Shown here: positions 1 to 37,439 of the stretch, one piece after another
Numbering within the stretch: position 1 is the first letter of the stretch
Layout: each line of letters begins with the position of its first letter
From: Bilabrum cf. latius
Lineage: Eukaryota
DNA length: 37,439 bases
Direction: 5' to 3'
Assembly (NCBI GenBank): GCA_965178125.1
Contig: OZ237772.1
Span: 558,001 to 595,439 of the forward strand
Program-made: the position numbers and the translations under genes
The notes under the pieces: generated by a model
Database searches by the model: none
What the model saw: the letters and a program-made list of their open reading frames with translations, nothing else
Told to the model about the DNA's origin: nothing

Positions 1-2322
1 TGGCGAACGTCACGATCCACTCGTGCAGCAGATTGGAGATCAAAAAGGTCAGCATCAGCGCGTCAAACCGCGAGAGACCGTCTCCGCCGTGGCGGGCGGC
101 TGTAGCACCTGCCTTGGGCTAGACTGCTGCCGTGTCCGCCTCCTCCTCCGCCCCGCCTGCGCCCGTGCCACTGCCTCTTACCTGCCGCTTGCCTGCTCTT
201 TTACCTTTACCTTTGCCCTTTGCCCCCCCACCAGCGCCTCCCTCTTGTGCTATCTCAGCCAGGCCGCCAATGTCTGCCCCCTCGTTCGCTTCGACTTCTC
301 CGCTCGCCCCTGTGATGGCCCGCCGCCCAGCCTCCGATGTGAACCGCATCAGGTCGAAGTAAATGTACGTGCGAATGTGCTGGCCCACCACCACATTCCA
401 GAGGCGATAGAACTGTCCAAAAGATGCGGCATTCCACCAGTCCTGCGAACAAGGAAGGACGGGAGCAGAGGCAGGCACGCACACATGCAAGTTGCCGCAA
501 TGCGGTCCATCCATGTCACACACAAACGGGCGGAAGGCCCCAATAACACAGCCCGCAGGCAGACACTCACACTCGCAAACTGTCCTCGATCTCCGAACCG
601 CAGCAGCTCGGCCCACATGTTGAGCCACGAGTGCAGCACTCCGTAGAACATGAGCACCAGCAGTAGGGAAGCGGGCAGCATAGAGTGGAAGACGCTGAGC
701 ACGAACGCCTGCAGATCTCCCGGATACAAAGCAGTGTGCTTGAACTGCGGAGCCACCGCCACCACGAAGAGAAGGTACACGAACCCGACCACCAGTAGGA
801 AATTGAGGCCGTGCTTTCCCGCCTCGACCCATCTCACGTCGGGTGCCAAGCCGGGGTATCTGTCTCTGTACACGAGCGTGGGCGCGAAGGAGAAATACAT
901 GTACCTGCCAATTTCTCGTTGCACGTCCCCCACATCGATGCGGGGCACCAGCACGTGCTCTTCCGTGACCCCTTTCTTCCGGGCCCAGCCAGGGATGTAC
1001 CGGGCCAGCGCGCTGTCGCCGTACAGCCCGTACAGCATCTTCTCCCTGAAGTACGCGTGCGCCTTCATCAGAAAACGGGCCATCTCGGCCTGCAAAATCA
1101 CCGCGCTAGGGGGTGGCAGCGGGCTGTCTGCCACGGCCAGGAAGTACAAGCAGACAGCGGTGGGCACCAACACCTGCAGGCCCTGCCCGATGCAGTAGAG
1201 CGGGAGCCACACATGCCAGCTCCAACTGAACCTCCGGACGCCCTGCACCAGCAGGATAGGGAAGAAAGATAGCACAAACTGCGCTACCCAGCAAGGCGCC
1301 ACGACTCCGACGTGTCCGAAGCCCCACACGAGCAGCCCAATGTCCGGTGTCAGGTCCGGCTCCACTGGCACCGCGGTCAGCTGAGAGGCCACCTGGCTCC
1401 ACTGCAGCGCAGGCGCAAGCTGTGCCCCGCCCTCATTCTCCGTGGCATTCAGCCCGTGGGTGGATGCATGCGCCGCCCAAGCCCTCCCCGAGCCCCCGCA
1501 GGCCCAGCCCTGGTCCGATTCCCCCGGCCTCTCCGCCTGCCGCTGCAGCTGAAAGGCCGCCTGCACCACCATGTTGATGCCCAGCCACGCCATGCCTGCC
1601 ACCGCCATGCTGTAGATCGTGCGGTAGTCCCGCCGCCCCTCCAGCATGGTGGTCAGCAGCGAGGCCCGGGGCCGGAAGGCAGGCTGCGACCATGCTCTCC
1701 TCAGCCGGGCCTGTCTGGCCGCTTCCTGCTGGGTCTCGGACAGCTGACTGCCCGAGGCCCGGGGCTCTCTCCTCTCCATGCCCGCATCGTCCTCGCCCAT
1801 GCCCTCCGCGCGGTCCAGCTGCGTCTCTAGCGAGGCTCCCAGGTCGCGCACTGCCTCCGCATGCCTGGCCAGGTCTCCGTGCAGCGATGTGCGCAGGGCC
1901 AGGAGCTCGTCTCGGAGAGAGTCCACGGCGCGCAGGTGAGCATGCACGCCCTAGCGATCCAGAAGGACTCGGGAATCTTCTGCCGTGGTCGCGGAGTTTG
2001 AAAGAAGCCAATCCTTATCGGCACTACTGCGAGCACTGTCGCCACTGGCACTGGCAGCAACAGTATGCGACCGGTTGGGAATCCGCCTGCGACTCCTTGC
2101 CGCGCTGAGCGTCTCGACACCGTCGGCCCCAGTCTAGCTGCCAAATCGTTTTCTTTTGGGGGGCGTTAGTAATGAATCTTCTTCGGTACCGCTGCCAGTG
2201 GCGCTGTCGTCTAGAGTTGCAAATGCGGGGCTACCTTGCCCCCGGACCTACTGCAGCTCTTTCCGCAGCATTTTCACCTCCGATAGTAAACGAGCATCCG
2301 TCGACGTATTTGACGCGCTCAT
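1..2322 (-). CDS. SOAT: Sterol O-acyltransferase (ACAT/SOAT-type MBOAT), 3'-partial; exons 2322-571 and 442-<1; in-frame TAGs read as sense
   Basis: ACAT-type motifs MKAHAYFRE, FAPTLVYRDRYP, LHSWLNMWAELLRFGDR and DWWN...FYRLWNVVV. After TAG 121-119 the frame continues to FLISNLLHEW (catalytic MBOAT His). The frame is open upstream through TAGs at 1953, 2136 and 2250 to ATG 2322; the true start is uncertain. Confidence 0.9.
443..570 (-). other. 128-nt spliceosomal GT-AG intron (phase 0) in the SOAT gene
   Basis: Minus strand GTGAGT donor at 570 and a pyrimidine-rich TCCTTCCTTGTTCGCAG acceptor ending at 443. Removal joins RFGDRGQFAS to DWWN, restoring the MBOAT RFGDR..DWWN motif across two frames. 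Confidence 0.85.
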
Positions 2323-2804
2323 AATGGTCTGCTACTTTCCTCTGAACTGCGAGAAAGGGGCTGCCAGAACAATCATGAACGCGGCATTCCCGCTGAAACA
2401 CAGAATCAACCTGGTGTGGGAACCATGCCCTGCGTGGCACACATTTTCTACGTGAGAATGATGCAAACGAAGGCGGCACAAGCGCAGCACCGCATGAGTT
2501 GGTAGGCATTCAAGAAAACGCACTATCAGCATGCCAACAGCCGAGGCTCGCCACACATCTTCGACAAGACTAAATAGGATAAGCTGCACGAGTCCTCACC
2601 ACTTATAAGCCCACGGCGTAGACAGGGCTAGACCAGGAATTATAGAACCCGCAGCAGCGGCTGCAGCCGCCGCGGCTGCTTGTGCACGCACATCATGATG
2701 ATAACCGGAAAAATGCCTCGCCGTCCGGGATCCTTCCTGGCCGCAGCACACACATATTCACCGCAGGGAAGACTGACAACAACACTATGTATTGTTGCAA
2801 AATC

Positions 2805-4220
2805 ATGACATCGCGGTGGTCTGTTCGCGATGTCATCCCGATCCTGGCATGCATGGCCGCAGCCATGGCACAAGCGACCGAAGGTGCGATGGCTGTACCA
2901 CAACAATCCCGCGACGCACCTTCGATAGCATGGGACAGCAATGCCCCAAAGCTAGCACATGATAGTATCGATGGGATCGGTCTGGACTTTGATGATCGGT
3001 CTGCGCTTCCGATGGTGGCATACGGGTTTATTGCCAAGTCTGATGGCAGTCCGACGACTATCGAGTTCCTCAGGCTCGAAGATTCGGGTGATTCTTGGAG
3101 CTCCCTGGGCCACCATACTCCCCAGTTTGCCCAGCCGTATGATCATTTTGCGTTTCGTGAACGCAACGAGGTGCTGTATCTCGGCTTGGTGATCGACGAG
3201 GCATTCAATTTGAGCTCCGTCCTGCGAGGTGACAATGGCTTCGATGGATTCACTGGCTGCTACGCATTCGGAGGCTGGGTGTACGACTACGCTATCACGC
3301 CAAGTGGTGACATGCGAGCCATTATGTCGCCCGACAACCGCACGCTACAGACGGACACGTACAGGTCTGCTGGGTGGAACTCGTACCCCGCTGGGAACAC
3401 CTGGACACCGCCGCACCAGGTGGCCACTGCCCCTGGTGCTCGATCCATCCAGGAGGTGAGGGTGGCAGCTGGACTGAGAGATACGCTCTGGACTGTTCGA
3501 ACGGAGCGACCCTCGAACATCAGCAAGCCTTAGTCCTCTCAGGCTGTGGCCGTGGTCTCCCGCACCACGCTCTCTGACACTGCCAGCTGGAAGGACTACA
3601 TACAGGTGCAGGGGGCGCTGGGGGCAGCGGTGGACTGGGCCTCTACCGGAACTTCTTCTCCTTCCCCCTCTGGTATCGTGTGCACCGCTGCTCTGATCCC
3701 AACCACAGCCCGTCTTGATGCCCCTGCTGCTGCCTCCACCGTAGCTGCCCAGCTGCAGGTGCACTGCGCCCAGACGACCCCGGGGCCTGCAGGGCAGCCG
3801 GACGGAGCCGGCACCTGGCAGGCCATGGGCACTGCGCTGAGTGCCATCGCAGTGGACACTTTGGGGGCCGGGGCCAGGCCAGACGTGGCTTTGGTGCAGC
3901 GGCCGGGGGGCTCCCTGCTGGCAGTGGCGGGGGCGCTGGACAGGTCCTCGGGGCTGGTCAAGACGGCTGTCTGCGAGGTGGACGCTGGAGCCTCCGAAGG
4001 TGCCCTCCAGTGTCAGGGTGGGTGGCAGCAGGTTTCAGTTCCCCGGTCTGCGCTTGCCTCCAGCGGCCGGGCCACCGCCTTCCGTCTGAAGTCACCTGAC
4101 GAGGCAGGGGAGGGGGTGTCCCCGCAAGGCCCTGCCTGCTTGCTGCTGGCTTCCACCAACAGCAGCGATACTGTGCACGGGATGGACCAGCTGGCTCTGC
4201 TGCAGTTGCGCACCCCATGA
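2805..4220 (+). CDS. Unknown secreted protein (~471 aa), one internal TAG at 3531-3533
   Basis: ORFs 2682-3533 and 3546-4220 are in the same frame and separated only by TAG. Signal-peptide-like MTSRWSVRDVIPILACMAAAMAQA; ends in TGA. No family recognised. Confidence 0.7.
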
Positions 4221-5135
4221 CCGCCGCGTTTGGCGATGCGGCCATGCTGTGGGGGAAGCTCGATTCGGCGGTGTGTGCGGCAAGTTTCTCGCCCTACAGC
4301 GTGTACTCGGGGGATTTTCGATGAACAGACAGTGAACCAGCAATATCTGGCGGACATAGATGAATAGCTTGTACACAGCATGCATGAATAATTTCTTATA
4401 TTTTATAGCATTGCGACCAAAGGGTGATAACGGAACCTCCGGCAGTTCGGCGCGCGGCGACACACTTGCGACGTGGTTTACCAGCACCAGTCACAAAACG
4501 GCTGTTTGGATTTTGACCAGGCGGCTGCCTGATACCAATACCGATCTTTCGTTGATTAGTTGCTCATGTAAGGAGGCAATTGCTGGCTATGTATCCTTCT
4601 CGAGCGCTTGAATATCTCCTGTACTGCGCGCCGGCGCTCATTTTTGCTTCTTTTGGAGTCTTTCTACGACAATCTTCGATTGAGCACATAGGCATTGATT
4701 CGGAGATTCACTTGTGGCACTGAATCCTCGAAAGTGCTCCTGAACTTCGTTCAGAGGGTGGCGCGTGCCGGTATAACCGCCTTACTGAAGGGCGCCAAAG
4801 GGCAAAAACCCCTTGAACAGAGCAACGTGTTGCTTTCAGATTGAACACTTTAGGCGTTTTTGTGGTTTAAAGGTGTGTTGCTTGCAATGCTACCCACTGC
4901 CAACCCAGAGGTCGGCAATCGGCTCGTGCACACTGTGTGCTCTGCACACGGCAGACCACACGCCCAACAGTTCAGTGTTGCTTGTTCTGTGAGAAATGAG
5001 CGCGCCATGGCGATTTATTTGATGATTTCTCACCCACATGTACTTGTATTCGCAGACGCATCCGCGCACATGAGCGTGATGGCGGGGCGGTACAAAAGTG
5101 AAACCAAAAACGTCCGCAGAACGCCCGCGCGTAGC

Positions 5136-8100
5136 ATGGCAGAGGAACCTGGGGACTATCCCATGAGCATGATCGTCAACCACCACGCCTACAAATACCA
5201 ACCATTAGCTGGTACACGGCTCAAGACAAGCCCGTGGCTGCTACTGGCCGTGGTTTGCCTCCAAGCGTGCGCCGCAAGCTCGTCGCCTATCGGGTCGGTC
5301 ACCAAGCTTGCAGTGGGGCAGGGGGGGCTGCCGTCCAACTTTCCGCAACAGGGCGATTTGTTCGGGTTTTCGGCGAACTTGATCGGAGACATGGACGAAG
5401 ATGGCGTGAACGACCTCGGGGTGCACGTGCACTAGGGAGACGGCACCAGATCCAACACCGGCACTTTCGCCATCCTGTATATGTCCTCTGACGGTACCGT
5501 GGACCGATTCCAGGAGTATTGGCTGGGGACTGGTGGAAACATCGGGGGTTCGGCCGATGGACAAATTGGTGCCCAGTTTGGGGCCGACCCCACTCGCGTG
5601 GACCAGCCCCTCGGGCAGGACGGCAGCACGCCGCGAGTATTTCTGGGGGAGCCCAGGTGGATCACTTCCGGATTCGGACAAGTGGGGCGCGTGTTTGTGC
5701 TCCGTATTGATTAGAACGGTACTGTTTCGAGCGTCACCATCTTGCAAGACGGGCTGAATGGAGTGCCTTCGAACTACCTCATGGGCCAGTCTCGATTCGG
5801 TGTGACGATTGCTGCGATCGGTGACATCGACTCTGACGGCATGCAGGACGTGGCCGTCGGTGCATTGTTGTCAAACGATGGCGTCTCGCAAGGTGGTGCC
5901 ATGCATATCCTCAGGATGAACGGCGACGACACGGTCAAGGCGATTCGCAAACTGTCGCAGGCCACTGGGTTCGGGCTCGACGTGCTGAGCCCCCCTGTGA
6001 CGCAGCTAGGGAACGGTGCCGCTGCCATGGCGCCGCGCCTTTCTGGTAACCCCGTTGACCTTATGATCGGAGCAAGAGGGAGCGATGCCGCGGTGTACGT
6101 CCGCCTGGACTCTACCGGCGGGGTGATCCAGGGGTCCGTGAGGGTGCTCCGGGACGGCCAGGAGGGCATTCCGACTGGAACCATCCAAGCCAACTCGCTC
6201 TTCGGTTATAATATCGTCAACATTGGAGACGTGAACAGCGACGGGACGGAGGATCTCGCGATTTCTGCCACAACCGATGACACTGGCGGCACGAACACGG
6301 GCAAGAGCGTCATCCTCTTGACCGGCTGCGCGGATCCTGGCGCCAACGCAACGTTTGTGGAGTCTGTGATCGCTTTGTCCACATCGACCCCTGGACTTGG
6401 TAACGTAGGTCTAACGGGGGCTTCATTTGGTGTGTCGAGCGCTGGAGCTATGGATAGCAACGGGTCTACTCCGCTCATCTTCGGTGCCCATGAGGACGGG
6501 CAAGGAGGTCCGCGAACTGGGTCTGTGCTGGTCGCGGAGCTGATTGTGCCAGCTGCCCAACAACCCGCATGCCCTACTCCGGCTCCAAGTGCCAGCCCGA
6601 GCCCTTCACCCAGTAGTAGTGCCAGCCCGAGCGCATCGCCTGCCCCGGTAGGTGCCGTGGTCTCTATGGTCAAAATCGCCAACGGCCAATCCGGCCTGCC
6701 ATCGACCTTCCCTCGTGCCAATGGCCGCTTCGGCCGCCGTGCTGTCTCTCTCGGAGATATGAACGGTGACTCCGTCGAGGATATGGGCGTGCTTCTCTCC
6801 CAAGCCAGTGGTGGTGGCAATGCCGCGGGCTCTTTCGCCGTTCTCATGATGAAGACCGACAGGACCGTGGACAGCTACATCGAGTACCACTTGGGCACCG
6901 GTGGAAATATCAACGCTCCTGGTATCGCACCAGTGACCGGCTCTGCCTTCGGGTCAGGCCTGTCTCGCTTCGACCAGCCCAACGGCCAGGATGGAGGCAT
7001 CCCAAGGATCATCGCAGGCCAGCCATTCCTCGACGTTGGCGGAAACTCCAAGATCGGAAGAGCCTTCATCCTGCGCGTGGACACCAATGGCGCGGTCACT
7101 AACACGGTGGTGCTGCAGGATGGACTCAACGGTATTCCCACAGGTACTCTGCCCACCACCGGCAGGTATGGCCAGGGTGCCACCGGTAATCTTGGGGACC
7201 TGGACGCTGACGGTCTCAACGACATCGCCATCAGCTCTCCCTTCTCGAATGATGGTATCAGTGACGGCGGCTCGATCTTTGTGCACTTCATGAACGGAGA
7301 CGACACCGTTGCCTCCACTACAAAGATCTCTCAGACCACTGGGCTGAGCTCCATCCAGCCCAGGGTGAAGCTGCTAGGGTATTCGATCGCCGTCATCCCG
7401 GCCCGCTCCCCCGATCACGCGGTCGACCTGGTGGTGGGCACGCGGCTCGGCGACTTTCTTGCCTACTTCGGCTTGACTAAGAACGGTACTGTGGCCCCTG
7501 GCTCCGCGAGGGTGATCAGGGACGGGCAGGAAGGAGTGCCATCTGGGACCATCCAGAGCGGTTCCGCGTTTGGACTTGGTGTGGCAAATGTGGGCGACAT
7601 GAACGGCGATGGCATAACTGACATTGCTGTGGGTGCCCCTTTAGATGATCAGGGCACAGGCAAGAGCTTCATCTTTTATCTGGCATGCACCACGTCGACC
7701 ACCGTGGATCTCGTGCAAGGCGTATCGGTGCTGGACATCAACACGCCAGGCATCAGCGGTGTGCTGAGTGCCAACACAAATTGGGCAGCCACCGGTGCGT
7801 TCAATGATATCGACGGGGACGGTCGCGTAGAGCTCATCTTCGGCGCACAAAATGATGCAACCGGGGGGAGCAGGGCAGGCGCTGCATACGTTGCGTCCAT
7901 GGGTGGCCCGCTGCCTGGCCCAACACCATCGGCGTGTCCATCGAGCTCACCATCAACAAGCCCAACTTCGTCGCCCACTGCGAGCGTCAGCAGCAGCCCG
8001 TCCACATCGCCCACTGCGAGCGTCAGCAGCAGCCCGTCCACGTCGCCCACTGCGAGCGTCAGCAGCAGCCCGTCCACGTCGCCCACTGCGAGCGTCAGCA

Positions 8101-10556
8101 GCAGCCCGTCCACCTCGCCCACTGCGAGCGTCAGCAGCAGCCCATCCACGTCGCCCACTGCGAGCGTCAGCAGCAGCCCGTCCACGTCGCCCACTGCGAG
8201 CGTCAGCAGCAGCCCGTCCACCTCGCCCACTGCGAGCGTCAGCAGCAGCCCGTCCACCTCGCCCACTGCGAGCGTCAGCAGCAGCCCGTCCACCTCGCCC
8301 ACTGCGAGCGTCAGCAGCAGCAGCAGCCCGTCCACCTCGCCCACTGCGAGCGTCAGCAGCAGCCCGTCCACCTCGCCCACTGCGAGCGTCAGCAGCAGCC
8401 CGTCCACCTCGCCCACTGCGAGCGTCAGCAGCAGCCCGTCCACGTCGCCCACTGCGAGCGTCAGCAGCAGCCCGTCCACCTCGCCCACTGCGAGCGTCAG
8501 CAGCAGCCCATCCACGTCGCCCACTGCGAGCGTCAGCAGCAGCCCGTCCACGTCGCCCACTGCGAGCGTCAGCAGCAGCCCGTCCACCTCGCCCACTGCG
8601 AGCGTCAGCAGCAGCCCGTCCACCTCGCCCACTGCGAGCGTCAGCAGCAGCCCGTCCACCTCGCCCACTGCGAGCGTCAGCAGCAGCAGCAGCCCGTCCA
8701 CCTCGCCCACTGCGAGCGTCAGCAGCAGCCCGTCCACCTCGCCCACTGCGAGCGTCAGCAGCAGCCCGTCCACCTCGCCCACTGCGAGCGTCAGCAGCAG
8801 CCCGTCCACCTCGCCCACTGCGAGCAGCAGCAGCAGCCCGTCCACCTCGCCCACTGCGAGCGTCAGCAGCAGCCCGTCCACGTCGCCCACTGCGAGCGTC
8901 AGCAGCAGCCCATCCACCTCGCCCACTGCGAGCGTCAGCAGCAGCCCGTCCACGTCGCCCACTGCGAGCGTCAGCAGCAGCCCGTCCACCTCGCCCACTG
9001 CGAGCGTCAGCAGCAGCCCGTCCACCTCGCCCACTGCGAGCGTCAGCAGCAGCCCGTCCACCTCGCCCACTGCGAGCGTCAGCAGCAGCCCGTCCACCTC
9101 GCCCACTGCGAGCGTCAGCAGCAGCAGCAGCCCGTCCACGTCGCCCACTGCGAGCAGCAGCAGCAGCCCGTCCACCTCGCCCACTGCGAGCGTCAGCAGC
9201 AGCCCGTCCACCTCGCCCACTGCGAGCGTCAGCAGCAGCCCGTCCACCTCGCCCACTGCGAGCGTCAGCAGCAGCCCGTCCACCTCGCCCACTGCGAGCG
9301 TCAGCAGCAGCCCGTCCACGTCGCCCACTGCGAGCGTCAGCAGCAGCAGCAGCCCGTCCACGTCGCCCACTGCGAGCAGCAGCAGCAGCCCGTCCACGTC
9401 GCCCACTGCGAGCGTCAGCAGCAGCCCATCCACCTCGCCCACTGCGAGCGTCAGCAGCAGCCCGTCCACCTCGCCCACTGCGAGCGTCAGCAGCAGCCCG
9501 TCCACCTCGCCCACTGCGAGCGTCAGCAGCAGCCCGTCCACCTCGCCTACTGCGAGCGTCAGCAGCAGCCCGTCCACGTCGCCCACTGCGAGCGTCAGCA
9601 GCAGCCCTTCCACGTCATCTATGCCGCTGACGATGTGCTCCGATGGCGTCAAGAATGGTGAAGAGTCGGACATCGACTGCGGTGATCCGTCCGATGACTA
9701 GTGTCCTTTATGCTCAGAGGGCCTCCGCTGCCTCGATACGGCTAACTGCGAGGACGGACTTGTATGTTCCGGCAGTACGCATCGCTGTGTGGAAAGGGTA
9801 CACCGCCCGGGGCTGTGGCTATGGTTTTTCCGGCTCCGAATCCGCTGCCACTACTATGCGTGGTACGTCCGTCGCCTGTTGTCCCTCCTGAGGCATGGGA
9901 TCCAGAGCGCCACACGCGCTCAAGATGTCTCTTTCTAGAGGGTACAGCGCCGCCGGAGCTTCTGGAGGCATCGCTTGCTTCAGTCCTCTGGCAAGGATGA
10001 GCTGGATCTGGTCGATGAGTCAATGGACGCGCACAATACCTCCATGGTGGAGATCGATTTCTCTGTTCATTTCTCCGAGGATGCAGACGAGGACAGCATG
10101 CGAGCACTGGTCGAGGCGTTCATCGGGGCTGGAAATGCGAGCGATGCGGCGCCCCACGACGGTGACCTCTCAAGACTGCTGGCCTCACAAGACGAGAGTG
10201 CAAGTCTCCTGGAATCCCTTCGCGCCGATGCACCCATAGATGCATTGAACGATATTACGGTTGAAGCTGACGATCTTGAGGTGCAGACAGAAGTGCTGCA
10301 CACCACCGAATACGTTGAGGAGGCGGCCCCAGTCAACCGAGGCAGCGAGAGCGATGGATCTCAGGCAGAGGGCCTCCTGAGCCGTTCCTCAGCGGTCATC
10401 GTGGCGGCTACCTGTGGCGCTGCGGTGGTGATGGCTGCAGTGGGGTACGCATTGGCCGTGTGGCGCGACGCCAAGGCCGCAAGTCGCAGAGTTGGGAATA
10501 TTTAGCGGCCTGTTTCTGGCCCTGAACGGAACCAGGTTCTCGAGCCTGGGGTATGA
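5136..10556 (+). CDS. Large type-I membrane protein (~1800 aa): two FG-GAP/integrin-alpha-like propeller modules, Ser/Thr/Pro stalk, Cys-rich module, TM helix
   Basis: Four track ORFs share one frame, split by TAG at 5433, 5712, 9699, 9936 and 10503; ends TGA 10554-10556. Repeated FG..GDxxxDGxxDxAVGA motifs. CSDGVKNGEESDIDCG..*CPLCSEGLRCLDTANCEDGLVC Cys module spans a TAG. Hydrophobic AVIVAATCGAAVVMAAVGYALAVW. Start could be 5136 or 5163. Confidence 0.85.
7971..9615 (+). repeat. Coding 36-bp tandem repeat (SPTASVSSSPST), about 45 copies, mucin-like stalk
   Basis: Unit CCCACTGCGAGCGTCAGCAGCAGCCCGTCCAC(C/G)TCG; occasional 42-bp units with an extra AGCAGC; all variants keep the frame. Confidence 0.97.
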
Positions 10557-11030
10557 TGCCCCTGTGCGCCCGTTCTAATTGGGGCCAGTCGTTGGCCTTG
10601 GCTCACCCGATAGTCCGAGTTACCTGCATATTGCTGCCCCCAAGAGGCTGTCTGGCCGATGCACCCGAAGCTGCTTCAGCTGGACGCCAGACTGGCACGG
10701 GGTATTTGGCTGAATTCGGAAAGTCGGGTTTGAGACTATTATGTTTGTTTGCAGTGTGTGTGAGTCGGGCCTATGACAGGCCGCGAGCCGGCTTCTGCTG
10801 GCTTGCTGGCCTTCGGTTCTGGATTGACGGGTACTTCGGGTCTTCGTTGGCGGGGTTGGGCATGAGGCTTGAGCTGTGGTAGCTCTATGCTGCTGCTACT
10901 CGGCCGCATGTGCCCGATGGCACCTGCGTGCAGCCAGTTGGACCCTTTTGCCGCATTCCAGATCCGGTTTGCTTTTGCTTTGGCTTTTGAGATTCTTACA
11001 CGTGGTCTGCTTCGGTTCAATGCTTGTATT

Positions 11031-12836
11031 ATCCGTGACCCCACAGATCTTGTCGTGTAGTTGACTCGGAATATTTAAAAAAGGAAGCACTCAGGAACGT
11101 TCATTAACACGGCATAATGCAACTGAATTATATCTCCGTGTGAAGTCGTTAGTTTCTAGTTTTTAGATCAAAAAGAAGATTTTTGATATCTTGTATACTT
11201 CAAGAGATATGTGCGATCAAAAACCGTGGATTTGGGCTTCAGCTGGGCTCAATATCGTGACGAGTGTCCCCACACATCTTGACAGGTAGTTTGTATCTCC
11301 AAAATCATTGTACTCTAAGCAAACCCATTGATGTCGTATCAGTACATGCAGAACATGACTATTAAAACTATCGATACAGCCAAACAATTTTGGTGCTTAT
11401 TCAAATTTAGGCACGCTGTAGCTCGTTGAACCAGGCCTCTTTGGACTGCCACTAAATTTGCTTTCTTTCATCTCTGTATTCTACAGTATCGGCTTGCAGC
11501 GCAAACTGTAGGCAACATTTCCAATATGAGCGCTTTCAAAAACAAATGCGTAGCATGGAATTCCGATAGTTGTTTCCGATGGGCCCGTTTTGTCGACTAA
11601 ACATGCGTTTGTGCAGATCAAGTCAGAACCTGGCAACACCAATGCGAGATGAGCGCAGCATACTACACGCAGGATCGTATCAATGCAATCTTTATATGGA
11701 AGTAGACGATATAGTCCAAAGCTTAACTTGCACATGTTGCAGAGCCCGTCTGTAACGGCAGGTCTCTACACCAGTATGCGGATCTTGCATCACGGGCGAA
11801 TCCACCGATCCTCGCTCTTTAATGAGGCATACAGCCATCTAAGCCAGAATTTATGCATTAAATATTAGTGAGGATTCTATTCATGCGATGATATGCGTAT
11901 TGATTGAATATTGGCGAGCATGGCCCACGCAGTCCTGCCGTCGGTCAATCGGTAGAGGTGCGCGAAGCATGTATCCTGTGCCCAAGTCGTTTGCTGTTCT
12001 GCAATTTCCTGTACCTGAAATCATGCCATACATTGGTATTCTATCCAACCGGCTAGGTCGGAGTTATCTACCACCCTGAATAATGGCCTGGGACCTGGTT
12101 CAGTGACACGAGGTGCTAGGTCAGCCAGCGACACGAACAACTACCGTTTATGCTCCTTCAATAATGCATCAACAGTAGATTCACTCATACCAATGGTTCA
12201 ATGAAGTCCTAATTTTACCAAGAGTGCGTTTTCAGTCTCTAGCTTTCTCATGGACGCCCAAGTCGGGCGACTCTGTCTCATGTGTACCAGCCAGCGAATC
12301 TGGCCACGGGCAACGACCTCAGTAATGTATGATTATGGAGCGGTAAAACTCCAAGAATGATGAGGCCTATAATAGTATAAACCAAAACAACGCAAAAATC
12401 GAATCAGTTTGGTCTGCATGCATCATGCAAAGTGCACGTAGTTATGATGCCCAATCGATCCAACCTCCGGCTTCAACTCAGTGCACAAAAGTGACGCAAA
12501 GCATAAAATAGAGCCAATCACACATGTACATGCTATATGTGGCTTAGTTGGGAGAGTCGTAGTTTACGTTTCATACAAATCGGCCCGCATCTAAGTATCA
12601 AAAGTAAAGATGATCCAACACGTACGGTACACAGCCCTAGTACAGTGCATGAAGCCTACTTCGAGGTTTACTTCTCACCATACTACGATTACGATATATA
12701 TAAATGCTTGAAGCAAAGACTTCCCAAAGAATACTCATTAAATCTCGCGTAAAATAGGAGTTTGTGCCAAACACGCCAAGATGTGTGGGCGTGCTCGTCA
12801 CACTTACTACACGACAAGATCTGTGGGGTCACGGAT
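11031..12836. mobile_element. Putative non-autonomous TIR DNA element (~1.8 kb)
   Basis: Perfect 31-bp inverted repeat ATCCGTGACCCCACAGATCTTGTCGTGTAGT at 11031-11061 and 12806-12836. A second imperfect inverted pair lies at ~11258-11282 and ~12778-12802. The interior is AT-richer than the flanks with no convincing ORF. Confidence 0.6.
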
Positions 12837-12875
12837 TCTGCTACAATTGACACAGATGCCACCCAGGCAACTTGT

Positions 12876-13892
12876 TTACAATCGTTCCCTAGCCTCGCCT
12901 TGCACGGGCTACCACGCCTTCACCCAGTCGATCACGTGCTCTGCCGGCCAGACGGCGTCTGGGTTGAGCCATGGCGGGTAGTACCACGCCACGGCGGTGT
13001 TGAGGATCATGTGCATGGGCCATTGAGGCACAGGGTACGATGGTCGAGTTCGGGTGTGATACACCTATCCGTCTACATGAAATGCAAGCGAGTCTTTGTC
13101 CCAGTCGACTCCGTATTCGTGGAAAGTGCCGCTCAGGTCAACCGTGGGATCCTACAGTGGGGGCCAGGCAGCGCCGGGCAACTCCTGCTAGTTGCTGCCG
13201 CAAGCCTTGCCCCACCGGAAAGATCCAAACACGCGATTTAGAACAGGGTTGCCGGTGTATTCCATGATGTCAATCTCGCCGTACTTTGGCCAGCAACAGT
13301 GGTCACTGCTGTTCGTCCCAGGGCAGCTAGACGGTTCGGGCATGAGCCAGTGGGCCGGCCACGCTCCTGTAGAATTCTAAGCCGGTAGCTAAGCACGCAC
13401 AACAATTCGACCGTATGCTTGTGCCCACTTTCCTTTGGTGTCGATCCAGCCGCTGGTATAGTTGTACAGCTTGCCTTGCCGATCCCGAACTTGCTGCCTG
13501 CATTTGCGAGTTTCGATACGAAGAAGTCCTCCAGACACTCGGATGGCACTTGCCACATACAGCTGTAACTCAGCATCACCGTGAGTGCAATTGTTCCCTA
13601 CGGTCCACGTGGACTAATTTAGTTGCGATCCTTCGAAATTGTCCTCGAAAGTAAGCTGCCAACCAGACTTCTTCACACTGCGATCGGACTCTTGTTGTTT
13701 CGAGTCTAGCAATGATAGCTTGTATCCAGATAATACTGCTTCCATCTCATCACTTGCGCGCATGCTATCAGATGGGAGCTGTCCAATTGTACCTGCCTGC
13801 GAACTGCAGTACGCGAGTACGCTAAGTGTAAGATACAAGAGAGCCACGGCAAATTGGCAGCAAACTCCGAAGTTAACAATGTATGCCGCCAT
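12876..13892 (-). CDS. Secreted glycoside hydrolase family 16 (laminarinase/beta-1,3-glucanase-like), ~338 aa, seven internal TAGs
   Basis: One frame gives a signal peptide, WQLTFEDNFEG, ELQLY, YTSGWIDT, YGRIVVRA*LP, WPAHWLMP, catalytic GEIDIME, FHEYGVDW, FHVDG*, ILNTAV and IDWVKAW*. TAGs at 13616, 13391, 13379, 13190, 13154, 13067 and 12911; ends TAA 12878-12876. Mostly missed by the standard-code ORF track. Confidence 0.93.
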
Positions 13893-14373
13893 CTGCAAAT
13901 GTTGTGAGGATGAGAATAGGCGTTTATTAGTGATGATAAGCCAGCAAACTTTGGTATTCTAGATCTAGTTTCTCTAGGCCTGGGCAAAAAGAGAGTGAGG
14001 ACAAATCCTACGCAAAAGTAAGAAAACCCACCGGTGCATGTGGTGCATGGCTATTTCAAGTAAAATACAGCGGATTGCATACAAAATGACCAAAATGGTC
14101 CTTGCGATTCAACCAAATGGCTCCATCCATGGCCCTCCCAAACCATCAACCAAATGGACCACGCACACTGTGGAACCATCCACAAGCTCGTGTTACAGGC
14201 CACCCCCCATTAATATAGCTGTGCTGGGGGGTGGCCCGGGCACTGCCCGGATTCTAAGTTAGTGACCCGGTAGCAGTTCTTACATCACGTCCTTGCTGTT
14301 TAATTGCCATTCCCTGCAATCACGGCCAGTCTTGAGTCGGCTGTGGGTCTGATGTTGCCGCATACGTACTTTG

Positions 14374-14640
14374 GTCAGCAGTCATGCCATCGTGCCCGGG
14401 CTGCACACATGCAACGCCCTGCACTCCCAACCCAGCCCGGGGGCTGCTGCTGCGACCCAGCCCGGGGACTGCTGCTGCGGCTAGCCCGGGGGCTGCTGCT
14501 GGCCGGTCAGTGTCCCGGTCAGCAGTCATGCCATGGCGCTCCTGCTGCACAGCTGCAATGCCCTGCACTCCTGATTCAGCCCGGGGGGTGCTGCTGCGGC
14601 TAGCCCGGGGGCTGCTGCTGGCCGGTCAGTGCCTTGGCAG
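14374..14640. repeat. Imperfect ~120-140-bp tandem duplication with internal AGCCCGGGGGCTGCTGCTG subrepeats
   Basis: GGTCAGCAGTCATGCCAT...GCCCTGCACTCC...GCTAGCCCGGGGGCTGCTGCTGGCCGGTCAGTG occurs twice (from ~14374 and ~14517). Confidence 0.75.
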
Positions 14641-14668
14641 CATGCCGATGGGGGGTTGGCAATTAAAC

Positions 14669-14917
14669 AGGTTAGGGTTAGGGTTAGGGTTAGGGTTAGG
14701 GTTAGGGTTAGGGTTAGGGTTAGGGTTAGGGTTAGGGTTAGGGTTAGGGTTAGGGTTAGGGTTAGGGTTAGGGTTAGGGTTAGGGTTAGGGTTAGGGTTA
14801 GGGTTAGGGTTAGGGTTAGGGTTAGGGTTAGGGTTAGGGTTAGGGTTAGGGTTAGGGTTAGGGTTAGGGTTAGGGTTAGGGTTAGGGTTAGGGTTAGGGT
14901 TAGGGTTAGGGTTAGGG
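14669..14917 (+). repeat. Internal telomeric tract 1 (TTAGGG)n
   Basis: Perfect TTAGGG hexamers. Confidence 0.99.
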
Positions 14918-17900
14918 TATCTGGGGGTCATGTTAGGATCGGGGCAGACCCTTTTTTTGACCAAAAAATAAAACGCCGCAAATTATATATATTTAGATAG
15001 CCCTTGATCTGTAGATATCCGTAAAAATTTTGTCTAGGGTCGATTTCGCAATATTAAGCGAGATACGCGGAGGTATAGGGTCACCATGTGAGCACCAATT
15101 TTGAAGTGCCAATTTGGGTTGTATGTGGATCGATTGGACTGTGCATGCGTGTATGTGGTTGTTCCCTGTGGCCATCAACGTAGAATACACCGCTCGTGTG
15201 CCCTGTCAGCCCCTCGGCGGCGCCGGTTCCGCAGGCAGCTTGAAATGGCTTGTGCGAGCGGTTTCGCCAAGGGGTCGATCCGGAGTCGATATTGTCAGGC
15301 CCTATCTGACGCGTCTCGATGCGTAGATATCCGTAAAAATTTTGTCTAGGGTCGATTTCTCAATATTAAGCGAGATACGCGGAGGTATAGGGTTGGCACA
15401 TGGGCGTGAGGGCGGCTACTCAGGGGCTGTGTGAGCGGGCCTGTTTGGGTTGTATGTGGATCGATTGGACTGTGCATGCGTGTATGTGGTTGTTCCCTGT
15501 GGCCATCAACGTGGAATACACCGCTCGTGTGCCCTGTCAGCCCCTCGGCGGCGCCGGTTCCGCAGGCAGCTTGAAATGGCTTGTGCGAGCGGTTTCGCCA
15601 AGGGGTCGATCCGGAGTCGATATTGTCAGGCCCTATCTGACGCGTCTCGATGCGTAGATATCCGTAAAAATTTTGTCTAGGGTCGATTTCTCAATATTAA
15701 GCGAGATACGCGGAGGTATAGGGTTGGCACATGGGCGTGAGGGCGGCTACTCAGGGGCTGTGTGAGCGGGCCTGTTTGGGTTGTATGTGGATCGATTGGA
15801 CTGTGCATGCGTGTATGTGGTTGTTCCCTGTGGCCATCAACGTGGAATGCATTGCTCATGTGCCCTGTCAGCCCCTCGGCGGCGCCGGTTCCGCAGGCAG
15901 CTTGAAATGGCTTGTTCGAGCGGTTTCGCCAAGGGGTCGATCCGGAGTCGATATTGTCAGGCCCTATCTGACGCGTCTGGATGCGTAGATATCCGTAAAA
16001 ATTTTGTCTAGGGTCGATTTCTCAATATTAAGCGAGATACGCGGAGGTATAGGGTTGGCACATGGGCGTGAGGGCGGCTACTCAGGGGCTGTGTGAGCGG
16101 GCCTGTTTGGGTTGTATGTGGATCGATTGGACTGTGCATGCGTGTATGTGGTTGTTCCCTGTGGCCATCAACGTGGAATACACCGCTCGTGTGCCCTGTC
16201 AGCCCCTCGGCGGCGCCGGTTCCGCAGGCAGCTTGAAATGGCTTGTGCGAGCGGTTTCGCCAAGGGGTCGATCCGGAGTCGATATTGTCAGGCCCTATCT
16301 GACGCGTCTGGATGCGTAGATATCCGTAAAAATTTTGTCTAGGGTCGATTTCTCAATATTAAGCGAGATACGCGGAGGTATAGGGTTGGCACATGGGCGT
16401 GAGGGCGGCTACTCAGGGGCTGTGTGAGCGGGCCTGTTTGGGTTGTATGTGGATCGATTGGACTGTGCATGCGTGTATGTGGTTGTTCCCTGTGGCCATC
16501 AACGTGGAATTCATTGCTCATGTGCCCTGTCAGCCCCTCGGCGGCGCCGGTTCCGCAGGCGGCTTGAAATGGCTTGTTCGAGCGGTTTCGCCAAGGGGTC
16601 GATCCGGAGTCGATATTGTCAGGCCCTATCTGACGCGTCTGGATGCGTAGATATCCGTAAAAATTTTGTCTAGGGTCGATTTCTCAATATTAAGCGAGAT
16701 ACGCGGAGGTATAGGGTTGGCACATGGGCGTGAGGGCGGCTACTCAGGGGCTGTGTGAGCGGGCCTGTTTGGGTTGTATGTGGATCGATTGGACTGTGCA
16801 TGCGTGTATGTGGTTGTTCCCTGTGGCCATCAACGTGGAATACACCGCTCGTGTGCCCTGTCAGCCCCTCGGCGGCGCCGGTTCCGCAGGCAGCTTGAAA
16901 TGGCTTGTGCGAGCGGTTTCGCCAAGGGGTCGATCCGGAGTCGATATTGTCAGGCCCTATCTGACGCGTCTGGATGCGTAGATATCCGTAAAAATTTTGT
17001 CTAGGGTCGATTTCTCAATATTAAGCGAGATACGCGGAGGTATAGGGTTGGCACATGGGCGTGAGGGCGGCTACTCAGGGGCTGTGTGAGCGGGCCTGTT
17101 TGGGTTGTATGTGGATCGATTGGACTGTGCATGCGTGTATGTGGTTGTTCCCTGTGGCCATCAACGTGGAATTCATTGCTCATGTGCCCTGTCAGCCCCT
17201 CGGCGGCGCCGGTTCCGCAGGCGGCTTGAAATGGCTTGTTCGAGCGGTTTCGCCAAGGGGTCGATCCGGAGTCGATATTGTCAGGCCCTATCTGACGCGT
17301 CTCGATGCGTAGATATCCGTAAAAATTTTGTCTAGGGTCGATTTCTCAATATTAAGCGAGATACGCGGAGGTATAGGGTTGGCACATGGGCGTGAGGGCG
17401 GCTACTCAGGGGCTGTGTGAGCGGGCCTGTTTGGGTTGTATGTGGATCGATTGGACTGTGCATGCGTGTATGTGGTTGTTCCCTGTGGCCATCAACGTGG
17501 AATACACCGCTCGTGTGCCCTGTCAGCCCCTCGGCGGCGCCGGTTCCGCAGGCAGCTTGAAATGGCTTGTGCGAGCGGTTTCGCCGAAGGGTCGATCCGG
17601 AGTCGATATTGTCAGGCCCTATCTGACGCGTCTGGATGCGTAGATATCCGTAAAAATTTTGTCTAGGGTCGATTTCTCAATATTAAGCGAGATACGCGGA
17701 GGTATAGGGTTGGCACATGGGCGTGAGGGCGGCTACTCAGGGGCTGTGTGAGCGGGCCTGTTTGGGTTGTATGTGGATCGATTGGACTGTGCATGCGTGT
17801 ATGTGGTTGTTCCCTGTGGCCATCAACGTGGAATACACCGCTCGTGTGCCCTGTCAGCCCCTCGGCGGCGCCGGTTCCGCAGGCGGCTTGAAATGGCTTG

Positions 17901-19005
17901 TGCGAGCGGTTTCGCCAAGGGGTCGATCCGGAGTCGATATTGTCAGGCCCCATCCGACGCGTCTGGATGCGTAGATATCCGTAAAAATTTTGTCTAGGGT
18001 CGATTTCTCAATATTAAGCGAGATACGCGGAGGTATAGGGTTGGCACATGGGCGTGAGGGCGGCTACTCAGGGGCTGTGTGAGCGGGCCTGTTTGGGTTG
18101 TATGTGGATCGATTGGACTGTGCATGCGTGTATGTGGTTGTTCCCTGTGGCCATCAACGTGGAATTCATTGCTCATGTGCCCTGTCAGCCCCTCGGCGGC
18201 GCCGGTTCCGCAGGCGGCTTGAAATGGCTTGTGCGAGCGGTTTCGCCAAGGGGTCGATCCGGAGTCGATATTGTCAGGCCCTATCTGACGCGTCTGGATG
18301 CGTAGATATCCGTAAAAATTTTGTCTAGGGTCGATTTCTCAATATTAAGCGAGATACGCGGAGGTATAGGGTTGGCTGTGTGGAGTGGGCTAGTGATATG
18401 CATGGTTTGCGTGACAATGAGGATAGTCTTGAATTTGTGCATTTCAATGCTCCCCCTCTTCGGCTTCTGCTGCTGCGGCCGCTTGGCGGGCATCCAGGAC
18501 TCCTGAGATGTAGGCCATGCGCTGCTCCAAGCGTTCCAGTAGCCAGTCTGCATTCTCGCCTTCACGGACATCGCACAGCCGGACCTGGTTTCCAGCTTTG
18601 CGCTTCTGCTTCCCGATCCTCTTGGAGTTGTCCTTGTACTTTTTGACCTCCGACACGGTGATCGGAGCTGCACCTACGGCCGCAGCTTGAGGTGCTGGCG
18701 GGACTGGTGCTTGACCTGCAGCTCCTGCAGCAGCTTGAGGTGCTGGCGGGACTGGTGCTTGACCTGCAGCTCCTGCAGCAGCTTGAGGTGCTGGTGGTGC
18801 CGGTGCTGGACCTGCAGCTCCTGCCGCAGCTTGTAGTGCTGGTGGTGCTGGGGCCGGGGCTGGGGCCTGGGATTTCCCGCGACGAGCTCTTAGGCGACCA
18901 TTCGAGCGCCCTTTGCGGCTCTGCATACCTGATGCATGCATCTCCGCCTCCTCCTCTGCCTTCTCTTCGTCGAAATCAGATCCCTCCTCGTCGTTCCCGG
19001 AGTCG
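14918..19005 (-). mobile_element. Telomere-inserted element family A, distally truncated
   Basis: Flanked by telomere tracts; starts TATCTGGGGGTCATGTTAGGATCGGGG; contains a 331-bp array and a minus-strand ORF cut by the next telomere tract. Confidence 0.75.
15011..18376. repeat. 331-bp tandem satellite: one 312-bp variant, nine full units and a partial unit
   Basis: GTAGATATCCGTAAAAATTTTGTCTAGGG recurs at 15011, 15323 and then every 331 bp to 18302. Confidence 0.97.
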
Positions 19006-19007
19006 TA
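18444..19007 (-). CDS. 5'-truncated family A ORF: acidic segment, four 16-aa APAPPAPQAAAGAAGQ-type repeats, basic/helical C-terminus
   Basis: Frame is open from the telomere junction (YDSGNDEEGSDFDEEKAEEEAEMHAS...) to TGA 18446-18444; no upstream stop. Confidence 0.65.
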   Translation of the reverse strand, partial: YDSGNDEEGSDFDEEKAEEEAEMHASGMQSRKGRSNGRLRARRGKSQAPAPAPAPPALQAAAGAAGPAPAPPAPQAAAGAAGQAPVPPAPQAAAGAAGQAPVPPAPQAAAVGAAPITVSEVKKYKDNSKRIGKQKRKAGNQVRLCDVREGENADWLLERLEQRMAYISGVLDARQAAAAAEAEEGEH

Positions 19008-19454
19008 GGGGGGGGGGTAGGGTTAGGGTTAGGGTTAGGGTTAGGGTTAGGGTTAGGGTTAGGGTTAGGGTTAGGGTTAGGGTTAGGGTTAGGGTTAGGG
19101 TTAGGGTTAGGGTTAGGGTTAGGGTTAGGGTTAGGGTTAGGGTTAGGGTTAGGGTTAGGGTTAGGGTTAGGGTTAGGGTTAGGGTTAGGGTTAGGGTTAG
19201 GGTTAGGGTTAGGGTTAGGGTTAGGGTTAGGGTTAGGGTTAGGGTTAGGGTTAGGGTTAGGGTTAGGGTTAGGGTTAGGGTTAGGGTTAGGGTTAGGGTT
19301 AGGGTTAGGGTTAGGGTTAGGGTTAGGGTTAGGGTTAGGGTTAGGGTTAGGGTTAGGGTTAGGGTTAGGGTTAGGGTTAGGGTTAGGGTTAGGGTTAGGG
19401 TTAGGGTTAGGGTTAGGGTTAGGGTTAGGGTTAGGGTTAGGGTTAGGGTTAGGG
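19006..19454 (+). repeat. Internal telomeric tract 2, irregular proximal start (TA-G10-TAGGG)
   Basis: TTAGGG hexamers. Confidence 0.99.
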
Positions 19455-20762
19455 TATCTAATATAAAGTCAGGGACAGGGTCGGGGAAAAAATATTTTCA
19501 TCTTCATTTTTTTGTCGAAAATGTGCCCTCTGCGATCTCAGCAACTAGAATAGGTATGAAGATGATTCAATTTGTTTTGGGACGGCCTAGGGCCATATCA
19601 TGGGGCAAATGTTCCCCAGGTTCCGTTTTGACCGAGCGGCGACGATACTGGCTGATGAAGATTTACATGCCGAAAATGTGCCCTCTGCGATCTCAGCAAC
19701 TAGAATAGGTATGAAGATGATTCAAACTGTTTTGGGACGGCCTAGGGCCATATCATGGGGCAAATGTTCCCCAGGTTCCGTTTTGACCGCGCGGCGACGA
19801 TACTGGCTGATGAAGATTTACATGCCGAAAATGTGCCCTCTGCGATCTCAGCAACTAGAATAGGTATGAAGATGATTCAAACTGTTTTGAGACGGCCTAG
19901 GGCCATATCATGGGGCAAATGTTCCCCAGGTTCCGTTTTGACCGCGCGGCGACGATACTGGCTGATGAAGATTTACATGCCGAAAATGTGCCCTCTGCGA
20001 TCTCAGCAACTAGAATAGGTATGAAGATGATTCAAACTGTTTTGGGACGGCCTAGGGCCATATCATGGGGCAAATGTTCCCCAGGTTCCGTTTTGACCGC
20101 GCGGCGACGATACTGGCTGATGAAGATTTACATGCCGAAAATGTGCCCTCTGCGATCTCAGCAACTAGAATAGGTATGAAGATGATTCAAACTGTTTTGG
20201 GATGGCCTAGGGCCATATCATGGGGCAAATGTTCCCCAGGTTCCGTTTTGACCGCGCGGCGACGATACTGGCTGATGAAGATTTACATGCCGAAAATGTG
20301 CCCTCTGCGATCTCAGCAACTAGAATAGGTATGAAGATGATTCAAACTGTTTTGGGACGGCCTAGGGCCATATCATGGGGCAAATGTTCCCCAGGTTCCG
20401 TTTTGACCGCGCGGCGACGATACTGGCTGATGAAGATTTACATGCCGAAAATGTGCCCTCTGCGATCTCAGCAACTAGAATAGGTATGAAGATGATTCAA
20501 ACTGTTTTGGGACGGCCTAGGGCCATATCATGGGGCAAATGTTCCCCAGGTTCCGTTTTGACCGCGCGGCGACGATACTGGCTGATGAAGATTTACATGC
20601 CGAAAATGTGCCCTCTGCGATCTCAGCAACTAGAATAGCCGTCCCCGTGAAATCTCCCAGAAATTTCTGGATTCCGGGTCCACATTTGCGACCCAACGAC
20701 ACTCAGGGTCAAATATATCTAAAACAAATGAGTGGAATATAACTATAACCACTAAATAGATT
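19455..20762 (-). mobile_element. Telomere-inserted short non-coding element B1
   Basis: Conserved terminus TATCTAATATAAAGTCAGGGACAGGGTCGGGG, about 7 x 155-bp units, then a ~125-bp unique end. Confidence 0.75.
19516..20638. repeat. 155-bp satellite variant B, ~7.2 copies
   Basis: GAAAATGTGCCCTCTGCGATCTCAGCAAC recurs with a 155-bp period. Confidence 0.97.
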
Positions 20763-21404
20763 TTAGGGTTAGGGTTAGGGTAGGGTTAGGGTTAGGGTTA
20801 GGGTTAGGGTTAGGGTTAGGGTTAGGGTTAGGGTTAGGGTTAGGGTTAGGGTTAGGGTTAGGGTTAGGGTTAGGGTTAGGGTTAGGGTTAGGGTTAGGGT
20901 TAGGGTTAGGGTTAGGGTTAGGGTTAGGGTTAGGGTTAGGGTTAGGGTTAGGGTTAGGGTTAGGGTTAGGGTTAGGGTTAGGGTTAGGGTTAGGGTTAGG
21001 GTTAGGGTTAGGGTTAGGGTTAGGGTTAGGGTTAGGGTTAGGGTTAGGGTTAGGGTTAGGGTTAGGGTTAGGGTTAGGGTTAGGGTTAGGGTTAGGGTTA
21101 GGGTTAGGGTTAGGGTTAGGGTTAGGGTTAGGGTTAGGGTTAGGGTTAGGGTTAGGGTTAGGGTTAGGGTTAGGGTTAGGGGTTAGGGTTAGGGTTAGGG
21201 TTAGGGTTAGGGTTAGGGTTAGGGTTAGGGTTAGGGTTAGGGTTAGGGTTAGGGTTAGGGTTAGGGTTAGGGTTAGGGTTAGGGTTAGGGTTAGGGTTAG
21301 GGTTAGGGTTAGGGTTAGGGTTAGGGTTAGGGTTAGGGTTAGGGTTAGGGTTAGGGTTAGGGTTAGGGTTAGGGTTAGGGTTAGGGTTAGGGTTAGGGTT
21401 AGGG
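20763..21404 (+). repeat. Internal telomeric tract 3
   Basis: TTAGGG hexamers with one TAGGG and one TTAGGGG variant. Confidence 0.99.
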
Positions 21405-21937
21405 TATCTAATATAAAGTCAGGGACAGGGTCGGGGAAAAAATATTTTCATCTTCATTTTTTTGTCGAAAATGTGCCCTCTGCGATCTCAGCAACTAGAA
21501 TAGGTATGAAGATGATTCAAACTGTTTTGGGACGGCCTAGGGCCATATCATGGGGCAAATGTTCCCCAGGTTCCGTTTTGACCGAGCGGCGACGATACTG
21601 GCTGATGAAGATTTACATGCCGAAAATGTGCCCTCTGCGATCTCAGCAACTAGAATAGGTATGAAGATGATTCAAACTGTTTTGGGACGGCCTAGGGCCA
21701 TATCATGGGGCAAATGTTCCCCAGGTTCCGTTTTGACCGCGCGGCGACGATACTGGCTGATGAAGATTTACATGCCGAAAATGTGCCCTCTGCGATCTCA
21801 GCAACTAGAATAGCCGTCCCCGTGAAATCTCCCAGAAATTTCTGGATTCCGGGTCCACATTTGCGACCCAACGACACTCAGGGTCAAATATATCTAAAAC
21901 AAATGAGTGGAATATAACTATAACCACTAAATAGATT
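21405..21937 (-). mobile_element. Telomere-inserted short element B2 (copy of B1 with ~2.2 satellite units)
   Basis: Same two ends as B1, five fewer 155-bp units. Confidence 0.75.
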
Positions 21938-23315
21938 TTAGGGTTAGGGTTAGGGTAGGGTTAGGGTTAGGGTTAGGGTTAGGGTTAGGGTTAGGGTTAG
22001 GGTTAGGGTTAGGGTTAGGGTTAGGGTTAGGGTTAGGGTTAGGGTTAGGGTTAGGGTTAGGGTTAGGGTTAGGGTTAGGGTTAGGGTTAGGGTTAGGGTT
22101 AGGGTTAGGGTTAGGGTTAGGGTTAGGGTTAGGGTTAGGGTTAGGGTTAGGGTTAGGGTTAGGGTTAGGGTTAGGGTTAGGGTTAGGGTTAGGGTTAGGG
22201 TTAGGGTTAGGGTTAGGGTTAGGGTTAGGGTTAGGATTAGGGTTAGGGTTAGGGTTAGGTTAGGGTTAGGGTTAGGGTTAGGGTTAGGGTTAGGGTTAGG
22301 GTTAGGGTTAGGGTTAGGGTTAGGGTTAGGGTTAGGGTTAGGGTTAGGGTTAGGGTTAGGGTTAGGGTTAGGGTTAGGGTTAGGGTTAGGGTTAGGGTTA
22401 GGGTTAGGGTTAGGGTTAGGGTTAGGGTTAGGGTTAGGGTTAGGGTTAGGGTTAGGGTTAGGGTTAGGGTTAGGGTTAGGGTTAGGGTTAGGGTTAGGGT
22501 TAGGGTTAGGGTTAGGGTTAGGGTTAGGGTTAGGGTTAGGGTTAGGGTTAGGGTTAGGGTTAGGGTTAGGGTTAGGGTTAGGGTTAGGGTTAGGGTTAGG
22601 GTTAGGGTTAGGGTTAGGGTTAGGGTTAGGGTTAGGGTTAGGGTTAGGGTTAGGGTTAGGGTTAGGGTTAGGGTTAGGGTTAGGGTTAGGGTTAGGGTTA
22701 GGGTTAGGGTTAGGGTTAGGGTTAGGGTTAGGGTTAGGGTTAGGGTTAGGGTTAGGGTTAGGGTTAGGGTTAGGGTTAGGGTTAGGGTTAGGGTTAGGGT
22801 TAGGGTTAGGGTTAGGGTTAGGGTTAGGGTTAGGGTTAGGGTTAGGGTTAGGGTTAGGGTTAGGGTTAGGGTTAGGGTTAGGGTTAGGGTTAGGGTTAGG
22901 GTTAGGGTTAGGGTTAGGGTTAGGGTTAGGGTTAGGGTTAGGGTTAGGGTTAGGGTTAGGGTTAGGGTTAGGGTTAGGGTTAGGGTTAGGGTTAGGGTTA
23001 GGGTTAGGGTTAGGGTTAGGGTTAGGGTTAGGGTTAGGGTTAGGGTTAGGGTTAGGGTTAGGGTTAGGGTTAGGGTTAGGGTTAGGGTTAGGGTTAGGGT
23101 TAGGGTTAGGGTTAGGGTTAGGGTTAGGGTTAGGGTTAGGGTTAGGGTTAGGGTTAGGGTTAGGGTTAGGGTTAGGGTTAGGGTTAGGGTTAGGGTTAGG
23201 GTTAGGGTTAGGGTTAGGGTTAGGGTTAGGGTTAGGGTTAGGGTTAGGGTTAGGGTTAGGGTTAGGGTTAGGGTTAGGGTTAGGGTTAGGGTTAGGGTTA
23301 GGGTTAGGGTTAGGG
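21938..23315 (+). repeat. Internal telomeric tract 4 (~1.38 kb)
   Basis: TTAGGG hexamers with TAGGG, TTAGGA and TTAGG variants. Confidence 0.99.
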
Positions 23316-23376
23316 TATCTATTATAAAGTCAGGGACAGGGTCGGGGAAAAATATTTTCATCTTCACTTTTTGACA

Positions 23377-25183
23377 AAATCCTGCGGGATACGATCTCGG
23401 CAACCACAGGAGATATGAAGACCGTTCAAATTGCGTTGGGACGGCCTAGGGCCACATCATTGGCCAAATGTTCCTCAGGTTCCGCTTTTGACGCGCGGCG
23501 CCAATATTGGGCCTTGAAGATTTTCATGCTGAAATCCTGCGGGATACGATCTCGGCAACCACAGGAGATATGAAGACCGTTCAAATTGCGTTGGGACGGC
23601 CTAGGGCCACAACATTGGCCAAATGTTCCTCAGGTTCCGCTTTTGACGCGCGGCGCCAATATTGGGCCTTGAAGATTTTCATGCTGAAATCCTGCGGGAT
23701 ACGATCTCGGCAACCACAGGAGATATGAAGACCGTTAAAATTGCGTTGGGACGGCCTAGGGCCACAACATTGGCCAAATGTTCCTCAGGTTCCGCTTTTG
23801 ACGCGCGGCGCCAATATTGGGCCTTGAAGATTTTCATGCTGAAATCCTGCGGGATACGATCTCGGCAACCACAGGAGATATGAAGACCGTTAAAATTGCA
23901 TTGGGACGGCCTAGAGCCACATCATTGGCCAAATGTTCCTCAGGTTCCGCTTTTGACGCGCGGCGCCAATATTGGGCCTTGAAGATTTTCATGCTGAAAT
24001 CCTGCGGGATACGATCTCGGCAACCACAGGAGATATGAAGACCGTTCAAATTGCGTTGGGACGGCCTAGGGCCACATCATTGGCCAAATGTTCCTCAGGT
24101 TCCGCTTTTGACGCGCGGCGCCAATATTGGGCCTTGAAGATTTTCATGCTGAAATCCTGCGGGATACGATCTCGGCAACCACAGGAGATATGAAGACCGT
24201 TCAAATTGCGTTGGGACGGCCTAGAGCCACATCATTGGCCAAATGTTCCTCAGGTTCCGCTTTTGACGCGCGGCGCCAATATTGGGCCTTGAAGATTTTC
24301 ATGCTGAAATCCTGCGGGATACGATCTCGGCAACCACAGGAGATATGAAGACCGTTCAAATTGCGTTGGGACGGCCTAGGGCCACATCATTGGCCAAATG
24401 TTCCTCAGGTTCCGCTTTTGACGCGCGGCGCCAATATTGGGCCTTGAAGATTTTCATGCTGAAATCCTGCGGGATACGATCTCGGCAACCACAGGAGATA
24501 TGAAGACCGTTCAAATTGCGTTGGGACGGCCTAGAGCCACATCATTGGCCAAATGTTCCTCAGGTTCCGCTTTTGACGCGCGGCGCCAATATTGGGCCTT
24601 GAAGATTTTCATGCTGAAATCCTGCGGGATACGATCTCGGCAACCACAGGAGATATGAAGACCGTTCAAATTGCGTTGGGACGGCCTAGGGCCACAACAT
24701 TGGCCAAATGTTCCTCAGGTTCCGCTTTTGACGCGCAGCGCCAATATTGGGCCTTGAAGATTTTCATGCTGAAATCCTGCGGGATACGATCTCGGCAACC
24801 ACAGGAGATATGAAGACCGTTCAAATTGCGTTGGGACGGCCTAGGGCCACATCATTGGCCAAATGTTCCTCAGGTTCCGCTTTTGACGCGCGGCGCCAAT
24901 ATTGGGCCTTGAAGATTTTCATGCTGAAATCCTGCGGGATACGATCTCGGCAACCACAGGAGATATGAAGACCGTTAAAATTGCATTGGGACGGCCTAGG
25001 GCCACATCATTGGCCAAATGTTCCTCAGGTTCCGCTTTTGACGCACGGCGCCAATATTGGGCCTTGAAGATTTTCATGCTGAAATCCTGCGGGATACGAT
25101 CTCGGCAACCACAGGAGATATGAAGACCGTTCAAATTGCGTTGGGACGGCCTAGGGCCACAACATTGGCCAAATGTTCCTCAG
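23377..25183. repeat. 155-bp satellite variant C, ~11.7 copies
   Basis: AAATCCTGCGGGATACGATCTCGGCAACC recurs with a 155-bp period; colinear with variant B. Confidence 0.97.
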
Positions 25184-25220
25184 ATTCATTGTACTTCATT
25201 CAGTGCAAGTATGGCGTATT

Positions 25221-27502
25221 GAAACCTACTCGGGGGAGGTTTCAAAACCTACCCAGGGCGGTTTCAAAACCTACCCAGGGCGGTTTCAAAACCTACCCAG
25301 GGCGGTTTCAAAACCTACCCAGGGCGGTTTCAAAACCTACCCAGGGCGGTTTCAAAACCTACCCAGGGCGGTTTCAAAACCTACCCAGGGCGGTTTCAAA
25401 ACCTACCCAGGGCGGTTTCAAAACCTACCCAGGGCGGTTTCAAAACCTACCCAGGGCGGTTTCAAAACCTACCCAGGGCGGTTTCAAAACCTACCCAGGG
25501 CGGTTTCAAAACCTACCCAGGGCGGTTTCAAAACCTACCCAGGGCGGTTTCAAAACCTACCCAGGGCGGTTTCAAAACCTACCCAGGGCGGTTTCAAAAC
25601 CTACCCAGGGCGGTTTCAAAACCTACCCAGGGCGGTTTCAAAACCTACCCAGGGCGGTTTCAAAACCTACCCAGGGCGGTTTCAAAACCTACCCAGGGCG
25701 GTTTCAAAACCTACCCAGGGCGGTTTCAAAACCTACCCAGGGCGGTTTCAAAACCTACCCAGGGCGGTTTCAAAACCTACCCAGGGCGGTTTCAAAACCT
25801 ACCCAGGGCGGTTTCAAAACCTACCCAGGGCGGTTTCAAAACCTACCCAGGGCGGTTTCAAAACCTACCCAGGGCGGTTTCAAAACCTACCCAGGGCGGT
25901 TTCAAAACCTACCCAGGGCGGTTTCAAAACCTACCCAGGGCGGTTTCAAAACCTACCCAGGGCGGTTTCAAAACCTACCCAGGGCGGTTTCAAAACCTAC
26001 CCAGGGCGGTTTCAAAACCTACCCAGGGCGGTTTCAAAACCTACCCAGGGCGGTTTCAAAACCTACCCAGGGCGGTTTCAAAACCTACCCAGGGCGGTTT
26101 CAAAACCTACCCAGGGCGGTTTCGAAACCTACCCAGGGCGGTTTCAAAACCTACCCAGGGCGGTTTCAAAACCTACCCAGGGCGGTTTCAAAACCTACCC
26201 AGGGCGGTTTCAAAACCTACCCAGGGCGGTTTCAAAACCTACCCAGGGCGGTTTCAAAACCTACCCAGGGCGGTTTCAAAACCTACCCAGGGCGGTTTCA
26301 AAACCTACCCAGGGCGGTTTCAAAACCTACCCAGGGCGGTTTCAAAACCTACCCAGGGCGGTTTCAAAACCTACCCAGGGCGGTTTCAAAACCTACCCAG
26401 GGCGGTTTCAAAACCTACCCAGGGCGGTTTCAAAACCTACCCAGGGCGGTTTCAAAACCTACCCAGGGCGGTTTCAAAACCTACCCAGGGCGGTTTCAAA
26501 ACCTACCCAGGGCGGTTTCAAAACCTACCCAGGGCGGTTTCAAAACCTACCCAGGGCGGTTTCAAAACCTACCCAGGGAGGTTTCAAAACCTACCCAGGG
26601 AGGTTTCAAAACCTACCCAGGGCGGTTTCAAAACCTACCCAGGGCGGTTTCAAAACCTACCCAGGGCGGTTTCAAAACCTACCCAGGGCGGTTTCAAAAC
26701 CTACCCAGGGCGGTTTCAAAACCTACCCAGGGCGGTTTCAAAACCTACCCAGGGCGGTTTCAAAACCTACCCAGGGCGGTTTCAAAACCTACCCAGGGCG
26801 GTTTCAAAACCTACCCAGGGCGGTTTCAAAACCTACCCAGGGCGGTTTCAAAACCTACCCAGGGCGGTTTCAAAACCTACCCAGGGAGGTTTCAAAACCT
26901 ACCCAGGGCGGTTTCAAAACCTACCCAGGGCGGTTTCAAAACCTACCCAGGGCGGTTTCAAAACCTACCCAGGGCGGTTTCAAAACCTACCCAGGGAGGT
27001 TTCAAAACCTACCCAGGGAGGTTTCAAAACCTACCCAGGGAGGTTTCAAAACCTACCCAGGGAGGTTTCAAAACCTACCCAGGGAGGTTTCAAAACCTAC
27101 CCAGGGAGGTTTCAAAACCTACCCAGGGCGGTTTCAAAACCTACCCAGGGCGGTTTCAAAACCTACCCAGGGCGGTTTCAAAACCTACCCAGGGCGGTTT
27201 CAAAACCTACCCAGGGCGGTTTCAAAACCTACCCAGGGCGGTTTCAAAACCTACCCAGGGCGGTTTCAAAACCTACCCAGGGCGGTTTCAAAACCTACCC
27301 AGGGAGGTTTCAAAACCTACCCAGGGCGGTTTCAAAACCTACCCAGGGAGGTTTCAAAACCTACCCAGGGAGGTTTCAAAACCTACCCAGGGAGGTTTCA
27401 AAACCTACCCAGGGAGGTTTCAAAACCTACCCAGGGAGGTTTCAAAACCTACCCAGGGAGGTTTCAAAACCTACCCAGGGAGGTTTGAAACCTACCCTAG
27501 GT
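25221..27502. repeat. 22-bp minisatellite GGTTTCAAAACCTACCCAGGG(C/A), about 100 copies
   Basis: 22-bp period with no spacers. Confidence 0.98.
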
Positions 27503-27763
27503 GTGGGTTTGGGAATCCAGTGGTTATTGACCGATATTCAATGTTGTGGCTCGTTCTACGTAGCCATATGTATGCGTTAACCTCCTTGGTCGATACATCG
27601 CTTTGACATCAGGTATTCGTTGGCTTATAGTCAAGACTAAATAGATTGCGTCCTGGCTCCTACTATCCCGTCCTAACGGGTCACTGGCTGGCACTCTGGC
27701 AAGCTCCTCTCACAAGCTGGCCCAGCTGCCACTGACCTCAATTGGTATCCGCCTGGCTGCTTT

Positions 27764-29299
27764 TCACTCGTTATCGGAGGAGGGTTCCGCATCGACAGCT
27801 GCCAGGAGCGCCTCAACAGCGTCCACGTCTGCTGCATTGAGATCTCCTTCCGCCGTCTTCTCGAGGGCCGTCATCAGGCCTACGAGCGTGCCCAACCCGT
27901 CGTCCCTCTCTTGAATTGTTTCCTGCACGTCCTCGAGCATGTCGTCGAGAGTTCGGCTGACGCCCAGCGCTATGTCATCGCAGGCAGCGAGGATGCGGTC
28001 CACCAGGTGCCGCTGCTAGTCGGTGAAGCCGTTGTCATCCACTCCACCGTCGTTCTCAGAGTCGTCTTGCTGGTTCTGGGCCTCGTTCTCTTCTTCCTCA
28101 TCCAGCTCGTCCTGATCCTCCTCGTCCTGCTGCACGAGTTCTATCGGAGCCTCATCCTCGTCCTCTTCATCGGCTGCGTCTGCGTGGTATCGATCACCGA
28201 TCTCCTCTTCATCCTCCTCAGAGTCCTGTCGAGGCAGTGATGCTGCTGCTCCACTCCTTGCGCCTCTTGCTCCCCTCTTGTCCTGGCCAACGGCGTGGCG
28301 AGCTCCTCCGCCATAGCCCGGTTGGAGAATGGGCGATCGCTTGTGCTGTATCTTAGCCCGAGGTGCCGCTTCAGTCGCCTTCCTGCGCTCCGGTTCTGCC
28401 GGTTGCGCACCTTCATCCCTCGGCTTTCCCTTTGACTTTCCCTTTGACTTGCCCGCGGCCTTGGTCCTGGCCTTCAATTTGGCCTTTGCCTTTTCCCTGG
28501 CCTTGGCCTCCGCTCTCCGCTTGGGGCCGAGTAGGTCGTTGTTCAGTCGCTCGGTCTATGAGTCGCTGGACTCTGAGCCGTCTGAATCTTGCTCGCCTCG
28601 TTTCCTCTGGGCCTTGTAGGCACTGTGGTCCGCGACACCGTCGTCGGGGTCGTCCTCGTCGTCGTCGACCATGGCACTCCGTTTGTCCTTGCCAGCACGG
28701 GGTGCTCCACTCGGCGAAGCAGCAGCGGCTCCCGCAGAAGCATCTTGGTCCCCTGCGGCTGCCGCGGCAGAGTCCTTGACTGCCATGTCAAACACGTCTT
28801 GGAACACAGCCTGCATGCCTCCACGCGCACGCACAGAGGCTTTCCCAGCTCCGTAGTCGCAGACGAACTTGATCGCGGTCTTGTAGTTCCTCCGCAAGCC
28901 ATCCATGCCTGCCTTGAACCAAGGATTGTGGCTGGTAGAGTAGCCGCTGTCGCGCAGGCCCATGAGCATCTAATTCATCTTGCGGTAGCCTGGCGAGCTG
29001 GTGCCGCTAGTTGATGCAGCCGGATATAGGCGGTGACTCAGCACCTTCAGCATGTCAGGCGGCAGATCGGACTCATTCAGGTCCAGCATGGCATCCACGC
29101 AGGCTTTGATGCCCTCTTTCTTGGTCCCCTAGTAGTGCTCGGTAGACCCGCAGAGTAACCCGCAATCTTGGTGGAGGCCCACGAGGGAGATCAGCAGGAC
29201 TTGCTTGGCAGCAGACGTGCTGACGCCTGAAGCCAGGGCAGCCACGACGGGGCGGGAGGCCTTGGTGTGCTTGACGCTGTAGCTCTTTGCGGCGGCCAT
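27764..29299 (-). CDS. Element ORF1, 511 aa, unknown: globular N-terminus, Lys/Ala-rich and Asp/Glu-rich middle, helical/coiled-coil-like C-terminus
   Basis: Four same-frame track ORFs joined by TAGs at 29131, 28972, 28558 and 28018. ATG 29299 (MAAAKSYSVKHTKA), TGA 27766-27764. The C-terminal part is conserved in copies D1 and D2. Confidence 0.8.
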
Positions 29300-29517
29300 A
29301 GTACTCTGCGGTGCTGGGGGAACACGGGTAAGGCCACGAACAGGCGCTTGGATGCGGCAGCGAACACGGACATGAGACCCAGGGAGTCTCCAGGGCAAGC
29401 TCGAGGGCAAAGAAAAAGAAGGCCACGACCCCGCGCACTCGGTCTCAGACCCGGGACCCATGATGTTAGGTCGATCCCCCAGTCGTGGGGGGGCGGACCC
29501 CAGCCCAGAAAAAAATT

Positions 29518-29606
29518 AAAAAAGATCGCCCCAACGGGAATCGAACCTCGGGGGTAGGCCTGGGTGCGATTACCAACCGTACGCAATACCACTACACCAC
29601 CACAGC
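29518..29606 (-). ncRNA. tRNA-like Pol III unit (degenerate, anticodon-loop-like TTGGTAA); not a canonical tRNA
   Basis: A box TGGTGTAGTGG (29599-29589) at +8, B box GGTTCGATTCC (29547-29537), followed by T6 and T7 runs. Acceptor, D and T stems pair poorly. Confidence 0.6.
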
Positions 29607-30180
29607 AACCCACGCGAAACCGAAAAAAAAATACAGATTCGCATCAAAAGTGCACGCAACTTGCACTTGTCACGCCGAAACCTACCCGTTCACCCAACGA
29701 GCAGCGCGAAATCAGAAACACTCATATTGCGCTCCTTGTATTCAATTGCAGAGGCGCATACTTGGCATATAGCTACTATAGCATATTGTGCATACAACCC
29801 TAAAGCAAACGTGAGTCAAATCGATGGGGTATGCGTGGGGATTGCCTTGCGCAATGCGCTTGCTGCAACGTGGTTCAGACGTTTGGCTCAATTGCGCGAC
29901 GGCAAGCACTCGTTGGAACTAATCTCGCGCATATTATCAAATAATATAACATACTGCAAACAATTGCGCGGCGATATATAGGCTGCGCGCCCAATGCTCA
30001 CTTTGCTTGCGGCAGGTGTGCTGCGACAACATTTGTGGTGGCCCGGATCAGGTTGCGGAACCTGATGCGCGGCACCGCCGTGACGAGTGCGCCACCAGGG
30101 AACAACGCATCGTACCATCATACTAATCACATCCCAAGTATATTATATATCCTTGTGGCATCTCTGTCCGCAGTCTGGTC

Positions 30181-32436
30181 ATGGCGCAGTCCACGTACGA
30201 CGCCACCAAGCATGTGAAGGCTCTCGACTACCTTCGGGCCTTCCTGGACCGCCGCGCGAAGGGCTACGCTCAGAACCCGCATCGCGTGCGCATCGGAGTC
30301 CCAGGGCCACTTCAACCAGGAGGTGCCGCCCTGCCTGGCCCGCCGGCCGGCGAGGCGCAGGCCCAGATCCCGGCCCAGGTGGGGCCAGCGCCAGGCGGCC
30401 ATGCCGCCGGGGGGGGCGATGCGGCAGGCCTGCCGGCCCCCGCCCCAGCCATCGGCGAGCATGCTCCGGAGCCCCAGCACCAGCAGCAAGAGGGCGCCCA
30501 CCAACCACCACCTGGTGCAGCTCTTGCTGCTGGCCAGCAGGCGATGGCCGCCGCCCCGCCCCAGCACCCCGCTGGTCCGGGTGCCAACCTGCCGGTCCCA
30601 GGAGGCTTGCAGCCCGAGCCGCCAGCTGGCGATGCCGACGCCTTCCTCCCGATCCCGGAGCCCCAGCAGGAGCCTGCAGGTGGGCCAGCCGGCGTCGGTC
30701 CGGCCCCTCCAGCAGCCGAGCAGCAGCCAGCTGCCCAGGCTGCCCAGCACCAACTCGTCCCTGGGCCCGTGCCTCTCGCCGAGGTGCCCGTCCTGGCCGG
30801 GGTCGGCGCAGGGGAGGACGCGATGGAGGACGACGAGCCCCCAGAAGCGGTCCAGGCCATCTTCCTCGGGCGCCAAGCCGCCCACGCGGCCACCCAGGCA
30901 GCTCGGCAGGCCATGGTCTGGGATGCTCAGGGCCAGCAGCCGCTCTTCGGGGCAGAGGGAGGAGCGCCCGAGCTGCCCATCCCCGGAGTCGTGTTCGCTG
31001 CCGGTGCAGAGGCAGCCGGCGCCCAAGGCGGTGGCGCAGGCCCAGACGCCGGAGGGGAGGTCGGTGCGCCACCCGTGCAGGCGTGGAACCTGGTCGTCGG
31101 CGACCCGGGGGGAGCGCAGGGAGAGGAGGCCCTGGCCGTCAACCTCCCGCCCGAGTACCGGTTCGGCATGCACGAGGCGACGGACGACCTCGCGCAGCAC
31201 CCCATGCTGGCCTACCACATATGGGAGGTGGACGACGAGGCGGTGCAGGCCCTGCAGGGCCTGCTGACCTGCGTTGGCAGGCAGGAGCTGCCTCCCGAGG
31301 TGTGGAGGGCGCTCGCACCTCCAGTGATGGAGACGGTGACCATGCAAGGCATGCGGCGCTGGTGGGCGTACCAGAGGCGCGCCGTTGTCGTCGTGGACAG
31401 CCTCCTGCATGCCGAGACTGATGCTGCCGGCGTGGAGCAGCGCGCGCAGAGGCGCGGCCGCTTTCTCGTGCAGCTCGTTGGCTGGACTGACATCACCAAG
31501 ATGCTGGAGAGCGAAGACCTGAACGAGGAAGGGGCTGCCTTCATTCGGAGCAAGCTGGCTTCGGTGGCGGTCAGCTTCTGGCCGTCTCCGATGCTGGCGG
31601 AGCCCGGGCTGCACAGCCACAAGCTCTCTCCGCTCCGCACGGAGTGGGATCACTACATCGAGTACAACCGCGTGGACGAGACGGTCTTTGACGCGGTCGG
31701 GCTCTCCGAGCAGCCTCCAGCGTTCGTGTACGAGGACGAGGACGAGGACGAGATGGAGGAGGGGCCGGCGGCGCAGCCGGCTGGGGCGGAGGAGCATGCA
31801 GAGGGCGACGAAGATGCCGGGTATGAGGCTGGAGAAGGCGAGTGGGGTGGGGAAGGCCAGTGGGACTCGGACGGAGACCAAGGCGGCGACGAGGAAGCGG
31901 ATGGTGGAGATCCTGCCGCGGGGGCTTTCGGAGCTGCGGATGCCGAGCTGGAAGGCGAGCCTGAAGAGGAGCAGGAGGCCGCCCCGGATGTGCTGCGGAA
32001 CCCACCAGACGGCATGGCGGCCCCCGTGGCGGTCCGCTCTGAGCTCTCCGATGTCGACGCCATGGAGGTGGTCGGGATCCTAGCCGGCGCCGGAGCCTCC
32101 CAGGAGGTGCAGACCAGCCCGTTCATGCTGGTGCTTGGGGGGCCGGTGTCACGGCTCCTGCTGGACGAGCCGCTGGACCAAGCCTACGGCCTCATCGACG
32201 TGCTGATTGGAGCCGACTCGGCGACGCAGGATGGGGTCCTCTGCGGGCGCAGGGGTCTGCAGAGGGACGGGGGGCAGATCAGGGTGCAGTCGGCCACGCA
32301 GCAGCACCAGCGCACCGAGGTGGAGACGAGCGGCTCATCCAGGCCCCGGCTCGGCTACAGCATCGTCTTCAACCGGCACATCCCCACGTAGGAGCGGGAC
32401 AATCCCGGCACGCCGAGGACTCACGGCGCGTACTAC
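30181..32436 (+). CDS. Element ORF2, >750 aa, unknown, 3'-truncated by the telomere tract
   Basis: 736-codon GC3-rich ORF. Its apparent stop is TAG 32389-32391; read-through (ERDNPGTPRTHGAYY) runs into TTAGGG with no TAA/TGA. Confidence 0.75.
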
Positions 32437-32713
32437 TTAGGGTTAGGGTTAGGGTTAGGGGTTAGGGTTAGGGTTAGGGTTAGGGTTAGGGTTAGGGTTA
32501 GGGTTAGGGTTAGGGTTAGGGTTAGGGTTAGGGTTAGGGTTAGGGTTAGGGTTAGGGTTAGGGTTAGGGTTAGGGTTAGGGTTAGGGTTAGGGTTAGGGT
32601 TAGGGTTAGGGTTAGGGTTAGGGTTAGGGTTAGGGTTAGGGTTAGGGTTAGGGTTAGGGTTAGGGTTAGGGTTAGGGTTAGGGTTAGGGTTAGGGTTAGG
32701 GTTAGGGTTAGGG
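32437..32713 (+). repeat. Internal telomeric tract 5
   Basis: TTAGGG hexamers, one extra-G unit near the start. Confidence 0.99.
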
Positions 32714-32775
32714 TATCTAATATAAAGTCAGGGACAGGGTCGGGGAAAAAATATTTTCATCTTCACTTTTTGTCA

Positions 32776-33534
32776 AAAATATGCAACATAGGATCTCGGT
32801 AACCACAGGAGATATGAAGACCGTTGAAACTGCATTGGGACGGCCTAGGTGCACAACATTGGCCAAATGTTCCCCAGGTTCCGTTTCTGCCGCGCGGCGC
32901 CAATATGGGCCAATGAAGATTTGCATGCTGAAAATATGCAACATAGGATCTCGGCAACCACAGGAGATATGAAGACCGTTGAAACTGCATTGGGACGGCC
33001 TAGGTGCACAACATTGGCCAAATGTTCCCCAGGTTCCGTTTCTGCCGCGCGGCGCCAATATGGGCCAATGAAGATTTGCATGCTGAAAATATGCAACATA
33101 GGATCTCGGTAACCACAGGAGATATGAAGACCGTTGAAACTGCATTGGGACGGCCTAGGTGCACAACATTGGCCAAATGTTCCCCAGGTTCCGTTTCTGC
33201 CGCGCGGCGCCAATATGGGCCAATGAAGATTTGCATGCTGAAAATATGCAACATAGGATCTCGGCAACCACAGGAGATATGAAGACCGTTGAAACGGCAT
33301 TAGGACGGCCTAGGTGCACAACATTGGCCAAATGTTCCCCAGGTTCCGTTTCTGCCGCGCGGCGCCAATATGGGCCAATGAAGATTTGCATGCTGAAAAT
33401 ATGCAACATAGGATCTCGGCAACCACAGGAGATATGAAGACCGTTGAAACTGCATTGGGACGGCCTAGGTGCACAACATTGGCCAAATGTTCCCCAGGTT
33501 CCGTTTCTGCCGCGCGGCGCCAATATGGGCCAAT
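32776..33534. repeat. 155-bp satellite variant D, ~4.9 copies
   Basis: AAAATATGCAACATAGGATCTCGG recurs with a 155-bp period. Confidence 0.96.
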
Positions 33535-33802
33535 GGTGAAGTTGATGTCTACATGAATTGCGTTGTTTGTGTATTGAAAGTATTGGTGGAGATGGCATTG
33601 CATTTGATTTATGGATTGTTTTGATATGAGGTACTGATTGGCTTACAGTCAAGACGAAGGGTTGGGCTAACCGAAACCCTCATACTGCGTCCTAACGGGT
33701 CACTGGCCGACACATTGGCAAACCCCTCTCACAAGCTGGCCCAGCAGCCACTGATCTCATGTGCCATTCTTCTGGCTGGCTCTCACTTCGCCTGGCTGCT
33801 TT

Positions 33803-34111
33803 TCACTCGTCATCGGAGGAGGGTTCCGCACCGACAGCTGCCAGGAGCGCCTCCACAGCGTCCACGTCTGCCGCATTGAGATCTCCTTCCGCCGTCTTCT
33901 CGAGGGCCGTCATCAGGTCTGCGAGCATGCCCAATCCCTGGTCCCTCTCTTGAATTGTTTCCTGCACGTCCTCGACCATGTCGTCGAGAGTCCGGCTGAC
34001 GCCCAGCGCGGTGTCATCGCAGGCAGCGAGGATGCGGTCCACCAGGTGCCGCTGCTAGTCGGTGAAGCCATTGTCCTCCACTCCACCGTCGTTCTCAGAG
34101 TCGTCTTGCTG
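33803..34111 (-). pseudogene. 5'-truncated ORF1 fragment (last ~100 codons)
   Basis: QDDSENDGGVEDNGFTD*QRHLVDRILAACDD...EPSSDDE, homologous to ORF1 of element C. Confidence 0.85.
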
Positions 34112-34156
34112 TTAGGGTAGGGGTTAGGGGGGGGTAGGGGGTTTAGGTTAGGGTTA

Positions 34157-34187
<31 letters not shown>

Positions 34188-34801
34188 GGTTAGGGTTAGG
34201 GTTAGGGTTAGGGTTAGGGTTAGGGTTAGGGTTAGGGTTAGGGTTAGGGTTAGGGTTAGGGTTAGGGTTAGGGTTAGGGTTAGGGTTAGGGTTAGGGTTA
34301 GGGTTAGGGTTAGGGTTAGGGTTAGGGTTAGGGTTAGGGTTAGGGTTAGGGTTAGGGTTAGGGTTAGGGTTAGGGTTAGGGTTAGGGTTAGGGTTAGGGT
34401 TAGGGTTAGGGTTAGGGTTAGGGTTAGGGTTAGGGTTAGGGTTAGGGTTAGGGTTAGGGTTAGGGTTAGGGTTAGGGTTAGGGTTAGGGTTAGGGTTAGG
34501 GTTAGGGTTAGGGTTAGGGTTAGGGTTAGGGTTAGGGTTAGGGTTAGGGTTAGGGTTAGGGTTAGGGTTAGGGTTAGGGTTAGGGTTAGGGTTAGGGTTA
34601 GGGTTAGGGTTAGGGTTAGGGTTAGGGTTAGGGTTAGGGTTAGGGTTAGGGTTAGGGTTAGGGTTAGGGTTAGGGTTAGGGTTAGGGTTAGGGTTAGGGT
34701 TAGGGTTAGGGTTAGGGTTAGGGTTAGGGTTAGGGTTAGGGTTAGGGTTAGGGTTAGGGTTAGGGTTAGGGTTAGGGTTAGGGTTAGGGTTAGGGTTAGG
34801 G
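34112..34801 (+). repeat. Internal telomeric tract 6, highly irregular first ~55 bp
   Basis: Variant units (TAGGGG, long G run, TTTAGG, TTAGG), then perfect TTAGGG. Confidence 0.99.
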
Positions 34802-34863
34802 TATCTAATATAAAGTCAGGGACAGGGTCGGGGAAAAAATATTTTCATCTTCACTTTTTGTCA

Positions 34864-35622
34864 AAAATATGCAACATAGGATCTCGGTAACCACAGGAGA
34901 TATGAAGACCGTTGAAACTGCATTGGGACGGCCTAGGTGCACAACATTGGCCAAATGTTCCCCAGGTTCCGTTTCTGCCGCGCGGCGCCAATATGGGCCA
35001 ATGAAGATTTGCATGCTGAAAATATGCAACATAGGATCTCGGCAACCACAGGAGATATGAAGACCGTTGAAACTGCATTGGGACGGCCTAGGTGCACAAC
35101 ATTGGCCAAATGTTCCCCAGGTTCCGTTTCTGCCGCGCGGCGCCAATATGGGCCAATGAAGATTTGCATGCTGAAAATATGCAACATAGGATCTCGGCAA
35201 CCACAGGAGATATGAAGACCGTTGAAACTGCATTGGGACGGCCTAGGTGCACAACATTGGCCAAATGTTCCCCAGGTTCCGTTTCTGCCGCGCGGCGCCA
35301 ATATGGGCCAATGAAGATTTGCATGCTGAAAATATGCAACATAGGATCTCGGCAACCACAGGAGATATGAAGACCGTTGAAACTGCATTGGGACGGCCTA
35401 GGTGCACAACATTGGCCAAATGTTCCCCAGGTTCCGTTTCTGCCGCGCGGCGCCAATATGGGCCAATGAAGATTTGCATGCTGAAAATATGCAACATAGG
35501 ATCTCGGCAACCACAGGAGATATGAAGACCGTTGAAACTGCATTGGGACGGCCTAGGTGCACAACATTGGCCAAATGTTCCCCAGGTTCCGTTTCTGCCG
35601 CGCGGCGCCAATATGGGCCAAT
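34864..35622. repeat. 155-bp satellite variant D, ~4.9 copies
   Basis: Same unit as 32776-33534. Confidence 0.96.
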
Positions 35623-35890
35623 GGTGAAGTTGATGTCTACATGAATTGCGTTGTTTGTGTATTGAAAGTATTGGTGGAGATGGCATTGCATTTGATTTAT
35701 GGATTGTTTTGATATGAGGTACTGATTGGCTTACAGTCAAGACGAAGGGTTGGGCTAACCGAAACCCTCATACTGCGTCCTAACGGGTCACTGGCCGACA
35801 CATTGGCAAACCCCTCTCACAAGCTGGCCCAGCAGCCACTGATCTCATGTGCCATTCTTCTGGCTGGCTCTCACTTCGCCTGGCTGCTTT

Positions 35891-36649
35891 TCACTCGTCA
35901 TCGGAGGAGGGTTCCGCACCGACAGCTGCCAGGAGCGCCTCCACAGCGTCCACGTCTGCCGCATTGAGATCTCCTTCCGCCGTCTTCTCGAGGGCCGTCA
36001 TCAGGTCTGCGAGCATGCCCAATCCCTGGTCCCTCTCTTGAATTGTTTCCTGCACGTCCTCGACCATGTCGTCGAGAGTCCGGCTGACGCCCAGCGCGGT
36101 GTCATCGCAGGCAGCGAGGATGCGGTCCACCAGGTGCCGCTGCTAGTCGGTGAAGCCATTGTCCTCCACTCCACCGTCGTTCTCAGAGTCGTCTTGCTGG
36201 TTCTGGGCCTCGTTCTCTTCTTCCTCATCCAGCTCGTCCCCATCCTCCTCGTCCTGCTGCATGAGCCCTATCGGAGCTTCATCCTCGTCCTGCTCTCTGG
36301 CTGCGTCTGCGTCGTACCGACCACGGATCTCCTCTTCATCTTCGTCAGAGTCCTGTCGAGGCAGTGATGCTGCTGCTCCACTCCTTGCGCCACTTGCTCC
36401 CCTCTTCTCCTGGTCATCGGCGCGGCGAGCTCCTCCGCCATAGCCCGGCTGGAGGACGGACGTTCGTTCGGGCTGCCTCTTAGCCCTAGGCGCGGCTCCA
36501 GCCGCCTTCCGGCCCTTCGGTTCTGGCGGTTGGGTACCCACATCCCTCGACTTGCTCTTGGACTTGCCCTTGGGCTTGCCCGTCGACTTTCCCGCAGCCT
36601 TTGCCCGAGCCTCGGCCTTGGCCTTAGCCTTTTCCCTCGCCTTGGCTTC
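35891..36649 (-). pseudogene. 5'-truncated ORF1 fragment (last ~250 codons)
   Basis: EAKAREKAKAKAEARAK...QPGYGGGA...FTD*QRHLVDRIL...; open frame apart from TAG 36145-36143. Confidence 0.85.
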
Positions 36650-37439
36650 GGGTTAGGGTTAGGTTAGGGTTTTAGGTTAGGGTTAGGGTTAGGGTTAGGG
36701 TTAGGGTTAGGGTTAGGGTTAGGGTTAGGGTTAGGGTTAGGGTTAGGGTTAGGGTTAGGGTTAGGGTTAGGGTTAGGGTTAGGGTTAGGGTTAGGGTTAG
36801 GGTTAGGGTTAGGGTTAGGGTTAGGGTTAGGGTTAGGGTTAGGGTTAGGGTTAGGGTTAGGGTTAGGGTTAGGGTTAGGGTTAGGGTTAGGGTTAGGGTT
36901 AGGGTTAGGGTTAGGGTTAGGGTTAGGGTTAGGGTTAGGGTTAGGGTTAGGGTTAGGGTTAGGGTTAGGGTTAGGGTTAGGGTTAGGGTTAGGGTTAGGG
37001 TTAGGGTTAGGGTTAGGGTTAGGGTTAGGGTTAGGGTTAGGGTTAGGGTTAGGGTTAGGGTTAGGGTTAGGGTTAGGGTTAGGGTTAGGGTTAGGGTTAG
37101 GGTTAGGGTTAGGGTTAGGGTTAGGGTTAGGGTTAGGGTTAGGGTTAGGGTTAGGGTTAGGGTTAGGGTTAGGGTTAGGGTTAGGGTTAGGGTTAGGGTT
37201 AGGGTTAGGGTTAGGGTTAGGGTTAGGGTTAGGGTTAGGGTTAGGGTTAGGGTTAGGGTTAGGGTTAGGGTTAGGGTTAGGGTTAGGGTTAGGGTTAGGG
37301 TTAGGGTTAGGGTTAGGGTTAGGGTTAGGGTTAGGGTTAGGGTTAGGGTTAGGGTTAGGGTTAGGGTTAGGGTTAGGGTTAGGGTTAGGGTTAGGGTTAG
37401 GGTTAGGGTTAGGGTTAGGGTTAGGGTTAGGGTTAGGGT
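36650..37439 (+). repeat. Terminal telomeric tract (probable chromosome end)
   Basis: TTAGGG to the end of the window with the G-strand running 5'->3' outward; irregular first units. Confidence 0.95.

Follow-up and report, generated by a model that had tools for sequence, protein, structure and literature searches.

Genes and gene fragments at a GC-rich chromosome end

The window (the whole stretch of DNA analysed here, 37,439 nucleotides long) is a chromosome end with TTAGGG arrays and a GC content of 0.48–0.70 (0.54–0.71 in coding sequence). It is a patchwork of segments that end in TTAGGG arrays, with several truncated gene fragments among them. Its genes and fragments, with their in-frame TAG codons and their ends, are the following:

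1–2322, minus strand: MBOAT/sterol O-acyltransferase-like (SOAT) gene, exon 1 at 571–2322 and exon 2 at 1–442, running off the window edge; TAGs at 2248–2250, 2134–2136, 1951–1953 and 119–121
2787–4220, plus strand: secreted-type ORF with a signal-peptide-like N-terminus; TAG at 3531–3533; TGA end at 4218–4220
5136–10556, plus strand: FG-GAP repeat protein (Pfam FG-GAP, 6e-18); TAGs at 5433–5435, 5712–5714, 9699–9701, 9936–9938 and 10503–10505; TGA end at 10554–10556
12876–13892, minus strand: GH16 beta-glucanase gene (Pfam GH16 and SKN1/KRE6); TAGs at 13614–13616, 13389–13391, 13377–13379, 13188–13190, 13152–13154, 13065–13067 and 12909–12911; TAA end at 12876–12878
18444–19013, minus strand: 3' gene fragment, its 5' side cut by a TTAGGG array at 19014; TGA end at 18444–18446
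27764–29299, minus strand: ORF1; TAGs at 29129–29131, 28970–28972, 28556–28558 and 28016–28018; TGA end at 27764–27766
30181–32391, plus strand: ORF2, 71% GC; TAG at 32389–32391, with a TTAGGG array beginning 46 nt further on, at 32437
33803–34087, minus strand: ORF1 copy C, a paralogous 3' fragment (89% amino acid identity) cut by an array at 34139
35891–36547, minus strand: ORF1 copy B, a paralogous 3' fragment (83% amino acid identity) with intact frame, its 5' side cut by an array at 36650

The 128-nt intron that a preliminary description of this DNA had proposed is real: it lies in the MBOAT gene at 443–570 (GTGAGT...CGCAG, with GT..AG borders) and joins FGDRGQFAS to DWWN. Exon 2 alone matches Pfam MBOAT, and the protein is 52% identical over 253 aa to P0092, its named matches being animal SOAT proteins; an Atlas search with the MBOAT stretch yielded clusters labelled no more narrowly than Eukaryota. 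The FG-GAP protein is laid out as two propeller-like modules, a 36-nt Ser/Thr/Pro repeat (7971–9613), a Cys-rich segment and a TM helix; its homologues are at most 33% identical, and TAG sites 197 and 290 were placed by alignment of its internal repeats. The GH16 protein, for which 85 homologues were found, keeps 30 of 30 family-invariant columns, including E278, D280 and E283, and cluster look-ups named two choanoflagellate proteins among its relatives. When JGI metagenomes were scanned with its relative P0226, the 27 loci obtained (the best at 41% identity) contained no close relative. GH16 TAG sites 165–348 lie within ungapped blocks, for example RA-X-LPA-X-NSTGAWPAHW, and introns are ruled out as the cause of the GH16 TAGs because the alignment is ungapped through each site.

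Family matches were sought for ORF1, ORF2 and the secreted-type ORF, and none was found; an exhaustive search of 1.84 billion representatives with ORF1 returned a single match, P0225, which is 89% identical over 76 aa and has Lys at the first TAG. Three diverged paralogous copies retain one and the same ORF1 TAG (at 36143–36145 in copy B and 34055–34057 in copy C); their frames are intact, and the TGA end is common to all. On either side of this shared TAG, ORF1 compared with copy B gives a dN/dS of about 0.58, a value that indicates weak constraint.

In-frame TAG, TAA and TGA codons

ORFs were listed from stop to stop twice, with TAG taken as a stop and with TAG read through, and translations and a codon count were made over the coding sequence models. 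These reproduce the count of the preliminary description: 22 in-frame TAGs in the 4604 codons of six ORFs (MBOAT/SOAT 4, secreted protein 1, FG-GAP 5, GH16 7, ORF1 4, ORF2 1), with no internal TAA, no internal TGA and no frameshift; MBOAT TAGs 25 and 63 belong here provided that translation starts at Met-1 (2322), and the ORF2 TAG, the last codon before the TTAGGG array, either terminates its gene or is the final sense TAG left where the array has truncated it. The claim that conserved motifs lie downstream of TAGs also holds, since GH16 EIDIME follows three of them and the MBOAT His (LLHEW) follows the fourth TAG of that gene, as does the claim that the genes end in TGA or, once, in TAA at the positions listed above. 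Terminators in this small sample are TGA in three full ORFs, one gene fragment and two paralogue fragments, and TAA in one gene.

The off-frame readings of the same six ORFs contain 34 TAG, 19 TAA and 147 TGA in 9208 codons. TAG is thus about as frequent in frame (0.48%) as off frame (0.37%), whereas about 83 TAA and TGA codons would be expected in frame at the off-frame rate and none is observed (P(0) about 1e-36). The base 3' of TAG is unbiased (G6, A6, C6, T3). Homology-supported coding sequence lies on both sides of 11 TAGs, namely GH16 sites 165–348, FG-GAP 197 and 290, MBOAT 124 and 692, and ORF1-57. Real, conserved genes here admit TAG in frame at background rate and keep TAA and TGA out. 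Because TAG stands in frame repeatedly and TAA and TGA never do, TAG is very probably read as an amino acid, and we consider a nuclear code in which UAA and UGA stay terminators the probable reading of these six genes of one subtelomeric window.

The TAG codons recur in other sequencing runs. In run X5, from a second study (P2), the contigs carry all 10 TAGs of 9650–14400 unaltered, and two of these TAGs are also present in X9 (study P4); the seven GH16 TAGs are all covered by contigs of X1 and X5 with no differences, and the three C-terminal FG-GAP TAGs are unaltered in the X5 contig at 9650–11020. None of the runs compared is recorded as RNA; for X5 and X9 RNA was only guessed, and X5 is marked as probably DNA. 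Contigs of X5 and X9 span gene bodies but skip 11060–12814, and as this gap coincides with a repeat that also breaks DNA contigs, we draw from it no reading on expression, splicing or editing.

Two explanations without a UAG-only change have to be weighed against these counts. The preliminary description had held that in-frame TAA as common as TAG would mean the ordinary code 6, in which UAA and UAG are both reassigned; TAA could merely be rare here in GC-rich genes, given a GC3 of 0.60–0.80 in the ORFs and just one gene that ends in TAA. NAA nevertheless still makes up 25% of NAR codons, so that about 7 TAA are expected beside 21 internal TAG, and 0 of 21 TAR codons is TAA (P = 0.002); GH16 alone, with an NAA share of 48%, has TAA at 0 of 7 TAR codons (P = 0.011), and the off-frame TAA rate predicts 9.5 TAA in frame (P(0) = 7.5e-5). 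TAA is unlikely to be a sense codon, and we regard code 6 as very improbable here. Even slightly less probable is that the ORFs are dead subtelomeric pseudogenes under the standard code, or were hit by a directed mutation that creates TAG. The patchwork of array-ended segments and truncated genes would suit this explanation, as would AAG/CAG/GAG-type residues (K/Q/E) in relatives where the window has TAG. Random decay, however, would make TAG 56% of nonsense codons, and 21 of 21 are TAG (P about 5e-6), with no frameshifts or indels and with the invariant GH16 residues all kept downstream of TAGs. We know of no process that converts A, C and G alike to T before AG, which counts against directed mutation.

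The residue at TAG and TAG near gene ends

The preliminary description took the residue at UAG to be probably Gln, a claim that stands as weakly supported. At ten TAG sites the partner residues in close relatives or paralogues are Q at four, K at three, E at two and T at one, and no single amino acid fits all TAG sites. In a pairwise likelihood over these ten sites with three matrices Q is best, K being lower by 2.4–6.8 nats, E by 3.0–10.2 nats and S by at least 9 nats, and GH16 sites 244 and 400 have Q in most close homologues. The FG-GAP profile (40 of 75 matches) is uninformative about the residue at both of its TAG sites. On these comparisons Gln is our best guess and probably the residue inserted. 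Lys or Glu instead of Gln, which would require a tRNA(CUA) derived from tRNA-Lys or tRNA-Glu, is rather unlikely and draws on other parts of the same data. At six GH16 TAG sites close relatives show K, K, Q, E, E and Q, and at ORF1-57 they show K, so that K stands at three and E at two of the seven TAG sites covered; GH16 site 240 is a conserved K/R column (family shares K 0.43, R 0.24, Q 0.05), and sums of the GH16 profile over TAG sites place K (4.56 nats) above Q (3.13), R (2.86) and E (1.23), with S at −0.61 and L at −3.97. Against Lys and Glu stand the lower ten-site likelihoods and the two mostly Q columns, and taken singly Lys appears an unlikely assignment and Glu an improbable one. 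Sequences about 90% identical have swiftly swapped TAG with K/Q/E codons, which suggests that the reassignment is young and has yet to settle.

Of the claim that UAG is reassigned and UAA and UGA stay stops, the sense reading of TAG and the non-sense reading of TAA and TGA stand, and that TAG is solely sense is less secure, as a TAG occurs near the putative ends of three genes. UAG may be an additional terminator, and a dual UAG of the Condylostoma or Blastocrithidia type, for UAG only (an amino acid within genes, a stop towards their 3' ends), may be put as fairly improbable. A TAG lies 10 codons upstream of the GH16 TAA, exactly where the ORFs of the close relatives P0007 and P0226 end (they stop one residue before site 400), and within 0–10 residues of the family's natural C-termini; another lies 17 codons upstream of the FG-GAP TGA, and TAG is the final ORF2 codon. 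Conserved Q in the family at GH16 site 400 is, on the other hand, consistent with a sense reading, ORF2 adjoins a telomere array, a position it shares with three other truncated gene fragments, and two of 21 TAGs (in 4604 codons) near gene ends are mildly unexpected, at about 0.05 by a rough, uncomputed estimate. The same GH16 TAG bears on the one gene end cited for TAA as a stop: the TAA is present at 12876–12878, but this support is weak, since the TAG 10 codons upstream coincides with the ends of both relatives' ORFs.

For the favoured reading, a sense UAG with UAA and UGA as terminators, the decoder of UAG would be a tRNA whose anticodon, CUA, pairs with UAG but not UAA, and eRF1 would have lost or weakened its recognition of UAG. 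ARAGORN found no tRNA genes in the window, and no Rfam family matched it at gathering thresholds, hence no 18S. An unlikely variant is that UAG means Lys, or is ambiguous among Gln, Lys and Glu through near-cognate tRNAs without a dedicated suppressor, and may also terminate near 3' ends, the host being a GC-rich TTAGGG lineage with opisthokonts as the named relatives of its genes.

Comparison with known reassignments

In ciliates, most macronuclear genomes are AT-rich and have C4A2- or C4A4-type telomeres, whereas the window is GC-rich with TTAGGG. UAA and UAG nearly always change together. The few UAG-only cases are Iotanema, the rhizarian exLh, Scotinosphaera, Protocruzia and some phyllopharyngean ciliates (PMC11687900). 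The ciliates Protocruzia tuzeti, the phyllopharyngeans and Oligohymenophorea sp. PL0344 (UAA = Lys, UAG = Glu; PMC10553269) resemble the window in having UAG uncoupled from UAA, with Gln, Glu, Leu and Lys among the targets (PMC11687900). Iotanema spirale (Fornicata) reads UAG as Gln with UAA and UGA as stops, formally NCBI table 15, with a tRNA(CUA) as predicted decoder (PMC5304391); the window resembles it in the probable reassignment of UAG alone, with UAA kept as a stop. Iotanema also has an eRF1 change, T32G. The window differs from Iotanema in its GC-rich coding sequence, its TTAGGG arrays and its sterol O-acyltransferase-like gene, and in that Gln is only a best guess. With the rhizarian exLh (UAG = Leu) and Scotinosphaera (UAG = Ser) the window would share a UAG-only change outside ciliates (PMC5304391 and PMC11687900), but Leu and Ser fit the window badly by both the GH16 profile and, for Ser, the pairwise likelihood given above.

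Amoeboaphelidium protococcarum (Aphelida), in which UAG and UAA are both Gln (PMC6299283), is an opisthokont, as are the window's named GH16 (choanoflagellate) and SOAT (animal) relatives. Its genome GC is 40.5% and that of A. occidentale 39.9% (PMC10608142), against 0.48–0.70 in the window, a difference that excludes Amoeboaphelidium as the host, and both UAR codons are reassigned in A. protococcarum, in contrast to the absence of in-frame TAA here. Nuclearia thermophila, at 44% GC, was likewise weighed and set aside. The literature searched described no GC-rich TTAGGG organism with UAG-only reassignment.

From its six subtelomeric genes, the window looks like a further member of a known, rare kind of code change. 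A further UAG-only case, apparently outside the listed groups, would help to show how eRF1 and tRNA(CUA) can split UAG from UAA; were UAG Lys, or ambiguous among Gln, Lys and Glu, both the code variant and the lineage would be absent from the published UAG-only list. Standard-code gene callers truncate this organism's proteins at each TAG, and the database relatives P0007 and P0226, both of which end one residue before site 400, are cut by such gene calling.

Genes and repeats at the chromosome end

The window covers the final 37 kb of a eukaryotic chromosome or contig and closes with a TTAGGG array; it is GC-rich (0.48–0.70 across 2-kb windows), and searches of it for tRNA genes (ARAGORN) and Rfam families returned 0 and 0. 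Its coding fragments join into six long ORFs once TAG is translated through:

1–2322, minus strand: MBOAT / sterol O-acyltransferase (SOAT)-like gene with a canonical 128-nt GT..AG intron (443–570)
2787–4220, plus strand: ORF with a signal-peptide-like start and 1 in-frame TAG
5136–10556, plus strand: FG-GAP repeat protein (Pfam 6e-18) containing a Ser/Thr/Pro repeat and TM helix
12876–13892, minus strand: GH16 glucanase (Pfam GH16 and SKN1/KRE6)
27764–29299, minus strand: ORF1, without family match
30181–32391, plus strand: ORF2, without family match

Within the FG-GAP gene, a 36-nt coding repeat (7971–9613, 45 copies) specifies a mucin-like (SSSPSTSPTASV)n stalk that separates the FG-GAP modules from the Cys-rich/TM end.

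Six TTAGGG arrays (14670–14918, 19014–19455, 20763–23316, 32437–32714, 34139–34802 and 36650–37439) share one orientation, with the G-strand on the plus strand; five are internal and the last reaches the window end. Truncated genes adjoin them (the 18444–19013 fragment, the ORF1 paralogous fragments B and C, and perhaps ORF2), a pattern that looks like the product of repeated breakage, healing by telomere addition and duplication in the subtelomere. Satellites of 155 bp, of at least two sequence families, follow internal telomere arrays, and the tandem repeats are as follows:

19516–20638, 21466–21813, 23377–25187, 32776–33535, 34864–35623: 155-bp satellites
15113–18376: 331-bp satellite, 9.9 copies, 98% matches
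25222–27497: 22-bp tandem array, 103.5 copies, 99% matches

ORFs of ~780–850 codons in the three plus-strand frames of the 22-bp array were rejected as repeat artefacts, since the array itself leaves those frames open.

TAG within genes and TAA and TGA at their ends

The CDS models (4604 codons) contain 22 in-frame TAGs and no internal TAA or TGA, and our recount reproduced the split of 4, 1, 5, 7, 4 and 1 per gene in the preliminary description, which had also reported, correctly, that internal TAA and TGA are absent and that the genes are free of frameshifts (we saw no indels). When these genes are read in their two off-frames (9208 codons), TAG occurs 34, TAA 19 and TGA 147 times, so TAG is equally frequent in frame (0.48%) and off frame (0.37%), while ~83 TAA plus TGA codons are expected in frame and 0 were observed (P about 1e-36). 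Non-coding stretches have 10.2 TAG, 10.0 TAA and 16.0 TGA per 1000 trinucleotides, and TAG therefore has an ordinary frequency in the DNA itself.

Eleven TAGs in total have homology on both flanks. An alignment of the window GH16 protein with 22 of the 85 homologues found passes without gaps through the TAG codon positions 165, 240, 244, 307, 319 and 348, and all 30 invariant columns are kept downstream of TAGs, including E278, D280 and E283 of the EIDIME motif. That the MBOAT His motif also lies downstream of TAG was borne out: the fourth TAG falls between the FYRLWN segment and LLHEW in exon 2, which reaches the Pfam MBOAT threshold by itself. The FG-GAP protein has two modules homologous to each other, with TAGs 197 and 290 inside the first, and after ORF1 TAG-57 there are 19 residues at 80–90% identity to P0225, ORF1's only database relative. 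The ungapped alignments rule out introns at the TAG sites with homology on both sides.

Are the TAGs errors or signs of gene decay? Contigs of four public sequencing runs were compared with the window over 9650–14400. Those of run X1, which may be the source sample, cover 7/7 GH16 TAGs with 0 differences, those of X5 (another study) agree without a single difference at 7/7 and at the three C-terminal FG-GAP TAGs, and those of X9 (a further study) cover two FG-GAP TAGs; the TAGs recur in several runs and are thus not assembly errors. Given the codons that these genes use, single substitutions to stop would yield 56% TAG, 19–21% TAA and 23–25% TGA, and under such random decay P is about 5e-6 that 21/21 stop codons are TAG. 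One ORF1 TAG is kept in copies B (35891–36547) and C (33803–34087), with the frame intact and the TGA end shared; dN/dS between ORF1 and copy B, at 0.58 both before and after the TAG, indicates weak constraint. In the same comparison, a 1.8-kb non-coding stretch (11032–12835) has a word depth of 190–223 in X1 versus 43.8 for the GH16 contig next to it, and its borders coincide with contig breaks; a dispersed repeat present in about 4–5 copies is probable, and no Pfam match was found for its ORFs.

The ordinary code 6, in which both UAA and UAG are reassigned, is unlikely because in-frame TAA is missing and genes end in TGA and TAA. NAA makes up 25% of CAR+GAR+AAR codons overall and 48% in GH16, and if TAA were sense like TAG, ~7 would be expected beside 21 TAG where 0 were seen (P = 0.002; for GH16 taken alone, P = 0.011). 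The full ORFs end, as previously described, in TGA (three) and TAA (one), and TGA also terminates the 18444 gene fragment and both ORF1 paralogue fragments. It is possible that TAG is also a terminator near gene ends: the window GH16 has its site-400 TAG ten codons before TAA, family members end 0–10 residues past that column, and the ORFs of the database relatives P0007 and P0226 stop one residue short of it; likewise, the final FG-GAP TAG is 17 codons upstream of TGA, and in ORF2 only 46 nt separate the TAG from a TTAGGG array. However, the family residue at column 400 is Q, and the way ORF2 adjoins its array is also seen in three gene fragments that are clearly truncated. We consider it very probable that TAG is a sense codon and TAA and TGA are stops.

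The amino acid that UAG would specify

P0007 and P0226 (Logan-derived, one 90% cluster) match the window GH16 at 92% and 90% identity and have K, K, Q, E, E and Q at sites 165, 240, 244, 307, 319 and 348, P0007 beginning downstream of site 165. ORF1-57 is K in P0225, FG-GAP internal repeat partners of TAG are Q and T, and MBOAT-124 is Q in the database protein P0092, in a weakly aligned region; over 10 comparable sites the partners are thus Q 4, K 3, E 2 and T 1. This tally is biased: sites where the relative also has TAG go unseen, as the gene caller ended its ORF there, which leaves in view exactly the sites whose first position has changed to A, C or G.

Pairwise likelihoods place Q first with BLOSUM62, BLOSUM90 and PAM30 (K 2.4–6.8 and E 3.0–10.2 nats lower), but the GH16 profile (84 of 85 matches, P0007 omitted) ranks K higher, with summed log-odds of 4.56 for K, 3.13 for Q, 2.86 for R and 1.23 for E, a ranking driven by the K/R column at site 240. 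At sites 244 and 400 the closest GH16 homologues have mostly Q. Leu and Ser fit poorly in these comparisons. The original proposal of probable Gln is weakly supported; judged from these residues, UAG would probably encode Gln, with Lys a doubtful and Glu an improbable assignment.

P0007 and P0226 together carry K/Q/E codons at six window TAG sites; both apparently share with the window the stop at site 400, and P0007 probably also that at 165. Because relatives 90–92% identical carry such codons at TAG sites, turnover between TAG and NAG codons may be fast among close relatives.

Relatives and known UAG-only codes

Named relatives come from the choanoflagellates Diaphanoeca grandis and Bicosta minor for GH16 (~40% identity) and from animals for SOAT (~30–36%); the closest sequences reach 43–52%, and a JGI metagenome scan yielded no match above 41%. 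Amoeboaphelidium, an opisthokont with UAR = Gln (PMC6299283), was rejected as a match by its GC of 40% (PMC10608142 Table 1), versus 0.48–0.70 here, and because the window has no TAA in frame. DNA of the window already occurs in four studies, which carry four organism labels. Our literature search, which covered main texts outside subscription journals, found no matching GC-rich TTAGGG organism, and an earlier description is possible.

PMC11687900 and PMC5304391 name UAG-only reassignments in the rhizarian exLh (Leu), Iotanema spirale (Gln), Scotinosphaera (Ser), Protocruzia tuzeti and phyllopharyngean ciliates; Leu and Ser, as in exLh and Scotinosphaera, suit the window TAG sites poorly. The mechanism predicted there is a tRNA(CUA) together with eRF1 changes, and by analogy UAG would be decoded in the same way here. 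Pending identification of the organism, the code of the window would be a further case of the rare UAG-only reassignment.

What the first reader, a model, noticed from the sequence alone, without database searches (positions are those of the whole stretch)
14669..37439. Chromosome end built from a polar array of telomere-attached elements with a fixed proximal end and variable distal truncation
Seen: six inserts (A, B1, B2, C, D1, D2) alternate with TTAGGG tracts, all in the same orientation. All start at one junction; A, C, D1 and D2 are cut mid-ORF distally. D1 and D2 are near-identical yet truncated at different points. No poly(A) or long TIR. Known: this geometry matches telomere-primed retroelements (Penelope-like Athena/Terminons, Magnaporthe MoTeR, Drosophila HeT-A/TART). 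Inference: repeated cycles of element addition to the G-overhang followed by telomerase capping extended this end by ~23 kb beyond tract 1. The proteins are unrecognised and no RT is present, so this may be an undescribed family.
Basis: partly seen in the sequence, partly recalled or inferred. Interest (0 to 1): 0.92.

Follow-up and report, generated by a model that had tools for sequence, protein, structure and literature searches.

The report
Telomere-interleaved element array at chromosome end
The last 23 kb of this chromosome consist of six same-direction copies of unknown elements, each attached to a stretch of telomere repeats and most cut short at the outer end, which shows that the end is repeatedly broken, re-capped and extended; whether the copying goes through RNA or DNA is still open.

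Summary
Seven TTAGGG tracts, all on the + strand, alternate with six co-oriented inserts: A, B1, B2, C, D1 and D2. All six start with TATCT straight after a complete TTAGGG. A, C, D1 and D2 end at four different distal points, and each end is capped by a new tract.

The inserts fall into two unrelated families, A and B/C/D. Both have the same layout: TATCT head, a family-specific tandem array, then a C-strand ORF.

No test supports a retroelement. There is no RT or any other Pfam domain, no hammerhead ribozyme, no poly(A) and no TIR. The proteins are orphans. C also carries an opposite-strand gene with its own intron. B1 and B2 share one distal end and the same first 23 bp of cap, which is a signature of DNA-level duplication.

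My best reading (0.45) is cycles of end breakage, telomerase healing and DNA-templated copying primed from the telomere tract (break-induced replication, BIR, or unequal exchange). A HeT-A-like, trans-mobilised retroelement stays a serious rival (0.33). The identical TATCT junction in two unrelated families favours it.

I rate this a new variant of a known kind, interest about 0.6.

The parts
14672..14917 (+). Telomere tract 1: 41 perfect TTAGGG repeats directly after unique host DNA (...AATTAAACAGG|TTAGGG). The last host gene, a GH16 glucanase, lies about 0.5 kb proximal.
14918..19022 (-). Element A: TATCT head; 331-bp tandem repeat x9.9 (15113-18376); the 3' part of a C-strand ORF (19004-18447, stop TGA 18444-18446). 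It is cut distally, and the cap starts with the irregular GTAGGGGGGGGGGTAGGG.
19023..19454 (+). Telomere tract 2: 72 perfect repeats.
19455..20762 (.). Element B1: TATCT head of about 60 nt; 155-bp repeat x7.2; a 130-bp unique tail ending ...AAATAGATT. It has no ORF.
20763..21404 (+). Telomere tract 3: (TTAGGG)3 TAGGG (TTAGGG)66 G (TTAGGG)37.
21405..21937 (.). Element B2: the same head and the same tail as B1, 99.5% identical, but with only 2.2 copies of the 155-bp repeat.
21938..23315 (+). Telomere tract 4 (1378 bp). It starts with the same (TTAGGG)3 TAGGG as tract 3.
23316..32436 (-). Element C (9.1 kb), the longest copy: head; 155-bp repeat x11.7 (23377-25187); 22-bp hairpin-forming minisatellite x103 (25222-27497); ORF1; divergent promoter region; ORF2. 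It is cut distally at 32436.
27767..29299 (-). ORF1 of C: 511 codons, 4 in-frame TAG, ends TGA. The start Met is set by the 87-aa database relative P0002. dN/dS against the D2 copy is 0.39. It has no Pfam family.
29811..30173 (+). Intron-shaped segment (GTGAGT...CAG) ending 7 nt upstream of the ORF2 ATG. One contig of run X6 lacks it.
30181..32436 (+). ORF2 of C: at least 737 codons from the ATG, in a 70% GC region. The TAG at 32389 is a sense codon, so the frame is open into the cap and the ORF is truncated at its 3' end. It is an orphan.
32437..32713 (+). Telomere tract 5: (TTAGGG)4 G (TTAGGG)42.
32714..34111 (-). Element D1: head; 155-bp repeat x4.9; the last 102 codons of ORF1. It is cut at 1398 bp.
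34112..34801 (+). Telomere tract 6: 54 bp of irregular repeats, then 106 perfect repeats.
34802..36652 (-). Element D2: equals D1 except for 3 of 1398 positions, but extends to 1851 bp and holds the last 253 codons of ORF1.
36653..37439 (+). Terminal telomere tract: 24 bp of irregular repeats, then 127 perfect repeats up to the contig end.

Best explanation
SHOWN. This is a chromosome end. Unique host genes run to within about 0.5 kb of a first telomere tract. Everything distal to it (22.5 kb) is an array of six co-oriented elements from two unrelated families, each preceded by a TTAGGG tract.

Every element begins with TATCT after a complete TTAGGG. A family-specific tandem array follows (331 bp in A, 155 bp in B/C/D). 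In A, C and D a C-strand ORF comes next, with its stop codon facing the head. Four elements end at different internal points. Each distal end carries a new tract that starts with irregular repeats and becomes perfect further out.

INFERRED (most likely). The array grew by repeated cycles of three steps:
1. The terminal telomere is lost, or a break occurs in the outermost element.
2. Telomerase adds a telomere de novo to the exposed internal sequence (healing). This gives the variable distal truncation and the irregular first repeats.
3. The telomeric 3' end later invades the TTAGGG tract that precedes an element copy on the sister chromatid or on another chromosome end, and copies that DNA outward (break-induced replication or unequal exchange).

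Because step 3 always starts inside a telomere tract, the proximal junction is inherited unchanged, while the distal end is whatever the donor had. On this view the elements are subtelomeric, gene-carrying DNA modules (ORF1 plus the divergent, intron-bearing ORF2). They spread passively through their flanking telomere tracts, as yeast Y' elements do or as MoTeR arrays do when they extend by BIR. They are not autonomous retrotransposons.
For: - B1 and B2 share the same distal boundary and the same first 23 bp of cap, (TTAGGG)3TAGGG. They differ only in repeat number and in the later part of the tract. In MoTeR arrays, shared truncation points and shared variant-repeat configurations were taken as evidence of BIR or D-loop duplication (PMC7367193, passages).
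- Both near-identical pairs (B1/B2 and D1/D2) are adjacent, as local duplication predicts.
- C contains two divergent transcription units. ORF2 is on the + strand with its own canonical intron directly before its ATG.
- No RT, endonuclease, Gag knuckle or any other Pfam domain was found in 3 element ORFs or in 10 further frames. This covers 9.1 kb measured from the supposed 3' end.
- There is no hammerhead ribozyme or other Rfam family (0 hits at gathering threshold; in the E<=1 scan, 21 of 22 matches were spurious miRNA hits on the 22-bp repeat and 1 was a Fibro-purF match at E=0.61).
- There is no poly(A) at any of the 6 junctions.
- C is identical to single-copy-depth contigs of run X1 (1 mismatch in 1923 nt). 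The X1 contig seems to continue 1993 nt past the cut. That fits a recent in-situ truncation of a longer copy.
- Each cap is irregular at its base and perfect distally, so each tract once was a working terminal telomere.
Against: - Passive copying does not explain why two families with no other detectable similarity share the same pentamer TATCT in the same repeat phase. For independent origins the chance is roughly 1 in 6000 (my estimate).
- There are four different truncation points among six elements, so whole telomeres must have been lost at least four times.
- In both families the ORF next to the head lies on the C-strand with its 3' end toward the head. That is the orientation a telomere-primed cDNA needs.
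- Elements are attached to long, perfect tracts (41-176 perfect repeats), not to the critically short ones that usually trigger BIR.
- No other chromosome end could be examined, so no donor copy has been shown.
Confidence: 0.45

Rival explanations
1. Telomere-primed retroelements. A C-strand RNA with 3' end ...AGAUA, possibly followed by CCCUAA read-through, pairs with or abuts the G-overhang. It is reverse-transcribed from the chromosomal 3' OH. Incomplete cDNA synthesis gives the 5' (distal) truncation, and telomerase then caps the cDNA. The visible copies would be non-autonomous or 5'-truncated, like HeT-A: an ORF1 followed by a long repeat-rich 3' UTR. The RT would be encoded further upstream in the full element, or in trans.
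For: - 6 of 6 elements have a fixed proximal end and are co-oriented; 4 have different distal cuts capped by telomere.
- Two otherwise unrelated families share the identical GGG|TATCT junction.
- In both families the ORF next to the head is on the C-strand with its 3' end toward the head, followed by a tandem-repeat '3' UTR'.
- ORF1 is under purifying selection, dN/dS 0.39.
- In run X1 the head-proximal part of ORF1 has 2-3 times the summed contig depth of the distal part, which is the gradient expected from 5' truncation.
- Attachment is to long, perfect tracts.
- The same geometry is described for Athena/Terminons (passages) and for MoTeR.
Against: - No RT or any other domain in the visible 9.1 kb, although RT is normally the ORF nearest the 3' end.
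- No hammerhead ribozyme and no poly(A).
- ORF2 is an antisense, intron-bearing gene with its own promoter region inside C.
- B1 and B2 share a boundary and a cap variant.
- Similarity of the head beyond TATCT between A and B/C/D is not above shuffled controls: 70-419 of 1000 shuffles reach the observed score.
Confidence: 0.33
2. Assembly artefact or population heterogeneity. The contig chains reads from several chromosome ends, or from a minority of cells, through shared telomere tracts. In that case the six-element order does not exist on one molecule in most cells.
For: No long read could be checked. A contig of run X1, at single-copy depth (11.6, against 10.9-11.3 for neighbouring contigs), covers 30514-32436 and appears to continue 1993 nt past 32436 rather than into telomere repeats.
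Against: - Tracts of 246-1378 bp are shorter than ordinary long reads.
- The junctions between unique sequence and telomere repeats (A, C, D1, D2) cannot be created by repeat collapse, so they must exist in reads.
- All junctions are consistent in phase and orientation.
- X1 may be another isolate, and the direction of its overhang rests on my reading of the table's convention.
Confidence: 0.07
3. A DNA-based mobile or episomal element with a defined TATCT terminus. It would be joined to, or inserted into, telomere repeats by a site-specific nuclease or recombinase, or by end-joining of a linear episome.
For: The junction pentamer and the repeat phase are identical in two families. B is flanked on both sides by in-phase TTAGGG and has a 5-bp inverted match, ATCTA...TAGAT.
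Against: There is no TIR of 14 nt or more. No transposase, recombinase or polymerase domain was found. Only one end is conserved. The distal ends are internal truncations, not element termini.
Confidence: 0.08

Closest known systems
Endonuclease-deficient Penelope-like elements (Athena, Coprina) and Terminons
   Same: They sit at chromosome ends and form head-to-tail arrays in one orientation. Copies are 5'-truncated and capped by telomeric repeats. They can be very long, with many accessory ORFs, and host genes can be captured between copies (passages).
   Different: Those elements encode a PLE-type RT. They also carry a hammerhead ribozyme next to a short reverse-complement telomere stretch at the 3' end. 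Here I found no RT in 9.1 kb and no hammerhead motif. The interstitial tracts are long (246-1378 bp), not short stretches.
MoTeR (Magnaporthe) and FoTeR (Fusarium) telomeric non-LTR retrotransposons
   Same: Arrays lie inside TTAGGG telomeres. Truncated copies are capped by new telomere. Arrays are remodelled by breaks at interstitial tracts, healing, BIR and D-loop duplication (PMC7367193, passages; for FoTeR I saw only the abstract in the listing).
   Different: MoTeR1 encodes an RT, and intact copies carry TTCGGG(TTTGGG)n variant repeats at the 5' end. Neither is seen here. The MoTeR paper states that interstitial tracts of three or more repeats are unstable, yet here tracts of 41-229 repeats persist.
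Drosophila HeT-A / TART / TAHRE
   Same: Polar head-to-tail arrays with the 3' ends toward the centromere and variable 5' truncation. HeT-A has a single non-RT ORF and a long 3' UTR, and relies on an RT supplied in trans (recalled; review PMC5537684 seen as abstract only).
   Different: Drosophila has no telomerase repeats between elements, and its junctions carry oligo(A). Here there are TTAGGG tracts and no poly(A). No Gag-like domain was detected.
Yeast Y' elements / recombination-based (type I, ALT-like) subtelomere amplification
   Same: Co-oriented subtelomeric modules that carry genes, are separated by interstitial telomere tracts, and spread by BIR primed from telomere repeats (recalled; BIR at telomeres is discussed in PMC7367193).
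   Different: Y' copies are full-length units with a helicase ORF. Here there are two unrelated families, orphan ORFs, and four different healed truncation points.

Membership tests
EN-deficient Penelope-like elements (Athena/Coprina/Terminon) | PLE-type reverse transcriptase ORF | tested here: not met
   No Pfam family at E<=0.1 in 3 element ORFs or in 10 further frames. Caveat: C is truncated, and about 2 kb more may exist.
EN-deficient Penelope-like elements (Athena/Coprina/Terminon) | Hammerhead ribozyme motif at the 3' end | tested here: not met
   Rfam gave 0 hits at gathering threshold. At E<=1 over 14600-37439 there was no hammerhead.
EN-deficient Penelope-like elements (Athena/Coprina/Terminon) | Short reverse-complement telomere stretch belonging to the element's 3' end | tested here: inconclusive
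   The head abuts a long genomic tract directly, so an element-borne stretch cannot be told apart from the tract.
EN-deficient Penelope-like elements (Athena/Coprina/Terminon) | Co-oriented copies, 5'-truncated and capped by telomere repeats | tested here: met
   6 of 6 are co-oriented; 4 have different capped cuts.
MoTeR/FoTeR telomeric non-LTR elements | RT (with restriction-like endonuclease) ORF in the autonomous member | tested here: not met
MoTeR/FoTeR telomeric non-LTR elements | Variant telomere-like repeats at the 5' end of intact copies | tested here: inconclusive
   B1 and B2 both end in (TTAGGG)3TAGGG. No TTCGGG or TTTGGG tracts are present.
Drosophila HTT elements (HeT-A-like) | Oligo(A) at the proximal junction | tested here: not met
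   The junction is TTAGGG|TATCT in 6 of 6; there is no T or A run at the junction.
Drosophila HTT elements (HeT-A-like) | Gag-like ORF (zinc knuckles) followed by a long 3' UTR | tested here: inconclusive
   A C-strand ORF followed by a 0.9-4.4 kb repeat-rich stretch is present, but no Gag or zf-CCHC Pfam hit was found.
Recombination-spread subtelomeric modules (Y'-like) | Co-oriented copies separated by interstitial telomere tracts | tested here: met
Recombination-spread subtelomeric modules (Y'-like) | Copies that share boundaries and tract variants (DNA-level duplication) | tested here: met
   Met for B1/B2 only. A, C, D1 and D2 each have their own boundary.
Recombination-spread subtelomeric modules (Y'-like) | The same blocks present at several chromosome ends | not testable with these tools
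   No genome is held for this window. Diverged copies do exist in public runs.

The most novel reading that the evidence does not exclude
An undescribed, RT-less (trans-mobilised) family of telomere-attached retroelements in a telomerase-positive protist that reads TAG as a sense codon. A C-strand RNA ending in ...AGAUA would be copied directly from the completed ...TTAGGG-3' overhang, by an unlinked RT or by telomerase itself switching template. Two unrelated cargo families (A and B/C/D) would have converged on the same terminal pentamer. That would be a HeT-A-like system living alongside canonical telomerase repeats.
Probability: 0.3. Interest if true: 0.85.

Novelty: new variant of a known kind. 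Interest (0 to 1): 0.6.

Why it matters
Arrays of elements interleaved with telomere tracts record how a chromosome end is lost and rebuilt. This end shows at least four healing events and six additions, some very recent: D1 and D2 differ at 3 of 1398 positions, and C is nearly identical to contigs of an independent run.

If the additions are RNA-templated, this would be a new telomere-specific retroelement lineage with orphan proteins, outside animals and fungi. It would bear on the old question of how telomerase and telomeric retroelements are related.

If the additions are DNA-templated, the end is a clear natural example of ALT-like, BIR-driven subtelomere growth in a cell with active telomerase. 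It would also show unusually long and stable interstitial telomere tracts.

Either way, the identical TATCT junction in two unrelated families is a concrete and testable oddity.

Tried and rejected
- Own genome: not held, so no genome-wide junction census was possible.
- Rfam: no family at gathering threshold. In the E<=1 scan, 21 of 22 matches were miRNA-model hits on the self-complementary 22-bp minisatellite and 1 was a Fibro-purF match at E=0.61. I rejected all as spurious.
- ARAGORN found no tRNA at default settings.
- Elements against the proximal 14.6 kb: no similarity.
- A against C: no nucleotide or protein similarity beyond low-complexity matches.
- Head homology between A and B/C/D beyond TATCT: the MAFFT alignment looked suggestive. 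Unanchored shuffle tests put 387-1382 of 2000 shuffles at or above the observed score. Anchored tests put 70-419 of 1000 there. I dropped it as evidence.
- ORF2 (P0001): no word-based homologs at near lengths; no Atlas hit; no PDB hit at E<=1. HMMER against 1.84 billion representatives found only 2 near-identical fragments, P0003 and P0004. The single-sequence AlphaFold model had pLDDT 42, so I ran no fold search.
- ORF1: one 87-aa relative only, P0002. Its fold and remote homology remain open.
- A's ORF: no homologs at near lengths.
- Metagenome contigs: the head pattern gave 0 hits and ORF2 gave 0 confirmed loci.
- Viral contigs: ORF2 gave 0. The junction pattern gave 1 hit, L001, a 2.1-kb AT-rich contig with a short telomere-like palindrome. 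It is unrelated.
- Sequencing runs: no RNA holder is listed. Runs X6 and X8 are only guessed to be RNA and are probably DNA (contigs up to 51 kb). Nothing can therefore be said about expression, strand or transcript ends, and parts without cover are not evidence.
- No loose end with telomere repeats appears among the 20 loose ends shown; 43 more were not shown. Telomere-like reads may also be filtered, so this is no evidence against other capped copies.
- Literature searches for the organism by its UAG reassignment did not identify it.
The supplementary figures of the MoTeR paper, which hold most of the array maps, were not seen.


Full report
**1. The observation**

The window holds 731 TTAGGG hexamers on the + strand and a single CCCTAA. 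The pattern (TTAGGG)3 matches 699 times, against 0 in shuffles. The hexamers form seven tracts: 14672-14917, 19023-19454, 20763-21404, 21938-23315, 32437-32713, 34112-34801 and 36653-37439, the last at the contig end.

Six inserts lie between the tracts: A (4105 bp), B1 (1308), B2 (533), C (9121), D1 (1398) and D2 (1851). In 6 of 6 the tract ends with a complete, perfect TTAGGG and the insert begins with TATCT.

**2. Relatedness of the inserts**

B, C and D share a head of about 60-75 nt and a 155-bp tandem repeat. B is 77% like C/D, and C is 84-87% like D. The repeat is present in 7.2, 2.2, 11.7, 4.9 and 4.9 copies.

- D1 equals D2 at all but 3 of 1398 positions, yet D1 stops at 1398 bp and D2 at 1851 bp.
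- B1 and B2 are 99.5% identical. They share the same 130-bp tail and the same distal end.
- C has an extra 22-bp minisatellite (x103). Its unit is self-complementary.
- A has a 331-bp repeat (x9.9) and no nucleotide or protein similarity to the others.

A MAFFT alignment suggested a shared head motif between A and B/C/D. Shuffle controls do not support anything beyond the TATCT itself: 387-1382 of 2000 unanchored shuffles and 70-419 of 1000 anchored shuffles reach the observed score.

**3. Genetic code and genes**

The host part of the window carries three genes:
- a sterol O-acyltransferase-like gene with an intron;
- a 1903-codon FG-GAP gene that is open only if its 6 in-frame TAGs are read as sense;
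- a GH16 laminarinase, in which TAG positions align with K, K, Q and K/E/S in solved homologues.

Which amino acid it encodes is not settled.

Read this way, C carries a complete C-strand ORF1 (29299-27767; 511 codons, 4 TAG, ends TGA). Its start is fixed by an 87-aa database relative that is 89% identical and has K at the first TAG position. D1 and D2 keep the last 102 and 253 codons of ORF1, with the same in-frame TAG and the same TGA. dN/dS between C and D2 is 0.39. A ends with the 3' part of a different C-strand ORF.

C also carries ORF2 on the opposite strand, starting at the ATG at 30181. A 363-bp segment with GTGAGT...CAG ends lies directly upstream of that ATG, and one contig of run X6 lacks it. 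ORF2's TAG at 32389 is sense, so ORF2 runs into the cap and is cut at its 3' end.

**4. What the elements are not**

- No Pfam family at E<=0.1 in ORF1, ORF2 or A's ORF, or in 10 further frames.
- No Rfam family, and in particular no hammerhead ribozyme.
- No poly(A) at the junctions and no TIR.
- ORF2 has only two near-identical fragments among 1.84 billion representatives. One fragment comes from a frameshifted copy. ORF2 has no Atlas or PDB match.
- A's ORF has no homologues.

**5. The caps**

Each tract that follows a truncated element begins irregularly and becomes perfect distally:
- A: GTAGGGGGGGGGGTAGGG.
- D1: 54 irregular bp.
- D2: 24 irregular bp.
- C: one extra G after four repeats.

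Each tract therefore looks like a former terminal telomere built on a non-telomeric end. Tracts 3 and 4, which follow B1 and B2, both begin with (TTAGGG)3TAGGG and differ only after that.

**6. Public runs**

Eleven runs from six studies hold part of C's unique region. Four were laid as contigs.
- Many diverged copies are visible. Run X1's 34 laid records split 13/6/6/9 across the identity bands >=99%, 95-99%, 90-95% and <90%.
- In X1 the summed contig depth over the head-proximal part of ORF1 is 2-3 times higher than over the distal part.
- A 3916-nt X1 contig at single-copy depth matches 30514-32436 with 1 mismatch. By my reading of the table, it runs 1993 nt past 32436.

A longer form of C therefore probably exists, and the cut at 32436 is recent. 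No run is on record as RNA, so nothing can be said about transcription.

**7. Mechanism**

Both candidate mechanisms extend the G-strand 3' end on a template, so both give a fixed proximal junction.

For a DNA template (BIR or unequal exchange through the tracts, combined with break-and-heal cycles):
- the shared boundary and shared cap variant of B1 and B2, the criterion used for BIR or D-loop duplication in MoTeR arrays (PMC7367193);
- the adjacency of both near-identical pairs;
- the divergent, intron-bearing ORF2 inside C;
- the lack of any RT, ribozyme or poly(A) hallmark within 9.1 kb of the supposed 3' end.

For an RNA template:
- the identical GGG|TATCT junction in two otherwise unrelated families;
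- four different capped cuts;
- the C-strand orientation of the head-proximal ORF in both families;
- a repeat-rich '3' UTR';
- attachment to long, perfect tracts.

I put DNA-templated growth at 0.45, a HeT-A-like or trans-mobilised retroelement at 0.33, a DNA element with a defined terminus at 0.08, and an assembly or heterogeneity artefact at 0.07.

**8. Comparison with known systems and novelty**

In geometry the array works like Terminon/Athena, MoTeR or HeT-A arrays. It fails the membership tests that could be run: RT, hammerhead ribozyme, poly(A) and variant 5' repeats. It resembles Y'-type modules in being gene-carrying and flanked by telomere tracts. It differs from them in having two unrelated families, orphan proteins and several healed truncations.

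I class it as a new variant of a known kind, with interest about 0.6. It would rank clearly higher if an RNA intermediate were shown.

Noticed in passing
window 4845-10556 (+), 12876-13640 (-): TAG is used as a sense codon in host genes, while TGA ends every frame I followed to its stop (FG-GAP gene, ORF1 in C, D1 and D2, A's ORF). There are 6 in-frame TAGs in a 1903-codon FG-GAP gene. In a GH16 laminarinase the TAGs align with K, K, Q and K/E/S in solved homologues. A nuclear code with only UAG reassigned, in a GC-rich eukaryote with TTAGGG telomeres, is rare. The encoded amino acid is not settled.
   Followed up: partly
window 29524-29608 (-): A weak tRNA-like sequence (85 nt, long variable arm) followed by T6 lies in the region between ORF1 and ORF2 of element C. 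ARAGORN finds it only at a relaxed threshold, and Rfam does not find it.
   Followed up: partly
window 25222-27497: A 22-bp minisatellite (x103, 99% matches) with a self-complementary unit. It produces spurious miRNA-model hits. It is present in C but absent from the D copies.
   Followed up: partly
window 7971-9613: A 36-bp in-frame coding minisatellite (45 copies) that encodes an S/T/P-rich stalk in the FG-GAP protein.
   Followed up: no
window 29811-30173: A 363-bp segment with canonical GTGAGT...CAG ends is absent from one contig of run X6, whose kind is uncertain and is probably DNA. This is either a spliced transcript or an intron presence/absence polymorphism between strains.
   Followed up: partly
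window 30514-32436 and beyond: A 3916-nt contig of run X1 at single-copy depth matches this stretch with 1 mismatch. It seems to continue 1993 nt past the C|telomere junction. A longer form of C probably exists, but its sequence could not be read.
   Followed up: partly
proteins P0003/P0004 (other assembly): A copy of ORF2 that is 97-98% identical in another public assembly is split by a frameshift after ...CVGRQE. At least one copy elsewhere is therefore broken or mis-sequenced.
   Followed up: no
window 19005-19022, 34112-34165, 36653-36676: The first repeats of the caps on A, D1 and D2 are strongly irregular, with G runs of up to 10 plus TAGGG, TTAGG and TTTTAGG. D1 and D2 are too young for this to be mutational decay. 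It points to stuttering de novo addition or to basecalling error.
   Followed up: no
L001 1176-1260: A 2.1-kb AT-rich contig in the viral collection has its first 111 nt repeated at its end. It carries a short telomere-like palindrome, (TTAGGG)n...TATCT...(AAACCT)n. It is unrelated to the elements.
   Followed up: no

What the first reader, a model, noticed from the sequence alone, without database searches (positions are those of the whole stretch)
27764..29299. Unknown ORF1 under apparent purifying selection, using the host's TAG code
Seen: element C and the D copies differ by many substitutions, often at third positions, yet keep the frame and the same TAG in GFTD*QRHLVDRIL. The protein has KAKAK/KGKSKGK basic and poly-acidic blocks and a heptad-like C-terminus. 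Family A has a non-homologous but compositionally similar ORF in the same position. Inference: an ORF1/gag-like nucleic-acid chaperone or telomere-targeting protein from a long-resident element adapted to the variant code.
Basis: partly seen in the sequence, partly recalled or inferred. Interest (0 to 1): 0.7.

Follow-up and report, generated by a model that had tools for sequence, protein, structure and literature searches.

The report
Orphan gene of telomere-embedded mobile elements
This gene encodes a conserved protein of unknown family that rides, back to back with a giant unknown gene, on DNA units stacked inside the telomeres of a single-celled eukaryote, and these units seem to spread without any recognisable copying enzyme of their own.

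Summary
The ORF is real: 511 aa, read with the host's TAG=Gln code. C versus D gives dN/dS 0.40, but D1 and D2 are identical, so that is one comparison. Nine other alleles in the genome (67-80% identical) give ML omega 0.51 overall: 0.29 in residues 1-175, 0.72 in the linker, 0.94 in the C-terminal helix. The shared TAG sits in a homogenised segment and shows no adaptation. The gene is not an ORF1 ahead of a reverse transcriptase. It is the small partner of a divergent gene pair (with a 2,328-aa orphan) on units stacked head-to-tail between TTAGGG tracts. The units have a fixed inner end and random outer ends capped by new telomere repeats. Four families exist, one with the pair inverted. No RT hit lies in the arrays; the host has telomerase. 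Best reading: telomere-primed, DNA-level (BIR-like) mobile units, with this protein as a fast-evolving DNA/chromatin-binding specificity factor (inferred). An RNA-based HeT-A/Terminon-like route with RT supplied in trans remains open.

The parts
27764..29299 (-). ORF C, 511 aa (TAG=Gln), small gene of a family-B telomeric unit
28775..29299 (-). N-terminal folded domain (aa 1-175), about 8 helices; omega 0.29; homologous to family A/A2 small ORFs
28028..28774 (-). Low-complexity linker (aa 176-424) with acidic, basic (KAKAK/KGKSK) and acidic blocks; omega 0.72
27767..28027 (-). C-terminal acidic amphipathic helices (aa 425-511); homogenised between alleles, omega about 1; holds the invariant TAG428 (28016-28018)
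23316..32436 (.). Unit C: family-B element from its fixed inner end to its telomere-capped truncation (9,121 bp)
23316..23375 (+). Fixed inner terminus joined in phase to TTAGGG; the commoner one-base variant of it occurs 191 times in the genome
23377..25187 (.). 155-bp satellite array, subfamily-specific variant
25222..27497 (.). 22-bp array; an inverted array of the same type follows the large ORF in the longest C-type copy
29537..29599 (-). tRNA-like A box / B box block upstream of ORF C; not a tRNA; found only in these elements
29811..30173 (+). Probable 5'-UTR intron of the large ORF (GTGAGT...TACTAAT...CAG), retained in genomic copies
   Evidence: sequence; one joining contig in run X1
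30181..32436 (+). 5' third of the divergent 2,328-aa orphan ORF, cut by telomere addition
32714..34111 (.). Unit D1: truncated family-B unit with the last 102 codons of an ORF C allele (33803-34111, -)
34802..36649 (.). Unit D2: truncated family-B unit with about 250 codons of the same allele (from 35891, -)
14918..19007 (.). Family-A unit: own fixed end, 331-bp satellite, C-terminal half of the homologous small ORF (from 18444, -)
19455..21937 (.). Two short family-B units (terminus plus 155-bp satellite only) with an intervening telomere tract

Best explanation
ORF C is the small gene of a divergent two-gene cassette on a family of telomere-embedded mobile units (shown). A unit has a fixed inner end, a satellite, ORF C pointing inward and a 2,328-aa orphan pointing outward (shown). 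Units are added at chromosome ends when the G-rich telomeric 3' end is extended on a donor unit, starting at the fixed end. Copying stops at a random point and telomerase caps the new end; whole blocks are also recopied and recombined (end structure and recombination shown; the priming step is inferred). The donor is most likely DNA (break-induced-replication-like) rather than RNA (inferred). ORF C most likely acts in the nucleus as the unit's specificity factor. Its helical N-domain and basic tract would bind the unit's own satellite or terminus, and its acidic parts would engage chromatin or the large protein. This would keep the unit open in telomeric heterochromatin and tether it as a preferred template (inferred, not tested).
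For: (1) Coding constraint: omega 0.29 in aa 1-175 (2dlnL 135) and 0.51 overall (2dlnL 90.5) on 9 alleles. 15 of 15 gap blocks in the ORF are multiples of 3, against 2 of 12 in the neighbouring non-coding DNA. (2) All 32 DNA matches lie within 50 kb of a contig end and point inward (lengths; the window's own end shown by its terminal repeats). The 4 family A/A2 matches are in end arrays mapped. (3) 163 of 178 units in 41 fetched array stretches start at one of four fixed junctions; 113 closed family-B units end at 48 different points, often with stuttered G/T-rich repeats. (4) DNA-level exchange: a 12.2-kb multi-unit block is triplicated with near-identical internal tract lengths, and the C-D1-D2 chain recurs on another chromosome. 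ORF alleles are mosaics (near-site incompatibility 0.42 vs 0.54 far; 0 of 1000 permutations). (5) Against a simple mRNA template: the two genes diverge from one central region; family T carries its pair inverted relative to the telomere; the large ORF's probable intron is kept (21 donors, 22 acceptors, 0 spliced forms in fetched ends; 0 spliced matches genome-wide). (6) None of 84 RVT_1 matches falls inside a mapped array, and the host has TERT. (7) ORF C alleles differ by dS 0.25-0.39 from C while their large ORFs differ by pS 0.03 or less, as expected of a swappable specificity module.
Against: No binding, localisation or mobility is shown. Purifying selection among copies within one genome is more typical of cis-acting retroelement proteins or of host genes than of trans-acting DNA-element proteins (general knowledge). 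Polarity, fixed inner end and telomere-capped truncation match RNA-primed elements equally well (Terminons, MoTeR). [quoted passage not shown] Intron retention is known in Penelope-like retroelements (recalled; only a reference title seen). The large ORF's chemistry is unknown, so a very divergent RT is not excluded, and a profile search can miss Athena-type RTs.
Confidence: 0.45

Rival explanations
1. The units are HeT-A/Terminon-like retroelements. An inward-reading RNA whose 3' end is the fixed terminus is reverse-transcribed onto the telomere by an RT supplied in trans (telomerase, a host LINE, or an unrecognised RT in the large ORF). ORF C is the Gag-like RNP and targeting protein.
For: Same polarity and truncation pattern as Terminons (PMC6431247 passages) and MoTeR (10.1101/845669 passages). 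HeT-A has Gag only and no pol (PMC5537684 passages). ORF C is sense on the strand that would be the template. A short terminal motif (TATC...GTCA...AGG(A/G)TCGG) is shared by families A, A2 and B. Cis-acting proteins would explain omega below 1. The genome has APE-type and RLE-type LINE RTs and TERT.
Against: No RT match lies in the arrays, and no YxDD-like motif is conserved among the large ORFs. The large ORF is antisense to the template in A and B but sense in T. No oligo(A) at the junction. No hammerhead or other Rfam family in 10 loci (100 kb) at gathering threshold. No CCHC knuckle. The RLE LINE near C37's left end is not in telomere repeats.
Confidence: 0.3
2. ORF C is a host-beneficial subtelomeric gene family (for example a telomere or chromatin protein), and the units are passive products of telomere recombination.
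For: Intact, diversified alleles under selection, host-like TAG use, a spliceosomal-type intron in the partner gene and abundant recombination.
Against: No copy outside end arrays was found by DNA or protein queries. Most units are cut before or inside the genes. Four families keep fixed, in-phase inner ends, which passive drift does not require.
Confidence: 0.15
3. The units descend from a small virus or linear plasmid that enters telomeres through its own telomeric repeats, as HHV-6 and Marek's disease virus do; ORF C is a nucleoprotein.
For: Two orphan genes, terminal repeat arrays, (TTAGGG)3 inside the distal 839-bp repeat and both cassette orientations. Herpesvirus telomere integration via telomeric repeats is described in PMC5537684 (passages).
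Against: No PHROG family for 6 of 6 proteins; no relative in viral contigs; no capsid, polymerase or integrase gene native to the units; no fixed outer end found for A or B.
Confidence: 0.1

Closest known systems
Saccharomyces Y' elements
   Same: ORF-bearing units between interstitial telomere tracts, internal tandem repeats, conserved ORFs, spread by BIR/recombination, no RT (PMC13177704 passages).
   Different: [quoted passage not shown] Here most units are so truncated, the genes are a divergent pair, and no helicase family was hit.
Magnaporthe MoTeR1/MoTeR2
   Same: Head-to-tail arrays in TTAGGG tracts, truncated copies capped de novo, BIR-copied blocks with identical junctions (10.1101/845669 passages).
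   Different: MoTeR1 encodes an RT with a restriction-like endonuclease. No such element was found in these arrays, and the units here carry two selected orphan genes.
Terminons / Athena Penelope-like elements of bdelloid rotifers
   Same: Long multi-ORF units, 5'-truncated by telomeric repeats, head-to-tail chains, accessory coiled-coil ORFs (PMC6431247 passages).
   Different: Terminons carry an Athena RT and a 3' hammerhead, and their ORFs accumulate in an oriented manner. No RT or hammerhead was found here, and the ORFs diverge.
Drosophila HeT-A Gag/ORF1p
   Same: Telomere-specific element without pol whose protein is conserved (PMC5537684 passages).
   Different: HeT-A replaces telomerase and has TART/TAHRE RT partners in the array. 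This host has TERT, no partner RT in arrays, and no sequence similarity to Gag was detected.
Arabidopsis VANDAL VANC proteins (functional analogue only)
   Same: Element-encoded accessory proteins whose targets form tandem repeats that differ between related elements (PMC5735166 abstract).
   Different: No homology shown; VANDALs are Mutator-like (recalled) and not telomere-embedded; binding by ORF C is untested.

Membership tests
Non-LTR/Penelope-like ORF1 (gag-like) of a telomeric retrotransposon | Lies upstream of, and co-oriented with, an RT ORF in the same element | tested here: not met
   The only other large ORF is divergent, 2,328 aa, with no Pfam family
Non-LTR/Penelope-like ORF1 (gag-like) of a telomeric retrotransposon | CCHC knuckle, RRM or other ORF1 domain | tested here: not met
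   0 Pfam families; Cys/His not conserved between families B and A
Non-LTR/Penelope-like ORF1 (gag-like) of a telomeric retrotransposon | Gag- or ORF1-like fold; oligomeric coiled coil | tested here: inconclusive
HeT-A-type non-autonomous telomeric retroelement | Fixed centromere-facing end, variable distal truncation, head-to-tail arrays | tested here: met
HeT-A-type non-autonomous telomeric retroelement | RT-encoding partner element in the same arrays | tested here: not met
   0 of 84 RVT_1 matches inside mapped arrays; profile sensitivity and unmapped ends limit this
HeT-A-type non-autonomous telomeric retroelement | RNA intermediate bound by the protein | not testable with these tools
   Only unstranded contigs were available
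Terminon/Athena | Athena RT in the unit | tested here: not met
Terminon/Athena | 3' hammerhead ribozyme next to telomeric repeats | tested here: inconclusive
   No Rfam hit in 10 loci at gathering threshold and no stable shared fold of the termini; divergent hammerheads can be missed
MoTeR (RLE non-LTR) | RT plus restriction-like endonuclease element inserted in TTAGGG tracts | tested here: not met
   RLE LINEs exist in the genome, but the one nearest an end is not flanked by telomere repeats
Y' element | Helicase ORF | tested here: not met
   No Pfam family in B, A (partial) or T large ORFs
Y' element | Tandem units separated by telomere tracts and exchanged by recombination | tested here: met
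Captured ordinary host gene | Parent gene outside the telomeric arrays or in databases | tested here: inconclusive
   None found by DNA query, family A2 protein query or databases; a genome-wide protein search with ORF C itself was not obtained

The most novel reading that the evidence does not exclude
These are a new class of autonomous telomere parasites. A two-gene cassette (a roughly 2,200-aa enzyme of unknown chemistry plus the ORF C specificity protein with an unassigned helical fold) recognises a short terminal motif and drives one-ended copying onto telomeric 3' ends. It uses no RT, helicase or DDE transposase and leaves host telomerase to heal the other end.
Probability: 0.3. Interest if true: 0.88.

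Novelty: new variant of a known kind. Interest (0 to 1): 0.68.

Why it matters
Most telomere-embedded elements compared here either carry an RT or have an RT-bearing partner in the array (HeT-A/TART, MoTeR, Terminons), or carry a helicase (Y'). Here four families occupy many chromosome ends of a telomerase-positive protist, with selected genes of no recognisable family. If the units move by their own proteins, the large ORF is a candidate new mobilising enzyme and ORF C a new DNA-recognition module that diversifies together with its satellite. If they move by RNA, telomerase or a LINE RT must be copying multi-kilobase templates onto telomeres in trans. Either case makes the link between telomerase healing, ALT-type copying and selfish elements testable in one organism. 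The TAG=Gln point alone is ordinary.

Tried and rejected
SEQUENCE SEARCHES. Pfam: 0 families for ORF C and for the B, A, A2 and T proteins. PHROGs: 0 of 6. Word-indexed protein search: nothing for ORF C, for residues 640-2328 of the large ORF, or for the N-domain alignment among longer proteins. Full HMMER scan of 1.84 billion proteins: 2 hits, both short fragments of this same family. PDB sequence profiles: 0 hits for the N-domain; best E 0.31 for the large-ORF core. Viral and metagenome contigs: no relatives. Language-model look-alikes (ESM Atlas) remain untested.

STRUCTURE. Single-sequence AF2 was poor (pLDDT 48). The 12-sequence N-domain model reached pLDDT 80.5 in 1 of 5 models, the others about 50. 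It found no match at E 0.001 or better in PDB or viral libraries, and best Z 3.4 in the wide search; this neither excludes a known fold nor shows a new one. The large protein was not folded. The trimer prediction for the C-terminal helix gave no answer (score 0.02).

EXPRESSION. No RNA holder was listed. Runs X1 and X3 are only guessed to be RNA; their contigs cover ORF C and leave gaps in the intergenic region, which I do not count as evidence of expression.

REJECTED IDEAS. The family-T 2,167-aa ORF as the missing RT (no RVT_1 match, no conserved DD motif). The tRNA-like block as a UAG-reading tRNA (ARAGORN 0 genes in 16 sources, Rfam 0). Homology of the T small ORF to ORF C (HHalign probability 0.2% or less). 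A shared variant-repeat signature carried in with new units (seen only in whole-block duplicates). The invariant TAG428 as codon adaptation. Earlier scan notes: none found. PMC5850863 was not held.

Full report
OBSERVATION. The window is a right chromosome end: host genes to about 14.6 kb, then TTAGGG tracts alternating with satellite-bearing units. 27764-29299(-) reads as 511 aa with TAG=Gln. The host uses that code: TAG aligns with Gln in CCT-eta and at one GH16 position, and RT frames are interrupted mostly by TAG. C versus D2 gives dN/dS 0.395 (bootstrap 0.25-0.62) over 248 codons. D1 equals D2 over 576 nt, so the window offers one comparison.

SELECTION, WITH MORE ALLELES. A 701-nt DNA query found 32 matches in the genome, all within 50 kb of contig ends and pointing inward. 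Ten distinct alleles with open frames were aligned; one lacks its first 23 residues through telomere capping. The nine others are 67-80% identical to C. A codon model on 9 of them (the near-duplicate b and the fragment D2 left out) gave omega 0.51 overall (2dlnL 90.5 against omega=1). By region: 0.29 for aa 1-175 (135), 0.72 for aa 176-424 (9.6) and 0.94 for aa 425-505 (0.02). Tree-free pairwise values show the same order: 0.41, 0.61, 0.99. All 15 gap blocks in the ORF are multiples of three, versus 2 of 12 in adjacent non-coding DNA. The alleles are recombinant mosaics (0 of 1000 permutations), so tree-based values are approximate. TAG428 is shared by all 11 sequences, but in a low-divergence segment. 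At position 110, TAG in C faces CAG in 8 of 9 other alleles. TAG makes up 4 of 25 Gln codons, within the host range. The element tolerates the code; no special adaptation is visible.

THE PROTEIN. Layout: helical N-domain (aa 1-175), acidic-basic-acidic linker, acidic amphipathic C-terminal helices. Full family A and A2 ORFs (533-539 aa) share the N-domain: HHalign 89.2%, E 2.2e-6, 156 columns. A profile built from A/A2 alone finds ORF C at E 2.6e-7 among the six-frame peptides of the fetched ends. With these homologues AF2 gives an eight-helix domain at pLDDT 80.5 in one of five models. Database searches returned only two fragments of this same family; the other blanks are listed under Tried and rejected.

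THE ELEMENT. The longest family-B units read: TTAGGG tract, fixed terminus, 155-bp satellite, ORF C (inward), about 880 bp, a 2,328-aa ORF (outward), further repeats. The exact terminus pattern occurs 191 times (control 0). In 41 fetched array stretches (chosen from hits, not at random; one internal, one on a small contig), 163 of 178 units begin at one of four fixed junctions: B 132, A 18, A2 6, T 7. The 113 closed B units end at 48 different points, often with stuttered telomerase-like additions. The 15 exceptions are short tracts inside the 839-bp repeat (5), foreign tails at contig termini (5), a tract inside an element (1), starts inside a B unit (3) and one unassigned. Family A has the same layout, and its large ORF is homologous to B's (22% over 1,193 columns, E 3e-22). 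Family T's large ORF is weakly related (E about 1e-4 over about 100 aa) and has its own divergent small ORF, with the cassette inverted relative to the telomere. T's small ORF is not detectably related to ORF C. Four full B large ORFs have pN/pS 0.21-0.36 at pS 0.03 or less, roughly tenfold less diverged than the ORF C alleles beside them. One contig of run X1 (guessed RNA; the tool says probably DNA; depth 4.9; laid at 85% likeness) joins 29810 to 30174 at GT..AG. The skipped DNA has a GTGAGT donor, TACTAAT branch site and CAG acceptor, and no spliced copy was found in the genome. I read this as a retained 5'-UTR intron and a hint, not proof, of transcription.

MECHANISM. Shown: fixed inner end, random outer end, de novo telomere caps, block duplication with conserved tract lengths, mosaic alleles, host TERT, and no RVT_1 match inside mapped arrays among 84. 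Inferred: the telomere's 3' end primes copying at the fixed end, copying aborts, and telomerase heals. DNA templating is favoured because neither mRNA of a divergent pair spans the unit, the pair occurs in both orientations, and DNA-level copying is evident. It is not established. Terminons and MoTeR show the same polarity and truncation, Y' elements are not truncated this way, and selection among copies would suit a cis-acting retro protein. For ORF C I commit to a nuclear DNA/chromatin-binding specificity factor that binds the unit's own repeats or terminus (0.45 for the whole model). A Gag-like RNP role with RT in trans is the main rival (0.3), then a host gene family (0.15) and a viral or plasmid origin (0.1).

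COMPARISON WITH THE LITERATURE. I saw passages of PMC13177704 (Y'), 10.1101/845669 (MoTeR), PMC6431247 (Terminons) and PMC5537684 (HeT-A), and the abstract and outline of PMC5735166 (VANC). No supplements were read, and those of the bioRxiv paper are closed. The units work like Y'/MoTeR/Terminon arrays but fail the defining-enzyme test of each. Seven literature searches (listings only) showed no paper describing these elements; subscription journals are largely outside that library.

VERDICT. The gene is a selected orphan, but the partner of a giant orphan on RT-less telomere-embedded units, not a classical ORF1. New variant of a known kind, with a 30% chance of being a new class of mobile element. 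Interest 0.68.

Noticed in passing
L107:597-5186 (G000:C28 left end): AT-rich Polinton-like stretch (integrase plus chromodomain, DUF5906 helicase/primase-like, type B DNA polymerase) sits inside a family-A2 unit and is cut by a telomere tract.
   Followed up: partly
L102, L106, L116, L111, L115 (termini of C20R, C15L, C40L, C8R, C27R): Foreign DNA follows the last long telomere tract at five contig ends; in three the ORFs look bacterial by eye. Probably read chimeras, but end capture is not excluded.
   Followed up: no
window 29537-29599 (-): tRNA-like A and B boxes followed by T runs upstream of ORF C. 17 full and 3 partial matches, all in elements; absent from allele g. Possible TFIIIC insulator or small RNA.
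   Followed up: partly
window 29300-29335 (-): Acceptor-like CCGCAG with a branch-like motif just before ORF C's ATG, mirroring the large ORF; a second 5'-UTR intron is possible, but no donor was identified.
   Followed up: partly
L088 (G000:C14 about 701-704 kb): An A/B unit array with telomere tracts lies in the middle of a 1.2-Mb contig: an old chromosome fusion or a mis-join.
   Followed up: no
L105:1120-7620 and L101/L102 (family T): 10-kb units with a 2,138-2,167-aa orphan ORF. The two subfamilies are 57% identical in protein but 95% identical over the inner 1.46 kb; 7 matches, near contig ends where lengths are known; one subfamily ends in a repeat like the host's native subtelomeric repeat.
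   Followed up: partly
L082:2224-5739: Intact-looking RLE-type non-LTR RT ORF about 8.5 kb inside the C37 left array, with 98-99% identical copies on C6; not flanked by telomere repeats.
   Followed up: partly
L037 (C14 right end, local 8593-8694): A 102-bp telomere tract replaces part of the intergenic region and the element resumes after it, suggesting healing followed by re-invasion.
   Followed up: no
window 29678-29690 and 25222-27497: The AAACCTACCC core of the 22-bp array also occurs once in the shared promoter region.
   Followed up: no
window 349-14108: Host genes: MBOAT/DGAT-like membrane protein (by eye; no Pfam hit in the frame tested), FG-GAP protein with a long Ser/Pro/Thr repeat, and GH16 glucanase.
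   Followed up: no
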